Source: an uncultured Nitrososphaerota archaeon (lineage in GTDB: Archaea > Thermoproteota > EX4484-205 > JAAOZO01). Taken from it: DNA of 64,000 nucleotides. Location: positions 64,001-128,000 of the forward strand of contig CAYOYV010000003.1 of assembly GCA_964408285.1 (NCBI GenBank), given 5' to 3'. Both the position numbers and the translations under genes were made by a program. The notes under the pieces were generated by a model, which had not been told where the DNA came from, ran no database searches, and saw only the letters and a program-made list of their open reading frames with translations. Positions 1-64,000 of the stretch are shown here, in pieces (position 1 is the stretch's first letter; the number at the start of each line of letters is the position of its first letter).

Positions 1-1
1 G

Positions 2-316
2 TTGCATGCTTCCCTTCTAGTTGCGATAGATGTCCATACCCTCTTCTTGGATGAAGGAATCTCAATAAAAGGCCTCAAGAGGTTCAGCCATTGTATATCT
101 GAACTTAAGCGCAGGTCATCAAATCTAAGGTGCATTTTCGTCTTCAAGTCTACGCTAGCTCGTGGCACATCTTCCTTGGTAGAAGAGGCCTCACTTCAAG
201 CTGACGAGTTAACAACCTTCGACTATTCGGGCGAGAATTGCCGGAGTTGTCGCCCAAATCCTCTTCCACTTTCTTCAGACCCTCCCTCCCTAGAAGGCAT
301 TAACTCCGTCGATTAA
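2..316 (+). CDS. 5'-truncated ORF, probable C-terminus of inactivated RadA-like ATPase of the PolB2 cassette
   Basis: Runs off the window edge; LLVAIDVHTLFLDE resembles a degenerate Walker B region; sits upstream of the small helical protein and PolB2, the known gene order. Confidence 0.45.
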   Translation: MHASLLVAIDVHTLFLDEGISIKGLKRFSHCISELKRRSSNLRCIFVFKSTLARGTSSLVEEASLQADELTTFDYSGENCRSCRPNPLPLSSDPPSLEGINSVD

Positions 317-350
317 ATCTCTTCTAAAGGGAAGTTACTGGAAGGTTGAC

Positions 351-611
351 ATGGGCAGGTCGACACCAACACTTAGGGAATATCTGAGGTCTGAATTCGA
401 CAGCTGGTTCAAGATGTCGAAAGTTCTATCCGATGGAGAAAAAAGAGCACTAAAGGAGCTCTTGAACGCTGCAGTGTCTATGTCAGATGCCGGCTCTTTA
501 GTTCCAAACCCAGTTCCAAGCGAAACCACGTTCATGCTAATGCTCCTTCACTTAAAGACAAGACTCAACGATCTAGAGGCGAAGCTGGAGAAGGATATCC
601 GACTACCATAA
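351..611 (+). CDS. Small alpha-helical PolB2-associated protein (arCOG07300-like)
   Basis: MGRSTPTLR N-terminus, C-terminal coiled coil (LKTRLNDLEAKLE), directly upstream of PolB2. Confidence 0.7.
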   Translation: MGRSTPTLREYLRSEFDSWFKMSKVLSDGEKRALKELLNAAVSMSDAGSLVPNPVPSETTFMLMLLHLKTRLNDLEAKLEKDIRLP

Positions 612-644
612 GTCTCCTCTGATTAAAATGGAGATCTCCTTGGG

Positions 645-2831
645 GTGTCTTCAATGAAAGGTTGGCTTCTCGACATAAATGAAGAGGAACCTGGCATCGT
701 GGCAGTTTGGATTAGGACACAGAGTGGTGCCACGGTCAAACTTCTAGAAAAATATGAGCCATACTTCTACATCTTTGCTCCCTCTTGGAAATTGGATAGT
801 CTTTCGAATTCGATCACGAAGCCTGGTGAAGTATCGACAAGTTACGAGCCAGTTCTGACGCCTCAGGGGAAGGTGAATAGAATGTTGCTCGTGAGGACAA
901 AGAGCGACATCTCCAGAAGGAGCTTGGTGAAATCTCTGATGGAACAGGATGTTTCGCTGTTTAACGCGGACATATCCTTGGAACAACAATACCTCTTCGA
1001 AAGACACATCTTTCCCTTTGCTAGAATAGATGTCTGTTCATCCAGCAATTCAATGAATTTCAACTTGAGGGATGATATAGAATCTCTAGACTTCGATTTA
1101 CCTAGATTGAGGGAAGCAACACTCGATGTAAGAACTTCCAAGCCTTTAGGATTCGGAGAACTCATTGAGATAGGTCTTTCATTTCCGGACGGATTCTCTG
1201 TGAATTTTGATCCGAAAGACCCTGAAAGCCTAATTGAGCTCTCAGAGGAGATTCAGCGCAAAGGCGTTGATCTGCTCTTCACAGAGGGAGGAGACGGCAG
1301 AGTTTTGCCGTCCTTGATAGAAGTAGCGTCGAAACTTGGGATTCGAAATGATTTCACATTGAATAGGGATCTAAGTCCAATGTCCTTCAGGCGTGGTGGG
1401 TTCTCATATGTGAGCTATGGAACCGTTGGTTGGAAATCAAAACCTGCCCTTCTCAGGGGAAGGTATCACATAGATCTTGATAATTTCATGGCCCCCCCCG
1501 ATGGTGGTCTACAGGGTCTGTTCGAATTCTCGAGGGTGTGTAGTGTTCCAGCACAAAGGATGGCTAGAATGGGGATAGGAAGTATCATGTCAGCTTTGGA
1601 GGCATTAGTGGCATTTAGAAGGCAAATCGCAATTCCAACCAAAGAAGCTGCACCTGAACACTTCAAAAACGCTCTGTCTTTGATTAAATCCGATAGGGGC
1701 GGTTTTGTCATGAATCCAAAGCCTGGTATACACGAAGATGTTCTAGAAGTGGATTTTACCTCTCTCTATCCATCGATAATAGCTGTCAAGAACATATCCG
1801 CCGAGACCGTTGATCCCTCTCTTTCCGAAACTCCACTCGAAGTTCCGGAAATTAACTTCGGAATAACCGCAAATAGGTTTGGCATAGTCTCAGATGCTGT
1901 TGCTTTTCTGCTGAGGAGAAGAATGTCTTATCTCTCAAAGTCATCATGCGAGGATGATATATATGATGCGAGACAGAAGGCCATAAAGCTAGTACTATGC
2001 GCTGCCTTCGGGTACTTGGGTTTTAAGAAAGCAAAATTCGGTAGAGTGGACGCGCACATGGCGACAACAGCATTTGCTAGAGATATTCTACTCAAGGCCA
2101 TTAGACTGGCCGAGACTAAAGGATTCGAAGTCGTGCATGCAATAGTGGACGCCCTTTGGATAAAGGGAGGAACAGATAGAGAAAAGAATAACTTCATTTC
2201 AGAAATATCTGAAGCGATAGGAATACCTGCTAAGGCAAAAGCCAACTACAGATGGATTGCCTTCTTAAGGTCCAGGGCAAATCCTGATGTTCCCGTGCCG
2301 ACAAGGTACTTCGGAGTTTTGCGAGAGGGGAAATCAAAGATGAGGGGTATAGAAGCGAGGAGGCATGACACTCCACAATTTATAGCCGAAACTCAAATCG
2401 CCATGTTAGAAGCCATGGCTAATGTCGACCTGCCAAAAGCGTCAATGGCAGCACTCCATGTACTCACTAGAAGCATGTCGCTCCTTATGAAGGGCGAGGT
2501 TCCGATCAACTCCTTAGTCATTACTAGAAGGCTCTCAAAATCGCCATGGGAATACAGGAATAGGATCGCTCAAGCTTTAGTCGCTTGGAAAGTCAAGAAA
2601 ATGGGAATTGAGCTGATGCCGGGCATGGAACTGTCTTTCGTAATGACCGAGAATGGCCCGTCAACGTTGGATTTCATCAACGCACCACTGGATTTGCGAT
2701 TCTACAGGAAATTGCTACTGAGGGCTTCTCACTCAATACTTGAGCCTTTCCACTGGAATCCTCAAAGCATCGAATTCGAAGTTCAGCGTCATTCCCTTCT
2801 TTCACCTTTCTTGATTCCGGACAAAAGATAA
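645..2831 (+). CDS. polB2: Family B DNA polymerase, PolB2 (Dpo2) subfamily
   Basis: Motif A DFTSLYPSII, motif B KLVLCAAFGYLG, motif C altered to HAIVDAL (vs YGDTDS); no clear exonuclease motifs. Confidence 0.9.
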   Translation: MSSMKGWLLDINEEEPGIVAVWIRTQSGATVKLLEKYEPYFYIFAPSWKLDSLSNSITKPGEVSTSYEPVLTPQGKVNRMLLVRTKSDISRRSLVKSLMEQDVSLFNADISLEQQYLFERHIFPFARIDVCSSSNSMNFNLRDDIESLDFDLPRLREATLDVRTSKPLGFGELIEIGLSFPDGFSVNFDPKDPESLIELSEEIQRKGVDLLFTEGGDGRVLPSLIEVASKLGIRNDFTLNRDLSPMSFRRGGFSYVSYGTVGWKSKPALLRGRYHIDLDNFMAPPDGGLQGLFEFSRVCSVPAQRMARMGIGSIMSALEALVAFRRQIAIPTKEAAPEHFKNALSLIKSDRGGFVMNPKPGIHEDVLEVDFTSLYPSIIAVKNISAETVDPSLSETPLEVPEINFGITANRFGIVSDAVAFLLRRRMSYLSKSSCEDDIYDARQKAIKLVLCAAFGYLGFKKAKFGRVDAHMATTAFARDILLKAIRLAETKGFEVVHAIVDALWIKGGTDREKNNFISEISEAIGIPAKAKANYRWIAFLRSRANPDVPVPTRYFGVLREGKSKMRGIEARRHDTPQFIAETQIAMLEAMANVDLPKASMAALHVLTRSMSLLMKGEVPINSLVITRRLSKSPWEYRNRIAQALVAWKVKKMGIELMPGMELSFVMTENGPSTLDFINAPLDLRFYRKLLLRASHSILEPFHWNPQSIEFEVQRHSLLSPFLIPDKR

Positions 2832-2858
2832 ATCCGTTGGCGTGATGAATTCGTCAAC

Positions 2859-4109
2859 TTGCCAGAAAGGACAATGGAAGACTTCAGACCCACAGAAATC
2901 GCCGAGCAGTATGGAACGCCTACGTATGTCATGAATCTGGACATTGTCAGGGACAACTTCAAAGGGCTGGAGAAATCAATAACAAAAGTCGCCCGGGAAT
3001 CAAAGCTGTTCTATGCAGTTAAGGCGAATCCGCTATTGTCCATTCTGACCGCGATAAGGAACATGGGCGGTGGGGCTGAGGTTGTGTCAAGAGGGGAGAT
3101 CGAAGCCGCAGTTCGGGCCGGTTTCAGGGGAGATGATATGATATTCAATGGTCCGGGGAAGACTCGTGGTGAAATAGAAAGGGCACTTGGACTGGGAGTA
3201 TATTCCATCAATGTTGAATCGTTGGAGGAGCTAGTGGAGACAGAGAAGATTGCTAAGGCCCTTTCTACTCGATGCAGGGTCGGATTCAGGATAAATCCAG
3301 GTCTCTTGGTGAGAACTCATAAGTACCTTGCAGTGGCTTCCAGAGGAAGCAAGTTCGGCCTAGACCCCAGAAATTACGTTAGGGCCCTCGAAGCAGCATC
3401 CCGGAGTGATTACCTCAGGCCGGTCGGCATACATATGCACATTGGTTCGCAAATATCCCTTATTTCAGAATTCAAAAGGGCCTTTGGAATTGCGATGCAC
3501 TTCGTCAGGGTCTTTGAGGATATGATTGGCGAGGCCCCGGATTTCATTGACCTAGGCGGAGGCATTGCCTTGAACTACAAGACCGGCAGGCCATCAATTG
3601 CGTGGGATAGGATATCAAGCGAAGCCATATCCGAACTCACTGAGTCCCACGCATGGCCAAGGGGAGCCAAACTCCTTATGGAACCAGGAAGGGCAATAGT
3701 CGGAAACGCCGGAATACTCCTGACGAGGGTTCTCTACGTTAAGGAATCGACAAGAACGAACTGGGCGATCACGGATGCTGGTATGAACTGCCTCATGAGA
3801 ACGGCCCTCTATGGAACCAAACATAGGATAGCTAGTCTAGCTGGGAAACGCGGAAAGCGGACAGCATACATGATCGGAGGTCCGATTTGTGAGTCCGGAG
3901 ACACTTTTGGGAGGTATTTCTTGCCAGCTCTAGCAAGGGGAGATCTCCTTGCAATCCTTGACGCAGGAGCCTATGGCTCGTCTATGTCAAGCAACTACAA
4001 TGGCCAACCTAGACCTGCAACTGTGGTCGTTGATTCTGGTTCTTTTCGAATGGCAGAAAGGAGAGAAGACTTGGAGGATCTCTTCATAAGGCAGATCGGG
4101 CCTCAATGA
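2859..4109 (+). CDS. lysA: Diaminopimelate decarboxylase
   Basis: YAVKAN PLP lysine, SKFG, HMHIGSQ, DLGGG, EPGRAIV, GPICESGD, GAYGSSMSSNYN. Confidence 0.9.
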   Translation: MPERTMEDFRPTEIAEQYGTPTYVMNLDIVRDNFKGLEKSITKVARESKLFYAVKANPLLSILTAIRNMGGGAEVVSRGEIEAAVRAGFRGDDMIFNGPGKTRGEIERALGLGVYSINVESLEELVETEKIAKALSTRCRVGFRINPGLLVRTHKYLAVASRGSKFGLDPRNYVRALEAASRSDYLRPVGIHMHIGSQISLISEFKRAFGIAMHFVRVFEDMIGEAPDFIDLGGGIALNYKTGRPSIAWDRISSEAISELTESHAWPRGAKLLMEPGRAIVGNAGILLTRVLYVKESTRTNWAITDAGMNCLMRTALYGTKHRIASLAGKRGKRTAYMIGGPICESGDTFGRYFLPALARGDLLAILDAGAYGSSMSSNYNGQPRPATVVVDSGSFRMAERREDLEDLFIRQIGPQ

Positions 4110-4113
4110 TGTC

Positions 4114-5226
4114 TTATGGTCTCAGAACAACAATCGGTTGCCCCAGCTTCTTCTTTTTTGGACTGAGATCTCCTAACCCTGGCGAATCTTGGACCCCTCT
4201 TTCGCCATGGTCAGTCCATGCAGCTCCGTGATCCAGCAAGTCCTCCTCCAACATCAGATCAGAGTCTAGATCAGCGAATCGCACGGCCTCAGAACCGAGG
4301 GCGAAATGGACTCCGGCGGCTATGCTTATTCCACTTTCATTATAGCAACCCACCATGCAACCAATTCCCTCTGCCTCACAAACAGCTGCGATTTTCAGCG
4401 CTCCGTATGTGCCAGCACTCTTCATGAGCTTGATGTTGATGAACTCGCAAGCATCAGCCCTGATTGCCGCCATGGCGTTCCTTTCATCTACAATGTCCTC
4501 ATCCAGCATAATCGGCACGTGTGTTCTTTTCCTGAGAAGAGCCAAGTCCTGAAGATGGCCTCTCGGGATTGGCTGCTCCACGAATTGGACGTTAGTGTAT
4601 TTCTCAAGAAGTCTCATCATCTCGAGGGCCTGACTTACATCGTATCCTTGGTTACAGTCCACTCTCATCTTCACGGTGTCTCCGATTGCCTCGTGAACTA
4701 GGTCGATCCTTTCGGCGTCACGGTTCAGATCCTCTCCGATCTTCACTTTTATTGCAGTGAACCCCTCTGCCACTTTCTCACTCGCCTCTTTTGCCATCTG
4801 GATCGGATGATCGATGCCTATTGTGTAGCTCGTCTCAATCCTTTCCTTGTTGCCTCCCAGAAACCTGTAGACTGGGACCTTTAGCTGCTTGCATAGGATA
4901 TCGTGAAGCGCTTGATCGATTGAGGCTTTTGCTGACCTTCCCCTCTCGACAGTCGGGACCGTTCTTGTGAGCAATTGACCATACTCTGAAACGTCTTTTC
5001 CAATCAGCCTCCTTAGCAGTGGCTCAAAAAGCTCCTCGATGCTTTCGGATGTTTCCCCAAGTACTCTGAGGGAAGGGCTTGCCTCTCCCCAGCCTACATT
5101 GCCCTCAGAATCAGTGAGCTTGACTATGAAATTCGTTGTGCTTTTTCTACTGTCCAGGGCTGTCCTGAACTCCTTTCTAGATGCTACACATACCTTGAAA
5201 ACTTCGGCCAACGATATTCTCGGCAT
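4114..5226 (-). CDS. Dipeptide epimerase (L-Ala-D/L-Glu epimerase/YkfB-like), enolase superfamily
   Basis: GWGEA, KVKIG, DCNQGY, VEQP, LDED, NIKLMK and C-terminal DLD motif. Confidence 0.85.
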   Translation of the reverse strand: MPRISLAEVFKVCVASRKEFRTALDSRKSTTNFIVKLTDSEGNVGWGEASPSLRVLGETSESIEELFEPLLRRLIGKDVSEYGQLLTRTVPTVERGRSAKASIDQALHDILCKQLKVPVYRFLGGNKERIETSYTIGIDHPIQMAKEASEKVAEGFTAIKVKIGEDLNRDAERIDLVHEAIGDTVKMRVDCNQGYDVSQALEMMRLLEKYTNVQFVEQPIPRGHLQDLALLRKRTHVPIMLDEDIVDERNAMAAIRADACEFINIKLMKSAGTYGALKIAAVCEAEGIGCMVGCYNESGISIAAGVHFALGSEAVRFADLDSDLMLEEDLLDHGAAWTDHGERGVQDSPGLGDLSPKKKKLGQPIVVLRP

Positions 5227-5298
5227 TGACTAGATCCATCGAATGCCCAATAAAAACAATTTCTGAATGGGCCGATGTGAATTCCGTTCGACCATCTA

Positions 5299-6612
5299 CT
5301 AGGTGGCGATTCTCTGCCCCATAACAGGAATTCGGACGTCCGCACCGAGATCGCTCACATATTTGGCAAAGGCCGCTGGATGTTCGCCATGCATTGGCAC
5401 GACGACTCTGGGTCTGACTTCCTTCACAAGTCTCCTTAGATCAATTGGCATCGCATGGCCGGATACATGTATGCCATAGACTCCCATTCCGAGCGCATCA
5501 AGCCAGTTTGTCAACCTTTCATAATCAAGTTCCATTTCCTCATTGAATGGCTCAGAGGATGAGAAGACAAAGATGCTTCCCGCTTTGGGCCCTATTCTCA
5601 TCACTCCCTGCAGCTCGCTTGTAGGGACTACAAGCAAGTTGTCTCTTTGGTGTGATGATATCTCTGATAGGGCCACTGTTCCCCACTTGCGACAAACTCT
5701 TTCCTCCCACTGCTGTACCTTGACCCTTTCTCTTTCCAATACACACACCCCGTCGCGAGGACCAGGAAGTCTGAGAGTCGAGTCAGATGAGATTCTGTCA
5801 AGAAGATAGGCCCTCCTCGCAGAGATCACAAGCTTTCTGTTGGCCTGCCTTGCAGCTCTGTAAAATGATCTATATCTATCAACATCTGCGAGCGCGAAAT
5901 CCCCAACAATCAGGGATGGGCACTCTGCAACGACCGAGGACAATTTCCTTTGAACTTCGCTCTCAGATGATACTTCTCCATCGGCGATATTCGTGTGTTC
6001 CACCAAGAGCATATCCGGCCTGTCTTTCTTCATTGCGTCTATGAAATCCAGGGTCATGTCAGATCTAGGTCCATGAATTCTGAAGTCGCCTGAGTACGCG
6101 ATTATGGATGACGGCGTCCTTATGATGAAACCGTAAGCGCCAGGGATTGAGTGATCGACATGTATTGGACTTATCTCTATGGAGTCAAACACGACGGAAT
6201 CTCCGGTGTGGAATTTCTTGATCGCTTTGCCTCCAATGTAGAATTCCATTTCCTTTCGTGAGATGTCTTTGTAAGCTTCAAGTATCAACTGAGAAGCCTC
6301 GCCCGCATAAATAGGTATGTCGTCTCTGAGCAGCCCGATATGCCCTGCGTGGTCTCTGTGGGCGTGTGATAGGAGAACAGCGCTGAATGGCTTTGGTCCT
6401 TCTTTCGAATAGGCGCCCGGAATATCAGGCAATATCCCCAGTTCCAGCATAACCCTCAGATCTCGTGGCTTTAGGAAAGGATCCGTGAAGAATTTGCCCC
6501 TCTGCCTGTATGACAGCCCGAAGTCGATCATTATTGACGATTCTTCGTCTCTCAACAGAAACTTGTTCCCGCCGACCTCATCAATGCCACCGTAGGCCAC
6601 TATCGAAGCCAA
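5299..6612 (-). CDS. RNase J-like metallo-beta-lactamase/beta-CASP hydrolase
   Basis: GGIDEVGGN, SHAHRDH, VDHSIPGA, YSGDFR, HVSGHA, PMHGEH. Confidence 0.8.
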   Translation of the reverse strand: MASIVAYGGIDEVGGNKFLLRDEESSIMIDFGLSYRQRGKFFTDPFLKPRDLRVMLELGILPDIPGAYSKEGPKPFSAVLLSHAHRDHAGHIGLLRDDIPIYAGEASQLILEAYKDISRKEMEFYIGGKAIKKFHTGDSVVFDSIEISPIHVDHSIPGAYGFIIRTPSSIIAYSGDFRIHGPRSDMTLDFIDAMKKDRPDMLLVEHTNIADGEVSSESEVQRKLSSVVAECPSLIVGDFALADVDRYRSFYRAARQANRKLVISARRAYLLDRISSDSTLRLPGPRDGVCVLERERVKVQQWEERVCRKWGTVALSEISSHQRDNLLVVPTSELQGVMRIGPKAGSIFVFSSSEPFNEEMELDYERLTNWLDALGMGVYGIHVSGHAMPIDLRRLVKEVRPRVVVPMHGEHPAAFAKYVSDLGADVRIPVMGQRIAT

Positions 6613-6704
6613 TCTGCCATTGTCTTCGCACCTCTGCTAATATCGATTTCCTCTCCCCTCTCGCGGAAACGCTTTTCTAGTCAAGCCAAATCCAGCTATA
6701 TGTC

Positions 6705-7451
6705 ATGGCGAGTTTCACATTTATGGAGAAGAAAAGGGTTCAAGATGGAAGCCTTGTGTTGGATGGACTGCCCGATACGGGCCTTGTTGGGACTATAGCT
6801 GCCCTCCACCTTGTCAGGGCTAAGGGCATGTCCCCCATGGTGAGGATAGATTCCGATCTATTGCCTCCTGTCGCAATCGTGAAGGAAATGAATCTTTTCG
6901 AACCACTCATGATATACAGCTCTGATGGCGTTTCAGTAATAGCCTCTGAGATCCCGATTCCCACGGAAATCACGAAACCTTTTGCGAGAGAATTGGTGGT
7001 CTGGATCAAGGATCATCGCTGCAGGGCCGTAATTTCGATTGGTGGAATCCCAGAACCCGCCAGATCGGAGATTGAGGAACCAGAGGTGTTCTATCTGACG
7101 AACTCGACTGAGGCATTCTCAGCCACGATAGATCTGGGAAAGACCAAGCAATTGGATTCGGCATTCCTAGTTGGTCCAAAGGCTGCCTTCTTGCTGGAGT
7201 GTTTCAGGGAGGAGATACCAACGATTGGCCTATTCGCTCAATCGTTTCCGAATTACCCAGATCCGGGTGCAGCAGCATCTGCACTCACCCTGCTAAGGCG
7301 CTCAAACGTTTTCCAAGTCGATCTTGAGGAACTGGTGAAATCCGGCGAAGAGATGCGCGTGAGGTTCAGGGATCTCATGAGGAGAACAATGGGAGAGATG
7401 GAGAGAGCTCAGAAATCGAGGGAAATGGAGTCTCCCTCGCTTCTGGTGTGA
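6705..7451 (+). CDS. Proteasome assembly chaperone PAC2 family protein
   Basis: GLPDTGLVGTIAA, ISIGGI, PNYPDPGAAA, VDLEEL motifs. Confidence 0.85.
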   Translation: MASFTFMEKKRVQDGSLVLDGLPDTGLVGTIAALHLVRAKGMSPMVRIDSDLLPPVAIVKEMNLFEPLMIYSSDGVSVIASEIPIPTEITKPFARELVVWIKDHRCRAVISIGGIPEPARSEIEEPEVFYLTNSTEAFSATIDLGKTKQLDSAFLVGPKAAFLLECFREEIPTIGLFAQSFPNYPDPGAAASALTLLRRSNVFQVDLEELVKSGEEMRVRFRDLMRRTMGEMERAQKSREMESPSLLV

Positions 7452-7462
7452 GGTGATCCAGA

Positions 7463-7882
7463 ATGTCCCTTGGCTTTTCAGACGAATTCGACGAGAGATT
7501 CAGGAGGCTAATCTTGGAGGCTAGGAGAACAGAAGAGAGGATGGCAAGGGCTCTGAAGGAATTCGAGCGCTCAGAGAGATGCGTAGTCCCCCTACATGAG
7601 CTGAGGCCAACAACCGATGGATACACATTGACAGTGGATTTGCCCGGTGTGCAGAAGGATGAGGTAGGCCTAACGTTGGAGGGCACCTCATTGTTCATGA
7701 CAGCTCCCTGCAAATCCATTACAGAGAAGAGGAGAAGACATGCAAAAGAACTGAACTACATAATCGAGATATCTCTCCCCGGTGATGTCGACACCAAGAC
7801 CATCAAGGCCACAATGCGGAATGGTTTACTGAGACTAGAAATGAAAAAACGCATAGGGGGTTACAAGATAAGGATAGATTAG
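7463..7882 (+). CDS. Small heat shock protein (Hsp20/alpha-crystallin)
   Basis: TVDLPGVQKDEV, LPGDVDTKTIKATMRNGLLRL, terminal IRID (IXI) motif. Confidence 0.85.
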   Translation: MSLGFSDEFDERFRRLILEARRTEERMARALKEFERSERCVVPLHELRPTTDGYTLTVDLPGVQKDEVGLTLEGTSLFMTAPCKSITEKRRRHAKELNYIIEISLPGDVDTKTIKATMRNGLLRLEMKKRIGGYKIRID

Positions 7883-7890
7883 AATACCAC

Positions 7891-9183
7891 ATGACAGGCC
7901 AGTCAAAGCTCCTCCCCGGTCTGGGTCCAGTCAGGAAGCTGAGTGGTGAGCCTTCAATATGCTTACTGTGTAGAGGTTCGAAGCTCCTTTGCGGGAAGCC
8001 AGCTTGCCCAGCACTGATGAGGGCTAACAGCATCGCAAGGCTCAATCTCACACGTTCCTCCCTGGAAGTTGAGGGTTCCTCTCCCCCTAGCGTTTTCGTT
8101 GGAAGAATGGGTTATCCTAGGGTGAGCATTGGACCAATGGTCCCACCATTGTCCGGAGACACGTCGCACATGAATGATCCTTCTCTCTGGTATAGGATGC
8201 AGATATCCGAATTCGTGCAAATGATCACCTCTCTTTTCAGAGGAACCTTTCCAGCGACCGTGAACAAACCGGAAGAGGGAGGAAGGTTGCTCCAAGAGCT
8301 CCAGGAATTGGCGCTCTCATCGAGATCTCCTGATACAGATGTGATCTTCTCAAGACCCCTGAGTGCTGGGATATCACTCAGCTCCGACGTTCAACCTTTT
8401 GGACCCTCTGCTCCATTAAGCAAGATGCAGGTCTCAGGGACAAGGTCGAATCTGAAGCTTGAAAGGGCGTTCTATGATGAGGATCTCAAGGCAGCAGACG
8501 CCATGTGGAATATATATCGGAGTGGAGAACCCGTGCAATCGATCCAGAGGGTACTAAGCCTAGCTATGCTTGGAGTTGCGAATAATAGGAGGCTCGTCCC
8601 GACAAGATGGAGCATAACGGCAGTCGATGATACTTTGGGAAAAAGGCTAAGAGATAGAGTGATAAGATATGAGCAGTTAGGGGAATTCCGCCTGCATTAC
8701 TCGAGAAGCATGGGGAATCTTTACGCAGTGTTGCTGGTGCCAGGCTTCTGGAGCTATGAGTTGATGGAGATATTTCACAGTGGTTCGGTATGGAATCCCT
8801 CGGGAGGCGAAGTCGCCATAGCAGGAGACTGTGAGGGGACCAAAGAACGTTCCTCGTACGCTTCAATAGGTGGCTGCTATTATTCTGCAAGGCTGGCAGT
8901 CCTAGAGCATCTTGATGCCATACGGAAGTGCGCTACTGTCATAGTGATAAGGGAAGCATTGCCGAGCTATCTGCTGCCTGTTGGTGTTTGGACTGTGAGA
9001 GAAGGGATAAGAGACGCAATGAGATCCAAACCTCAGACGTTTTCGGACATGAAATCATCCCTGTCTGCCCTTTCAGAGCTGACGAAGGCAAGTATGGCAA
9101 TTATTATCGAGGAATCCAGTCTGTTGAGAAGGATGATATATCAGAGTAGACTGACACGATTCCTCATGGGAGACTCCTCCTGA
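7891..9183 (+). CDS. nreA: Nre family DNA repair protein
   Basis: CLLCRGSKLLCGKPACP Zn finger, GSSPPSVFVGRMGYP, RRLVPTRWSITAVDD, C-terminal PIP-like QSRLTRFL. Confidence 0.9.
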   Translation: MTGQSKLLPGLGPVRKLSGEPSICLLCRGSKLLCGKPACPALMRANSIARLNLTRSSLEVEGSSPPSVFVGRMGYPRVSIGPMVPPLSGDTSHMNDPSLWYRMQISEFVQMITSLFRGTFPATVNKPEEGGRLLQELQELALSSRSPDTDVIFSRPLSAGISLSSDVQPFGPSAPLSKMQVSGTRSNLKLERAFYDEDLKAADAMWNIYRSGEPVQSIQRVLSLAMLGVANNRRLVPTRWSITAVDDTLGKRLRDRVIRYEQLGEFRLHYSRSMGNLYAVLLVPGFWSYELMEIFHSGSVWNPSGGEVAIAGDCEGTKERSSYASIGGCYYSARLAVLEHLDAIRKCATVIVIREALPSYLLPVGVWTVREGIRDAMRSKPQTFSDMKSSLSALSELTKASMAIIIEESSLLRRMIYQSRLTRFLMGDSS

Positions 9184-9320
9184 AGCGCGTCTTGGGAATG
9201 GGGTTCAGGGACAGATGGAAGGGGATCAGTCCGCATCCTTCACCGAGCCGAGCTCATACGTAGAATCACTTCATGGTGAATCATTATAAAGCATCAAACG
9301 CAACTCTTCGAGGGGAATCA

Positions 9321-10145
9321 ATGGAAGAGGAACCAGTGTCTTTCACGAATGAGGGAGAGAAGCTGTCTGGGATGTTCCATTTGCCAGAAAAAACGCCTGC
9401 CCCTTCTATAGTATATTGCCCTGGTTTCACCGGGCACAAGATCGAGGCCCACAGGCTATTTGTCCATGCGGCGAGATACATGGCTAGAGCAGGTTTCCTA
9501 GTTCTTCGCTTTGATTTCAGGGGATCTGGAGAAAGCGAGGGGATGTTCGAATCAATGACCGTTTCTGGCGAAATAAGCGATCTCAAAAAAGCTATAACCC
9601 TCACACTTGGCAGAAAAGAAGCCCAGGGTAAGAAGGTAGGAGTGCTCGGACTGAGTCTCGGCGCAGCGGTTTCTATTCTGACAGCGGCCGACGATGATAG
9701 AATAGGAGCCGTCTGCTCGTGGTCTGGTCCGGCGAGTTTCAATGCATCCTTCCAAGCCGCCGAATCAATCATGGGCAGGCCGATCAACATGGCCAATCTG
9801 AGTCAAATGGACTACATCGATATGCCTAGCGGATACAGGCTCGGCAGAGCATTCCTGTTGGATATCATGAAGCATGATGTCTCGGGTAGTTGTGCCAGAA
9901 TCTCTCCTAGACCTATTCTCATAGTACATGGAACACTAGATCAGCTTGTGCCTGTTCAGGATGCGGAAAGGCTGTTCCTATCAGCTAGAGAACCGAAGGA
10001 GAAAATACTCATACATGAAGCAGATCATACGTACAATCGGATTGATTGGCAATCGGAGGTGATTGAACGCACTACCGAGTGGTTTAACCGAACGTTGACC
10101 TCGGGCAAAGGGAGCTTGATTGGCAAGAACGATTCCACGACCTGA
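9321..10145 (+). CDS. Alpha/beta-fold serine hydrolase
   Basis: RFDFRGSGESEG, GLSLG nucleophile, HGTLD, ADH triad; start set at ATG 9321 downstream of TTATAAA. Confidence 0.85.
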   Translation: MEEEPVSFTNEGEKLSGMFHLPEKTPAPSIVYCPGFTGHKIEAHRLFVHAARYMARAGFLVLRFDFRGSGESEGMFESMTVSGEISDLKKAITLTLGRKEAQGKKVGVLGLSLGAAVSILTAADDDRIGAVCSWSGPASFNASFQAAESIMGRPINMANLSQMDYIDMPSGYRLGRAFLLDIMKHDVSGSCARISPRPILIVHGTLDQLVPVQDAERLFLSAREPKEKILIHEADHTYNRIDWQSEVIERTTEWFNRTLTSGKGSLIGKNDSTT

Positions 10146-10165
10146 GTTCCTTTGCCAGTATTCAA

Positions 10166-12595
10166 TCAAGCGCGATATGCCGCCAATTCGCCGATTTCTG
10201 TCCTTCTGATTTCGCCAACCTTCAGGTTCCGGAGCTTATGGGCCGCCACCAAGTCCTTGGTGAATGGGGCGAGTTTTGGATTCATGAATATCGTCTCGTC
10301 CAGTGCCGAATTGAGACTGAGGCCCCTGTTCTTCTTCTCGCTCCAAATGAATGAGTTGAATTGGGTAATCAACTCAAGGGATTCTCTTTCCGCTTCGTCC
10401 AGACTGGGACGCTTTTCGGGGAAGCTCTCGAACATCACGGATTTGCCATATATTTCGCCATATATGTAGTCCGTGATGACCGGCATTATCGGGTGAAGCG
10501 CGATGAGTGTCATCCTCAATATCGTGTGCGTGGCGGCTCTCGCGGAGACACTGTCGCGGTCCCCCAACTGAGAGTACAGGCGCGGCTTGACCATCTCTAG
10601 ATAGTGGTCAGCTATTCGGTTCCACAGGAAATCCCTTACAGACGTCCCGGCTGGAAATGGATCCAGACTCTCGTAGCCCTCTTCGGCCTGTGCGATAGCG
10701 GCACCCGTTGCTTTCACGAAGAGCTTGTCGAGATTCTCCGAGATCTCATCCTCCTCGGCTGGTGCGAACTGAGACACGAATCGGGACACATTCCAGAGCT
10801 TGGTTATGAAGAGAGATGCTGCTTTGACCCTTTCTTCAGACCATCTGTAGTTTGATCCGAGCTTCGCTTCGGATGCTGCCCATAACCTGAATGCATCTGC
10901 ACCATATTTCTCGAGAGGACCCTCGGGATATATCACATTTCCTTTTGACTTATGCATGACCTCTCCCTTCTCATCAACGCCCATTCCGCTTATCCTGACT
11001 TGCCGAAAGGGTCTATCATTCAGGAGCAAGAGATTTCTCAGAATGGAGTAATACAACCAGTTCCTGACTATGTCAACTCCTTGTGGCCTCAGATTTGCTG
11101 GTCTTGCCTTGCGAAACAGCAGATCATCACGCATGTATCCTATGATATATAGCTGAGAGATGCTGGAGTCCATCCAAGTATCCAGTACCCTTTCTTCACC
11201 GACGAATTCTCCTCCCCCGCAAACTGGACATCTAGAGCCTTGGGGGGGAGGGCTCTTCCAAGGCTGGTAGTAGGATCCCTTAGGAGGAACGTATTGGTTC
11301 CTACATTTGATGCAATACCACAGGGGAACTTCTGTGGCATAGTATCTTCTTCTTGATATCGGCCAATCCTGACTTATGCTTTCGATCCAATTGTACAGTA
11401 TCTGTTTCATGAAGGGGGGCTGGAATTCCATACTATCCGACATCTTTCTGACCATATCCCTGAATTCGATTTGCCTCAGATAGAATTCCTTCATTTCTAT
11501 GATCTCAACTGGAGTCGCGCATCTCCAGCAGGTAGGAGTCCTGTGTAGGGCGTATTGCTCCTTTAGGACGAGAGATCGATCCTTCAATACCCTGTGGATC
11601 TCACGTCTTGCGTCCTCAACTGCTAGTCCCGAGAGCTCGCGAGATACCTCGTTCATCTTCCCATCCCCCTCTATTGCGATCTCGGGTTCTAGCCTCAGTT
11701 CCCTGAAGAGTCGGACATCTGTGAAGTCCCCGTAACTGCATATCATAACGATTCCTGTCCCGAATTCTATTTTGGCTGCATTGTGAGGGATTATCTTGAC
11801 CTCCTTCTGATAGATTGGAACTATCGCAGTTTTGCCCTCAAGCTTCTGATATCTCTTATCCTGGGGATTATATATGACAGCGGCGCATGAAGCCAGTAAC
11901 TCTGGCCTGGTTGTGGCAATAATCACATCTTCGCCAGTTTCTTTAACCTTGAATCTGACGTAGACTAGTCTGGAAGGCAAGTCGCGATACTCAATGTCGG
12001 CATCGGCCATTGGTGTCCTACATCTTGGGCACCAGTTCACAGGTCTGAGGTCCTCGTAGATGAGGCCTTGCTGGAAAAGATCGATGAAAGTGGACTGGGT
12101 TATTGCCCTGTATTCAGGGGAATCGGTCATATAGTAGCTTTGCAGGTCGACGCCCATTGCAAGCAGCCTCACCTGATTCAGCACCTCCTTCTCAACAACA
12201 TCCAGGTATTGTCTACACAGCTCAAGGAATTCTTGACGGGGCATTTCCTTGGCGCTGACATTCCTCTCCCTCTCCACCATGACCTCTATCGGGAGCCCAT
12301 TGCGGTCAGCACCAAAAGGAAACAGGACGTTGAATCCCTTAAGCCTCTTGTATCTGGCTACCATATCGATTTGGGAATAGTGAGCTGCACCGCCAACATG
12401 CCACTTGTTCGAAATATAGGGCGGGGGCGTGTCTATGGAGTATATTTCTCCAGGTCGCGATGGATCGAACCGAAACATCCCCAAGCTGTGCCATTTCTCA
12501 ATGACTCCCCTCTCAAGGTCCCTGGTCCATCTAGTCTGCTTTAGCTTCGGCACTTCTTTGCTCTTTTCCCGGGTTTCTGTGTCGCTCGATTCCAT
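10166..12595 (-). CDS. valS: Valyl-tRNA synthetase (archaeal type)
   Basis: DTPPPY..HVGG (HIGH), ATTRPE, DWPISRRR, DTWMDSS, MHKSKGN (KMSKS). Confidence 0.93.
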   Translation of the reverse strand: MESSDTETREKSKEVPKLKQTRWTRDLERGVIEKWHSLGMFRFDPSRPGEIYSIDTPPPYISNKWHVGGAAHYSQIDMVARYKRLKGFNVLFPFGADRNGLPIEVMVERERNVSAKEMPRQEFLELCRQYLDVVEKEVLNQVRLLAMGVDLQSYYMTDSPEYRAITQSTFIDLFQQGLIYEDLRPVNWCPRCRTPMADADIEYRDLPSRLVYVRFKVKETGEDVIIATTRPELLASCAAVIYNPQDKRYQKLEGKTAIVPIYQKEVKIIPHNAAKIEFGTGIVMICSYGDFTDVRLFRELRLEPEIAIEGDGKMNEVSRELSGLAVEDARREIHRVLKDRSLVLKEQYALHRTPTCWRCATPVEIIEMKEFYLRQIEFRDMVRKMSDSMEFQPPFMKQILYNWIESISQDWPISRRRYYATEVPLWYCIKCRNQYVPPKGSYYQPWKSPPPQGSRCPVCGGGEFVGEERVLDTWMDSSISQLYIIGYMRDDLLFRKARPANLRPQGVDIVRNWLYYSILRNLLLLNDRPFRQVRISGMGVDEKGEVMHKSKGNVIYPEGPLEKYGADAFRLWAASEAKLGSNYRWSEERVKAASLFITKLWNVSRFVSQFAPAEEDEISENLDKLFVKATGAAIAQAEEGYESLDPFPAGTSVRDFLWNRIADHYLEMVKPRLYSQLGDRDSVSARAATHTILRMTLIALHPIMPVITDYIYGEIYGKSVMFESFPEKRPSLDEAERESLELITQFNSFIWSEKKNRGLSLNSALDETIFMNPKLAPFTKDLVAAHKLRNLKVGEIRRTEIGELAAYRA

Positions 12596-12722
12596 TGTCG
12601 TCTTTCCTCGCTGAAGTGGAATTTAGTCTTTTCCAACGTGCGCTACTCTGTCATCAAACCTTGCCCACATGGCAATCGCTCATGGGATCGGAAGACAAGT
12701 GCCTCTAGGCTAAGGATGGAAC

Positions 12723-13493
12723 TCAGAAAGCGCCTGCTATCCTCAATGCTTTCTCGAATTGATCTTCCGTCCTTAAATCAAGAACAGTTACTGATACAGA
12801 AGCTTGATCCCTGACTACACTTACGTCGGTGTTTGTGTCATCGGATCCGTAAAGACCCAATTCCCATCGTTTCATCGCATAGCCAGTTGAAGTCCTCTTA
12901 TGGATGGAGTGTAGTGCCCTCTTGCTTAGCATGCAAGGTCTAATCCCCCTCACAACTGGATAGGGAATGTTCATGGAGACGATTTCGCCTTCTCTCAGGA
13001 TTCCGAGACTCGACATCGCCGCCCTCAGAACTCGATTGACTGTTTGCCGAGTCTCGGGGGTCTGATACTCTAGGGACTCCCTCTGCTCTTTGGATATCGC
13101 AAGAGAAAGGGCTATAGCGATTTTCCCATGTATTGCCCCCTCGATAGCTGCCCCTATGGTTCCGGAATCAAAGAAATCCTCTATGCCCAAGTTCGGGCCG
13201 AGATTGACTCCACAGAGGATGATGTCAGGCTCGTTGGGGAGAAGGTACTCAATTCCAAGTAGAACCGCGTCAGCAGGCGTGCCGTCTATGGCGTATGCTT
13301 CCGAGCTGCGCTCGAATTCGTATTTTCGAACATTGACCTCGCCAAGTGTTATAGCTTTCCCTATGCCACTTCTTTCTCTGAGTGGGGCCACAACGTATAC
13401 GCTTCCGAATTCCTGCGCAGCTTCAGCCAACATGTGAAGCCCCGGTGAATCTATTCCGTCATCATTCACTGCTAGGATGGTTCTGTTCTCCAT
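12723..13493 (-). CDS. surE: 5'/3'-nucleotidase SurE
   Basis: NDDGIDSPG, VAP..RSG, GTPADAV, GVNLGPNLG, SGTIGAA. Confidence 0.92.
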   Translation of the reverse strand: MENRTILAVNDDGIDSPGLHMLAEAAQEFGSVYVVAPLRERSGIGKAITLGEVNVRKYEFERSSEAYAIDGTPADAVLLGIEYLLPNEPDIILCGVNLGPNLGIEDFFDSGTIGAAIEGAIHGKIAIALSLAISKEQRESLEYQTPETRQTVNRVLRAAMSSLGILREGEIVSMNIPYPVVRGIRPCMLSKRALHSIHKRTSTGYAMKRWELGLYGSDDTNTDVSVVRDQASVSVTVLDLRTEDQFEKALRIAGAF

Positions 13494-13517
13494 TGTACCT
13501 CGTGGAAACTATATGCT

Positions 13518-13523
13518 TTTAAA
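13518..13523. promoter_or_regulatory. Palindromic TATA box shared by divergent surE and rhomboid genes
   Basis: TTTAAA with 24 nt to each ATG (13493 on -, 13548 on +). Confidence 0.6.
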
Positions 13524-13547
13524 TGGTTTCTTCCGGATATCGACTGA

Positions 13548-14258
13548 ATGCTCCCAATTGGAGATGAGAATCCACGTGGTTCGGCCCCGATCGTTACTTA
13601 CATCCTGATCGCGGCAAATGTCGTGGTATTCTTGTATGAATTCATGCTGCCAGATGTCGCTTTCGAGGGATTGATTGTCAAATATGGATTCGTTCCTTCT
13701 AGCCTATCCTCGAATATCAGTACACTTGCGGTCGCTACGATTTTCACATCGATGTTTCTTCACGCGGACGTAACACACATTTTCGGAAACATGCTTTTCC
13801 TATATATATTTGGAGACAACATTGAGGATGCAATCGGTCATTTGCCTTACTTTCTCTTCTACATGATCTGTGGAGTCGCGGCCAGCTTCTTCCAATTCAT
13901 AACGGATCCGCTATCGACCATCCCTGCGATAGGCGCCTCTGGAGCGATATCGGGTGTACTTGGAGCCTACATACTGCTGTATCCAAGGGCAAGGGTGAGA
14001 ACTCTGGTCTTTCTCGGTCTCTTCTTGACATTCGCCAGGATCCCTGCCCTAATATATCTAGGCATATGGTTCCTTTATCAGATTCTTTACGCCTCCTTAC
14101 CAGAGGTCTCGGGAGTGGCATATTGGGCTCACATTGGGGGATTCATCACCGGTCTAGTGATCATGAGGCTGTATCCATGGAAGAGAAAGCCAATCCCTCC
14201 GCCTCCTCCGCCTCCAGCCTACCCGATTCAAGAGTTGCCTCAGCCGTATCGCGTCTGA
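13548..14258 (+). CDS. Rhomboid intramembrane serine protease
   Basis: FTSMFLH..HIFGNM, GASGAISG, AYWAHIGG; poly-Pro C-terminal tail. Confidence 0.92.
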   Translation: MLPIGDENPRGSAPIVTYILIAANVVVFLYEFMLPDVAFEGLIVKYGFVPSSLSSNISTLAVATIFTSMFLHADVTHIFGNMLFLYIFGDNIEDAIGHLPYFLFYMICGVAASFFQFITDPLSTIPAIGASGAISGVLGAYILLYPRARVRTLVFLGLFLTFARIPALIYLGIWFLYQILYASLPEVSGVAYWAHIGGFITGLVIMRLYPWKRKPIPPPPPPPAYPIQELPQPYRV

Positions 14259-14365
14259 GCGGCTTCAACGCCAGTTTGAAAGGAATCTGGATTCTCCGTG
14301 ATTGCGAATTCGGATCTCGGTATGAGTGCGATTCGAGGCCGTATAATGATCTCTCTGGATGAACT

Positions 14366-15322
14366 TCAAGCGCAGCCCCAAAGTTGCCTCGAGAACCTCA
14401 ACACCTGCTTGGCAAGCCTAACTCTGCCCCTCTGTCCGGCCATGAATGTATCAGTCACAAAGGGCGTGATCCCTAGTTGCTCGATTTCGTGCCGAAGCTG
14501 AGAGTCACTTCTATCTATTACAAATGCGTCGATTATGTCCCGATACATGCTTGCCACTTCCAATGAAGTGGTTTCTCTTTTGAAGGTCTTCAGCATCAGA
14601 CTAAGGGGCCCCTTCACGACCTTTCCTCCAATTATCGGCGAGATGGCGATCGTAGGCTCGTTCCTGCTGCGCATGAGCTCCCTCACACTGTCAACGGAGA
14701 GGATCGGTCCTATGCTCACAAATGGATTGCTTGGGGAGAGAATAACTAGATCAGAGTGAGTTATCGCGCTCGTCACGCCTGGAGAGGCTCTAGCGCCAGA
14801 CATCCCTCTGAATCTAATAGCGTTTATCTTGTCTCGCATCCTCCTTTTCACTAGATATTCCTGAAAGTGAAGATCGCCCGCCTTTGCAATGATTCGGGTC
14901 TCAACATGTGAATCTGTCATCGGGATTATCCTGCATTTCAGCCCAAAGGCTTTTCTGAAAAGTTCAGTTACCCGGGACAACGAATGGCCCTTCTGAAGCA
15001 ATTCCGTTCTGACGATGTGGATGGCGATATCCATATCTCCCAGTCTGAACCACGTTTCTTGTCCGATCCTATCGAGCATTCTCATGCATCGAAATGTGTC
15101 CCCGGTGATCCCCCACCCCTTTGACTCATCAACGATACGAGCAAGCGAGTATGTTATGATGTCAATGTCTGGTGATACATAGAGACCATGAGTGATTATG
15201 TCGTCCGCAGTATTCACTATCGCGGTTACCCCCTTCTCAGGGAAAACACTAACCAGCCCAGTCAGAAATTTGGCTGCGCCGACCCCTCCGCAGAGGACCG
15301 TTATTTGTTTCGGCCAGGTCAT
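14366..15322 (-). CDS. cofD: 2-phospho-L-lactate/phosphoenolpyruvate transferase (F420 biosynthesis)
   Basis: GGVGAAKF, NTADD, SPDID, WFRLGDMD, HFQEY, PSNPFVSIGPI; ATGA overlap with the upstream stop. Confidence 0.9.
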   Translation of the reverse strand: MTWPKQITVLCGGVGAAKFLTGLVSVFPEKGVTAIVNTADDIITHGLYVSPDIDIITYSLARIVDESKGWGITGDTFRCMRMLDRIGQETWFRLGDMDIAIHIVRTELLQKGHSLSRVTELFRKAFGLKCRIIPMTDSHVETRIIAKAGDLHFQEYLVKRRMRDKINAIRFRGMSGARASPGVTSAITHSDLVILSPSNPFVSIGPILSVDSVRELMRSRNEPTIAISPIIGGKVVKGPLSLMLKTFKRETTSLEVASMYRDIIDAFVIDRSDSQLRHEIEQLGITPFVTDTFMAGQRGRVRLAKQVLRFSRQLWGCA

Positions 15323-15927
15323 TTCCAAACTGAGACCTCCCTCAAGAGTCTGCGACGGGGTGGGCTAGGTCTTTCACATGATTTCCCCAGGGCGATCATG
15401 GCAATCGGTTCCCATTTCTTACCGACTCCTAGGACGCTGGCAACCTCTCTTCTGGCGAATAGCGGCGCACAACTCCATCTTGCTCCGATTCCAATTGCGT
15501 GGGCCATCAGCAACATGTTCTGGATGGCTGCCGATGCACTCTGAATCGCCATAGTTCTTTCAGCCGAATTCCTTATCTCATCACTATATACGTCCATATC
15601 TTCCATCGTCACTGCGACAACTATTATGACCGAGGTATGAAGAAATCTGTTCGTTGAGGATGCAATCACACGTTCGGCCTCAGCTGATCCTATGCCATCC
15701 CCTTCAAGGTCCTCTCTCCACTTCCTGCCCATCGCAACCAGCATTTTGTGCTTGTTCCTTTGATTCCTAACGATCACGAACCGCCAAGGTTGCGCATTAT
15801 GAGCAGAAGGTGCCCATATGCCAGCAGAAAGGATTCTTTCTATTGTTCGCCTCCCTATAGACATCTCCCTGAGCTTCCTTACTGTTCTTCTGCCCTTGAT
15901 GAAACGCAATAGTCGACTAGGATCCAT
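15319..15927 (-). CDS. Nitroreductase family protein, FbiB C-terminal-domain-like
   Basis: RRTVR, WAPSAHNAQPWRF, AIQNMLL.AHA.G.G..W.CAPLF; start set at ATG 15927 downstream of a TTAAAA box. Confidence 0.8.
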   Translation of the reverse strand: MDPSRLLRFIKGRRTVRKLREMSIGRRTIERILSAGIWAPSAHNAQPWRFVIVRNQRNKHKMLVAMGRKWREDLEGDGIGSAEAERVIASSTNRFLHTSVIIVVAVTMEDMDVYSDEIRNSAERTMAIQSASAAIQNMLLMAHAIGIGARWSCAPLFARREVASVLGVGKKWEPIAMIALGKSCERPSPPRRRLLREVSVWK

Positions 15928-16067
15928 TGTGGAGTTCTCCGCAGCGGGAGGTTTTAAGCGAGAGATGCCTCCGATCGAAGCCGACCTCGTCAGCTGGGGA
16001 AAAAGGATTGGCCGGATGGCTTGGGAGCTTCCGCGCATGCAACTCCATCAGATAGCGATGGAAGCAT

Positions 16068-16730
16068 CTATTCGCGCATGAAACTGTCCAAGTCCGACAC
16101 AAGAGCCTCGAATGTTTGGCCGAATATCCTCAAACCGATTTCCGGATTCGCCTTTTTCGGATCTCCCGTCACCCCGAATGAGGGATCGGCGTACTTCATC
16201 ATCTCTAATTTCGCCATACTTGGCCTAAGGTAGAGGATTTGAGATGTGAGGAAAGGATTGCCGGGGGAAAGCGGATCCTCGCCTTCAAGCTCAGGTACCT
16301 TCGGATAGTTCTGCCACAGTCCCAGTGCCTTCTTCTTTCCGGGGATCTGACCAAGAACAGTCTGGCATGCTTCAAGGTCTTTTTTGCCATTGCACAGAAT
16401 GGCCGTCCTTTCGATTCTTAGCGTCTTGAGGCCTTTGGAGGATTCCAGAATTGCAGCCTTGAAAGCACTTTCTGAGGAAGGCAACAAGCTCCTTTCACTC
16501 AGGGTGGTTAGGACGATCGGGTTGAGGAATAGATATGGATGCAGCCTCTCTGTAAGTCTATGTGAATATTCCCCGACCAGTTCTATTTCCGATCCAGAAG
16601 CAAGATGAGGACCATGGTCCACAAGACCAGCGATTGGAATCAAGCCTGCCAAGGCCTGCTTCGATCTGTATCTGAATTCCGGACCTGTCATCTCGCCTGT
16701 TGAAGGTAGCATGGGCCACGGAATCAGCAA
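16068..16730 (-). CDS. Creatininase-fold protein with degenerate active site
   Basis: IPIAGLVDHGPHL and FGVTGDPKKA..E.G match the family; NGHGGN and HAG.ETS motifs lost; start may be ATG 16712. Confidence 0.65.
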   Translation of the reverse strand: MLIPWPMLPSTGEMTGPEFRYRSKQALAGLIPIAGLVDHGPHLASGSEIELVGEYSHRLTERLHPYLFLNPIVLTTLSERSLLPSSESAFKAAILESSKGLKTLRIERTAILCNGKKDLEACQTVLGQIPGKKKALGLWQNYPKVPELEGEDPLSPGNPFLTSQILYLRPSMAKLEMMKYADPSFGVTGDPKKANPEIGLRIFGQTFEALVSDLDSFMRE

Positions 16731-16761
16731 GCCATTAATATAGCTTCCGACTTTACGCGCA

Positions 16762-17730
16762 GTGGACTCAATGGTTCAATCACAGCGCAGGGCCCTTGGC
16801 TTGGTCTATGGAAAAGAACTGCTATCATACGATTTCGGCCCTAATCACTATATGAACGCAAAGAGGCTGATATCTTTTTTCGAGGCAGTTCAGTCATCAA
16901 GTCTATTGACCGATAGAAGAATATCCGTTCTGAATCCGAGGAAGGCAACACGAGAGGAATTAGCGCTCTATCACGATGAAACTTACATAGGATTCGTCAA
17001 GAAGGCATCGGAAAGAGGAACGGGCCTGCTGGACTATGGAGACACTCCTGTGTTTCCAGGGATTTTCGAAGCAGCATCATATGTGGTTGGGTCCTCTCTC
17101 GCGGCATTGGATGCCGTGATGAAGGGAGAAGTGACCTACTCCATGAATCCAATGGGAGGAATGCATCATGCAAGGAAGAATCGAGCAGCTGGCTTCTGCG
17201 TCTTCAATGATGTAGGGGTCATAATCGAAAAGTCAAGAAGGGAATATGGCCTTGCCAGGATCCTGTATGTGGATCTGGATGCCCATCACGGGGACGGCGT
17301 GATGTATGACTATTATGACGATCCTAACCTGTACATCGCGGACTTCCATGAGGATGGGAGATACCTATATCCTGGAACAGGATTCACCGATGAGACAGGG
17401 GGTTCCAATGCTGCCGGGACAAAATTGAACTTGCCCCTAAGGCCGGGCGCCAGAGATGCCGAATTCCTCGACAAGTTCCAAACGATGAAGGAGTTCGTAT
17501 CTGCACTCTCCGTCGATCTGACAATAGTGCAGGCTGGCGTCGACTCCATCGCCGGAGACCTTTCTCACCTAGATTTGACCATGAATTCGCATCTTGCTGT
17601 CATCTCTTTCCTAAAGAAGCGCGCCGCATCGAGTTCGAAAGGTCCCTTGATCGTTCTGGGGGGAGGCGGTTATAATCCCAGAAATACTTCGGCAGTCTGG
17701 CTCTCAATAGTCAAGAATCTCATCGGATGA
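16762..17730 (+). CDS. Zn-dependent deacetylase, HDAC/AcuC family
   Basis: GGMHHA, GFCVFND, DLDAHHGDG, QAGVDS, GGGGY. Confidence 0.9.
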   Translation: MDSMVQSQRRALGLVYGKELLSYDFGPNHYMNAKRLISFFEAVQSSSLLTDRRISVLNPRKATREELALYHDETYIGFVKKASERGTGLLDYGDTPVFPGIFEAASYVVGSSLAALDAVMKGEVTYSMNPMGGMHHARKNRAAGFCVFNDVGVIIEKSRREYGLARILYVDLDAHHGDGVMYDYYDDPNLYIADFHEDGRYLYPGTGFTDETGGSNAAGTKLNLPLRPGARDAEFLDKFQTMKEFVSALSVDLTIVQAGVDSIAGDLSHLDLTMNSHLAVISFLKKRAASSSKGPLIVLGGGGYNPRNTSAVWLSIVKNLIG

Positions 17731-17785
17731 TCATTGGCAGACACCCTTTTGCCGAATAAAAGAAGGATTTTTTATACTTCTGAAG

Positions 17786-20521
17786 ATGGATTTCCTATGT
17801 ATGAGGATAAGGGGTATCTATCTACATTGCCTCGTTATAGTGGCAATCGGGCTATCTGCCTTAGAACCGGGAACAAGTGCCTCGGAATCGGCCCCAGAGC
17901 GATTTGAGGGAACTGGCCCCGTTCTCTCAAGCAGAATCGTGGCGAAGACCTCTTCGGAGACATTCACGATGAAAGGAATCATTCAAGGAGTTCCAGGTTA
18001 TTCAGCTGGGAATTTGGAATCCGCGGCTTCTGCTGGTTCCGTTGCTGTAGGAATCTTCCAATCTCCCAAATGGTCAGATGTATATTGGGCCATGAGAAAC
18101 TATGGGAGTTCGACGAGCGGGGAATTCGTCCTATTCCAGAATGATGTATTCCAGGTCCGCTATGGCAATTACAATACATGGAAGTATGTTGCATTGAATT
18201 CGAGCTATCCAAGTTTGAGGCAGAATTTCACTGTTCCTTCTTCCTCAGTCGGATTCACTACCAACTATACATGGCTAGTGGTCAGAGTCAACTCGGGAAC
18301 CGCGAGATTCCATCTCGAGATCTGGAATTACGGGCTGATAAGTTTCGGAATAACGTCTCAATCAGTTGAGGTTTCAGGACCGTATGACCCCTGGTGGGTC
18401 TCTCTAAGGATGCCCAGCACTAGGAATCTCACAAATGAAACATACAGGATAGAGGCAGTCTGGGAATCGGGTTCAGGACTTGAAGTCCTGTTGATAGACA
18501 ACTTCAGAGACGCCGATGACAGGGCTTCAGGGAATGCGCAATTGCTCAATTCAACATCATCGATTTACCTGAACATGTCGGGACTCATGATGGAGAGCGT
18601 GCTGACACAACCAGAATTGGATTCGTATTCGACCTTCTTTAGTGCTTGGCAGGGCTCTCTACGCCTTCGCAACTTGATCATCTACCTTAAGGGAAGAAAT
18701 CTGCCCCAAAGCAACGTAACTGCTTCCGTCAATTCCACGCAGTTCGGCAAGGGCCTTGTTCCGGCAATATACCTCCCGTTTCCTTTTGACCAGATTGGGT
18801 TCACATCAACTGTAAGGGGATCCGCGTCTTTTTCAGGAGGAACCATATCGTTTTCATCGGATCTAAACAAGCTCAACCAGAGCCGAGTCAAGTACGATAG
18901 AGATCACATCCCTCCTTTTCCAAGACCTTTCGCCTATCTGTCAATCAAGACGGATTCCGTCGAAAAACCGTGGGCATACTGGGAGATCTCTGCTGTGGAT
19001 TGGTCTGTGCGAGTGCAGGATGCATACGGAGCTCTGCACCCTCTACCTGCCACAGAAGTAAGACAACTGGAGTCGGGATTGAAGGTCAGCTATCCTATCT
19101 ATGTCTTCCCCAATGCATTCCCGTCCTATGGCTTCCTCAACTTCACGATGGCTCTCAACTACACGATAGAGGCTTCGTCGAACGGGCCTCAATTCTTCAC
19201 TAACTATACAGTGTTTCCGGAAAGCCTTGCTCGCTGGATGATTTCGAATCCTGCAGTAGCTTTCACAGCAGCACGTGGATCAAATGTGACGATCAAGATA
19301 GACTCCATACCGAACGAATGGGACATACGAAGCGCGAGCGTTACAGCAGGTCCCGGAGGAGGAATCCCGGTTGTTTTGATCCAGACAGGCAGTATCCTAA
19401 TTCGCAACATTCTGATGGGGAATATGACATCATACTCTGGCTCAGTTATTCTCAACATGGATGCACCCAATTTCCTTGATACGCTGACTTCCTATGTGCA
19501 ATACAGATGGAAGAATTCGACAACCTCTTTCTTCTTGAGGGGGGACGCAATGAGAATTGATGCAAGGGCCTCTTCTACCCTGCCCGACTATCCCCCAGGA
19601 AAGATCTCACTGGAAGTTAAAGGGCCTTCTGGTTCTATATTTAGCCAAGTTTTCGGCCAAGAAAACGAGAACGGTGTTGCCACTGGCGACATTCAGCTGA
19701 GCCTAGCTGGGACGCACATCGTGATCGCTACATACAGATCTCTCGATGGATTCAGAGTTGGTATATTCAGGGGAGAATGCGGCGTACTACAAGTCAGAAG
19801 TGCTATCGAGAAGGACAGGGTTCTCTTGAGTTCCGCAAGAGTGTCAATAGAACTTGAACCCTCAGACATGGGACTAGTGGGTTCTGGCACGTTAGCGCTT
19901 GTCTCCCCCAATGGAACCATTTCAGGCTTATCAACTGATAGGATCAATAACAAACTGGTGAAGACGATTTCTTTCCTGCAGACGGATCCAAGTGTGATAG
20001 GTAATTGGAGTGTCATACCTTCGATTGTCTTCCCGAATGGTCTATCAAGGGATCTCTCCCCGCTTAGATTCCGAGTGCTCGATGATATCCCACCTAACAT
20101 CACGAATGTATTTCAATTGCCAAAGGAGACCACCTTTCTTGATCCTGTGAATGTGACGATCGTGGTCGACGATAAGGGAACGGGAGTGAATTCGGTCTGG
20201 ATTTCTTACTCGATCGGAGATAGCAGCACGAGAAATAACATCACCGCCGTGAGACTTCGCCAAGGAATCTATTCTGCAACCATTCCGCGGCAATCCCCCT
20301 TCACAAGGGTCTCGTATTGGGTCTGTGCCGATGATAAGGCGAAGAACTCTAGTGAGCTGGGGCCATACTCATACGAGGTTTTGATACCCATCTGGATGTG
20401 GGCCGTTGCAGCCGCGATACTCATTCTATTGGGAATAGGGATCCTAATCCAATACAGGCAAGAAGCACGAAAATCAGAGCCCGGTGCCCCTCCGGCGCCG
20501 ATTCAACCTCTTGGCACGTGA
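17786..20521 (+). CDS. Large secreted, C-terminally anchored surface protein
   Basis: Hydrophobic signal-like N-terminus, many N-x-S/T sequons, beta-rich, Ig-like domain (DDIPPNIT..) before a C-terminal TM helix. Confidence 0.7.
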   Translation: MDFLCMRIRGIYLHCLVIVAIGLSALEPGTSASESAPERFEGTGPVLSSRIVAKTSSETFTMKGIIQGVPGYSAGNLESAASAGSVAVGIFQSPKWSDVYWAMRNYGSSTSGEFVLFQNDVFQVRYGNYNTWKYVALNSSYPSLRQNFTVPSSSVGFTTNYTWLVVRVNSGTARFHLEIWNYGLISFGITSQSVEVSGPYDPWWVSLRMPSTRNLTNETYRIEAVWESGSGLEVLLIDNFRDADDRASGNAQLLNSTSSIYLNMSGLMMESVLTQPELDSYSTFFSAWQGSLRLRNLIIYLKGRNLPQSNVTASVNSTQFGKGLVPAIYLPFPFDQIGFTSTVRGSASFSGGTISFSSDLNKLNQSRVKYDRDHIPPFPRPFAYLSIKTDSVEKPWAYWEISAVDWSVRVQDAYGALHPLPATEVRQLESGLKVSYPIYVFPNAFPSYGFLNFTMALNYTIEASSNGPQFFTNYTVFPESLARWMISNPAVAFTAARGSNVTIKIDSIPNEWDIRSASVTAGPGGGIPVVLIQTGSILIRNILMGNMTSYSGSVILNMDAPNFLDTLTSYVQYRWKNSTTSFFLRGDAMRIDARASSTLPDYPPGKISLEVKGPSGSIFSQVFGQENENGVATGDIQLSLAGTHIVIATYRSLDGFRVGIFRGECGVLQVRSAIEKDRVLLSSARVSIELEPSDMGLVGSGTLALVSPNGTISGLSTDRINNKLVKTISFLQTDPSVIGNWSVIPSIVFPNGLSRDLSPLRFRVLDDIPPNITNVFQLPKETTFLDPVNVTIVVDDKGTGVNSVWISYSIGDSSTRNNITAVRLRQGIYSATIPRQSPFTRVSYWVCADDKAKNSSELGPYSYEVLIPIWMWAVAAAILILLGIGILIQYRQEARKSEPGAPPAPIQPLGT

Positions 20522-21771
20522 TCAGCGTTCGATTGGACTAGTTTGCTATATATCTCAAGTGTCTGGTTCGCCACCATTTCCCAAGTGAAATATTTCTCTG
20601 CTCTTCTCCTGCCATTTATGCCCCACCTCTTCGCATCTCCTGGATTTCCAAGCATGGCTTTGATTCCCCATCCAATGTCCGTAGGCTCGTTTCCGTTGAC
20701 ATGTATCCCGCACTGGTCCGGACCCGAAGGTACTACTTGTTCCCTAAAGCCAACGACGCCGTTTGCGCCCACGACAACTGGCTTCTCCATGGCCATGGCC
20801 TCGAGACAAACGATTCCGAAGGGTTCATATGTGCTTGGGAACACAGCCGCATCGCACGCTGCGTAATGGAGTATCCTCTCGTCCTCAGGAATGAACTCAT
20901 ACCTCACCTTTATGTTCTTCTTAATCCCGAGTCTCTCTGCCAGTTCTATTATGTAGTCCTGCTGTTCGCCTTTTCCCAAGATGACAAGCTTTGTCTTCGG
21001 ATGCTCTGCTAGGACGTCAGGCATTGCCTGGATCAGATTCGCAATGCCCTTAATCCAAGTCAGTCTACCTATGAAAAGCAGCATATTCTCATCATCCGCT
21101 ATCTCATAGAACTTCCTGATCTCCTTGACTTTTTCGACTGGGGCCTTCGCAGGATCATACGTATCGATATCAATCCCATTCCACACGACAGAGATCTTGT
21201 CGCTTGGCCAACCGTGTTTCTCCAAGTCATCCTTCATTGCATAGCTGACCGTGATGATCCTATCTACTGAGCGAGATGCCTCAAGTTCCAAGTGACTGAT
21301 GATTCTAGAGCCTTCTCCTGACCTCCCCCATTCTGTGGAGTGGACATGGAAGATGCTGGGTATCCTCGGCAATTCGTTCTTAATGCTTATACCTGAAAGT
21401 GCGCTGAGCCAATCATGGAATGCTACTATACTGTGTTCCAGCTTCAGCTTCTTCTCCAATTGGTTCACGAACTTAGCAGTCGAGAGAACATTGTAGACCA
21501 ACACGTCATTGAAGAACCTGATCTGAGGCCCCCATTTTATGATATCATCGGTCACAAACAGGGGGAAGACATTCGATATGTTGACAAGCTTGGGTCGATG
21601 TACTTCTACGCCTTGCGTTACTTCTCTTGTGGGTAGATTGCCGGGATTCAGGCTTAGGACCGTAACATCATGTCCCTTCTTCACGAATTCCCGGGTTATG
21701 TATCCAGCATATGTACCCAGACCACCAACGAGCATGGGTGGATATTCCCAGACAAGAAAGGCAAGTCTCAT
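20503..21771 (-). CDS. GT4 glycosyltransferase (glycogen synthase-like)
   Basis: WEYPP..VGGLG, FHDW, GRL..IKG, PSTYEPFGIVCLEAMA. Confidence 0.85.
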   Translation of the reverse strand: MRLAFLVWEYPPMLVGGLGTYAGYITREFVKKGHDVTVLSLNPGNLPTREVTQGVEVHRPKLVNISNVFPLFVTDDIIKWGPQIRFFNDVLVYNVLSTAKFVNQLEKKLKLEHSIVAFHDWLSALSGISIKNELPRIPSIFHVHSTEWGRSGEGSRIISHLELEASRSVDRIITVSYAMKDDLEKHGWPSDKISVVWNGIDIDTYDPAKAPVEKVKEIRKFYEIADDENMLLFIGRLTWIKGIANLIQAMPDVLAEHPKTKLVILGKGEQQDYIIELAERLGIKKNIKVRYEFIPEDERILHYAACDAAVFPSTYEPFGIVCLEAMAMEKPVVVGANGVVGFREQVVPSGPDQCGIHVNGNEPTDIGWGIKAMLGNPGDAKRWGINGRRRAEKYFTWEMVANQTLEIYSKLVQSNADHVPRG

Positions 21772-21852
21772 CTTACATCGTATTGTTTGTCCTACGATTA
21801 TATAAGGTTCGTGATGAGCATGGTTAAAAATCAGCCTTGACGCACGTAGAGC

Positions 21853-22227
21853 ATGAAGGAAGCAATCCTATCAGAAAAGGCACCGAGGCCCATCGGTCCA
21901 TATTCACAGGCAATAAAGATAGGGGGACTCGTGTTTCTTTCAGGGATAATTCCCCTTCGGCCGAGTTGCGAGGTATTGAAAGGCAACATGGCAGACCAAT
22001 TCCGCTTGATCATTGAGAACGCCAAGGCGATTTTGGAATCGGCCGGGACTTCTATGGATGACGTGATCAAGGTCACGGTCTACATGAAGGATCTGAAGGA
22101 CTTCGATGCAATGAACGAGGTTTATGCTTCAGTCTTTCGGCCTCCTTTTCCAGCCAGAAGTACCGTCCAGGTTGCAGCGTTGCCAAGAAACGTGGACATT
22201 GAAGTTGACTTGATTGCAGCTGTTTAG
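21853..22227 (+). CDS. ridA: RidA/YjgF enamine/imine deaminase
   Basis: APRPIGPYSQA, FDAMNEVY, PARSTVQVAALP, IEVDLIA. Confidence 0.9.
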   Translation: MKEAILSEKAPRPIGPYSQAIKIGGLVFLSGIIPLRPSCEVLKGNMADQFRLIIENAKAILESAGTSMDDVIKVTVYMKDLKDFDAMNEVYASVFRPPFPARSTVQVAALPRNVDIEVDLIAAV

Positions 22228-22234
22228 TGGCGGT

Positions 22235-22924
22235 TCAAGCTCTGTGTTTCAACAGAAAAAGCAACAATGCGAATGGCTCCTTTATCGGATCTAGTTTGCT
22301 CCTCCCCCGTTTCCTGTCCTCGAATCTAATGGGGACCTCTTTGACCGATAGTCCTTCTTTCAACACAAGCCATGTTGCCTCGACTTGGAAGGAACGTCCG
22401 TCTGAGCTCGTTCTTTCAGAGAGTAGTCTTGCCACTCTCTCGTTGTAACTTCTGAAGCCGGATGTGGAATCGCTGACATCAATGCCCAGAAACGAGCGGG
22501 CCAGTGAATTCGCAGTGAGAGAGATCAGCCAACGGAATCTCGACCTTTCTCCTGTCGTAGCTCCCGTGATGTACCTAGAACCTATGATCATGTCTGCCTC
22601 CGTTCCCAGCAACTTAGGAGCATCCCTTGGATCATGACTGAGATCGGCGTCCATCTGAACATATCTCTGAATGTCAGGAATCTCAAGGGCTTTCCTAAGA
22701 CCTTCACGTATTGCAGATCCAATTCCCATCGGCTTGCTTCTTTGTATCAGAACCAGATCGCCGCAAGTCCCGGCAAGGGTCTTGATTGATTCTATTGTTC
22801 CGTCTTGTGAGCCGTCATCAACTATGACTATTTTGGAGATATCTTGGTTGCTCCTCAGCTGGCCAATCAGATCAATTAGATTGTCTGCCTCATTTAGGGT
22901 CGGGATGATGACAGCAGCCCTCAA
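22235..22924 (-). CDS. GT2 polyprenol-phosphate mannose synthase-like glycosyltransferase
   Basis: IIPTLNE, VDDGSQDGT, QMDADLSHDP, IGSRY, DSTSGFR. Confidence 0.85.
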   Translation of the reverse strand: MRAAVIIPTLNEADNLIDLIGQLRSNQDISKIVIVDDGSQDGTIESIKTLAGTCGDLVLIQRSKPMGIGSAIREGLRKALEIPDIQRYVQMDADLSHDPRDAPKLLGTEADMIIGSRYITGATTGERSRFRWLISLTANSLARSFLGIDVSDSTSGFRSYNERVARLLSERTSSDGRSFQVEATWLVLKEGLSVKEVPIRFEDRKRGRSKLDPIKEPFALLLFLLKHRA

Positions 22925-22955
22925 GGTCTTTCTCCTTTATCGATGAGAAGAACGT

Positions 22956-24176
22956 TCAGGAGATTTCAAATGTGAACCCCTGCGCACTCAGGCAATCGGT
23001 CAGCTGCTGAAAGCTCTCTCCTATCTGAATTTCCATAGTTATCTGCACAGTAGCCATTGACGGAGGCACATTGGGCTCATCTCTGATATGAGCCAGATCA
23101 ACGACGTTGGCCCTTGCGGATGCTATGCATCCGAGGACTGTTCTAAGACTGCCCGGCCTATCTGGTATAGTGACTGTCAGTCTTGTCAGCCTCCCGGTCT
23201 TTCTGAGACCCTGCGTGATGACCCTAGCGAGAAGAAGAGGATTCGCGTTGCCTCCGCTGACTATTGCACCGACTCTCTTTCCTGACAAGTCCATCTTTCC
23301 TGAAATTGCGCCAGCCAAGGAAGCAGCACCCGCTGGTTCAGCAACCATTTTTGACCTTTCCAGAAGCATGAACATCGCTTTTCCGATCTCATCATCCGTG
23401 ACGGTTATCATGTCGTCTATGACCTCCATGGCGATGTTGAACGTCAATTCCCCGGGCTTCTTGACGGATATGCCATCGGCTATGGTCGCTCCCCTCTTGA
23501 CTTCCGTCAATTGTCTGCGCCTGAACGATTCATAGAATGCTGGATACTCGGAAGATTGAACACCCACTATCTTCGTGGCGGGACTCAGCTTTTTCATAAC
23601 GCTCCCCAGACCGGAAATCAAGCCGCCTCCGCCAACAGGAACGAGGAGGAAATCGAGCTTTGGCGCCTGCTCATGAAGCTCGAGCCCCATCGTTCCCTGA
23701 CCAGCAGCAACGTCCAGATCATCAAATGCATGAATGAACCTTGCTTTCCTTTCAATCGCATATTCTCTTGCCGATTCGTAGGAATCGTCGTAGGTATCGC
23801 CCTTAAGATGTATGACCGCCCCATATGATCTCGTAGCTTCTATCTTGTTTGGTGATGCGTATTCCGGCATGAACACATGAGTCTCTAATCCTAATGAAGA
23901 TCCAGCATAGGCTACCCCTTGACCATGATTTCCAGCTGAAGAAGTGACAACGATTCTCTCTCCTCGGCCTTTTGCCTTCCAACAGGCGTTCAGCGCGCCC
24001 CTTATCTTGAATGCCCCGGTCTTCTGCATATTCTCAAGCTTCATGAAAACCTCAGCTCCCGTGGCCTTGCTGAACGCGGCGCTCCTGACTAAGTCTGTCT
24101 TACGGACATACGCAACGATGTTTTCCATAGCCTTCTTCGATTCCTCATAGACTTCGTCGACCCGAGAGCCTCTCAT
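22956..24176 (-). CDS. ilvA: Threonine ammonia-lyase with C-terminal ACT domain
   Basis: KLENMQKTGAFKIRG, SSAGNH, PVGGGGL, EPAGA, SGGN, ACT DRPG. Confidence 0.9.
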   Translation of the reverse strand: MRGSRVDEVYEESKKAMENIVAYVRKTDLVRSAAFSKATGAEVFMKLENMQKTGAFKIRGALNACWKAKGRGERIVVTSSAGNHGQGVAYAGSSLGLETHVFMPEYASPNKIEATRSYGAVIHLKGDTYDDSYESAREYAIERKARFIHAFDDLDVAAGQGTMGLELHEQAPKLDFLLVPVGGGGLISGLGSVMKKLSPATKIVGVQSSEYPAFYESFRRRQLTEVKRGATIADGISVKKPGELTFNIAMEVIDDMITVTDDEIGKAMFMLLERSKMVAEPAGAASLAGAISGKMDLSGKRVGAIVSGGNANPLLLARVITQGLRKTGRLTRLTVTIPDRPGSLRTVLGCIASARANVVDLAHIRDEPNVPPSMATVQITMEIQIGESFQQLTDCLSAQGFTFEIS

Positions 24177-24184
24177 ACTAGGTA

Positions 24185-24198
24185 TGAGTTCGAACTCA
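24185..24198. promoter_or_regulatory. 14-bp perfect palindrome (putative operator) between the TATA-like box and the ilvA start
   Basis: TGAGTTCGAACTCA, 8 nt upstream of the ilvA ATG. Confidence 0.4.
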
Positions 24199-24386
24199 AG
24201 GATTTATGATTTGGCTTGGCGTGCGCGCGTGACAGAGCCAAGATAAATATCTCAATGGGGAACCCATGCGCCCATTTCCAATACTTGTCCGATCCTATGG
24301 CTGTTGAGAGACTCTCTCAGCCTCTTGGACAGTCCCCTCGGGATTTCTCTGAAACTCTAAATCCACCGTAATTGCAGGAGGAACGC

Positions 24387-25181
24387 TCATTTGACCTCAG
24401 CGCAGATCCTTTTTGCCCCAACCAAGAGCGGCTTCAGCGAGTCAAGGCTCTGTACCAGTACCTTGCCCTCCGTTCCCGAGGCGTGCACAATCTGCTTGCT
24501 TTCGATGAAAAGTGCAACATGGCCAACCCTTCTCTCAGAAGGTTGTTTGAAGAACAGCAGATCTCCAGGAAGAATCCGCGCGAAGTCAACCAGAAAGCCA
24601 GCTGTGTCATACTGCATGTGCGCATCCCTCTTCAGGCGATATCCATTCATTCCGAACACAAGCTGGGAGAACCCAGAGCAGTCCAATCCCCAAGGCGTGG
24701 TTCCGCCCCACAGATAGGGAACCCCTTGAAGGCTCAATGCTGTTTCAATCACATCCTGACAACCCTTTCTGGGAAATGGATCTGCTGCTTGCCTTGTTAT
24801 CCCGAAGGTCGTGTAGCCAATTCCACCATCAGGTAGAGCCAAAACCTTCTTGCCCTTCTTTTCCCCCGCTAGTGAGAGGCGGCTCCCCATCGGAGCTACT
24901 AAGAAAGGCTGGAATCTGGCTAAGCTCGAAGATATCGGTGTGAACGGATCGTCGAATACAACCACTTCGCCTTGCTGACCATAAGAACGAGATCCACTTC
25001 GCATTATGCCTTTCCTTCTTATCCAACCGACATAACCATCCTCGCATTCAACAAGAGAGAATACACCATGCTTCTTGGTCTCTTTCAGATTCTCCCCGAG
25101 TCTGGCCTGTGTCACCCTTTCCGCATCATGTCTCGGATTCGTAAGAACATCAATGAAGGAGTCAAGAACTACCAGATTCAT
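24387..25181 (-). CDS. SH3-NlpC/P60 peptidase, gamma-D-glutamyl-diamino acid endopeptidase (YkfC/DPP VI-like)
   Basis: N-terminal SH3b-like (TQARLGE..DGYVGW), YLWGG, DCSG, RDA, GDLLFF, HVAL, VHASG; no signal peptide; start set at ATG 25181 downstream of TAAATA. Confidence 0.85.
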   Translation of the reverse strand: MNLVVLDSFIDVLTNPRHDAERVTQARLGENLKETKKHGVFSLVECEDGYVGWIRRKGIMRSGSRSYGQQGEVVVFDDPFTPISSSLARFQPFLVAPMGSRLSLAGEKKGKKVLALPDGGIGYTTFGITRQAADPFPRKGCQDVIETALSLQGVPYLWGGTTPWGLDCSGFSQLVFGMNGYRLKRDAHMQYDTAGFLVDFARILPGDLLFFKQPSERRVGHVALFIESKQIVHASGTEGKVLVQSLDSLKPLLVGAKRICAEVK

Positions 25182-25381
25182 CTCGAACCAGTACGCCTCT
25201 ATCTGATATTTAGCGCTTAGCGTGACTGCAGGCAATGTCCATGTGGGGGTAGTTCGACTGAGTTCGAGTCACACGGCAAAGGTGATAGGATGAAGGAGTC
25301 CTTCGCAATGATGATCAAGCCCTTGAGCACAATGAATAAATTGCCGAATCAAGAGCGGAGAATGAACAGGAAGCGCAAAGA

Positions 25382-25972
25382 ATGTCTTGGGATGCTGTCC
25401 AGAGGAAGCCAAGCGAAGAAAAGCGAGTTGAGCTTGAGTCCATCAGAGACATGATATCGGAGCTTTCGGAGGTAGGAACATACTATTCGGTGAGGGCCCC
25501 TTCTGCCCCTCTTGCTGAGTTTCTTTGCGCAAGGAAGGGACATCAGACATCAATATTTGGGGAAGAGACATCCGTAATCAGGATTTTCGAGGTGGATAGA
25601 GTTCTGTCATCCAGATTCGGAATAGCGTTCGCGCTGAACTGGGAAAGGGGTTTACTATCCTCTAAGCCGTTTCTCGAGGCGGTGGACAACAACTATGAGC
25701 GCATTGTGAAGGATCTGAATATGGACGCCCAACTCATGGCAAGACTACTTGAACTGAAGCCGAGCCTTCTTGAGACATCCTACATAGGGGATGGAGAACA
25801 AGGTCCGGGCGTGTATGGCGCTCCCGAGATCATGATCAGGAAGCCAACCATGTGCATCGAAATGAGATTCCCTATCTCGAAATTAGGGAACACGAGGGAG
25901 ACATTCCTCTCCGGATTAAGGGCTATCAAACGAATCGAGCACAAGATCCTCTCCGACCGGGAGAATCACTGA
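25382..25972 (+). CDS. Hypothetical protein
   Basis: 196-aa ORF filling the gap; no recognised motif. Confidence 0.55.
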   Translation: MSWDAVQRKPSEEKRVELESIRDMISELSEVGTYYSVRAPSAPLAEFLCARKGHQTSIFGEETSVIRIFEVDRVLSSRFGIAFALNWERGLLSSKPFLEAVDNNYERIVKDLNMDAQLMARLLELKPSLLETSYIGDGEQGPGVYGAPEIMIRKPTMCIEMRFPISKLGNTRETFLSGLRAIKRIEHKILSDRENH

Positions 25973-26140
25973 ATGCGCCAGGGCTTGATATGCCCCGATT
26001 CCCGGTTCATGTGGGGAATCTCATCTAGCCTCATCTGACGGTCTGATCTCCCGGGAAGCGACCTTCTTCGAATCGAAGGGCCAAATCCTTGGCGTTTCGT
26101 GATGGGATGCGCTTTTTGGTGACGCCTAAGAACACTTTGC

Positions 26141-26429
26141 ATTATCCAGGAATCGGTCGAAAGAGTTCTCGTATTCGTCGGTCATCCGGATGACGAGATA
26201 ATTGGTGCCGGAGGAACAATAAGCAAGCTTCACTCCGTCGCTTCTTGTTGAAATAACCGAATTCATGGAGAAGAAAAGCAAGGCCATGTCGCTCTATTCC
26301 TCTCAGGTTCGGGCTTTTCCACAGATCATGGACCATCTGAAAGCACTTGCAGAAGTGAGGGGAGTGGAAGCCGGGGCTAGATACGCTGAGGCGTTCCTCA
26401 GGGCGCCAGTCCTGCTCGAACTCAGATGA
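26141..26429 (+). pseudogene. Internally deleted PIG-L/LmbE family deacetylase
   Basis: One frame gives ERVLVFVGHPDDEIIGAGGTISKL (stop at 26249-26251); a second frame gives LVEITEFMEKKSKAMSLYSSQ..ALAEVRG..GARYAEAF (stop at 26427-26429); the middle of the protein is missing. Confidence 0.8.
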
Positions 26430-26468
26430 TAGGATGAATCCTCTACCCAATGGTTCTTCTGTGATGAT

Positions 26469-27104
26469 TCACTGTAGGATGGACTCCAGGAGATCGAAGA
26501 CAGCGGCAGCACCAGAACTTGCCGACACCGCCTCCGATGGGGCAGAAACAACGATCACGATGTCTCCTTGCTCTGAGGTGTGTCCAAGAATCTCTTTTTC
26601 GTCCTTGGATGAGAAGTCGGCCAGCCATTCTCCAATGCCGATTATCTGAATCCTGCCCTTGTCCAAGAGGCATGTGGTAGCACCTGTGCCCCCATACCTG
26701 ACCACCAGGTCCCGGAGCCTGATTGGATTCACTGCACTCACTTCAATCCGCCTCAAGATGTAAAGGGCCTGTTTCCTGTCGAGGCCAAGATATTCAACGC
26801 TGATTGGGAAGGGGCCAAGCAATACGTTCATGATTGATGCAAGAATCTCATGCCCAAAGGGCCCGAGTCGGAAGCCGGTAGCTGATGCTATCGCCACGTG
26901 GTTCAATACGAGCCGACCCATCAAGCTTCTGATCGATCCGGTTCCAAGGCCAAGGCTCGATTTCATTTCGCTTCTGGGGGTGACTTCCTTTCTCCCTAGA
27001 AAGATCACACTCAGCAAAAGATGACCGTGATTGAAACCAACTGGCTTCTTCCTATCTTGCGCCATGATGGACCGCAATAATCGAAAGGCGTCCTTGTGCT
27101 CCAT
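26469..27104 (-). CDS. Putative wHTH transcription regulator (DUF4443-like)
   Basis: N-terminal LGLGTGSIRSL HTH-like segment, RDLVVRYGGTGATT motif. Confidence 0.6.
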   Translation of the reverse strand: MEHKDAFRLLRSIMAQDRKKPVGFNHGHLLLSVIFLGRKEVTPRSEMKSSLGLGTGSIRSLMGRLVLNHVAIASATGFRLGPFGHEILASIMNVLLGPFPISVEYLGLDRKQALYILRRIEVSAVNPIRLRDLVVRYGGTGATTCLLDKGRIQIIGIGEWLADFSSKDEKEILGHTSEQGDIVIVVSAPSEAVSASSGAAAVFDLLESILQ

Positions 27105-27215
27105 TGCTATTTGATACTGTCCAAAGTTACTAAAGGCTTTCGTCGTGCTCTCGTATCCATAGCACATAGATTGATTTGTCCATACCTAGTCAGAGAGTAG
27201 CCATCAGTGGGGGGA

Positions 27216-28550
27216 TCAGGGATTCTCAAGCTCTGGCCATTTCGAGACATCTTGGTAATACCAAGCCACTGATTCTCCATCACTTACCGTATATGCATCG
27301 GCTCCGACCTGTCCGGATTGCCATTCTTTCTGATCCGCGTTCCATCTCCACCAAAGCCAACCGTGGTTGCTTTTTGTGATCTTGCCGCCGACTCCTGCAA
27401 TAGACTTGACGAATGAACCGTATTGAGATTGGACGTTTTCTACTTGGGTGCTCCCCAAGACTTCGATGGTTAGGTTAAGGAGGGTTGATCCATTTGGGAC
27501 TCTAGTGCCATTGAACCATACCCTTGTGCCGTTCCCGAAATTCACCAGGAGATTGCTTCTGACAGTATATCTAGACAGAAGCAATTCCAATCTGGCGACT
27601 CTGCTGTTCACGTCGACTAACTGGGAATTGAGGTAGAGGGATAGGCTAGCTAGCAACACGCAACCTATCAGGGCAGCAACTGCAATGGTCGGCCATATTC
27701 CTCTGTCGCCCGTGAAGGATTGGCGCCGGGACTCGGTTCGCCTGCCCTCCTCCCCTCCAACGGAGGCAAGGGCATCAAGATGAAGAGGGATCTGCCTAGG
27801 CCTCAGCACAAGAGTCAGGACAAGCACGAATGAAGCTGATATCATGACGAGCCAAGTGGCTAGTGGGAATGCTCCTGAATAGAACGAGATGTATATTGAG
27901 CTTACCCATAAGATGGATGCGATCACGACCCACGGTTCTCGAAGATATGGCGCCAGCTCATGACTCAGACGAACTACTAGATCTGAAAGCTTAACTGGCA
28001 GTGCCTTGCCTGGTTCAGGCTTGGCATGAAGTGACAATAGGCTGATGATGGGCGGTCCAGCTATTCCAAAGAAAACGACATTCGACAGCTGATGTACAAG
28101 GCCAACCGGGAGTGGGAAATTCATCGTTACGATTCCAGCCCAAAATGACCCGTAGAACATGATTCCCGTCAGAGCATTCGTGTACAAGTCATATGCCAGC
28201 GTGAACAATCCTCCAAGGAATCCAAGAAACAGTGCCCTCGGGGGAATTGGACTCGTCTTCGATGCCAGATATGCTGCCACGACGTAAAACAGCTCGCCAG
28301 TGATCACTATAGCAAGAGTTATCAGATTCGTGCCATAGGGATTGAGGGTTCCGTAGACAATCCAGGTCATGGCTCCCACAAGTGATCCCCAGATAGGGCC
28401 CATCAGATACGCCCCCACGAAAACCAGAAGATCCATTAATTTCACATTAGGGATGTTGATCAAGAGATAGTTGGTTGACAGCGCAAGGGCGATCAGCAAT
28501 GATGTGAGCGCGAGCCTGAGAGTCGGTCTGGCTCTTGGGCTTCTGATCAT
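27216..28550 (-). CDS. ECF transporter S-component fused to DUF4430 (transcobalamin-like) domain
   Basis: N-terminal TM bundle (IPNVKLMDLLVFVG, CbrT-like); C-terminal YGSFVKSIAGV..WLWWRW..VGAD.Y.V.DGE.VAWYY. Confidence 0.7.
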   Translation of the reverse strand: MIRSPRARPTLRLALTSLLIALALSTNYLLINIPNVKLMDLLVFVGAYLMGPIWGSLVGAMTWIVYGTLNPYGTNLITLAIVITGELFYVVAAYLASKTSPIPPRALFLGFLGGLFTLAYDLYTNALTGIMFYGSFWAGIVTMNFPLPVGLVHQLSNVVFFGIAGPPIISLLSLHAKPEPGKALPVKLSDLVVRLSHELAPYLREPWVVIASILWVSSIYISFYSGAFPLATWLVMISASFVLVLTLVLRPRQIPLHLDALASVGGEEGRRTESRRQSFTGDRGIWPTIAVAALIGCVLLASLSLYLNSQLVDVNSRVARLELLLSRYTVRSNLLVNFGNGTRVWFNGTRVPNGSTLLNLTIEVLGSTQVENVQSQYGSFVKSIAGVGGKITKSNHGWLWWRWNADQKEWQSGQVGADAYTVSDGESVAWYYQDVSKWPELENP

Positions 28551-28588
28551 TGGAACGGGTCGAATTGACCCGCTCTATTTAAGTCTTA

Positions 28589-29650
28589 CTATTCCCTCTT
28601 TGTGGGTTCTGCCAAGGCTTGGAGCAGCTTCTCCTCATCATAAGTGATGAAGTTCAACCTAGCTCCCATGCATGACCATCCATCAAGCTGTGAGGTCGAA
28701 TAATAGGCAGTTGCCAATCGGCCGCTGTCGAGAAGAACTGTGCTGGGATATCCACAGTCCGCATTCGGGCAATCGTCGCCGAATATCATCTCTTTCTGGG
28801 TAATCCATGTTCGTCCTGCATCTGTGCTGAGGAGAGCTCTTGCTCCGAAGGGATTGGCTCTTCTGCCGTAGGAGAGCAGGACTTCACCTCCTGAGAGAAG
28901 GGTCAGGCAAGCAGGATGTTCATATTCGTGAGTGATGTCCTGATGAAATTGCCAAGTTCGGCCTTCGTTATGACTGAAGCTTGTTGAAAGATGACTGTCC
29001 TTTTCCGATCTCATTGCAGCCATCATCTCTCCATTTGGAAGCATTAGGATGGATGACTCGTTCTCGTTTTCAGCCAATGTGGCATAGTGCTGCCAAGTGA
29101 CTCCACTGTTCTCCGAGCACAGAATATGAGTGCGGACGACTTCCACTTTTCCTTCCTCATGTCTGCAAGGACCATATATGGGCATGAGAAGGCTCCCGTT
29201 TTGCAGGGTCAGCATCTGGCCATAAGGTGAGTATCCACGGAAATCCCTGACGTTCAGTTCATATGGTTCTTCCCAAGTTCTCCCGCCATCATGAGATCTC
29301 GCAAGATATGTGTATAGCCTATTCATTGTCGGATCGCATCGCTCATCGCCAACGTAATTGCCGTTTACATGATAAGCAACCACCACAATCCCATCCTTTG
29401 TCACTCCAATTGAGGGATTCCTATCGTCCAGTGGAGAGTCAGCGACAACGATTGGATCAGTCCAACACAAGCCATCATCGTGAGATATTATCGCCTCAAG
29501 CCTCCCGTTGATGCCCATGTGACCTGCCCCCGCTCGATACACAATGAGAATGTGTTCGCCCCCCATGGTACTGACAACAGGAAAATATCCGCAATCCCTG
29601 CCTAGGACCAGCTTTCTTGAAGAAGGCAACTCCTCAATCTTCACGGGCAT
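28589..29650 (-). CDS. BNR/Asp-box (sialidase-like) beta-propeller hydrolase
   Basis: Five Asp-boxes: SHDDGLCW, SHDGGRTW, SENSGVTW, SHNEGRTW, STDAGRTW. Confidence 0.8.
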   Translation of the reverse strand: MPVKIEELPSSRKLVLGRDCGYFPVVSTMGGEHILIVYRAGAGHMGINGRLEAIISHDDGLCWTDPIVVADSPLDDRNPSIGVTKDGIVVVAYHVNGNYVGDERCDPTMNRLYTYLARSHDGGRTWEEPYELNVRDFRGYSPYGQMLTLQNGSLLMPIYGPCRHEEGKVEVVRTHILCSENSGVTWQHYATLAENENESSILMLPNGEMMAAMRSEKDSHLSTSFSHNEGRTWQFHQDITHEYEHPACLTLLSGGEVLLSYGRRANPFGARALLSTDAGRTWITQKEMIFGDDCPNADCGYPSTVLLDSGRLATAYYSTSQLDGWSCMGARLNFITYDEEKLLQALAEPTKRE

Positions 29651-29770
29651 GATGCGTGCCTTACATCGGAAATCCATTTAAGGATTGAATGCCACCATGA
29701 CTCCATTGTCTATGTAGCCATGAAGTGATATACTTCATGGAACGCGCGTGTTCCTTCGACCCTATTGGGC

Positions 29771-32700
29771 TTATTTCGCGCTCTTGGGCGGATCGTCTGT
29801 CCGTTGCCGGATGATCTTGAATTCAGCTCCTCTGAGAAGGCCATAGGGTGCAACTTGATACTGATCCGTCCAATGAGCCTGGTCAACGAATTCCGCCGGG
29901 CCTGTCCAAGGAAGTCTGTCTCCGAGGTCATGATGAAGTGGGCCGAAAGTATTCCGCAGGGAGCCAACTGCCTCTATTTGTAATGTATTATGGCCCTTCT
30001 TGATGTGATCCGTTACATCGATATCCCACGGTTGTTTCCAGATGTATCCCGCCTCCTTCCCGTTGACAGTCACAACGAAAAGGGTCGCATGCGGGTCTAT
30101 CAAACTGACAATGAATTTGCGGTCCCCTGTCTCTGCGACCCCGATTTCCTTATCGTAGATCATGTTGCCAGCGTAGAACGGATATCCCTGTTGAGTCCAA
30201 TCGCCGTCCTCCAGATGGTCCAGTTCAGAAGTTAAGACATATTGATTTGTTCCCCTCCTTTCGACTGCGAAGTCGCCGACGAGGTAGATGTCTTCGATTT
30301 CCGTATCGAGATCATATGCGCAGGAGAGTTCTATTGTGTTCTCGCCCCTTGTGATGAACGATGCTATGTCAACCCTGCCGAATTGCTTGTCCCAGTGCCA
30401 ACCCAGGCCATGGGTTGAAATGGGGTGATCATTTACCTTGAGATGGAAACGCTGCAGCTTTTCTACGATCAAGTGCAAAGAGCTGGGGATTTGATCGACC
30501 TCGAATGATGCCCTTGTCTCAATATTCAAGGGTTTGGCCTTTTTGCCCTGATGGGAAATCGCCCATGGCTGAATTCCTTCGAATTCGCTGAGCCCAACGG
30601 CATCCAAAATGGCTTTCCTGGCTTTCCAAACAGGGACGATTTGGCTCCACTCCGAAGACTCGATCTTGTACCTACAATAATCCAGCGGCAAGGAGTTCGG
30701 ATGTAATCTTTTGGATTTCCACCTGCCATGTAATGGTATCGACTGCATTTCTTCAATGATATGGTCCCCATCTCCGTTGGCTTGGCCTTCCCGCCTTCCA
30801 TCAGAGGTCCTAACGACCAAAATCTTGCTCGAAACAGGAGGGAAGATAGTCTGAATCATGATATGCCCATCATGTGTGGCATATCTGACGGGTCTGATTG
30901 TTCCTGTCTCAGCATCCCATTCAGATAGATCTCCTTGCACATCGAGCAGAATCGTCGCATCTAGGGCATTCTGCCTGTTGGTGTTGCTGAGGAAGTAGAT
31001 GTGATCAAAGCCCAGAACGCGGTGATGGCAGAAGATGTCGGGGATCTCATTATGCCCTCGGTCAAGGATGCTGACATCCCTGTCAAGAATCCTGTCGATT
31101 GCTGCTAAGGCGGCGTCCCTCAGATTCATTGAGCAATATACATTAGGCTTGGCCAGGAATTGCTCCCAGGATCTTGATGGCTCTCCATCAACATGAGTCG
31201 GGAATTGGCCAACGAATAGGATCTTTCCTCCTCTTGAAGTGTAATCCCTCAGTAATCTGAGCGTTGAGCAAGACCACGTAAGGCTGGGCGGGACTACGAC
31301 CAGTCCGTATGTCTGTTCTCCGATCCTTATGCGCTCTCCTTCTATTGCCGCATGTTTCTCGATTATGAGTTCATCCCCCAAGTCAAAGTCCCGGTGTCCG
31401 CCTAGAAGAGTTTCGAGCAGATACGTGAACTCCGCGTTATACCTCTGGACCTCCGAATTCTTCCTTCCTAGATCTTCACCCGGAAGGGTGGCGGAGAAAC
31501 AGGACCACGCGCTCGCGATCGGATGAAGAAGGAGTATGTTCGCAAAGAACTTCCCTTGACTGATCATGAATGAACACCTAGCGAAGTAGTCGTTCATCAA
31601 GCGCATGTATTTCCAATACGGCTGATGATAGCTGAAGGTAGGAGGATAGTCGCGTTTCCTCTGCCCCGTCATTGAATAAAGGGTAAGATGCGGAACCAAG
31701 AAGGTTATGCCGAGGGCAAAATGGAAATCTGCTATCCATTTCTGATCTTCAAAGGTCATGCTGTGTCCGCTTACGCCGAATATCTCACACATGATCCTTT
31801 TCCGATTGAATTGGTGGGCGACGCTGGACACTTGTTTCAGTGTCAAAGGATCTCTAATATTCCTGCCTAGGTGGTCTATCCCGGGTATGTGCATATATTG
31901 ATAGTGAGGCATAGCCGCTCCAATCACCCTTATCTGAGCATGGAGACTGTCCTCAGATAGGTAATGGCCCGTCAATTTCAGCCCGAGTTCGTCGCATCTC
32001 TTAGAAACAGGAATGGTGAAGCATTCCAAGAATTTCGTCGTGATCGTTTTCCAGAAATCGTGTCTGATCTTGTTTTGACTTGCTCCTTTGAAATATACCA
32101 GAGGAAGATTCTCAGAGATCCTATATCCATTCTTCTTCAGAAAGTAATCTTCGAAATCAGTAGTCCATGGAATCTGGCCAGCGCCAGCGTAATTTGGCTC
32201 ATCTGTGAATATGCCCGGCATGAACTCACCGAAATCCTCCTTGAAATCAGACGCATAGGCATCATAGGTCGTGGCCAGGAATGCTTCTGTGACCTTCGGA
32301 TCAAGCAAGTCAACATAGCTTTCACCATTGTACCAGTTGCTCGTCGGCGAAATGGCTTGAACGAAGGCAAAGAGCCTTCCCCCGTCTATCGGTTCTTCTC
32401 CCTTGGGGTGGATCTGTCTCACGGAGAGAATGACCTGATCGCTGACATGCAAGGAGAATATGGCTACGAGATTCCCATTTTTTTTGAGGTCATTGATGTC
32501 TTCGTGTCTGATCTCCTTAGCCTCGATGCCCTTCGCTCTGAATTGCTCTGACTGTGCGGGTACATATCCGCCGGCAAATCCACTGGGCCACTTATCTTCA
32601 TCATAGAGCCAAGATTCCATGTCCGCTTTCCGGCCTTCTTGGACGCAGGTTCGGATTCTGTCCATCCATTCTCTGGAGAGGTAACTCGTGATCAGGCCGA

Positions 32701-32860
32701 TTCTCGAGTGCATGAAATAGCCACCGAAGCCCTTCTCGCTCATATCCCTGACCTGCCACGCAAGTTCGTCACCGGTCAGTCTATCATTCCAAGACCAGAA
32801 TGGACATGGTCTGTATTCCTTGGGGGGATTCAGGAATCCAGTGCGCAGCAATTCACTCAT
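29771..32860 (-). CDS. Glycoside hydrolase, GH106 (alpha-L-rhamnosidase)-like
   Basis: RPCPFWSWN, GFGGYFMHSR, WLYDEDKWPSG, FTDEP, C-terminal beta-sandwich domains. Confidence 0.75.
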   Translation of the reverse strand: MSELLRTGFLNPPKEYRPCPFWSWNDRLTGDELAWQVRDMSEKGFGGYFMHSRIGLITSYLSREWMDRIRTCVQEGRKADMESWLYDEDKWPSGFAGGYVPAQSEQFRAKGIEAKEIRHEDINDLKKNGNLVAIFSLHVSDQVILSVRQIHPKGEEPIDGGRLFAFVQAISPTSNWYNGESYVDLLDPKVTEAFLATTYDAYASDFKEDFGEFMPGIFTDEPNYAGAGQIPWTTDFEDYFLKKNGYRISENLPLVYFKGASQNKIRHDFWKTITTKFLECFTIPVSKRCDELGLKLTGHYLSEDSLHAQIRVIGAAMPHYQYMHIPGIDHLGRNIRDPLTLKQVSSVAHQFNRKRIMCEIFGVSGHSMTFEDQKWIADFHFALGITFLVPHLTLYSMTGQRKRDYPPTFSYHQPYWKYMRLMNDYFARCSFMISQGKFFANILLLHPIASAWSCFSATLPGEDLGRKNSEVQRYNAEFTYLLETLLGGHRDFDLGDELIIEKHAAIEGERIRIGEQTYGLVVVPPSLTWSCSTLRLLRDYTSRGGKILFVGQFPTHVDGEPSRSWEQFLAKPNVYCSMNLRDAALAAIDRILDRDVSILDRGHNEIPDIFCHHRVLGFDHIYFLSNTNRQNALDATILLDVQGDLSEWDAETGTIRPVRYATHDGHIMIQTIFPPVSSKILVVRTSDGRREGQANGDGDHIIEEMQSIPLHGRWKSKRLHPNSLPLDYCRYKIESSEWSQIVPVWKARKAILDAVGLSEFEGIQPWAISHQGKKAKPLNIETRASFEVDQIPSSLHLIVEKLQRFHLKVNDHPISTHGLGWHWDKQFGRVDIASFITRGENTIELSCAYDLDTEIEDIYLVGDFAVERRGTNQYVLTSELDHLEDGDWTQQGYPFYAGNMIYDKEIGVAETGDRKFIVSLIDPHATLFVVTVNGKEAGYIWKQPWDIDVTDHIKKGHNTLQIEAVGSLRNTFGPLHHDLGDRLPWTGPAEFVDQAHWTDQYQVAPYGLLRGAEFKIIRQRTDDPPKSAK

Positions 32861-33146
32861 GTATTAGAGAGGCAGGAGTGGCTATTCATAAATCTCCTCT
32901 CCGATCCGCACAAAACCAAGTCCCCACAAGCGCAAGTTGGAGATTCAGCCTCACAGACGATAGATCCTTACGAATGAATCTCTAGTCGAAGACCACAGGG
33001 TCACTCGGTTCTGCAACGTAACACTCATCACGACTATTGCTAGCCCACCGGCGATACGATTTGCCAGAAATGGATTTCGCCACACTTCGAGAGGGAAAAG
33101 CATATTTAGGTTCTGGCCGGATATCTGGCGAGGAAATCCGATCTGA

Positions 33147-34367
33147 TTGGGAAAAGACCGTGACCTTGTGATCGGCTTTACATATAACTTATTGGCTCCA
33201 ACGAAGGATTACACGCTTGACTATCTCCGAAGATATTCCGAGTGGGATTCGGCGACGAAGATAGAGTCGATTACTAGGGCACTGGAGGAGACAGGAAACA
33301 GAGTCATTCAGATTCCAGTTGATAGGGATATACTGAGCAAACTCAGATCTGTGAAGGAGAAGATTGACATAGTATTCAACATCGCTGAGGGGCTTTCCTC
33401 AGAATTGATAGAGGGAAACCTCCGAGAGGCTCTTATTCCTACCTTCTTGGAATTTCTCCAAATCCCCTATACCGGGTCCGGTCCCATGTCACAGGCTGAG
33501 TGTCTGGACAAGGCAAGGGCAAAGGACATAGCAGGTGCATTTGGCGTCAGGAGTGCGAAGTCGCAACTTGTGTGGGAGGTGCCTTTCAGAATGTCGGAAG
33601 CTCTCCAGTTCCCGATAGTCGTAAAACTGAATTCGGAGGGTTCCAGTCTCGGCATGACACAGGCCTCGAGGCTCGATTCAGCGAATCATGTGGACAGGCT
33701 TGTGCGGCGTCTGATTAAGGAATACAGACAACCAATTCTGATTGAGGAATTCATTGGGGGAACTGAATACACTGTCGGCATCGTCGGGAATCTCATTATG
33801 CCAGTCATGAAGGTTGAGCTGTCCAAGCTACCCAATAGCCCTTCGTTGAGGGATCAGGAAGTGAAGGATTTGGAGCCTGAATATACCTTCTTGAACAATC
33901 CTTCTTCTGACAAGAATGCCCTGACCTTGGCTCAGTTCAGCGGGCTCTATGATGAGCTAGCGTGGATGGCTGCCACCGCCCATGAAGCATTGAGGTGCAG
34001 AGACTTCAACAGGCTTGATTTCAGGGAAAGGAAAGGTCGACCATATATGCTTGAGCTAAATCCTCTACCAGGAATGCACCCAACGGACGGGGACCTGCCA
34101 GTGATGGCAAGGGCAGCCGGCATAGACTTTGGCTCACTCGTGAACATGGTGCTCCTTGAGGCAATAAAGAGATATCGTGCAGATGATCGATTCTCCGAAC
34201 GATTCGCTGCAAGGAGGACTAATGCAATAGCTGAAAGGGTGAACAAGATGGTATCAAGGTTGGGCTTCTTTCCGAAGAAAATCACAACGTTTGGAAAAGA
34301 GTACTGTCTCCTGAGACCTTCAGATTCAGTACAATGCGCATCAGTCTTTGCAGAACCGGCGTGCTAG
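33147..34367 (+). CDS. D-Ala-D-Ala ligase-like ATP-grasp protein
   Basis: VFNIAEG, IPYTGS, LDK, VK.NSEGSSLG, IEEFIGGTEYTVG, RLDFR, ELNPLPG. Confidence 0.8.
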   Translation: MGKDRDLVIGFTYNLLAPTKDYTLDYLRRYSEWDSATKIESITRALEETGNRVIQIPVDRDILSKLRSVKEKIDIVFNIAEGLSSELIEGNLREALIPTFLEFLQIPYTGSGPMSQAECLDKARAKDIAGAFGVRSAKSQLVWEVPFRMSEALQFPIVVKLNSEGSSLGMTQASRLDSANHVDRLVRRLIKEYRQPILIEEFIGGTEYTVGIVGNLIMPVMKVELSKLPNSPSLRDQEVKDLEPEYTFLNNPSSDKNALTLAQFSGLYDELAWMAATAHEALRCRDFNRLDFRERKGRPYMLELNPLPGMHPTDGDLPVMARAAGIDFGSLVNMVLLEAIKRYRADDRFSERFAARRTNAIAERVNKMVSRLGFFPKKITTFGKEYCLLRPSDSVQCASVFAEPAC

Positions 34368-34476
34368 CGAAGACTCTCAATAGGGCCAAGGAAGGAACTG
34401 GGCCCTTTCAAAATAGGGGAGCATTGAATAACATGAGTGCGAAGAGTTTAAACCGGGTAGACGTGGGCTGAGACCT

Positions 34477-35208
34477 ATGGAGAGAGGATTCTTGATAACC
34501 GGACATAGAGGCGCGTCTGCATTCTTTCCGGAGAACACAATAAGATCCATACAAGGCGCTATCGAATGTGGGGCAACAGCCGTAGAACTCGATGTGAGGT
34601 CCACTTTGGACGGTCATCTAGTGCTTTCGCATGATCCGACGCTGGAGAGGACGTGTGGATTGTCTAAGCAGATATCAGAGATCAAACTGTCAGAGGTGCA
34701 GACCCTGCGGACTAGGGGCGAAAAGATACCAACACTTGAAGAAGCAGTTCGTGCAGTCGCTGGGCGCATGAATTTGGATCTTGACATTAAGCTAGTTGGG
34801 TGCGAAGAGCAAATAGTGAACATAGTCAGGGAGCATGATCACTTGGGGAATACGCTCTTCACTTCATTCTTCCCCCAAGTAGTCTACAGGATTAACCAGA
34901 TAGCTCCTGAGGCAAAAAAGGGTCTGATAACTATGGGTACAACAGAGGAGGCAGTTCTGATATGCCCTGAAATTGGAGCTTCCACGATCGTCCCGTTTTG
35001 TGGCGATCTGGATGACAAACTATTGAGAATCGCGAAGTCAAGTGGACTGAGCACAATAGCTTGGACGGTCAATGAGCCGGAGGAGGCAAAACGACTTCTT
35101 GAGAAAGGAGTTGATGGGATAATAACAGATGATCCATGCGGTCTTGCCAAGGCCATGAGCGAATCCGGCGACCGCCGCCAGAGGCGAAAGGGCTCGCGTC
35201 GTTCATGA
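34477..35208 (+). CDS. Glycerophosphodiester phosphodiesterase
   Basis: GHRGAS..PENT, VELDV, SHD, AWTVN, GVDGIITD. Confidence 0.9.
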   Translation: MERGFLITGHRGASAFFPENTIRSIQGAIECGATAVELDVRSTLDGHLVLSHDPTLERTCGLSKQISEIKLSEVQTLRTRGEKIPTLEEAVRAVAGRMNLDLDIKLVGCEEQIVNIVREHDHLGNTLFTSFFPQVVYRINQIAPEAKKGLITMGTTEEAVLICPEIGASTIVPFCGDLDDKLLRIAKSSGLSTIAWTVNEPEEAKRLLEKGVDGIITDDPCGLAKAMSESGDRRQRRKGSRRS

Positions 35209-35248
35209 ACGAATTATGCATTGGCAAGGATCTCTCCTTGTGTTTTGG

Positions 35249-36376
35249 TCACCGCAATAACGATCTGTAGATGCCTTCTATCTGCTTTGTGATGAGATTC
35301 CAATCGAAACCCCTGACGGCTTTTGATCTAGCATTCGATGCTAGATGAGTCCTGAGCTTCTTGTCCTGCAGGAGATCTACTATTGCACTTGCCAACTCGA
35401 TCTCTGAACCTGGTTTTACGAGCAGCCCCTCATTGTGATCAGCAATGATCTCGGGAACTCCGCCTGTCCTTGAGGCGATAACCGGCAATCCACTGGACAT
35501 AGCCTCTAGAAGAACCATGCCAAAGGACTCTGCATATAGTGAAGGCAGTGCAAACAAAGCTGCATTAGCATAGATGCTCGGAAGCATCTCCGGACTGACA
35601 TCACCTAGGAATTCGGTGTTACCACTTATTCCGAGATCATGCACCAAAGACTCTAGATTGAGTCTCATGTATCCGTCTCCAACGAATGTCAGCTTGGCAT
35701 TGGGTTCTTTTCTGAGAACCCTCTTGAACGCCTTCAGTAGCACATGTGGTCCTTTCCTATGAACTAGCCTACCCACGAACAGTATCTGATTTTCATTCCC
35801 ATCCTTCCTCAAATCAGGTGTGAACCTTGTAGTGTCGATACCGTTTGGTATGATATCTATTGGAGCATAATCGATAAAGAGGCTTATGAAGTCAGCCGCC
35901 GCCTGGCTGACAGCTATTGCGTGGTCAGCCAGATTCAGATAATACTTGATTGGTTGAAGAAGGGAGCTAGCACTAGGCCAGACTGACCCGATGTCATACC
36001 ACCCTCCAGGTATAGAATGATTCGTTACCACTGAAGGAATACCGCTCTCATTTGCGACGGAAAGCCCAACTAGAGGCATTGCCGTAAAGGCATGATGGGA
36101 ATGGACGATATCGAACTTCTCCTTCCTGGTGAATTGCTCGATTTCGTCTCGAGCGGGCGGCATAAGGGGAAAGTTGAATGGAAAGGCTGGACTTATGCGA
36201 ACAATCCTAGTGTTCTCAGAGATATCCTCAACAGGTCGCTTCATCCCCCGGACTTTCTTCGTGAAAATCGTGACTTCGTGGCCCCTTTTGTCCAGCTCGT
36301 GCGAGAGGCCCTCCACATGAGAGCTGACTCCTCCCTTGACGGGAAGGTACCACTCGGTGAAAAGTGCGATCCTCAT
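35249..36376 (-). CDS. GT4 glycosyltransferase (PigA/PimA-like)
   Basis: GGVSSH, IIPNGID, FVGRL..RKG, ESFGMVLLEAMSSG. Confidence 0.85.
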   Translation of the reverse strand: MRIALFTEWYLPVKGGVSSHVEGLSHELDKRGHEVTIFTKKVRGMKRPVEDISENTRIVRISPAFPFNFPLMPPARDEIEQFTRKEKFDIVHSHHAFTAMPLVGLSVANESGIPSVVTNHSIPGGWYDIGSVWPSASSLLQPIKYYLNLADHAIAVSQAAADFISLFIDYAPIDIIPNGIDTTRFTPDLRKDGNENQILFVGRLVHRKGPHVLLKAFKRVLRKEPNAKLTFVGDGYMRLNLESLVHDLGISGNTEFLGDVSPEMLPSIYANAALFALPSLYAESFGMVLLEAMSSGLPVIASRTGGVPEIIADHNEGLLVKPGSEIELASAIVDLLQDKKLRTHLASNARSKAVRGFDWNLITKQIEGIYRSLLR

Positions 36377-36538
36377 GCCGTGAAGGACTTAAGGCGTCTC
36401 CGATTAAAAACTATTGCGAATTCTTGGTCCATGAACACCTTACTATCCTGCTAGATCCCCTCCCAAGGAATCGTGGAGCCGCATTTGAAAATCGAAGATA
36501 TGGAATTGGGATGTGAAAAAAATAGGCAGGGGACGAAT

Positions 36539-36895
36539 TCAGGCCAATTGGGATTGGGTTGGAATGGCGATAAGGTCGCTCTTGCTCTTACTCATGAACT
36601 CGAAGAATTCGCCGAATTTCGAAGCGAAATCGTGAAGCGCCCGAACTCCCTGCTCTGCCATAAAGTACCTCCTCTTGACCCTTCTTCCTCCCTCATCCAC
36701 CCTCTGGCTGAATATCAGTCCAAGGCGTTCCATCTTATACAGCATCGGGTACAATGCACCAGACGTGAACTTCTTCCCGAAAAGCCTCGAAAATCTGGTC
36801 AGAATCTCATATCCGTGGGAGGGTGCTTGGGAGAGCATCCAGAGGATGATTAGGTAATTTATATTCTCAAGGGGGGTGCCCTTGCCCTTCGACAT
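36539..36895 (-). CDS. PadR family transcription regulator
   Basis: PSHGYEI, SGALYPMLYKME..GLI, RRYF.AEQG. Confidence 0.85.
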   Translation of the reverse strand: MSKGKGTPLENINYLIILWMLSQAPSHGYEILTRFSRLFGKKFTSGALYPMLYKMERLGLIFSQRVDEGGRRVKRRYFMAEQGVRALHDFASKFGEFFEFMSKSKSDLIAIPTQSQLA

Positions 36896-37034
36896 CTGTC
36901 TTCCACCTTCCTCCTTGTGAGCAATGCTTATAACTCTTTCTTTGGCGTAAGCCAATCTGACAATATTTTAAATCGAAGAGGATGAGGGCCTTCTAGAATA
37001 GTAGAATATGGGCAATCTGATTCGATTTGAGCCT

Positions 37035-37544
37035 CTAATCCCCAAAATCCCTTCCTCCCCCGTCGTCGACCGGGGCAAGCCGGGACAGGGCCCATTTCAG
37101 GACTAGATACGTCAGGATGCCTCCAATTGCTCCGCCCAACAGCCAAGTTGAGGGTGCTCCTGTCTCCAGGAGATACCTAATCGCCGACAGAATGAAGACA
37201 GAGCAGGCCGCTGCTACTGGTGCCCAACGCAAGATTCGATCTCTCGGCTTTCCTTGGTCCTTTGGTCTCTCCTCTGAGGGGGTACCCAATTCTTTGAGCA
37301 ACTCTGCTCCTTTCGGGGTAATGGAATAGATCTTGATCGTACCAATCCCACTCTCCGTGATCAAGCCGATCTCCATCAGAATTCGAAGATGATGGTTGGC
37401 CAATTGCCTTGATATTCCAAGTGCCTTTGTTACCTTGCCAACGCTAGAGGGTTCCCTATTGAGCAAGCTCATGATTTTGATTCTGACAGGGCTTGATGCA
37501 ATCCTGAACGTTCTTATCCTGTCCTTGTTCTCGTCCGCAATCAA
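37035..37544 (-). CDS. ArsR-type wHTH regulator with two C-terminal TM helices
   Basis: SSPVRIKIMSLL, LGISRQLANHHLRIL, YSITPKG, then two hydrophobic segments; TTG start 7 nt after the upstream stop. Confidence 0.75.
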   Translation of the reverse strand: MIADENKDRIRTFRIASSPVRIKIMSLLNREPSSVGKVTKALGISRQLANHHLRILMEIGLITESGIGTIKIYSITPKGAELLKELGTPSEERPKDQGKPRDRILRWAPVAAACSVFILSAIRYLLETGAPSTWLLGGAIGGILTYLVLKWALSRLAPVDDGGGRDFGD

Positions 37545-37551
37545 GCGAGCT

Positions 37552-38808
37552 TCAGGGCACCGTATTGCAGTATTGGCAGAAATACCGATTAAGCTGCTCG
37601 GACCATCCAAGTCTCGATCCACAGACTGGACAATTGATTGAGGACTCTAGCAGACCCTTTCCAGTGGGTTTCTTCTTCGACCACGTGATGAGGGGATCCT
37701 CCATCTTCGCGATCAAATCTAGGGTTCTCATCCAATCGCTCTCTTCTTCCTCCTTCTCCTTTACGCCCATCATTTCCTCGGCCTCTGCTTGCTCGCCAAC
37801 AGCTTGAACCTCAAGGGGCATTGGGAAGAATTCCTCTGCGGGCTTCTCAGGAGTGGGTTGCTGTTCAGGAGGGGCTATGATTCCCTCACCTTTTGTCAGA
37901 ATGGGTGACACTTCGGGAGGCGCAGCCAAGGCCTCCTCCATTCCGAAGACGGGCACAGACACTTCGGGTTTTTCCTCCATCTCTTCCGGAATCTCGGCCG
38001 TTTCCACCACGGGCACTGCGGTCTCTTCCCTAGGCGCTTCCTGTATCGGGACCTCTTCTGCGAGCTGCTTTGTCATCTCCTCTGTGACGGCTTCCTCCTC
38101 GATCTTAGCTTCCTCTGTTTTCTCAAGGGCTACCAGCTCTTGCTCTGGCACCTTTTCCTCTGGCTTCTTTTCGAGTGCGGGCTCCCTTTTGAGCGGCTCT
38201 ATGCCTCTGCCTGGAACGGATGGCCTGACTGGAGGCCGTTCCTCCCTTGGACTGAAGATGAATCGTCCGAGGAGAACACCCGTAATAGAGGCGATTATCG
38301 AGCCCGACACGTAGGATATCGCAGTTGTAGCCATTGCTGCGTTGACCAATTGCGTCCTGGCTTGCTCACTGAGATTCACGAAGGGGGGACTAAGGTAAGA
38401 ATTGACGAGGAATGCGGCTATGGCTGCTGCCAGCACGCCAGCTATCAGGGCATTTATTCCCCTCTCGATATTTGTCCTTGAGAGAATCGCAGTCACGAGA
38501 CCGCCTGCTACATATACTGCTATTGAGAAGTACAGCCAGTCAGGAGAAAGGGCTGAGAATGTCTCCAGGATCTCGGAAGACTGAGCCCCTATCAGGACCA
38601 CATAGGGAGATCCCATCCCAAGAAACGTCACGAACATTATGTCAGGGAGATTCCCGGCTGCTGTCTCTATCTTGCCACCCTCTGGCAATGCAACCACGGA
38701 TGGCCTGAGAACGAAGTTCGCAGCGAAGAACGGCAAGAGAAAGATTGTAACTAGAATAGCTAACATGATGATTATGTCCCTTGCCGGGGAAAATCTCAAT
38801 TCACTCAA
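37552..38808 (-). CDS. Membrane protein with acidic Pro/Glu-rich linker and C-terminal Zn ribbon
   Basis: Several N-terminal TM helices, E/P-rich low-complexity region, CPVC..CQYC. Confidence 0.7.
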   Translation of the reverse strand: MSELRFSPARDIIIMLAILVTIFLLPFFAANFVLRPSVVALPEGGKIETAAGNLPDIMFVTFLGMGSPYVVLIGAQSSEILETFSALSPDWLYFSIAVYVAGGLVTAILSRTNIERGINALIAGVLAAAIAAFLVNSYLSPPFVNLSEQARTQLVNAAMATTAISYVSGSIIASITGVLLGRFIFSPREERPPVRPSVPGRGIEPLKREPALEKKPEEKVPEQELVALEKTEEAKIEEEAVTEEMTKQLAEEVPIQEAPREETAVPVVETAEIPEEMEEKPEVSVPVFGMEEALAAPPEVSPILTKGEGIIAPPEQQPTPEKPAEEFFPMPLEVQAVGEQAEAEEMMGVKEKEEEESDWMRTLDLIAKMEDPLITWSKKKPTGKGLLESSINCPVCGSRLGWSEQLNRYFCQYCNTVP

Positions 38809-38877
38809 TTCTCTGACCCATAACCTGAGGGCGGCATTCTATTAAATCCTTGCCCGCAGGTGAAATCGACCTTTATA

Positions 38878-39501
38878 CTAGCTTTTCTGTATTGCTTTAT
38901 AAACGGTTTCAATTCCTTCCACTTTCTCTATCAAATTCCTTCTCCACATTTCGTATAGAATCGCGTCAGCTTCGGCGTCGGTCATACCCATCAATCGCAT
39001 GACATCCTCCAATGACGCACTCTCTTGGCTATTGATGAAAGTCAAGATCTTGCCAATTCTCACCTCCTTTGTCCTTTCCGAAAGGTAGATCTCAGCACCG
39101 ACTAATCCGAAGAGCATTGTTCCGACCATTGACAGCGCAAACGAGAAGAGGGCAGGAAATGCGTAGACGCCCCCAACGAAGCTTGTCAGCGCCAATAGGA
39201 GGTAGTTGAAAGCCAATGCCCTTCGACTCAGAGTTCCGACGAACGCCGGGTATGCCCATAGAAGATTGAGTATCATGACAGCGAGTTGGGGTCCTTGAAC
39301 GAACACATCGAACTTCGGCCCAAAGTCTACTACCCTAAGCGGGGAAAACATCGCAATGATGAAAAAGAAAGGAAAGGCGAATCCAACGAGACTGATCTCG
39401 GATGCCAAGTCATAGAGTTTATTCCTGTCGAAGATGAGCATGGCCGCTCCCATTGCTGATATGGCCATGCTACCCAAAATGAAATAGTCTTGGAATAGCA
39501 A
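38878..39501 (-). CDS. Polytopic membrane protein with C-terminal wHTH-like domain
   Basis: About five TM segments, then ILTFI..SLEDVMRLMGMTDAEADAILYEMWRRNLIEKV; start uncertain. Confidence 0.6.
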   Translation of the reverse strand: MLFQDYFILGSMAISAMGAAMLIFDRNKLYDLASEISLVGFAFPFFFIIAMFSPLRVVDFGPKFDVFVQGPQLAVMILNLLWAYPAFVGTLSRRALAFNYLLLALTSFVGGVYAFPALFSFALSMVGTMLFGLVGAEIYLSERTKEVRIGKILTFINSQESASLEDVMRLMGMTDAEADAILYEMWRRNLIEKVEGIETVYKAIQKS

Positions 39502-39647
39502 TATCGAGAGGAGATGTCTTCGGGATGAAATAAACGTTCTGCCCGAGCACTTGATCCGCTGGATAGATGTATGTAGAATCGGATCCATCAGGAGCAGATC
39601 CCTGTTTCAAGGAAAGGTTGAATAGTTCTTTCCACTTCAATTGGGGT

Positions 39648-40871
39648 ATGAAGGCTCTGGGTACATCGGACATTAGGAATGACTTCCCGATACTCCAGAG
39701 AAAGCTGGGGGGCAAGCCTCTTGTGTATCTGGATAATGCGTCCACCTCGCAAAAGCCAAAACAAGTATTGGATGCTATGGACGAATTCTACCGCAACTCA
39801 AATGCGAATGTGATGAGAAGCACGAACTCGCTAGGCCTCGAAGCAACCGAGATTTATCATGGAGCTAGAAACAGGGTTGCCGAGATGATTGGTGCAAGCC
39901 CCAAGGAGGTGATATTCACCCGGGGAACCACTGAGGGCCTTAATGTTCTAGCCCGGATCTTGACAAAGAAATACGTTTGTTCAGGTGGAAAAGTGATCAC
40001 AAGCATACTCGAACACCACAGCAATATCCTGCCATGGAGAAACTCTGTTTCCGTTGTTGGTGCCAAGTTGGCAGTGTTGCCGGCCAATAGGTCTTGGACG
40101 ATGGATCTAGACAGACTCGAGGCGGAGCTCTCAGATGGAGCCGATATTGTTACAACTCTGCATGTATCGAACGTTCTTGGTACCATAAATCCCGTGAAAG
40201 AGATCTGCAGGTTGGCGCACGACCATGGTGCACTTGTGGTATTGGACTCGGCACAAGGGGTCCCTCATATGCCGGTCGATGTAAAAGAGATTGATGTTGA
40301 TTTTATGGTGTTTAGCTCACACAAGATGCTAGGGCCAACTGGAGTGGGGGTACTCTATGGAAAGCAGAGCCATCTTGAGGACCTCGAACCATGGGAGCTT
40401 GGTGGAGGCATGGTGAAATCCGTCACCGCTGACGAAGTGAGCTATGAGGATCTGCCTACTAGGCTGGAGGCTGGCACTCCTAACATAGCCGGCGTGATAG
40501 GATTAGCCGCTGCAGTTAATTATCTTCAGGATATCGGCATGCAGAGCATAGTGGATCACGAGAGGCGGCTGCTTAGGCATGCCTTCGAGGTCCTTCCCAA
40601 GGAGATCCTAGAATTGTATGGCCCAACAGAGGCCTATTCCCACTCTGGTATGTTGGCATTTAACGTGAAAGGGATCCACCCTCACGATGTGGCTTCTGCT
40701 CTTGACAAAGAAGGAATAATCGTGAGGGCCGGCCATCATTGTGCTCAGCCGCTAGTCAACGCTCTAGGTACGACAGCCACGGTGAGAGCGAGTTTCTACC
40801 TCTACAACTCACACGAAGAAGTGGACCTGTTGGGCCAAGGCTTGAGGAGGTCGGTGGAGATTCTGACATGA
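39648..40871 (+). CDS. sufS: Cysteine desulfurase, group II
   Basis: YLDNASTSQKP, EHHSN, SSHKMLGPTG, RAGHHCAQP. Confidence 0.92.
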   Translation: MKALGTSDIRNDFPILQRKLGGKPLVYLDNASTSQKPKQVLDAMDEFYRNSNANVMRSTNSLGLEATEIYHGARNRVAEMIGASPKEVIFTRGTTEGLNVLARILTKKYVCSGGKVITSILEHHSNILPWRNSVSVVGAKLAVLPANRSWTMDLDRLEAELSDGADIVTTLHVSNVLGTINPVKEICRLAHDHGALVVLDSAQGVPHMPVDVKEIDVDFMVFSSHKMLGPTGVGVLYGKQSHLEDLEPWELGGGMVKSVTADEVSYEDLPTRLEAGTPNIAGVIGLAAAVNYLQDIGMQSIVDHERRLLRHAFEVLPKEILELYGPTEAYSHSGMLAFNVKGIHPHDVASALDKEGIIVRAGHHCAQPLVNALGTTATVRASFYLYNSHEEVDLLGQGLRRSVEILT

Positions 40872-41278
40872 CAAATGAGAATTCAAGCAAGCAGCGCGTC
40901 TTAGACCATTACAGGAATCCAAGAAACTATGGGGTGATCGAAGATGCCGATCTCGTTTCCAAAGAGGCGGGTCCGCCATGCGGAGACGAGGTGCATTTCT
41001 ACCTGAAACTCGATCGCAACAGAATAACTGATATTCGATTCACTTCAAGCAGCTGTGCAATCTGCAAGGCATCTGCCTCCATGCTTTCCGAGATGATTAA
41101 AGGCAAGGAAGGAGACTATGTGATGAATCTTGGGGAAAAGGACATCATGGATATGTTCGGCATGGATCTGGAGCCAAACAGAAGGAAATGTGCACTTCTT
41201 CCTCTCGCAGCCATTAAGAAAGGAATCACCAGCCAAAGAACGCAGCAGAAGAGAGCTGTTTCAAGTGATAGAACATGA
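40868..41278 (+). CDS. SufU/IscU-type Fe-S scaffold or sulfur acceptor
   Basis: DHYRNPRN, PPCGD, SCAICKASAS, RRKCALL; overlaps the sufS stop. Confidence 0.85.
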   Translation: MTNENSSKQRVLDHYRNPRNYGVIEDADLVSKEAGPPCGDEVHFYLKLDRNRITDIRFTSSSCAICKASASMLSEMIKGKEGDYVMNLGEKDIMDMFGMDLEPNRRKCALLPLAAIKKGITSQRTQQKRAVSSDRT

Positions 41279-41355
41279 AGGATTGCTCTGTCTGCAGGTG
41301 TTTCAGTAACTAATACAGGCGAATGATTATTTGGGGCTTTTGAGCCTCTATCACC

Positions 41356-42684
41356 ATGGGAAACGTCCGTGAGGAGTGGGCTAAGATTGTACTCCTATTG
41401 GCTATTCCAGCGGTTGTCACAACTTTGGTGTTGGCCGAGGCCAGCCGGGGCATCAATTCATCGACATCGTTTGAGCAGTCCTTCCTTAATGTCACTGTGT
41501 ACCAGGTGAACGTCGCATACGTTGTTTCAAAGCTCAAAGTGAATTTCGTCAACAACACTGCAGAAGCGATCTTGCCCGGGACAATGATAGCGGAGACTCT
41601 CAGAGTCATCTCGCCCGAGATGCCGCGTTTCAGGTTCCTCGCAGGGGGGAGTTCCGCATCATTCATCCAGGAGGGAGATACCGTAACTGTAAGGGCTGAT
41701 GGTCAGGTTTTCTCTGGGAAGTATGCTGGAACGCGAGAAGGCTATCTAGTTATTGACATGGGAGGGAACAAGACTGCTATGGTAGCGCTAGCCAAGATCC
41801 TGTCGATTGAGCTGGCTAAGTCGTCGAATATTCCGAAGCCGGTCACTGGAATCAGAGTGAGGTTTGAAGGCCAATATTCAGGACAGGTGGAGCTGACAAT
41901 CGGGTATCTGTCGAGGGGCCTAAGCTGGAGTTCTGGAGCGGAGCTGGAGACTTCAAGCGACATGCTCACCGGGAAAGCGTTTCTTACTAGCTCAGACAAT
42001 TGGACAAGCACCTACGTCACCTTGGTCCTCGGAGAACCCAGAGTTGTATTCTGGGGTCCTATGACATACAAGGACGAGAGAGGGATTGCTCCCAGCTCGA
42101 CATACGCTATTCAATTCACAGGGCCTTACTATAGCTTCAGGCTCAAAGACAGAATCTCAATTTCGGCCGGAGAAGAAGTGGTAGTATCGCTGTTCTCCGG
42201 AAATGTCAAGACAGTGGATTATCATCTGTGGGTTGGATCCGACCCTCGCTATCAGGCTCAATTGGTTTCTGCACTTCTGACGATCAACCTGACGAACACT
42301 CTAGATCAACCTATCCCATCGGGTGTGATTAACTTCTTCTCCGGGTTGGATTGGATCGGCTCTGATTCCAACGCATACATACCCAAGGGATCAACCAGCA
42401 CTTTGACAGTTGGATATTCTCGAGACATAACGATCACGTCGACAATCATGTCGGCGGAGAAAGTGGAGTCATCAATGAGGTATGTAGTGGCCCTTACCTC
42501 CACGAACTATGGAAAGGATAAGGCGACAGTTGTACTGAAGCAGAACCTTCCCTCAGATGCATTCAGGGTATCCGCTTCGCCCGACCCTGTATCGAAAGGA
42601 TTGACATTGGTATGGTCCATTACCCTGGGCCCTCAAGAATCAAGGACGATCACCTTCACCTTCGAGGTTCCGATATATAGGTAG
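41356..42684 (+). CDS. DUF4139-like secreted/membrane-anchored protein
   Basis: N-terminal hydrophobic segment, NVTVY, YLSRGLSW, C-terminal LVWSITLGPQESRTITFTF. Confidence 0.6.
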   Translation: MGNVREEWAKIVLLLAIPAVVTTLVLAEASRGINSSTSFEQSFLNVTVYQVNVAYVVSKLKVNFVNNTAEAILPGTMIAETLRVISPEMPRFRFLAGGSSASFIQEGDTVTVRADGQVFSGKYAGTREGYLVIDMGGNKTAMVALAKILSIELAKSSNIPKPVTGIRVRFEGQYSGQVELTIGYLSRGLSWSSGAELETSSDMLTGKAFLTSSDNWTSTYVTLVLGEPRVVFWGPMTYKDERGIAPSSTYAIQFTGPYYSFRLKDRISISAGEEVVVSLFSGNVKTVDYHLWVGSDPRYQAQLVSALLTINLTNTLDQPIPSGVINFFSGLDWIGSDSNAYIPKGSTSTLTVGYSRDITITSTIMSAEKVESSMRYVVALTSTNYGKDKATVVLKQNLPSDAFRVSASPDPVSKGLTLVWSITLGPQESRTITFTFEVPIYR

Positions 42685-42762
42685 CCGCCAAATCCATCTC
42701 GGGCAAGGCTGGCTTTATGATAGAGTTATAATCGGCTATGGACCGCTCTACGAAGTCGATCT

Positions 42763-45009
42763 ATGAGGGAATCGAGAAGGCTGGTAGTTAGGGGGCTGGT
42801 CCAAGGGGTCGGATTCAGACCCTTTGTCTTCAGACTGGCAGATTGCCTTCATCTCAAAGGGCAGGTTGCCAATAGCGGCAAAGGCGTTGAGATATTGCTG
42901 GAGGGGGAGACAGCTGATATACGGGAATTCCTGAAGAGGATGAAACAAAGGCCTCCCCCCAGATCGATAATAGAGAGCATCGTAGTTGAAAGGATCGAGC
43001 CAACAGGATTTACCGCTTTCACCGTCATACCAAGCACAGTTGAAGGACTGGAAACGACTCCGCCGCCCGACCTTGCCCTCTGCGATGATTGCAGAAGAGA
43101 GTTATTCGACGAGCGGGATCGAAGAAGAGGCCATCCTTTGATAAGCTGCATGAATTGCGGCCCAAGGTTCTCGATTCTCCTCTCAATGCCATATGATAGG
43201 TCAAGAACCACCATGAAGCACTTTCAGCTATGTCCTTCCTGCGAAGGCGAATATTCGGATCCATCCAATAGGAGATTCCATGCCGAGCCGATTTCATGTT
43301 GGGAATGCGGACCAAGAGTCTGGTTCATGAAGAATGGAAAGAAGGTCAATGAGGGAAATCCAATCCTCTTGGCAGCGGCAGAGATAGACAGGGGAAAGAC
43401 AGTTGCGGTCAAAGGGATCGGCGGATTCCATCTTGCGGCCGATGCAACTAATGAAGAAACCATCAAGCAACTCAGGAGCAAGAAGCAAAGGCATCGCAAG
43501 CCATTCGCGATCATGGCAAGGGACATGGCGGCAATAGAATCCATAGCGCTTGTGAATCCTGAGGAGGAGAGGCTCCTCAGATCTGCGATTTCGCCAATAT
43601 TACTACTGAAGAAGAAAGCTACATCCACGATAGCTGAATCTGTCGCGCCGATGCTTGACGAATTCGGAATCATGCTGCCATACACAGCGATTCACAACCT
43701 TCTGCTGGAGAGGACGAATTCCAGATTCTTGGTGATGACGAGTGGAAATCCGAAGGATGAGATAATCATCCATGACAACCGGACTGCTCTGGAGAGACTC
43801 TCGGGTCTTGCCGACTCTTTTCTATTGCATGATCGCCGGATAAGGAATTTCGCAGATGACTCCGTGGTCAGAGTAATAAACAATGGCATGGTGTTAATCA
43901 GGAGATCTCGCGGATTCGTCCCCATGCCAATGGAATCCCCGGTTGACGTAGACGGCGTCCTTGCAGTTGGAGGAGATCTCAAGAATGCATTCGCGATTGG
44001 AAAGGGAAAAAGGATTTTCATAAGTCAACACATCGGTGATCTTGATTCAGCTTCTACGAGAGAGGAATTCATCCGATATATTCGTAGCTTCTCGAATATG
44101 TTGGATTTTGATCCGGACCTTGTAGCACATGACATGCACCCCGGCTATGTCTCGACCATGATAGCTGAATCCAGATGGAAGAGTAGGTTAGGTGTACAGC
44201 ATCACCATGCTCATCTTGTTTCCGCTTTGGCCTCAAACTCTTCGTCTGAGGAGTCCCTGGGCCTGGCCTGTGATGGGACGGGCTATGGGGCGGAAGGTGA
44301 GTCATGGGGATTCGAGCTGCTTAGGTTTGATCTATCCGGATATGACAGAATCGGGCATCTGAGGCAATTCCAGCTTCCTGGCGGGGATTCAGCCGTTCTG
44401 GATCCACGTAGGACCGCCTTCTCTGTGTTGTTGGATTCGATCGGAAGCGAAGCTTATGGCATTGAGCTCGGCCTCTCAAGGTCGTTTGAGGAGGATTTGG
44501 CGGAAATGATGGCAAGCCAGATCAATAGCCCTTCTGTCTCAAGCTGTGGAAGGCTTTTTGATGCGATCTCCGCGATACTCGGAATATGCAACGGTTCTTC
44601 GTATGAAGGGGAACCAGCGGCAGAACTCGAAGCGATTTCTGATTCTGAAGAAACCGATTCCTATCCCTTCGAAATAGTTGCTGATGGCACTATTACGCTC
44701 GACTATAGACCGATTGTAGGGGCTATGCTCCAGGATCTCAAGCAAGGCATGAGAAAAGAGAGAATAGCTGGGAAGTTCCATAACTCACTGTGTGAGGGAA
44801 TGGCAGGAATGCTAGAACAAGCTTCCTCAAGTGAGGGACTGAGCAACATTGTGCTCAGTGGGGGTTGTTTCGTGAACAGAACACTGCTGACAAAGCTAAC
44901 GAAGATGCTGGTTGCGAATGACATGCGAGTCTACACCTCAAGGGCTGTTCCTCCAAACGATGGCGGTCTCTCGTTTGGCCAAGCACTCGTGGCAGGCAAG
45001 ACGAGGTGA
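42763..45009 (+). CDS. hypF: Hydrogenase maturation carbamoyltransferase
   Basis: Acylphosphatase domain GLVQGVGFRPF, Zn fingers, KGIGGFHL, QHHHAH, PPNDGGLSFGQ. Confidence 0.95.
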   Translation: MRESRRLVVRGLVQGVGFRPFVFRLADCLHLKGQVANSGKGVEILLEGETADIREFLKRMKQRPPPRSIIESIVVERIEPTGFTAFTVIPSTVEGLETTPPPDLALCDDCRRELFDERDRRRGHPLISCMNCGPRFSILLSMPYDRSRTTMKHFQLCPSCEGEYSDPSNRRFHAEPISCWECGPRVWFMKNGKKVNEGNPILLAAAEIDRGKTVAVKGIGGFHLAADATNEETIKQLRSKKQRHRKPFAIMARDMAAIESIALVNPEEERLLRSAISPILLLKKKATSTIAESVAPMLDEFGIMLPYTAIHNLLLERTNSRFLVMTSGNPKDEIIIHDNRTALERLSGLADSFLLHDRRIRNFADDSVVRVINNGMVLIRRSRGFVPMPMESPVDVDGVLAVGGDLKNAFAIGKGKRIFISQHIGDLDSASTREEFIRYIRSFSNMLDFDPDLVAHDMHPGYVSTMIAESRWKSRLGVQHHHAHLVSALASNSSSEESLGLACDGTGYGAEGESWGFELLRFDLSGYDRIGHLRQFQLPGGDSAVLDPRRTAFSVLLDSIGSEAYGIELGLSRSFEEDLAEMMASQINSPSVSSCGRLFDAISAILGICNGSSYEGEPAAELEAISDSEETDSYPFEIVADGTITLDYRPIVGAMLQDLKQGMRKERIAGKFHNSLCEGMAGMLEQASSSEGLSNIVLSGGCFVNRTLLTKLTKMLVANDMRVYTSRAVPPNDGGLSFGQALVAGKTR

Positions 45010-45015
45010 ATCGGC

Positions 45016-45231
45016 ATGTGTCTAGGAATCCCGGGCATCATCGAGTCGATAGAAGGGGAAGAAGCGATGGTCGACTTCGGCGGGGCAAAGAGGAGAGTCA
45101 GGATTGACTTCATTGATCAACCAAGGATCGGGGATCACGTAATAGTGCACGCAGGATTCGCAATTCAGAAGTTGGCAGAGGAGGATCTCTCGTTGATTAT
45201 GACCACTATAGAAGCTCTGGGTGAAAGCTAG
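45016..45231 (+). CDS. hypC: Hydrogenase assembly chaperone
   Basis: MCLGIPG, VHAGFAI. Confidence 0.93.
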   Translation: MCLGIPGIIESIEGEEAMVDFGGAKRRVRIDFIDQPRIGDHVIVHAGFAIQKLAEEDLSLIMTTIEALGES

Positions 45232-46300
45232 GGCCTTGACAATTGGTCCCTCGAACAGGAGAATCGCTCAGAGACTGTTATCCCTGATCTCAGATTTGAA
45301 ACCCGAGGGTATCCAATTCATGGAGGTCTGTGGAACCCATACTGTCTCGCTTTCGAGATTCGGGATAAGAGCATTGCTGCCAAAAGGCATGAGAATTGTC
45401 TCAGGGCCAGGCTGTCCCGTGTGCGTAACCACCAATTCTGATATCTCAAAGGCATTCCAAGTTGCCAGCCGGGAAAGGTATGGCCTGGCTACCTTCGGGG
45501 ACATGATGAGAGTCCCATTGGGCGGAGTGACTTTGTTTGACCTGAAAGCAAAAGGAGGAGATGTCCGAATAGTCTACTCTCCGATGGAAGCTTTGCATTT
45601 AGCCAGGACAAAGGAAGTGGTCTTCCTAGGAGTCGGTTTTGAGACGACGAGTCCGGCAATCGCGAGCTTGCTGGATCAGGCGAGAAATCAGATGATCTCC
45701 AATATCTCATTGCTCTCATTCTTCAAGCTGATACCGCCAGCTCTCAGGGCCCTTCTCGATAATGGTGAAAGCAAGCTAGACGGATTCCTCTTGCCCGGTC
45801 ATGTCAGCACCATCATAGGAATGCAGCCGTACGAATTCATCGTCAAGGAGTATGGAATACCCTGCGCAATTGCCGGGTTTGAGCCCGTCGACATTCTATT
45901 GGCGATCTATGCATTGGCCAAGATGAGGGCCGCCAAGAGACCCGCTCTCGTCAACACATACACGAGAAGTGTGAGGAAAGAGGGGAATAGAAGAGCCTTG
46001 GAACTGCTGGAAAAGTACTTTCAGCCGGTTGGGGTTAATTGGAGAGGTCTAGGCTTTATCCCCCAAAGCGGACTGAAGCTGAGGCCTGAATATCAAGACA
46101 TGAACGCGGAAACAAGATTCGAATTCAAACAGATCGAAATACCTGAACCAACAGGTTGCAGATGCTCTGATGTAATAAAGGGGGCGATCTTGCCCAATGA
46201 GTGCCTTCTTTTCAGAAGGTCATGTAAGCCCGAGTCTCCGATCGGACCCTGCATGGTAAGCTCAGAAGGAGCCTGCGCCGCCTTCTACAGTTACGGGTGA
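45221..46300 (+). CDS. hypD: Hydrogenase formation protein
   Basis: MEVCGTH, GPGCPVC, GFETT, PGHVS, GPCMVSSEGAC. Confidence 0.95.
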   Translation: MKARALTIGPSNRRIAQRLLSLISDLKPEGIQFMEVCGTHTVSLSRFGIRALLPKGMRIVSGPGCPVCVTTNSDISKAFQVASRERYGLATFGDMMRVPLGGVTLFDLKAKGGDVRIVYSPMEALHLARTKEVVFLGVGFETTSPAIASLLDQARNQMISNISLLSFFKLIPPALRALLDNGESKLDGFLLPGHVSTIIGMQPYEFIVKEYGIPCAIAGFEPVDILLAIYALAKMRAAKRPALVNTYTRSVRKEGNRRALELLEKYFQPVGVNWRGLGFIPQSGLKLRPEYQDMNAETRFEFKQIEIPEPTGCRCSDVIKGAILPNECLLFRRSCKPESPIGPCMVSSEGACAAFYSYG

Positions 46301-46304
46301 TGGG

Positions 46305-47312
46305 ATGTCTCATATCAATCTGGAACATGGTGCCGGGGGAAAACTAAGTCACGATTTGGTCAGGTCGATATTCCTCAGAAGCTACGGTGGGCCATTGTTC
46401 AGAAAGGCAGGAGACAAGGCAGTTGTGTCGATAGCCGGAAAGAAAATTGCCTTCACGACAGATGCGTTTGTTATGTCGCCAATGGACGTGCCTGGATGCT
46501 CTCTTGGAGCTCTATGCGTCACTGGCACAATAAACGACTTGCTCACTTGCGGGGCACGCCCCCTTTTCATGTCGGTTTCTTTCATACTGGAGGAAGGTTT
46601 CCAGATGGACAGATTGGTTGCGATATCGAAGGACATTGCCCGAGCAGCTCACCTTTCTGGAGTGGCAGTTGTCACCGGGGATACTAAGGTTGTGGAAAGA
46701 CACAAAGCGGACGGCGCATACATTACAGCTTCTGGAATAGGAGAGGTGATCGAAGGTGTCAATGTATCTGGCTCTAACGCGAAAGTTGGAGATCATGTCA
46801 TAGTGACGGGGGACATCGGGAATCATGGTGTGGCGACTATGCTGGCAAGGGGAGAATTCAATATTGCAGCAAGGACCAAGAGTGACTGTCGGTCGTTGGC
46901 AGATCTGATCCTGCCGATGCTAGAGAATTTCAAGAACAGAGTCCATGCTTTGAGGGATCCAACTAGAGGAGGCATATCGACGACCCTGAACGAAATAGCT
47001 TTGGAATCTAATGTCGGAATTGAGGTCGACGAGTCAGAGCTGCCGATAGCGAAGCCGACAAGAACCGCATGCGAACTGCTGGGAATAGATCCCCTCTTCA
47101 TGGCCAACGAGGGTATAATGGTGCTTGTCATTGATCCTTCCAGCTCTGAGAGAGCGGCGGAGTTACTGAGGCGGAGAAGATTCGGGCATCGCTCGGCAGT
47201 GATAGGGCGTGTTGTCAGGAATCACAGAGGCAAGGTCAAGATGAGGACCCTCATCGGCGGTGAGCGATATCTAGAGATGCTTCGAGGAGTCTCCCTGCCC
47301 AGGATTTGCTGA
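46305..47312 (+). CDS. hypE: Hydrogenase maturation carbamoyl dehydratase
   Basis: HGAGG, TGDTKVV, RDPTRGG, C-terminal PRIC. Confidence 0.95.
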   Translation: MSHINLEHGAGGKLSHDLVRSIFLRSYGGPLFRKAGDKAVVSIAGKKIAFTTDAFVMSPMDVPGCSLGALCVTGTINDLLTCGARPLFMSVSFILEEGFQMDRLVAISKDIARAAHLSGVAVVTGDTKVVERHKADGAYITASGIGEVIEGVNVSGSNAKVGDHVIVTGDIGNHGVATMLARGEFNIAARTKSDCRSLADLILPMLENFKNRVHALRDPTRGGISTTLNEIALESNVGIEVDESELPIAKPTRTACELLGIDPLFMANEGIMVLVIDPSSSERAAELLRRRRFGHRSAVIGRVVRNHRGKVKMRTLIGGERYLEMLRGVSLPRIC

Positions 47313-47326
47313 CCCGAGTGGATTCC

Positions 47327-48157
47327 CTATCCAAGCAGTTTCAGTGCGTCCTCTGCACTGGCGTCGTTGTGGACTATCGCAACTATTGCTTTCATCATTT
47401 CAGTTGGCTTCTCACTCTGGAAGACATTCCTGCCTACAACCACGCCTGCGGCGCCTGCGTCCATAACGGCCTTGACGACCGCGAGGAAGTCCGCTGGGTT
47501 GTCCGCCTTTGCCCCGCCTGACATTAGAACAGGCACCGGAGTGGCCTTGACGACCTCTGCGAATGTTTCTCTAGACCCCGTATAGTAGGTTTTGACCAAG
47601 TCGGCCCCGACTTCGGCGGCAGAGCGAGAAGCATATCTTACGATTTCCATGTCTTCCTTCTTCTGCATGTGCGCTCCCCTCGGATAGGCCAGGTTTAACA
47701 AGGGCATTCCATATACTTCACATTCGGCCGCAATCGCCGTGAAATTCGCGAGCATCTTGGCTTCCTCAGCCGATCCCCAATAGATTGTTGCAGCAACACC
47801 ATCCGCTCCTAAGGCTAGGGCATCCTTGACGGTGCCTATTGGATCCTGAGTGTATTGGCTCTCTGAAGGTCGAAGGTTGGTCTTTCCCGTTAGCTTGATT
47901 ATGATTGGAACTCTGTTCGCCCACACGTCCCAAGTCAGGCGGGCCAAGCCCCTCGGAATCATTATGGCATCAACTCTTCCTTTGACGACTCTCTCCAAAA
48001 TTGCCCTTGGATCGAGATGCTGCCGAGGAAAATCCTTCGGCCCATGTTCAATACCATGGTCCATCGCGAGTATGACCGCTCTTCCTTTCCCGCCACCCAA
48101 TATTCTCTGAAGCCTGATATTCTTCCCGACTGCCGACGCAGTGTAGACTGGTTTCAT
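47327..48157 (-). CDS. Class I fructose-bisphosphate aldolase (DhnA/archaeal type)
   Basis: AMDHGIEHGP, YPRG, GADLVKTYY, SGGAK, VGRNVFQ. Confidence 0.88.
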   Translation of the reverse strand: MKPVYTASAVGKNIRLQRILGGGKGRAVILAMDHGIEHGPKDFPRQHLDPRAILERVVKGRVDAIMIPRGLARLTWDVWANRVPIIIKLTGKTNLRPSESQYTQDPIGTVKDALALGADGVAATIYWGSAEEAKMLANFTAIAAECEVYGMPLLNLAYPRGAHMQKKEDMEIVRYASRSAAEVGADLVKTYYTGSRETFAEVVKATPVPVLMSGGAKADNPADFLAVVKAVMDAGAAGVVVGRNVFQSEKPTEMMKAIVAIVHNDASAEDALKLLG

Positions 48158-48453
48158 CTATTTGTACCTCGTTGTCGAATCGATTCAGTAGATATAAAGG
48201 ATTGTTGCCCCAATACAGTTGATCCCTCGCCAATGAATGATCCTTTTTGATCTAGATGAAATCAGTGACTCGATCGAGGATGTGAACCGCATGTGGGGCA
48301 TCCCGAGACACAAAAGGTCCCGGGCTTACTCTGTCTTAGTTGCCCGGAGTTGTGACTACACCCACTGGCAATCATATGGCCTAGTTGCTCTCGCGGAGCC
48401 TCATTAGTGTCCTGACGGTAATATTATAAAACGGACTCATCTGGACACAATCG

Positions 48454-49083
48454 ATGGAGAAGATCAGGGGCGATCAAGGAGCATTGATCGTCAAAGCAGC
48501 TCGCAAGGCGATAGTCGATTATTTCAGAACTGGCACTGTCTCAATTGCTGATCTCCCTGATGGATTGGATTTTGAATGCGGAGTATTCGTTACCCTGAAG
48601 AAGCATTCTGCCAGGGGCGAGAAGCTCAGAGGCTGCATAGGGTATCCTGAACCAATATACCGCCTCTCCAGGGGGCTGTCCAAATCAAGCGTGTCGGCAG
48701 CGGTGTCCGATCCGAGGTTCTCACCTGTTCAAGAGACGGAGTTAGAAGGACTGATAGTCGAGGTGACCCTTCTCTCGAAGCCTGAGGAGGTGAGCCATAT
48801 CGACCGAAGTCAACTACCTTCTCTAATCGATATTGGAAAGCATGGCCTCATCATAGAGAAGGGAATTCACAAGGGTCTCCTCCTGCCACAAGTGCCGGTC
48901 GAGGAAGAGTGGGATCCGGAGGAATTTCTCTCCTATTGCTGCCTGAAGGCGGGACTCCCTCCGGACGAATGGCTCGACAGGGGAACGAGCGTCTTCGTCT
49001 TCACCGGTAGAGTGTTCAGGGAATTGGAGCCCAAGGGAGAGATCGTGGAGGAATTCCTCAAGTCCAAGACCGGCAAAAGGTAG
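48454..49083 (+). CDS. AMMECR1 family protein
   Basis: GVFVTL, LRGCIG, DPRF, GLLLPQV, CLKAGL. Confidence 0.9.
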   Translation: MEKIRGDQGALIVKAARKAIVDYFRTGTVSIADLPDGLDFECGVFVTLKKHSARGEKLRGCIGYPEPIYRLSRGLSKSSVSAAVSDPRFSPVQETELEGLIVEVTLLSKPEEVSHIDRSQLPSLIDIGKHGLIIEKGIHKGLLLPQVPVEEEWDPEEFLSYCCLKAGLPPDEWLDRGTSVFVFTGRVFRELEPKGEIVEEFLKSKTGKR

Positions 49084-49251
49084 TTTCCAATGAGGAAATG
49101 GATCTCTGTGACCGGGTTTCACCTTCCAGGTAGCATAGCCAATCCGGTGGCAGATTCAGGGCAACCGCTGTTCAGTCTCTGGTTGGAATCTCCATACGAA
49201 TCGTACGCTTCCCTTAATAGGCAATTCCGCACATTAATTGCTGGAAGTCAA

Positions 49252-49914
49252 ATGCGTGGTTTCACAAGACAAAAGGGGCTCGGTCTGCTTACCCTTGCGT
49301 TAGTGGCAGCTGTGCTAGTGGGCGCTTCGAGCTATTGCCTGCTTGGAGTTAATGCGGATTCAGATAGCGAACTGGAGATCGGGGAGAAGTTCACTGTGAG
49401 CGGCAGAGGTTTTGCGTGGACCAAGAGTGATGGGCAGATCTTGAGATCGACTTCAACGATAGAACTCGAGGCCAGAATCACTGATTTGGAAGTGGAGGAA
49501 ACCACTCTGAAGGAATGGTACAATGGGCTTCCAGAGCAAGCCAAAGAGAAGGTGATCGCGCGTCTCAAGGGGATTGCGACAAGGATTGCTGAAAAGTGGA
49601 ATCTGGATCCGGAGGAGGTCCTGCAGAAGCTTCTCGTGAGACTAGCTGAGAAGAAGATAGTAGTCTACAAGGTGAGCTTTGAAGTGAAGAACGGACACAT
49701 CACGATTGGGGAGGAACGGTTCCCCATCACCTCAGGCACTGGAACCTATGTTCGAGTAGGGCGAAGGTATTGGGCGTTCAAGATGGCATTAGAAGCCTCA
49801 GGGCAGGGAGGAAAGAAGAGCATCAACCTAGCTGGCTGCATGTCTTACGCAAAAGGCAGAATCATAGGCGAAAGCCTGCGATACGTACTAGGTTACAAGC
49901 TAACGATTGGGTAA
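49252..49914 (+). CDS. Hypothetical secreted/membrane-anchored protein
   Basis: Signal-like LGLLTLALVAAVLVGA after ATG 49252; no recognised family. Confidence 0.6.
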   Translation: MRGFTRQKGLGLLTLALVAAVLVGASSYCLLGVNADSDSELEIGEKFTVSGRGFAWTKSDGQILRSTSTIELEARITDLEVEETTLKEWYNGLPEQAKEKVIARLKGIATRIAEKWNLDPEEVLQKLLVRLAEKKIVVYKVSFEVKNGHITIGEERFPITSGTGTYVRVGRRYWAFKMALEASGQGGKKSINLAGCMSYAKGRIIGESLRYVLGYKLTIG

Positions 49915-49927
49915 GCCACATATTTTT

Positions 49928-50170
49928 TCATGGTTTTTGCCCCCTCAATCTAGATAGCACGAGCTTCGTTTCGGTCGATTGCACGCCCGGGGCCTCTCTG
50001 ATCTGCCTTATAGCCTGGGTGAGCCCTTCAGTGCTTTCAAAGGTCAGAAGGACCAGTATCTCTCTAGTTTCCAGCAGCATCACATTGTCTACCCCATTGA
50101 TCCGAACTAGTCTCTCAGCCAAGGATTCCGCATTTTTGCCGTTGGACCTGACGAGTATCAGTGCCTGCAA
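49928..50170 (-). CDS. Stand-alone Lrp/AsnC ligand-binding (RAM) domain
   Basis: ALILVR..IREAPGVQSTETKLVL. Confidence 0.7.
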   Translation of the reverse strand: MQALILVRSNGKNAESLAERLVRINGVDNVMLLETREILVLLTFESTEGLTQAIRQIREAPGVQSTETKLVLSRLRGQKP

Positions 50171-50198
50171 CCTTGGATTCCCCCTACTGCTGATCGGC

Positions 50199-50456
50199 TC
50201 ATATCTTCCACTCTTTCAGGACTTTTCTGACATCGAACGAAGACAATCTCGTATCATCGGATAGTCTCTTCCTGAACCATTCCAGTTCACTTTCGGAAAG
50301 TGCGTTGACAATCGCTACGATATCATCGTTGCCAGTAACCATGAAAACATCCGATATGCCTTCTATCTTGCTCAGGGACTCGGCGACCTCTCCGATTCCT
50401 CTTATCTCCTTCGCAAACAGTACAGCAGTAGCGACCAAATCAGAATTCACCATCAA
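50199..50456 (-). CDS. Stand-alone Lrp/AsnC ligand-binding (RAM) domain
   Basis: VAESLSKIEGISDVFMVTGNDDIVAIV. Confidence 0.75.
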   Translation of the reverse strand: MMVNSDLVATAVLFAKEIRGIGEVAESLSKIEGISDVFMVTGNDDIVAIVNALSESELEWFRKRLSDDTRLSSFDVRKVLKEWKI

Positions 50457-50593
50457 TCGACTGTGCCAATATAAAGGCTTGTCCGCCCTCTCGACTCAAT
50501 AGAACATAGTGAATTTTTCCAGCGCAAACGCTTCAGGTGCGCAAACATCACAAACTATCAACTAGTGAAGCTGACATTAGACACTGCAGATGT

Positions 50594-50610
50594 CCAACTT
50601 CACAAGTTGG
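50594..50610. repeat. Inverted repeat CCAACTT-cac-AAGTTGG
   Basis: Perfect 7-bp arms in the ssb/RAM-domain intergenic region. Confidence 0.4.
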
Positions 50611-50744
50611 TGGTATTATGTCGTGCCGCATTGCATCCCAGCCAGTGAGAATCGTTAAGATGCGAGGTGGCAGCCTTTTTCCACTGGGCGTTATGAGATC
50701 GAAATAGCCATTATTGACCTGCTGACCCAGTTCGCGGGTTGTGT

Positions 50745-51152
50745 CTAGTATCTTCTGCCGCGGAAGCGTCCTCTAGGCCTGTAAGCTGCTTCTCCGAAGT
50801 TCTTCTCTGACATGTTGTTTGTCTGACTCACTTCTCCTAGATCAGTCTCAGATTTCGCTATGGACCCATATCTGCCAACATTCAGCCTCATGCTGCCTTT
50901 GAAGAATGAAACATATCCGTTCTTTACCTGAAGCGTAGCACCGGGACTTGCCAGATCAATATTCTCATTCCAGAAGGTCATAAGCACCGTTCCGGTTTCG
51001 TCTCCAACTAGAGCTTCGGCAACTCTATTTGTTTTTCCACTGAACCTGTCCGTGACTTCTCTGCTTTCAGATAGGCTCACGACCTTAACAGTTATGTCGA
51101 CATTTCTTGCGTCAGGACCTAGTTCCGCAACCTTGAATCGCTTCGTTTCCAA
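50745..51152 (-). CDS. ssb: Single OB-fold single-stranded DNA-binding protein (crenarchaeal type)
   Basis: VAEALVGDETG..MTFW, NGYV..F.G.MRLNVGRYG, Arg/Gly-rich tail. Confidence 0.88.
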   Translation of the reverse strand: METKRFKVAELGPDARNVDITVKVVSLSESREVTDRFSGKTNRVAEALVGDETGTVLMTFWNENIDLASPGATLQVKNGYVSFFKGSMRLNVGRYGSIAKSETDLGEVSQTNNMSEKNFGEAAYRPRGRFRGRRY

Positions 51153-51212
51153 TATCCCTTTACCTCGTTCTGCCCTGAAATCTCCGGTTTATAATCCTAT
51201 TGTCCCATCCAC

Positions 51213-52325
51213 TCAGAGAGTGATGTTGAATCTTTCCTTGATTTTTCTGCTGAGGTAATCGGAATATACATGCTGCAGCTCTTTCGCATGCTTGGTCAAG
51301 GCGTTGAACGCCTCGAGCTCGGTCTTTCCATGATTGTCCACGAACCAGCTATTCTCTTTCAGCCAATATCCACCATCGCCCTGCATATACGGCAGCGATG
51401 CATTGTCTTGCGCTGCTTTCATGTCCTCTTCGGTCATTGGCTCAAGAACGATCTTCTTGACAGGTGCAAAAAAAGCCTCCATATCCGAAGTTTCAAGCCC
51501 TATGAATCTTGCATTTGGAGCCGATAACTTCGATATATGGGCAGATTGGATGGATCCGTATATTATGTTCGCCGCGATCCTAAGGCTATATGGATTCAAG
51601 TCCGTGAAAATGGCTATCGGGACACCATAGTCGCTGAACTTCCTGAGCATCCTCCTCATCCCTCTCGATGGCTGCCCTCCCAGCATGGCAATCCCTATTT
51701 TCATATTCTCCGGAATGCCGAATTCCATTAGGTTCCTATAGATGCCTTCCTTTTCTATCGCAACGAGCGCCCTAATGTCGGCCCTTTCTACGTCTATGTA
51801 TTCAACGTTCCCCGGAATAGAATATCCATCACCACCCGTCCTGAGGCAATTGATCATCATCTTGGGCTCTCTCAGGGTAATGTCACCGTAGAGATAGCCC
51901 TTTGATTGTGCAATAACGCCAAAGCTCTCCCTGCTGAGTTCGTATATGACCTCTGATATCCGTATGATGTCATCTGATTCAGCTTGATTGGATGGTATCA
52001 AGAGAGGGTGTCTTGATTTCTGAAGATAATAGTAGTCCCTCTTTGTTGTCGAGAGCCCTATTTCAAGTCTCTCTATCGCAATCCTAGCCAGGAATGCAAA
52101 GGCGGCAAGTTTTTTTAGGCTTGATTTACGATCACCTCTCGCTTCGGCGAGGGAATCCTTCAATTCATATGAGTGGGCCTCAAGATCGAATTCCACATTT
52201 GCTTTGCTCAATCTCTTATATTGCACTGTAGGGACCTCGCCTGATTCCAAGTCAGACTTGATGCCCAGTCCAAGTTGTCTCAATCTTCTAGTTACCTGTT
52301 CGGTCGTAATCTTCTCCGTCATCAC
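51213..52325 (-). CDS. top6A: DNA topoisomerase VI subunit A (divergent)
   Basis: TKRDYYY catalytic Tyr region, QAESD, IEKEG, GGQP.R..RR, FTDLNPY TOPRIM. Confidence 0.85.
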   Translation of the reverse strand: MMTEKITTEQVTRRLRQLGLGIKSDLESGEVPTVQYKRLSKANVEFDLEAHSYELKDSLAEARGDRKSSLKKLAAFAFLARIAIERLEIGLSTTKRDYYYLQKSRHPLLIPSNQAESDDIIRISEVIYELSRESFGVIAQSKGYLYGDITLREPKMMINCLRTGGDGYSIPGNVEYIDVERADIRALVAIEKEGIYRNLMEFGIPENMKIGIAMLGGQPSRGMRRMLRKFSDYGVPIAIFTDLNPYSLRIAANIIYGSIQSAHISKLSAPNARFIGLETSDMEAFFAPVKKIVLEPMTEEDMKAAQDNASLPYMQGDGGYWLKENSWFVDNHGKTELEAFNALTKHAKELQHVYSDYLSRKIKERFNITL

Positions 52326-53983
52326 TAGGCATGCGCCTCCTCTCGGTCCGGAGGGAATTGGGAGAATATCCTTTCGAGAGTGCTATTGAAAGATAGATTC
52401 TCGACTCCGGTTATCTGTCTCACCTCCTCCGACAGTATCTCGTAATAACCATGGAAATACTCGTATCTCTTGGCAACCGATTCCTCTCGTCTTTTCCTAT
52501 GAAGATATTCTCTGATTCTTCTTCCCAGTTCCTGAAGGGCCAAAGTCAGCTCCTCATGAATCTCCAGAACGCTTGCCACGGCGAATTTCCCTGGGTTGCT
52601 GTAAGGCACCTTACTTGCAACCAGGGATGTAACGAAGACAATCGGCTCAGCTGCTTCACCTCCATCAGTGGTTTCCAGCCCATAGTTCTTCCAGTCTATG
52701 TCCACTACTGCCTTGTACAGTTCACAATCAGCAGAGTCATAAGGAAGAGGGACTCTATTGGCCAGTCTTATAACGGGCATTTTCTTTTGCTGTGAATAAT
52801 TCTGCACGCTGGATCCGCCGGCGGCCGCAGCCGCCTCGATCTGAAACGGAATTCCCTGATAACTCCAAGGTGGCCTTGAAACTGCCTCGATGAATTCGGC
52901 ATCTGGAAACAGATTTCTGATTGAAGCCTTGAGTTCATTCTCTCCTATGTTACTCAGAACATCCAGCCTAGGTCTTCTCAGGTTCATCCTTCTTGCTGCC
53001 TTAAGAATCCTATCGGCCTTGATGCTCCTCGGCTTTAGACTGGGCGGCAACATAGCCCTCTGAAGAATCTTGCGCGCAGTCTTGGGAGACATGACCGCGA
53101 AGTGCTTTGCTAGGAAGCTCGCAATCGTCCTGCAATCATCATCCATTTCGGCCATTCGTTGAAGAATCCCTGGATCGACTGATGTGAGGTGAGGCTTGAT
53201 TTCATGTGCCTCTCTGGGAATTATCTGGCTTGTCCTCGCCACTACGATCTCTGAATTGGTGTCTGCAATCTTCTTCATAACAAGTATCCTAGCGTTGGGA
53301 TTGCCGATTGAGAGCTCCTTGATGTATCTCTCCAACTTCTCGTCGTAACGACCAGGCAGAAAGACCTCCACTGAAGTTCCATGTTCCACATCCCACTGAA
53401 TGTCTGACTCCTCAACAATGATCGGCTCGTTTCTCTCCACATCTATCTTGAGAGCTACGCGCCTTGCCTTCTCTGAGCCCGCGACCTTGCTGATGACGGT
53501 GGCAGGCCTCAGACTCGAGAGCTGTGAATAGAGTATGACTGCTGATATGCCAATCCCTTGCTGTCCCCTTGTCTGTTTCATGGTGAATAGCTTCGAACCG
53601 AAGAGCAATTTGCCGAGAGAACGCGCAACTTTTTCAGGCATTATCCCGATGCCGTTATCCTGGACTCTCACTCTGAACAGGTCAGCCTTCCTTATCTTGC
53701 CTGCTTGGGAGGGCAGTGTGATTTCCTCCCCCATGTCCTCTATCTCTATGGTCAGTTCAGGAAGGATCTTGCCTAGTTCAGTAGCATCCAGGGAATTGTC
53801 CAGCATTTCTTTGATCGTCTGAAGCATTGCGTGCTCGGGGTCGCTGAAACCCAGCTGATGCAGATTCCTTTCGAAATACTGCGCTGGGTTGGCTTCCCTC
53901 ATCCTTGCAGCCTCGGCCTCAGCAACCATTCTGAGGCTGAGATCATTCCCCTGTATGCTCACAGAGACTCTTTCTTCTGACAA
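52325..53983 (-). CDS. top6B: DNA topoisomerase VI subunit B
   Basis: KEMLDNSLDA, DNGIGI, QTRGQQGIGIS (GHKL), RLANRVPL, KVPY..GK transducer. Confidence 0.9.
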   Translation of the reverse strand: MSEERVSVSIQGNDLSLRMVAEAEAARMREANPAQYFERNLHQLGFSDPEHAMLQTIKEMLDNSLDATELGKILPELTIEIEDMGEEITLPSQAGKIRKADLFRVRVQDNGIGIMPEKVARSLGKLLFGSKLFTMKQTRGQQGIGISAVILYSQLSSLRPATVISKVAGSEKARRVALKIDVERNEPIIVEESDIQWDVEHGTSVEVFLPGRYDEKLERYIKELSIGNPNARILVMKKIADTNSEIVVARTSQIIPREAHEIKPHLTSVDPGILQRMAEMDDDCRTIASFLAKHFAVMSPKTARKILQRAMLPPSLKPRSIKADRILKAARRMNLRRPRLDVLSNIGENELKASIRNLFPDAEFIEAVSRPPWSYQGIPFQIEAAAAAGGSSVQNYSQQKKMPVIRLANRVPLPYDSADCELYKAVVDIDWKNYGLETTDGGEAAEPIVFVTSLVASKVPYSNPGKFAVASVLEIHEELTLALQELGRRIREYLHRKRREESVAKRYEYFHGYYEILSEEVRQITGVENLSFNSTLERIFSQFPPDREEAHA

Positions 53984-54484
53984 CTAATTAAGCATTGCCG
54001 CCAATTGCCGGACAGATTAGCGAGAATCAAGTCCCATGATGGCGGATCGACTGCCGGCTGGATCCCATTCAAGCATTCTTCCGATTTCAGCAGTGTGCAG
54101 AGGCCATGGAAAGTGACAGGCAGCTTCAAAAGGAGAGTGAAAAATGTTGGGCTGTTCACGAGCCGATCGGACCTCATCTTCCGCAGCTATCTCGCGAAGC
54201 GTGGATACGCCTGCAGCGATCCAGACATTGTTCTACCTAGCCGTCTGTGGAATCCGTGGGATCTCGTCGCGCGCGTGAGGCCAGCCTCCGCTGGCTCCAA
54301 AGATTAATGTATGGCTCATTTCTCGGTGTTCGGAGTCAACTATTGAAGCTTGTGATCTCAGGATTTCGCAGAAAAACCCTTCCTGAGTACGCTTCCACTG
54401 GAATTGAGGGTTACTCAAGCGATCTTCAATTGCTTCCATTGGAGCCTCACGCATCATCCATATCTCTCAGAACGGTGAACTAAT

Positions 54485-55234
54485 ATGAGAAAGCTCAGGG
54501 AGAAAGACAGGCTCGGATTGGTGGGGGCGATCATCTTTGATGCAGATGGGACGCTGTTCGATTCGAGCAATGCTTTCTACCACTTGGTAAGAGACATATT
54601 CTCAAAAAGAAAATGGCCCCTCAAGAGCAAGGAAAGCATCGTTTCCGTCCTAGGGATGACGAACAAGCAAATAGCGAATGTCTTGATCCCGAAGAAGCTG
54701 AGAAGCAACAAACAGGTCATCGCTGAATGGGAGAGGGATATGGAGAAGAGATGGCTAGAACACTATCTCCCAAGGCATGTCAAGCTCGCGGTAGGAGCAA
54801 AGCAAGTTCTGAAGGAACTTCATAGGATGGGATTCAGGATCGGTCTAGTTTCTAACGGTAGCGCGAAAGAGATTCCCTTGTACATAAGACATGCCAGCAT
54901 TGAGAGTCTCCTTGAAGTCGTAGTGACTGCGGATGATGTCAGAAGACCGAAACCATTCCCAGATCCCCTAGAGGAGGCCGCCAAGAGATTGGGCATGCCA
55001 ATCAGCAGAATATTCTATGTTGGCGACACTGTCATGGATGCAGAGTCGGCCAGAAGTGCTGGGGCGCGCCTGGGGCTAGTGTTGTCTGGCATAGGGAATA
55101 GGCAAGATCTGATCGAACAGAATCCCGACATATTGCTGGAATCGATAGGGGATCTTCCGGAATCGATTGTCCAGTTTATCCGGGCAAACCGGTGCGTGCC
55201 TCCAAAATCAAGCCTAAAGCTTTTAAAGGCATGA
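54485..55234 (+). CDS. HAD-superfamily phosphatase (Gph-like)
   Basis: FDADGTL, VSN, KPFPD, YVGDTVMD. Confidence 0.85.
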   Translation: MRKLREKDRLGLVGAIIFDADGTLFDSSNAFYHLVRDIFSKRKWPLKSKESIVSVLGMTNKQIANVLIPKKLRSNKQVIAEWERDMEKRWLEHYLPRHVKLAVGAKQVLKELHRMGFRIGLVSNGSAKEIPLYIRHASIESLLEVVVTADDVRRPKPFPDPLEEAAKRLGMPISRIFYVGDTVMDAESARSAGARLGLVLSGIGNRQDLIEQNPDILLESIGDLPESIVQFIRANRCVPPKSSLKLLKA

Positions 55235-55250
55235 ATCAACTGCCGCACTC

Positions 55251-56186
55251 ATGTCCTTCTACGAAGACCTCAGTCCAGCAGCCGTCCAGAAAGTCATTCC
55301 CTCCGTTGTAAACATAAGCACAATTCAGGTTGCCTGGGAATTCCTCTTCAGCACTGTTCCTGTGAAAGGCATCGGGTCTGGTCTCATCGTCTCATCGGAC
55401 GGTCTGATCGCTACGAACTACCACGTAATAGACAATGCAGAAAGGATCTCCGTAACCCTCTCCAATGGGGAAGCTATGAACGGTCAGCCACTCGGCGGCG
55501 TGAGGACAATGGATCTGGCGATCTTGAGAATAGCTGCCACTGGGTTGCCGGTAGCGGAGTTCGGCGACTCAGATACGCTGAGGATAGGACAGCCCGTATT
55601 GGCAATAGGCAATCCCTTGGGTCTGGCTGGGGGACCAACTGTAACATCAGGTGTGATCTCAGCACTAATGCGCAATCTGAGCTCCGGAGAAGTCCGGTTG
55701 GAAGATATGATACAGACTGACGCTCCAATCAACCCAGGGAATAGCGGCGGGCCATTGATCGATCTCAGGGGAAAAGTGATAGGAATAAACACAGCTGTAA
55801 TACCCTATGCTCAGGGCATAGGATTCTCAATGCCAATCAACTCAGTTAGGAGGGTCGTTGATGACGTCCTATCCTATGGTCGCCCGAGGTTCCCTTGGAT
55901 TGGCATCTACGGGATAGATATTACTCCTGCCTATTCAAGTCAATACAGTCTGCCGACTACTGAGGGAGTCTGGGTTACCCTCGTGATAGGCGGAGGTCCG
56001 GCTGAAACGTATGGAGTCAGACCATATGATGTCATTGTCGGAGCCGACGGAGGGCCCGTGAGGAATTTCTCTGACATAAAGAGAACACTGAGAAGGAAAT
56101 ATCCCGGGGACTCGGTCCAGTTCGAACTACTAAGATCTGGCCGCAGGTACAACGTAGGGGTTGTATTAGGTGAGGCGCCGGACTGA
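55251..56186 (+). CDS. HtrA/DegP-like serine protease with PDZ domain
   Basis: TNYHV, DLA, INPGNSGGPL, C-terminal PDZ; no signal peptide. Confidence 0.9.
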   Translation: MSFYEDLSPAAVQKVIPSVVNISTIQVAWEFLFSTVPVKGIGSGLIVSSDGLIATNYHVIDNAERISVTLSNGEAMNGQPLGGVRTMDLAILRIAATGLPVAEFGDSDTLRIGQPVLAIGNPLGLAGGPTVTSGVISALMRNLSSGEVRLEDMIQTDAPINPGNSGGPLIDLRGKVIGINTAVIPYAQGIGFSMPINSVRRVVDDVLSYGRPRFPWIGIYGIDITPAYSSQYSLPTTEGVWVTLVIGGGPAETYGVRPYDVIVGADGGPVRNFSDIKRTLRRKYPGDSVQFELLRSGRRYNVGVVLGEAPD

Positions 56187-56222
56187 GGGAAGATGTATAT
56201 ATAGGCTCAGCATCGGGCACCA

Positions 56223-56546
56223 ATGGCGAATCTCAAAATCGAAGAGTTCCAGAGACTGGACTTGAGGGTTGGGAAGGTCATATCAGCCAAACGCGTTGAG
56301 GGAACAGATAAATTGATGGCACTGGAGGTGGATATTGGAGAAAGAAGGAACCTCGTTGCCGGCATCGCCGATCGATATAGTGTTGAGGATGTCGTCGGAA
56401 GGCTTGTCGTTGTTCTGACCAATCTTGAGCCAAAGAGGATAAGAGGCATAGAATCCCGGGGGATGATTCTTGCAGCAGCTGTCGGTGAATCTGCATTCCT
56501 TTTAGCTCCAGATTCCGAGGTACCGGTCGGCAGCCGCGTCCTTTGA
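56223..56546 (+). CDS. tRNA-binding OB protein (Trbp111/CsaA/MetG C-terminal)
   Basis: LDLRVGKV, VAGI, NLEPKRIRGIESRGMILAA. Confidence 0.88.
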   Translation: MANLKIEEFQRLDLRVGKVISAKRVEGTDKLMALEVDIGERRNLVAGIADRYSVEDVVGRLVVVLTNLEPKRIRGIESRGMILAAAVGESAFLLAPDSEVPVGSRVL

Positions 56547-56607
56547 GCCCCTTATAAGTTTTTTCAAATACATATTTAACAATCTAATATTATACTGACA
56601 TAAAGAA

Positions 56608-57567
56608 ATGAGCTTGCCCCTGGGCCAGCTGACGCCTTCTCAAGTTACAGAGTTGACATCAGGGCTGATTCCATTCTCGAGAATCAGGAGGCCGGTCATT
56701 GGAGTTGACGAGGAAATGGTGGTTATGACGCATGCTCTAATGACTGAACCTCCCGAGCTCCTTGGGTTTCTCGGGGGGAATCTCCCATTGGCTTCCTTGG
56801 TTGCCACTGCCTCCCACATCCTACTCGCCTCGTACACGACCGTTTTCCCCATCGCCACCGAGAGCGTGTATGCCAGGCGTGTCTTCACTGCCTTGGGAAA
56901 GGAAATGAGGAGAGTGAGGATCACCGCTTCTGAGTTGTCTGTCTCTGTCCTACCCGGTCTATCTTCGCCTATCCTCTCCAATGGCATGATTGGGTTATTT
57001 AGGAGGCAGAGGGCCAAGCCCGTCAAGAAGGGGGACATAGTCATATTGGCAGGAAGGCCGCTGGCAGAACTCGCCCTACGCTGTTCTCACGAGAGGCCTG
57101 AGCTAATTGAATCAGTGGGAGGGAATCCCAAGTATTTGAGAAATGCCTACACCAAGATCTCGGCGGTGGAGTCGGTTGCAGCCATGTTGGAGGTCGGCAC
57201 GAAGAGGATCTCCCTTGCTGGGGACAACGGCATCGTAAAGGCATCAAAAAGGATCTCAAAGGAAATAAAGATGGGACTGATGATAGATCTCGATAGGATC
57301 GCATGGGATGAGGTGGGGCTGAAGATTGCCAGAACATTCGATGGGGATCCGGCCTCTGCTACCTCCTACGGCGCAGTGATTGGCATATTGGAGAAGAATG
57401 ATGTGGACCGGAAATTGGACGAACTCTCGAAGAGGAAGATATCTGCATATCGGATTGGCACAGTCACGGGTGGCATCGGAGTTTGGAAGTCGTCTGGCGG
57501 TCCCTTGACACAACACAAGGATGTCTACTCTCTGATAAGTCCTACCCCCTCTTTCCTACTGCCGTGA
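56608..57567 (+). CDS. Divergent PurM/HypE (AIR synthase-like) fold protein
   Basis: MSLPLGQL start, KKGDIVIL, DP...TSYGAVI, IGTVT resemble the family; catalytic motifs eroded. Confidence 0.5.
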   Translation: MSLPLGQLTPSQVTELTSGLIPFSRIRRPVIGVDEEMVVMTHALMTEPPELLGFLGGNLPLASLVATASHILLASYTTVFPIATESVYARRVFTALGKEMRRVRITASELSVSVLPGLSSPILSNGMIGLFRRQRAKPVKKGDIVILAGRPLAELALRCSHERPELIESVGGNPKYLRNAYTKISAVESVAAMLEVGTKRISLAGDNGIVKASKRISKEIKMGLMIDLDRIAWDEVGLKIARTFDGDPASATSYGAVIGILEKNDVDRKLDELSKRKISAYRIGTVTGGIGVWKSSGGPLTQHKDVYSLISPTPSFLLP

Positions 57568-57707
57568 CAACAACGCGGCGTCCCTAGCGATGACGTAGCA
57601 CATTCGCTCCTTTCACGTGAGTGCGAACCCGATGCTTCGAAGTTCATCTCGCCGAAGATGACGGGATTCAGGAATCTAGGATCCCATAGGTTCAGGGCTC
57701 ATGGATC

Positions 57708-58286
57708 TCATCTTCCTCTAGAGCTTGCTCTCAAGTTCTTGAGCATCGTGTCGATTGTCCAACCGATACCGTTCACGATCTCTTTCAACCGCGTCCTGTC
57801 TCTGAAGTTCCTTATGACAATCTTTTTCAAGAAAGGCCCCTCCACCTGTATGTCGTAGGATAGAATCTGATCAGGTCTGAGAATCCCTCTTGCTACCGAT
57901 TGAGTATCCGATTGCCTCATTCCCTCCAAAACCTTGTTAATGAAGAACGCATCGAATGGGCGAGTTGATGTGGACAATTCCAGTGTCATGTCTGGCTCTA
58001 TTGTCACGCTTTCTCCAGTCACTGACACTTTTCCATAGTTGCTGCCCTTATAGATGATATTCAGGGCTTCCTTTTCGAGAGGTGGCCTCGCTTGGGCCTG
58101 GAGTTCCTCGGCAGGCATCTTGGATTCTGCGATTTCGCTCGCTTTCCTGAAGCTAACCGAGGCCAATTTCTCGTCCACAAGTGATGATGCCTGCCGCAGC
58201 AGGCTAGCGTCCTCTTGAAGCTCCGCTATCTTGTCTTCAAGTCTTTTCTTCAGGTCAGCTAGTGCCTTTTTTTCCTCTTCGCTCAT
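57708..58286 (-). CDS. Hypothetical protein with N-terminal coiled coil
   Basis: LKKRLEDKIAELQE coiled coil; RLKEIVNGIGWTIDTM C-terminus. Confidence 0.65.
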   Translation of the reverse strand: MSEEEKKALADLKKRLEDKIAELQEDASLLRQASSLVDEKLASVSFRKASEIAESKMPAEELQAQARPPLEKEALNIIYKGSNYGKVSVTGESVTIEPDMTLELSTSTRPFDAFFINKVLEGMRQSDTQSVARGILRPDQILSYDIQVEGPFLKKIVIRNFRDRTRLKEIVNGIGWTIDTMLKNLRASSRGR

Positions 58287-58409
58287 CTAAATGGGTGATG
58301 AACATCTAGCGAATAAGTCTTTCCATCTTGCGATCAGGGGCCGCGCCGGCTTTCTCAGCTCCTCAGGAATGGCAAGGGCTTTTGCATACCCCTATAGTCT
58401 CGAGCGCCC

Positions 58410-59765
58410 CTATGGACTCCTATCATATCCCTTCTCCTTCATATTTGTCAGTGACGAATAATACTCCCTATCGAATCTCTGCAATTCCTCAGGGGGATTG
58501 CTCTTCGACCAACTCTGAGCCGTCCTCCAAATGCGTGCGTGACTGATTAAGGCAGCCTGGATATCCTCGGCTTTGGGTACGACTGTGTGATATCCAGGCA
58601 ATCCCATCGAACCGTAGTGACACCATAGCCCAACGGAGTTGCTGATCTGATGTTGGCTAACGCTGTATCGGAGGAAAGTATCCCTCTCAAGTCCATCGCG
58701 GCCGGCCTCTCCACTCAGGACGTAATCAGCATAGCAATAAACAAAGGGAGGGTAGACTCGGCACGTTCCATAGGGTTCGGTGCTCGAATGTAGGTAAAGC
58801 AATCTTTCTCCCAAGATAGCCCTCGCTTGTCGCACCATGTAGTAGGCTGGCCGAAAGTCCTCACGATGGCCACACCAACCATCAAAATATAGGCCATCAA
58901 CGCCGAATTCACTCAAGATCCTTTTCATCTCATATGATAGATCAGGAGCATTTGAGTAATAGGGACTGAAATACACAATGAACTTCATACCGAGCCTGTG
59001 AGCAGAATCCCGTACTCTTGCGAATTCGCCCGGGTCTCGCGGTACTGGGTGGTCCGTCTCCCACGGCCTCGGACGTGGATAGCTGGCACCAGGAGGATTT
59101 TCAGCCCATTCAGGTTCATCAGCAGCCCAGGCTTCGTGAATGGTGAAAACCTTGCAGTGTCTGCCATCTCCCTCGATTATCTCCGTTGAAGGATACGGCT
59201 CTTGAGAGCTTCCCTCATGTGCAACAGATTCATAGTATCTTTCCATATTTCGTTCGCGAGGAGGACAGATCGACAGCCAGAGCTCATCCCATCTCCCGAT
59301 GTGAATCGATAGAGCAGATTCATTCGATTTCGTGGTCGAGAGTTCAGTGGGTCTGCAAGGTATTCCAAAGAATCCGCAACCCCCATAGTTATCGAGAAGA
59401 AGTCTATTTCCCTTCACTTCCTGAGAATAGCAGGGGCTGAAGTGAAAATCGAATCGCAATCTGAGGCTCTGCTGAGGTGTCAGGATTATGCAAGAATCTC
59501 CCTGAACCTTGAGGGTCAAACCATTTCCCCTCAGAACGACCCTGAAGGGTGTCTGCTTGTAGATTCGCAGTGGCATCAAGTGTTTAGGCAGTTGACAGCT
59601 TAGCAGCCTTCTCCGACTGCCTATGAGTTGTTCCATCTCAAGCATTCCCTGATTATCCAGTGCAAGTGAGGCCCCTGTCGATCGGATCAGTATGCCTCTT
59701 GACCCGGATCTGGCCTCCTCAATACGCATTCCCATAAGGACTTGCTCTTCCGTATATGGTTCCAC
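58410..59765 (-). CDS. Putative glycoside hydrolase-like TIM-barrel protein
   Basis: AHRLGMKFIVYFSPYY, GVDGLYFDGW, LYLHSS. Confidence 0.55.
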   Translation of the reverse strand: MEPYTEEQVLMGMRIEEARSGSRGILIRSTGASLALDNQGMLEMEQLIGSRRRLLSCQLPKHLMPLRIYKQTPFRVVLRGNGLTLKVQGDSCIILTPQQSLRLRFDFHFSPCYSQEVKGNRLLLDNYGGCGFFGIPCRPTELSTTKSNESALSIHIGRWDELWLSICPPRERNMERYYESVAHEGSSQEPYPSTEIIEGDGRHCKVFTIHEAWAADEPEWAENPPGASYPRPRPWETDHPVPRDPGEFARVRDSAHRLGMKFIVYFSPYYSNAPDLSYEMKRILSEFGVDGLYFDGWCGHREDFRPAYYMVRQARAILGERLLYLHSSTEPYGTCRVYPPFVYCYADYVLSGEAGRDGLERDTFLRYSVSQHQISNSVGLWCHYGSMGLPGYHTVVPKAEDIQAALISHARIWRTAQSWSKSNPPEELQRFDREYYSSLTNMKEKGYDRSP

Positions 59766-59832
59766 GGAATTTCAGGGGTAGCCTCTCAGAATATAAGACT
59801 AATCTGAGGCAATTCAGCACGCGGAATCCTTG

Positions 59833-60720
59833 TCAAAGGGCCTTGAATTTGCTTCCATGAAGAACAACCCTGTGCACGATCCTTTCGTCCTGTAACGGCT
59901 CATCTGGCTTTGATTCTGCGATCACTTCGACGTAGTTTTCCAAAGGTCCGCCAAATATCTTCTTGAAGAGGGTTTCTTGGATCTGGAAGATGCCTGCACT
60001 ATTGGACATCTTGATATGAATTCCTATTGGGCAATCGGTTCCTTTTTCGATCTTGACCTCTTCTATGCTCAAGGCAGACACTGTGTGAATGTTGACATTG
60101 CCGCTGTCGAAGGCCATTCTTCCGCGACCTTTTGTCATATCGGTTCCATCGCTTATGCCGATAAGGGCTGCCTCAGTTGTCAGATCTCTGACTTCGAATT
60201 CGTGCGAGTATATACATCCAAGTATGTGGCTTCTGATTTCATACATCAACTCCGCATCTTCGTAGATCTCTGGGAGAAGACGATCAAGAATCGGTATCGC
60301 GAGGTACACCCCATGAAGATTGTGATGTTCCCTATGAACTTGATTGCCAATATCATGCAGTAGGCCTCCAGCGAGTACGACGAGGAATTGATCATCCAAA
60401 TCCCCAGCCTTTAGTCTGACTATGTCACCTACAAAGCCATGCTCATCGAGTAATTGCATCATTCTAAGTGCATTAGCTGCAACGATCTTCATGTGGATCT
60501 CTCCATGATCGTTGAAGTGAAGCATAGACACCGCTATGTAATTCGACATATCCCAGTCCGCGTTTACCTCAGCATCTTGCTGCATCAGCAACCAAAGCTT
60601 CATGGCTTTTGGCTTGCTCTGAAGGACATTCGTTATCTCTGATTCGGCTGCATGTTTGAGCTTGTCATAGCTCTCAGGGAGCTCAAGTTCGAATCCTTTT
60701 CCGGTAGCTATCTTGACCAT
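59833..60720 (-). CDS. HD-domain phosphohydrolase
   Basis: HFNDHGEIH, LLHDIGN, YSH, SDGTD; start set at ATG 60720. Confidence 0.8.
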   Translation of the reverse strand: MVKIATGKGFELELPESYDKLKHAAESEITNVLQSKPKAMKLWLLMQQDAEVNADWDMSNYIAVSMLHFNDHGEIHMKIVAANALRMMQLLDEHGFVGDIVRLKAGDLDDQFLVVLAGGLLHDIGNQVHREHHNLHGVYLAIPILDRLLPEIYEDAELMYEIRSHILGCIYSHEFEVRDLTTEAALIGISDGTDMTKGRGRMAFDSGNVNIHTVSALSIEEVKIEKGTDCPIGIHIKMSNSAGIFQIQETLFKKIFGGPLENYVEVIAESKPDEPLQDERIVHRVVLHGSKFKAL

Positions 60721-60854
60721 TTGAAATCGGATATCGCCATCAACTGCTACTATAAATCGATTATCACGGGCTGTAGTCCGACAATGATATTGGATCCGCA
60801 TAGTAGGTAATGCTTAATTGCCTAACTCAGAACTGATGACGGCAATATAGGATA

Positions 60855-61934
60855 TTGGATCGAAGATCTAGTGTCACCATTGCTACAAAGAAGTTGAGTA
60901 AGGGCTCCACTGCATCGTTCTCAGGCCACGGAAGGGTGACGGTGACAAGTGGCAGAGTCGAGGTCTTTGGCGCCACTCTTGCAGTCAAGAGCAGTTTCCG
61001 GGTAAGGCTAGGTCGCCAAATGCCTGCATTCGCAAGGGATGAAAGTGCTTCTCTAGAGATAGCAGGTCGCATCAAATTCTTTATCAGCCATGGAGACCCC
61101 TTACCTTCTTCTTGGAGAAAGATACCTGATTTATTCCTGTTCAGGAACATGCCCACTGTAATGGTTCTGGGTCCGGTAGACTCAGGTAAGAGCTCCTTCT
61201 GCACATTTCTCGCGAACACGGCGTTGAATGTCTCAAACAATGTCGGACTGGTCGACGGAGATCTTGGTCAGGCCGATATGGGCCCACCAGGGTGCATCTC
61301 AGCTGGATTGGCAACCAAGCAGTTCACGGACCTGAGGCAAATAAGACCCGTTTACACTGGATTCGTAGGTGCCATCTCTCCCTCGCTTGATGTCAATGGT
61401 TGCATTGAACAACTCAGAAGGTCTGTCCAAGTCATCCGTTCGTTCTCACCTTTTTACCTTCTCATCAACACGGATGGTTGGGTTGACTCGGAGGGATTGA
61501 AGCACAAGAGATCGGTGGTCGATGAGATAATGCCGGATACTCTAGTCTACATAGATGCCAGCCAAGCATCGAACCTGAATTCGCTCGGCAGAGAGATAGT
61601 CACTGTGGAACGCCCGGCCAACGTCTTGAGAAGAGGGCCAGAAATCAGGGCGAGAGCCAGACTGGCCAATCTCATGCGATTCTTCAGGGGAAGCCAATTG
61701 AAGTCTATACCAAGGGAAAAGATCGAAGGGAGGGATTTCTGCGAGCCGGAAGAAGGGGCATTGGTCGGATTCTATGAATCTGGCAACTTCGTTGGTCTTG
61801 GACTCTGTGAGGGCAGGTCCAATAAGGATTCCCTAGCGATTCACACAAATGTGGAACACTATCAAATCGTCAGAATAGGCAAGTCGGCCATACCGGAGCT
61901 GCTTGATATCTTGAAGAGAACGAGAGGGTACTAG
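60855..61934 (+). CDS. Clp1/Grc3-like polynucleotide 5'-hydroxyl kinase
   Basis: GPVDSGKSS P-loop, DGDLGQADMGPPG, INTDGW. Confidence 0.85.
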   Translation: MDRRSSVTIATKKLSKGSTASFSGHGRVTVTSGRVEVFGATLAVKSSFRVRLGRQMPAFARDESASLEIAGRIKFFISHGDPLPSSWRKIPDLFLFRNMPTVMVLGPVDSGKSSFCTFLANTALNVSNNVGLVDGDLGQADMGPPGCISAGLATKQFTDLRQIRPVYTGFVGAISPSLDVNGCIEQLRRSVQVIRSFSPFYLLINTDGWVDSEGLKHKRSVVDEIMPDTLVYIDASQASNLNSLGREIVTVERPANVLRRGPEIRARARLANLMRFFRGSQLKSIPREKIEGRDFCEPEEGALVGFYESGNFVGLGLCEGRSNKDSLAIHTNVEHYQIVRIGKSAIPELLDILKRTRGY

Positions 61935-62968
61935 AAAGTCTGTTCCATGAAGCCTATCAGTTCATGATCCAGAGGTCTTGTACCTGCAAGTCCTTCGACA
62001 ATCTCAATGTCCGCGATTCTTGTTCCCCGCAGCACTACCATCCTTCCGAATCTCCTCTGATGAGCAAGTTCAGCGGCGAGAAGCCCGAATCTAGTTGCCA
62101 ACACCCTGTCAAACGCTATAGGTTTCCGGCCTCTGATTATGTGTCCCGGGATGACAGCTCTGGTCTCGTAACCAGTCTGTTCTTCTATCTCCTTCGCAAG
62201 GAATTCTCCAATGCCACCAAGCATCACATTTCCGAATTGGTCCCTTTTAACATCCCTGGTAATGGCCCCCGCATAATCCATTATTAGGGCGCCCTCCGCA
62301 ACAACAATCAGAAGAGAGGCTTTTCCCCCCGCCTTTTTCTTCTTTATGAAGTCTATGACCTCTGGGATTCTGAAGGGTTTCTCCGGCACCAATATAAGGT
62401 CCGCACCTGCGGCAATCCCGGAATAGGCCGCTATCCACCCTGCGTTCCTTCCCATGATCTCAGCAACCATTATTCTCTCATGGGAAGCACCGGTTGTTCT
62501 CAAATTATCTAGGGCATCTGCTGCCTCCTCAACCGCAGTGAGGAATCCAAATGTGAAGTCCGTTCCGGGGACATCATTGTCTATGGTCTTTGGAACGCCT
62601 ATGACACTTACTCCCATTTCGACAAGTTTCTTCGCAACGCTGAGCGTGTCGTCTCCGCCCACTGCTATAAGGCAGTCAAGATTCAGTTTGGTCATGTTCT
62701 CCAATATCTTCCCAATACCGCCAGGGCTTTTCAGAGGGTTAGTTCTCGACGTAAGCAGGATCGTTCCCGCTTGATCCATGATATCTCCCACGTCGTCGTA
62801 TCTGAGGTTGACCGTTTCGACATTGTCTAGCAATCCATTCCAGCCTCTTCTGATCCCGATGACCTGGTGGCCGAGGTCACCTGCCCTCTTGACCACTGCT
62901 CTAATGACAGCATTTAGTCCTGGTGCGTCTCCACCTCCTGTGAGAATCCCAATTCGCATATTCTTCAA
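61931..62968 (-). CDS. pfp: 6-phosphofructokinase, PfkA family, probably PPi-dependent
   Basis: TGGGDAPG, GGDDT, PKTIDND, MGRNAG. Confidence 0.85.
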   Translation of the reverse strand: MKNMRIGILTGGGDAPGLNAVIRAVVKRAGDLGHQVIGIRRGWNGLLDNVETVNLRYDDVGDIMDQAGTILLTSRTNPLKSPGGIGKILENMTKLNLDCLIAVGGDDTLSVAKKLVEMGVSVIGVPKTIDNDVPGTDFTFGFLTAVEEAADALDNLRTTGASHERIMVAEIMGRNAGWIAAYSGIAAGADLILVPEKPFRIPEVIDFIKKKKAGGKASLLIVVAEGALIMDYAGAITRDVKRDQFGNVMLGGIGEFLAKEIEEQTGYETRAVIPGHIIRGRKPIAFDRVLATRFGLLAAELAHQRRFGRMVVLRGTRIADIEIVEGLAGTRPLDHELIGFMEQTF

Positions 62969-63079
62969 AGCACAATCAAGCCAAGTCGTTGGGAGGATTT
63001 ATCCTTAAGCCCGCGAATTGAGATCATTCTCAGGGCGATGCCCGGATGAACCTCGCGAAAGAACTAAAAGCGATTTGGT

Positions 63080-63886
63080 GTGCCCTTCTACATGGTCGGC
63101 TGGGTGCTATTGGATTTAGATGGGGTCATATACAGGGGGGATTCGCCCATCGAAGGATCCAGAGAGGCCATAGAGTCCCTCAATCGCAACGGCTTCAAAA
63201 CTAGATACCTGACCAACAATGCCACACTGACCGGAGAGGAATTCGGCCAGAAGTTGGCCAGAATGGGAATCAGAGTCAGGGCAGATGACATCTTGACCTC
63301 GGGGAAAGCTGCCTCGATGTACCTGAAGGAAAGAAAAGGCCAGTTGCTCATCTATCCTGTCGGAAGTAAGGCGCTTGAGTTCGAGTTAAGGCAGCAAGGT
63401 CACAGAATAGTGGATTGGAGAGAAGCGCAAGCGGTCGTGGTATGCCTTGATTTCAATTTTGACTATGCCAAGTTGGCGAACTCGTCAAGCGCCATTAGAA
63501 ACGGAGCTCTTTTCGTGGCAACCAACAGGGATTCGGTCATCCCGGTGGAGGGGGGCCTAATTCCTGGAGCAGGGGCGATCATATCGGCAATAGAAGAAGC
63601 TTCAGGCGCAAGGGCCATGTCAATAGGCAAGCCTGAGACGGAAATTTTCTCAATCGGGTCTCGAATCTGGGGGCTCTCGGAGAAGGACGCAATAGTAGTA
63701 GGAGATAGACTAGATACGGACATGGCGCTAGGGAATAGAATTGGAGCCATCACAGCCCTTGTCCTTACGGGATTCACCTCCTCCTCTGATGTAACCCTGG
63801 CCAAGTCTTCAGAGGAAGTGCCCAAGTATGTTTTCAAGAATCTCAGGGGATTCTCTGAATCCCTCATAGAAGGAAAAATCGTTTAA
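63080..63886 (+). CDS. HAD-IIA (NagD-like) phosphatase
   Basis: LDLDGVIY, LTNN, GKP, VGDRLDTD. Confidence 0.88.
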   Translation: MPFYMVGWVLLDLDGVIYRGDSPIEGSREAIESLNRNGFKTRYLTNNATLTGEEFGQKLARMGIRVRADDILTSGKAASMYLKERKGQLLIYPVGSKALEFELRQQGHRIVDWREAQAVVVCLDFNFDYAKLANSSSAIRNGALFVATNRDSVIPVEGGLIPGAGAIISAIEEASGARAMSIGKPETEIFSIGSRIWGLSEKDAIVVGDRLDTDMALGNRIGAITALVLTGFTSSSDVTLAKSSEEVPKYVFKNLRGFSESLIEGKIV

Positions 63887-63910
63887 TTTCTGCCTTCGTT
63901 CCTTGCAAGG

Positions 63911-64000
63911 ATGGCAAAGCCCGAAGTCAGGGCTAGAATAAGGGTCTTCGGTCGAGTCCAAGGCGTTTTCTTCCGACAGAATGCCCTGCGCTATGCCATG
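63911..64000 (+). CDS. acyP: Acylphosphatase (3'-truncated by window edge)
   Basis: MAKPEVRARIRVFGRVQGVFFRQ translated by hand. Confidence 0.85.
   Translation, partial: MAKPEVRARIRVFGRVQGVFFRQNALRYAM

Follow-up and report, generated by a model that had tools for sequence, protein, structure and literature searches.

Three genes of an uncultured Nitrososphaerota archaeon, encoding a YkfC-like cysteine peptidase, a dipeptide epimerase, and a diaminopimelate decarboxylase (LysA), probably act together in the salvage of stem peptides from bacterial walls, turning them into L-amino acids, lysine included. Comparative genomics supports this reading, and the best explanation of the gene complement is that the trio represents the cytoplasmic, peptide-handling half of a dispersed murein catabolic route of bacterial type, in a host that appears to make neither murein nor diaminopimelate (DAP). 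All three genes lie in the window, the stretch of 64,000 nucleotides analysed here, whose ORF listing confirms the coordinates given below. The source assembly comprises 46 contigs at 93.7% completeness, so that gene absences are unproven. Archaeal genes surround the trio on a single contig—a family-B DNA polymerase gene (polB, 28 nt upstream of lysA), Nre, PAC2, Topo VI A/B, and DUF4443—and its G+C content is 0.50–0.51 against 0.496 for the window, which makes a mis-binned bacterial contig an unlikely source of these genes. Further neighbours are a beta-CASP/MBL nuclease-like gene, a threonine ammonia-lyase gene, and a GT2 gene.

As the first-pass annotation of this DNA had observed, the genes are dispersed rather than organised in one operon. 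About 20 kb separate lysA and the epimerase gene from the ykfC-like gene, and the first two converge and are thus not co-transcribed; with the lysA TGA at 4107–4109 and the epimerase stop (TTA, opposite strand) at 4114–4116, the gap of 4 nt reported between their stops is exact (4110–4113). The candidate Opp importer genes lie at four loci on other contigs, and the Bacillus YkfABCD arrangement, in which a peptide ABC transporter accompanies a single operon, is not seen in this genome. In genus g3 the adjacency of lysA and the epimerase gene comes with wider conserved synteny, including polB upstream, and is therefore not independent evidence.

The crux of the finding is LysA, which combines a close family fit with a missing biosynthetic context. 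The gene (2859..4109, plus strand; 416 aa from a TTG start, PF02784 and PF00278) was correctly called as lysA from the start, the product scoring 393.4 bits against TIGR01048, above the NCBIfam equivalog cut-off of 297.9. Seven orthologues tested (those of G001, G003, G012, G002, and L077, and both copies of G027) likewise exceed the cut-off, with 378–469 bits. The DokD model gives LysA and these orthologues 176–225 bits against a cut-off of 700; DokD, FslC, and BtrK are all weaker matches of LysA than the DAP decarboxylase models, and the top PDB matches are DAP decarboxylases throughout, led by 2P3E (8.9e-75). In a quick tree of 11 rows, LysA groups with the LysA of an Acetothermia operon and apart from that of an archaeal dapF-lysA-dapB operon. 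The dapA/B/F company expected of a biosynthetic LysA is not encountered in this genome and, judged by gene content, LysA stands as an orphan, the genome having yielded no further gene of the DAP pathway.

Neither dapB nor dapF was detected in the genome, the controls being found in 11 and 9 of 14 genomes, respectively, and no DapL scored above cut-off, although its controls matched 14/14 genomes, only one of them above cut-off. The sole DHDPS-family gene reaches 160 bits against the 206-bit dapA cut-off and sits in an unrelated neighbourhood, adjoining LarA-like and aldolase genes. The complete de novo DAP pathway that would have refuted the proposal was thus not found. What the genome does hold, in one row on contig C5, is a full LysW/alpha-aminoadipate (AAA) cluster comprising LysM, a 61-aa LysW-like ORF, LysX, a homocitrate-synthase-like gene, the large and small homoaconitase subunits, a homoisocitrate-dehydrogenase-like gene, and LysY/Z/J/K, this being the outcome of the comparison of dapA/B/F with LysW-AAA genes recommended by the first-pass annotation. 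All five family relatives are alike in having this cluster and in lacking dapB, dapF, and DapL. No dapF or dapB above cut-off occurs in the six family genomes or in G012, and among 41 relatives dapF, like a dapB above cut-off, is confined to G027, where dapF, lysA, and dapB are adjacent and provide a positive control for the searches. These findings support a role of LysA as the entry for scavenged mDAP, with de novo lysine coming from the LysW/AAA pathway, and thereby the earlier suggestion that the enzyme would serve salvage and not de novo synthesis; no source of its substrate mDAP other than scavenging seems to be encoded. Mur-ligase domains were found in none of the six family genomes (controls in 12/14), which agrees, for this family (f1) and on the criterion of Mur-ligase domains, with the premise that archaea do not make murein.

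The predicted gamma-D-Glu-diamino-acid endopeptidase, related to YkfC and dipeptidyl-peptidase VI (DPP VI), is encoded at 24387..25181 on the minus strand (SH3_16 and NLPC_P60 domains; 264 aa from ATG). Its ORF stays open to a TTG at 25235 (24387-25235, minus strand, 282 aa), position 25181 marking the ATG at Met19. Four archaeal orthologues align from about this ATG, and the 264-aa protein, modelled with AF2 (pLDDT 95.2, pTM 0.92), is ordered from residue 2 onwards. Inspection of the translation reveals no hydrophobic signal-like stretch at either N-terminus, in agreement with the initial description of an SH3-NlpC/P60 peptidase without signal peptide, and the enzyme is accordingly judged to be cytoplasmic. 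Sequence matches in the PDB are 3NPF, 3PVQ, and 3H41, and the top six Foldseek matches of the model are 3NPF, 4R0K/3PVQ, and 3H41 (YkfC/DPP VI; TM 0.87–0.89, ~281 columns), other NlpC/P60 entries reaching TM 0.69 at most. The model has the SH3b1-SH3b2-NlpC/P60 three-domain architecture of YkfC/DPP VI, a subfamily in which the active site lies at the interface with SH3b1.

The features defining the YkfC subfamily, and the numbering of the catalytic triad, have been described for BcYkfC (PMC2954226). Cys186/His239/His251 of the archaeal peptidase correspond to the BcYkfC triad Cys238-His291-His303 and are invariant in five archaeal orthologues; across a 30-sequence alignment the Cys and first His are invariant and the second His is present in at least 90%. 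In BcYkfC, Asp256 of an Arg-Asp-Ser/Ala motif neutralises the free amine of the N-terminal L-Ala, and the first SH3b domain bears a conserved Tyr118 in its strand beta-D (PMC2954226). Arg203-Asp204-Ala205 aligns to Arg255-Asp256-Ser257, Asp204 being invariant in the five archaeal sequences and Ala likewise replacing Ser257 in DPP VI (PMC2954226), and Tyr68 in 'DGYVGW' matches Tyr118 (chain residue 96), invariant in both alignments. On the S' side, BcYkfC has His290 and Arg306, for which a role in binding the carboxylates of the substrate has been proposed; the archaeal peptidase has Gly238 and Gly254 in their place. The Bacteroides structures also lack His290 in the alignment, so that these residues may not define the subfamily. 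The modelled fold and both hallmark residues are those of the YkfC subfamily, and the corresponding activity would be hydrolysis of L-Ala-gamma-D-Glu-|-mDAP/Lys peptides whose N-terminus is free.

The epimerase gene (4114..5226, minus strand; 370 aa, MR_MLE_N and MR_MLE_C) encodes a YkfB/YcjG-like member of the enolase superfamily with all the catalytic residues of dipeptide epimerases, as first assigned. Its best PDB match is the B. subtilis L-Ala-D/L-Glu epimerase 1JPM/1TKK (1.2e-64), and the KxK motif, the second Lys, the three metal ligands, and the DxD all align with 1JPM. The segments 'IKVKIG', 'NIKLMK', 'RVDCNQG', 'FVEQP', and 'IMLDED' match YkfB motifs and are kept in 17 aligned epimerases; in YkfB we take the catalytic lysines to be K160/K162 and K268, and the metal ligands D191, E219, and D244. 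An Asp-x-Asp after the eighth strand of dipeptide epimerases binds the dipeptide ammonium, and here 'ADLDS' aligns with YkfB 'FDFDA', with 'DLD' or 'DVD' in 17/17 rows. At the column of YkfB Arg24, which lies in the 20s loop and presumably binds the Glu side-chain carboxylate, the archaeal enzyme has Asp25, G002 and G004 have Arg, and g2, g6, and L077 have Gly; Arg27, two residues past Asp25, aligns with the Arg of Bacteroidota epimerases neighbouring ykfC. The best NCBIfam model is that of L-Ala-D/L-Glu epimerase, yet the equivalog cut-offs are missed (NF041118, 247.8 vs 500 bits; NF011708, 89.3 vs 343 bits). The L077 operon epimerase, at 241.7 bits, also falls below the L-Ala-D/L-Glu cut-off, indicating that these models are narrow. 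The alignments establish family membership, and L-Ala-D-Glu is the presumed substrate; since the gene occurs in 23/41 relatives, mostly without ykfC or lysA, the enzyme may serve D-amino-acid dipeptides in general. In sister genus g2, an M20 peptidase gene lies directly 3' of the epimerase gene.

Other murein-related genes are scattered through the genome. An Amidase_2 gene on contig C5 (106.6 bits; hydrophobic N- and C-termini) adjoins a GHL10 glycosidase gene, outside the window and in a conserved pairing, and each of the two proteins shows a signal-like N-terminus and a membrane anchor at its C-terminus; the GHL10 family is expanded, the genome giving 15 matches. MurQ, at G000:C1:267025-267894, scores 373.6 bits (TIGR00274 equivalog cut-off 302), and is directly preceded by a co-directional BcrAD_BadFG ATPase ORF (BadF/BcrA-type kinase) that ends 18 nt before it, so that the combination sought as a sign of MurNAc catabolism, a MurQ etherase above cut-off with a sugar kinase alongside, is present. 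We assume that the MurNAc kinase MurK belongs to the same BcrAD_BadFG family. A GH84 glucosaminidase and a DppA-type M55 D-aminopeptidase (255 bits) are also encoded. Among the four Opp/Dpp-type ABC loci, at least two SBP5 loci adjoin glycosidase genes and may thus carry sugars, and the SBPs share only 24–30% identity with their counterparts in the L077 and L200 clusters described below. The LD-carboxypeptidase YkfA/LdcA (Peptidase_S66) gave no match in the genome (controls in 7/14), which would leave the mDAP-D-Ala from a tetrapeptide without an assigned peptidase. Of the accessory functions that the first-pass annotation had listed for a search, importers and amidases were therefore found, along with MurQ and DppA, and the LD-carboxypeptidase was not.

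Among 401 genomes of the phylum, the YkfC-like gene is confined to five, all of them members of family f1, and every one of these also has lysA and the epimerase gene. The trio is complete in this genome and in four of its five family relatives, the fifth (86% complete) having lysA and the epimerase gene; the lack of co-occurrence in relatives that would have told against the proposal is thus not observed, though kin are not independent and the family in effect counts as one origin. Intact Amidase_2 occurs in 5/41 genomes, all five with lysA, and in a sixth (G011) both genes survive only as remnants riddled with stops. The ykfC gene is missing from G012, which has lysA and the amidase, and the amidase is missing from G001 and G003, which have lysA.

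Elsewhere, two independent clusters, bacterial or metagenomic, bring lysA and ykfC together with genes for the epimerase and an Opp importer. On an Acetothermia contig (L077) the order, all in one orientation, is epimerase-SBP5-OppB-OppC-lysA-ykfC, and a metagenome contig (L200) carries S13 DD-carboxypeptidase-SBP5-OppBCDF followed by ykfC, a beta-lactamase-like gene, epimerase, LdcA, M20, and lysA. Their enzymes are 31–41% identical to the archaeal trio. The same three enzymes with an Opp importer are clustered in these contigs, the only ones to show the operon form, with LdcA, M20, and the S13 enzyme in addition in L200, whereas they are dispersed in the archaeon. The epimerase gene lies within 6 kb of ykfC in 29/80 bacterial genome loci and an Opp permease gene within 7 kb in 17/80 metagenome loci; lysA is linked to ykfC in 1/80 bacterial genome loci and in 2/80 metagenome loci, one of these two being the same sequence as L077. 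Quick trees place both the archaeal LysA and YkfC next to the Acetothermia operon genes. L077 and L200 probably belong to bacteria whose own walls also require DAP; a single lysA is present in the L077 genome, where it may serve both wall synthesis and salvage.

The proposed route would begin outside the cell, where the membrane-anchored MurNAc-L-Ala amidase would strip stem peptides from wall debris and its GHL10 neighbour would cut the glycan, a step suggested by the conserved pairing of the two genes, the families of their products, and the hydrophobic termini. Stem peptides whose N-terminal L-Ala is free would enter by one of the four candidate Opp/Dpp-type importers, and the YkfC-like peptidase would cut the gamma-D-Glu-mDAP bond to yield L-Ala-D-Glu and mDAP (mDAP-D-Ala from a tetrapeptide). 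The epimerase would convert L-Ala-D-Glu to L-Ala-L-Glu, to be split by a dipeptidase, and LysA would decarboxylate the D-centre of mDAP to give L-lysine. In parallel, the BadF/BcrA-type sugar kinase with MurQ, and the GH84 glucosaminidase, would use the MurNAc/GlcNAc part.

It is unlikely that the three genes are functionally unrelated and connected only by analogy with Bacillus, the epimerase acting in general salvage of D-amino-acid dipeptides, the NlpC/P60 protein on another gamma-glutamyl or amide substrate, and the LysA homologue on a substrate other than mDAP. Such an arrangement would accommodate the wide occurrence of the epimerase without the other two, its scores below the equivalog cut-offs, a 20s loop unlike that of YkfB, the scatter of the genes among the unrelated neighbours named above, and the fact that LysA superfamily paralogues such as DokD, FslC, and BtrK use other substrates. 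[quoted passage not shown] Lower still is the probability we give to the murein enzymes being mainly weapons, the surface amidase and GHL10 protein lysing living bacteria in predation or competition and the cytoplasmic enzymes mopping up fragments. For DPANN archaea (PMC9723730) and protists (PMC4967989), murein hydrolases have been proposed to serve predation, and the signal-like N-termini, membrane anchors, and GHL10 expansion are consistent with it. YkfC-type enzymes, on the other hand, act only where the N-terminal L-Ala is free, intact murein and its precursors being out of their reach (PMC2954226). Inspection reveals no export signal in the peptidase, epimerase, or LysA, and MurQ, the kinase, and DppA point to nutrient use. 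Use as a weapon is compatible with salvage, the two readings diverging only as to whether the bacteria consumed are living.

A place for LysA in a de novo DAP-type lysine route, with partner genes in the unassembled 6% or replaced by non-orthologous ones, is very improbable. The incompleteness and 46 contigs of the assembly, the one DHDPS-family gene, and the setting of lysA in genus g2 among lysine genes (a LysM-like, AsnC-type regulator gene, lysX, and homocitrate synthase) speak for it, but the searches that recovered dapF and dapB beside lysA in G027 detected no dapF, and no dapB above cut-off, in the six family genomes or G012, the DHDPS-family protein is sub-threshold and in unrelated company, and the complete AAA/LysW cluster already supplies lysine.

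Salvage of wall peptides, the preferred reading, resembles several known systems. In E. coli, the route runs through MppA-Opp / MpaA - YcjG - PepD, and LysA turns the released mDAP into lysine. An outline of this route also appears in the introduction of PMC2954226. The chemical steps and epimerase family are the same, and mDAP from imported tripeptide can feed lysine via LysA, but the gamma-D-Glu-mDAP bond is cut by the metallo-amidase MpaA in E. coli and by an NlpC/P60 cysteine peptidase in the archaeon, where no re-use branch through the Mpl ligase would be possible. Murein-peptide recycling in Bacillus employs YkfA (LD-carboxypeptidase), YkfB (L-Ala-D/L-Glu epimerase), and YkfC (gamma-D-Glu-DAP endopeptidase) (PMC2954226). 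The archaeon shares with it the peptidase subfamily (triad, Asp256, Tyr118, three-domain fold), the epimerase family, the cytoplasmic location of both, and the logic of an amidase freeing a peptide that is imported and processed by enzymes in turn; it differs in having no murein to recycle, no Mur ligases or YkfA/LdcA found, dispersed genes, and LysA as its only DAP-related enzyme, lysine otherwise arising by LysW/AAA.

Bacterial-origin wall hydrolases are also present in other archaeal genomes. Aciduliprofundum has a transferred GH25 lysozyme, and DPANN archaea have GH23 lytic transglycosylases (PMC9723730); these are single extracellular lytic enzymes interpreted as means of attack, in contrast to the intracellular, substrate-specific route to L-amino acids predicted here. 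Murein-less protists have likewise acquired bacterial genes for the digestion of bacterial walls: the bacterivorous anaerobe Trepomonas gained murein-degrading genes by lateral transfer (PMC4967989), and APM ciliates gained murQ, NamZ, anmK, and lysA (PMC13198582), a list that includes both murQ and lysA. These are phagotrophic eukaryotes rather than an osmotrophic archaeon, and the accessible portions of the two papers describe no YkfC-epimerase stem-peptide step for them. Literature searches returned no report of a stem-peptide salvage route in such an archaeon. The genes would represent a pathway known from bacteria, here in a new host and with a new role, by which a sediment archaeon without a bacterial-type wall, and with another route to lysine, could feed on bacterial wall peptides.

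The three genes from which the first-pass annotation had proposed an archaeal salvage route for bacterial peptidoglycan stem peptides lie where it placed them, and an ORF listing with Pfam and NCBIfam matches bears out the names it gave. lysA occupies 2859-4109 (+) and the YkfB-like dipeptide epimerase gene 4114-5226 (-), the lysA stop codon (4107-4109) and that of the epimerase on the opposite strand (4114-4116) converging with the reported 4 nt between them; the YkfC-like SH3-NlpC/P60 peptidase gene has its longest open reading frame at 24387-25235 (-), the previously annotated end, 25181, being the first ATG of this frame. The genes are dispersed in the genome, as had been noted, share the G+C content of the window and are flanked on one contig by plainly archaeal genes (family-B polymerase, Nre, PAC2, Topo VI and DUF4443). 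Comparative genomics supports the salvage interpretation, and those of its listed refuting checks that were run did not refute it, so that archaeal salvage of bacterial wall peptides via YkfC-like peptidase, epimerase and LysA is, from gene content and sequence, a fairly probable reading.

The closest solved relatives of the peptidase by sequence are the YkfC / dipeptidyl-peptidase VI entries 3NPF, 3PVQ and 3H41. Three features define the YkfC subfamily in the available text of Xu et al. 2010 (PMC2954226): a Cys-His-His triad, an Asp (Asp256) that neutralises the free amino group of N-terminal L-Ala, and a Tyr (Tyr118) in the first SH3b domain. Alignment to the solved relatives assigns these to Cys186/His239/His251, Asp204 and Tyr68 of the window peptidase, all unchanged across the archaeal orthologues (5/5); in the same protein, two S'-side residues of B. 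cereus YkfC are not conserved. An AlphaFold model made with 30 input sequences (pLDDT 95.2) has the 3NPF, 3PVQ and 3H41 proteins as its six top PDB fold matches, over the full three-domain length and with TM 0.87-0.89, against 0.69 or less for other NlpC/P60 enzymes. YkfC-type enzymes are described in the available text as unable to cut murein precursors or MurNAc-attached peptides (PMC2954226), so by analogy the substrate is likely to be free stem peptide inside the cell.

The top PDB alignment of the epimerase is to B. subtilis YkfB (1.2e-64), and the KxK motif, second lysine, three metal ligands and Asp-x-Asp motif are retained in it; the best NCBIfam model is L-Ala-D/L-Glu epimerase at 247.8 bits, under the 500-bit cut-off. 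Among the residues that we take to determine specificity, the column of YkfB Arg24 holds Asp, and an Arg two residues further on aligns with an Arg of Bacteroidota epimerases neighbouring ykfC. The catalytic motifs are kept but the Arg24 column is altered, with Arg two residues on, which leaves specificity for L-Ala-D-Glu no more than plausible. LysA passes the TIGR01048 equivalog cut-off (393.4 bits vs 297.9), as do seven orthologues, and related decarboxylase models remain far under their cut-offs.

LysA could belong to lysine biosynthesis and the peptidase to recycling of the cell's own wall, and the remaining gene content bears on both. Profile searches of the genome (1.82 Mb, 93.7% complete) returned neither dapB nor dapF, nor any DapL above cut-off; its sole DHDPS-family gene falls under the dapA cut-off and has LarA-like, aldolase and dihydropyrimidine-dehydrogenase-like genes as neighbours. 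Among 41 related genomes, dapF and above-cut-off dapB occur in G027 only, where dapF, lysA and dapB are adjacent, which shows that the DAP-gene searches work. The de novo DAP pathway, set beforehand as a refuting observation, was thus not found in the archaeon's genome, and lysine genes of the alpha-aminoadipate (AAA)/LysW route are present. They form a row on contig C5 comprising LysM, a 61-aa LysW-like ORF, LysX, a homocitrate-synthase-like gene, homoaconitase subunits, a homoisocitrate-dehydrogenase-like gene and LysY/Z/J/K, some of them under equivalog cut-offs. The 61-aa ORF has two CxxC pairs and a C-terminal EDWGE, presumably the LysW motif, and another LysX-type gene adjoins argG/argH. 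A Mur-ligase domain was found in none of the six genomes of the archaeon's own family, f1, with 12 of 14 control genomes positive; the enzymes are therefore not recycling the cell's own wall.

Salvage of foreign wall peptides was further examined through co-occurrence, which the first-pass annotation had named as a check and which held within f1, a family that counts as one evolutionary origin: the YkfC-like gene is confined to f1, with 5 of the 41 related genomes and 5 of the 401 searched in the phylum carrying it; G003 (86% complete) is the only member of the family that lacks it, and all six f1 genomes have lysA. Altogether lysA occurs in 10/41 genomes, the others being G012, G008 (in two pieces), G011 (as a stop-containing remnant of 46 residues) and G027, and the epimerase in 23/41, commonly without lysA and ykfC. 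The arrangement of convergent lysA and epimerase genes with polB upstream is seen again in genus g3, where it adds little because it comes with general synteny. In genus g2 the epimerase is directly followed by an M20 peptidase, the enzyme type needed for splitting L-Ala-L-Glu; the best match to this M20 in the window's genome is 29%, and none was seen within 1.5-kb flanks of other epimerase loci. The g2 lysA, found in the region L131:7917-12503 of G001 and on L133 of G003, represents a second type that shares about 35% identity with that of the window and is nearest to the LysA of the metagenome contig L200. It adjoins genes for a LysM-like (AsnC-type) regulator, lysX and AAA-pathway homocitrate synthase, a placement that hints at common regulation by lysine.

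Outside f1, record titles assign every one of the best 80 genome matches of the archaeal peptidase to bacteria, and in 29 of these 80 loci an epimerase homologue lies within 6 kb of ykfC; among 80 metagenome loci, 17 have a permease of the oligopeptide importer (Opp) within 7 kb of it. The Acetothermia contig L077 carries epimerase, SBP5, OppB, OppC, lysA and ykfC on a single strand. L200, unrelated to L077, carries S13 DD-carboxypeptidase, SBP5, OppBCDF and ykfC, followed by a beta-lactamase-like gene, epimerase, S66 LD-carboxypeptidase, M20 peptidase and lysA, a set that, judged by family hits, would cover import and stepwise stem-peptide breakdown with LysA last. Two of its products, a class-A beta-lactamase-family protein and the S13 DD-carboxypeptidase (L200:5521-6342 (-) and L200:13157-14185 (-)), have penicillin-binding-type folds, apparently used for peptide trimming. 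Linkage of lysA with ykfC outside f1 is limited to two independent loci, and a search of L077's Acetothermia genome for a second, salvage-dedicated lysA found one lysA only. In quick trees, which contain few or long-branched rows and provide leads only, the archaeon's LysA (with g3 and G012) is sister to the L077 LysA (SH-aLRT 96) and not to the one encoded in the archaeal dap operon, and archaeal YkfC groups with L077 and one Armatimonadota sequence, separately from 76 FCB-type rows.

Of the accessory genes that had been suggested for salvage, an amidase and four Opp loci were found in the archaeon's genome, while a profile search of it (93.7% complete) found no LD-carboxypeptidase. The four loci were obtained by tblastn with the L077 SBP and permeases, at SBP identities of 24-30%, and at least two SBP5 loci lie beside glycosidases. 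OppB/C/D/F of L200 are 48-55% identical to the locus on contig C24, but the SBP there is just 27% identical and adjoins a DUF4838/GH67N-like protein; no carrier was assigned.

The amidase belongs to Amidase_2, the MurNAc-L-Ala amidase family (106.6 bits; archaeal controls all negative), has hydrophobic N- and C-termini and, at G000:C5:87163-89445 (L146:9163-11445), forms a divergent gene pair with a GHL10 glycosidase that shares this topology. G012 and G011 show the pairing as well, and in G005 amidase and GHL10 are apparently fused within one 531-aa open frame, which is truncated by the contig end. Among related genomes, an intact amidase is restricted to lysA holders. In G011 (genus g6), amidase and lysA both survive as stop-ridden remnants (G011:C7:1-2708 and G011:C17:72964-73101; L151, L023), which suggests joint decay. 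The archaeon's genome has 15 GHL10 matches; the family presumably includes DigH, and the only solved relative found was C. difficile Cwp19 (E 2.7e-4). The DigH paper describes that enzyme as breaking down denuded glycans. The same genome encodes a DppA-type D-aminopeptidase and a MurQ that passes its equivalog cut-off; the murQ gene immediately follows one for a BadF/BcrA-type kinase, and a GH84 glucosaminidase gene lies near the pair. MurQ (17/41 genomes), M55 (21/41) and GHL10 (17/41) are spread through the order; the stem-peptide branch is f1's own addition. Two genomes of family f3, G007 and G009, have seven DppA-type M55 matches each, an unusual expansion for archaea.

Elsewhere in the window, a 406-aa ATP-grasp protein (33147-34367 (+)) has a D-Ala-D-Ala ligase C-terminal domain (PF07478, 79 bits) and D-alanine--D-alanine ligase as best NCBIfam model (153.8 bits, under the 243-bit cut-off), which is unexpected given that the genome lacks Mur ligases. 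At 28589-32860 (-), a 362-aa BNR/sialidase-like protein lies beside a 1029-aa protein with a GH106 alpha-L-rhamnosidase match; with GH38, GH84 and DUF4838 elsewhere, these point to a glycan-degrading heterotroph. The hydrogenase maturation genes hypF, hypD and hypE are consecutive at 42763-47312 (+), and the ykfC of a relative (L128) adjoins a [NiFe] hydrogenase cluster. Long ORFs at 17786-20521 (+), 37552-38808 (-), 41356-42684 (+) and 56608-60801 had no Pfam match at E 1e-5, the Pfam-less ORFs of the window measuring 911, 418, 442, 319, 192, 451 and 322 aa.

A wider reading, held tentatively and with somewhat more doubt than confidence, is that f1 lives partly on bacterial walls through a complete murein catabolism gained by several bacterial transfers. 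Amidase paired with GHL10 glycan hydrolases, apparently fused in one genome, would act at the surface; in the cytoplasm, the kinase-MurQ pair would handle the sugars and YkfC, epimerase and LysA the stem peptide. A single module from an Acetothermia-like donor would have brought in lysA and ykfC, and a biosynthetic LysA would have turned into a catabolic gate for mDAP (meso-diaminopimelate), lysine being made through LysW. The chemistry and enzyme families of the archaeal route are those of Bacillus YkfABC, and are likewise shared with E. coli MpaA-YcjG-PepD with LysA; what is new is the host and its purpose, in that the archaeon has neither murein nor Mur ligases nor a DAP pathway and appears to feed on bacterial wall peptides rather than recycle them. 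Related ideas have been published for protists (available text of PMC4967989 and PMC13198582) and, in the available text of PMC9723730, for DPANN archaea with lytic enzymes only; the highly expressed Bathyarchaeota 'cell-wall hydrolases' of an aquifer study (PMC5264521) are without the NlpC/P60 domain. In the open literature, with subscription journals and supplements outside the scope, no archaeal stem-peptide salvage route was found.

A search for sequencing runs listed 11 DNA rows from 10 studies, all sediment and freshwater-sediment metagenomes and two of them possibly the source, and no RNA run. In sediments, murein makes up a large reservoir of organic carbon and nitrogen with slow turnover, and mDAP, muramic acid and D-amino acids serve as markers of bacterial necromass. 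On the wider reading, mDAP and D-Glu of this necromass would be a direct archaeal nutrient in anoxic sediments. If archaea do convert stem peptide into L-Ala, L-Glu and L-Lys by the route proposed here, a consumer of this material could be named, together with trackable, assayable enzymes and genes. The route would also illustrate how archaea can take over a whole bacterial pathway by gene transfer and turn recycling into feeding, with LysA shifting from the last biosynthetic step to the entry point of salvage while the AAA/LysW pathway stays intact.
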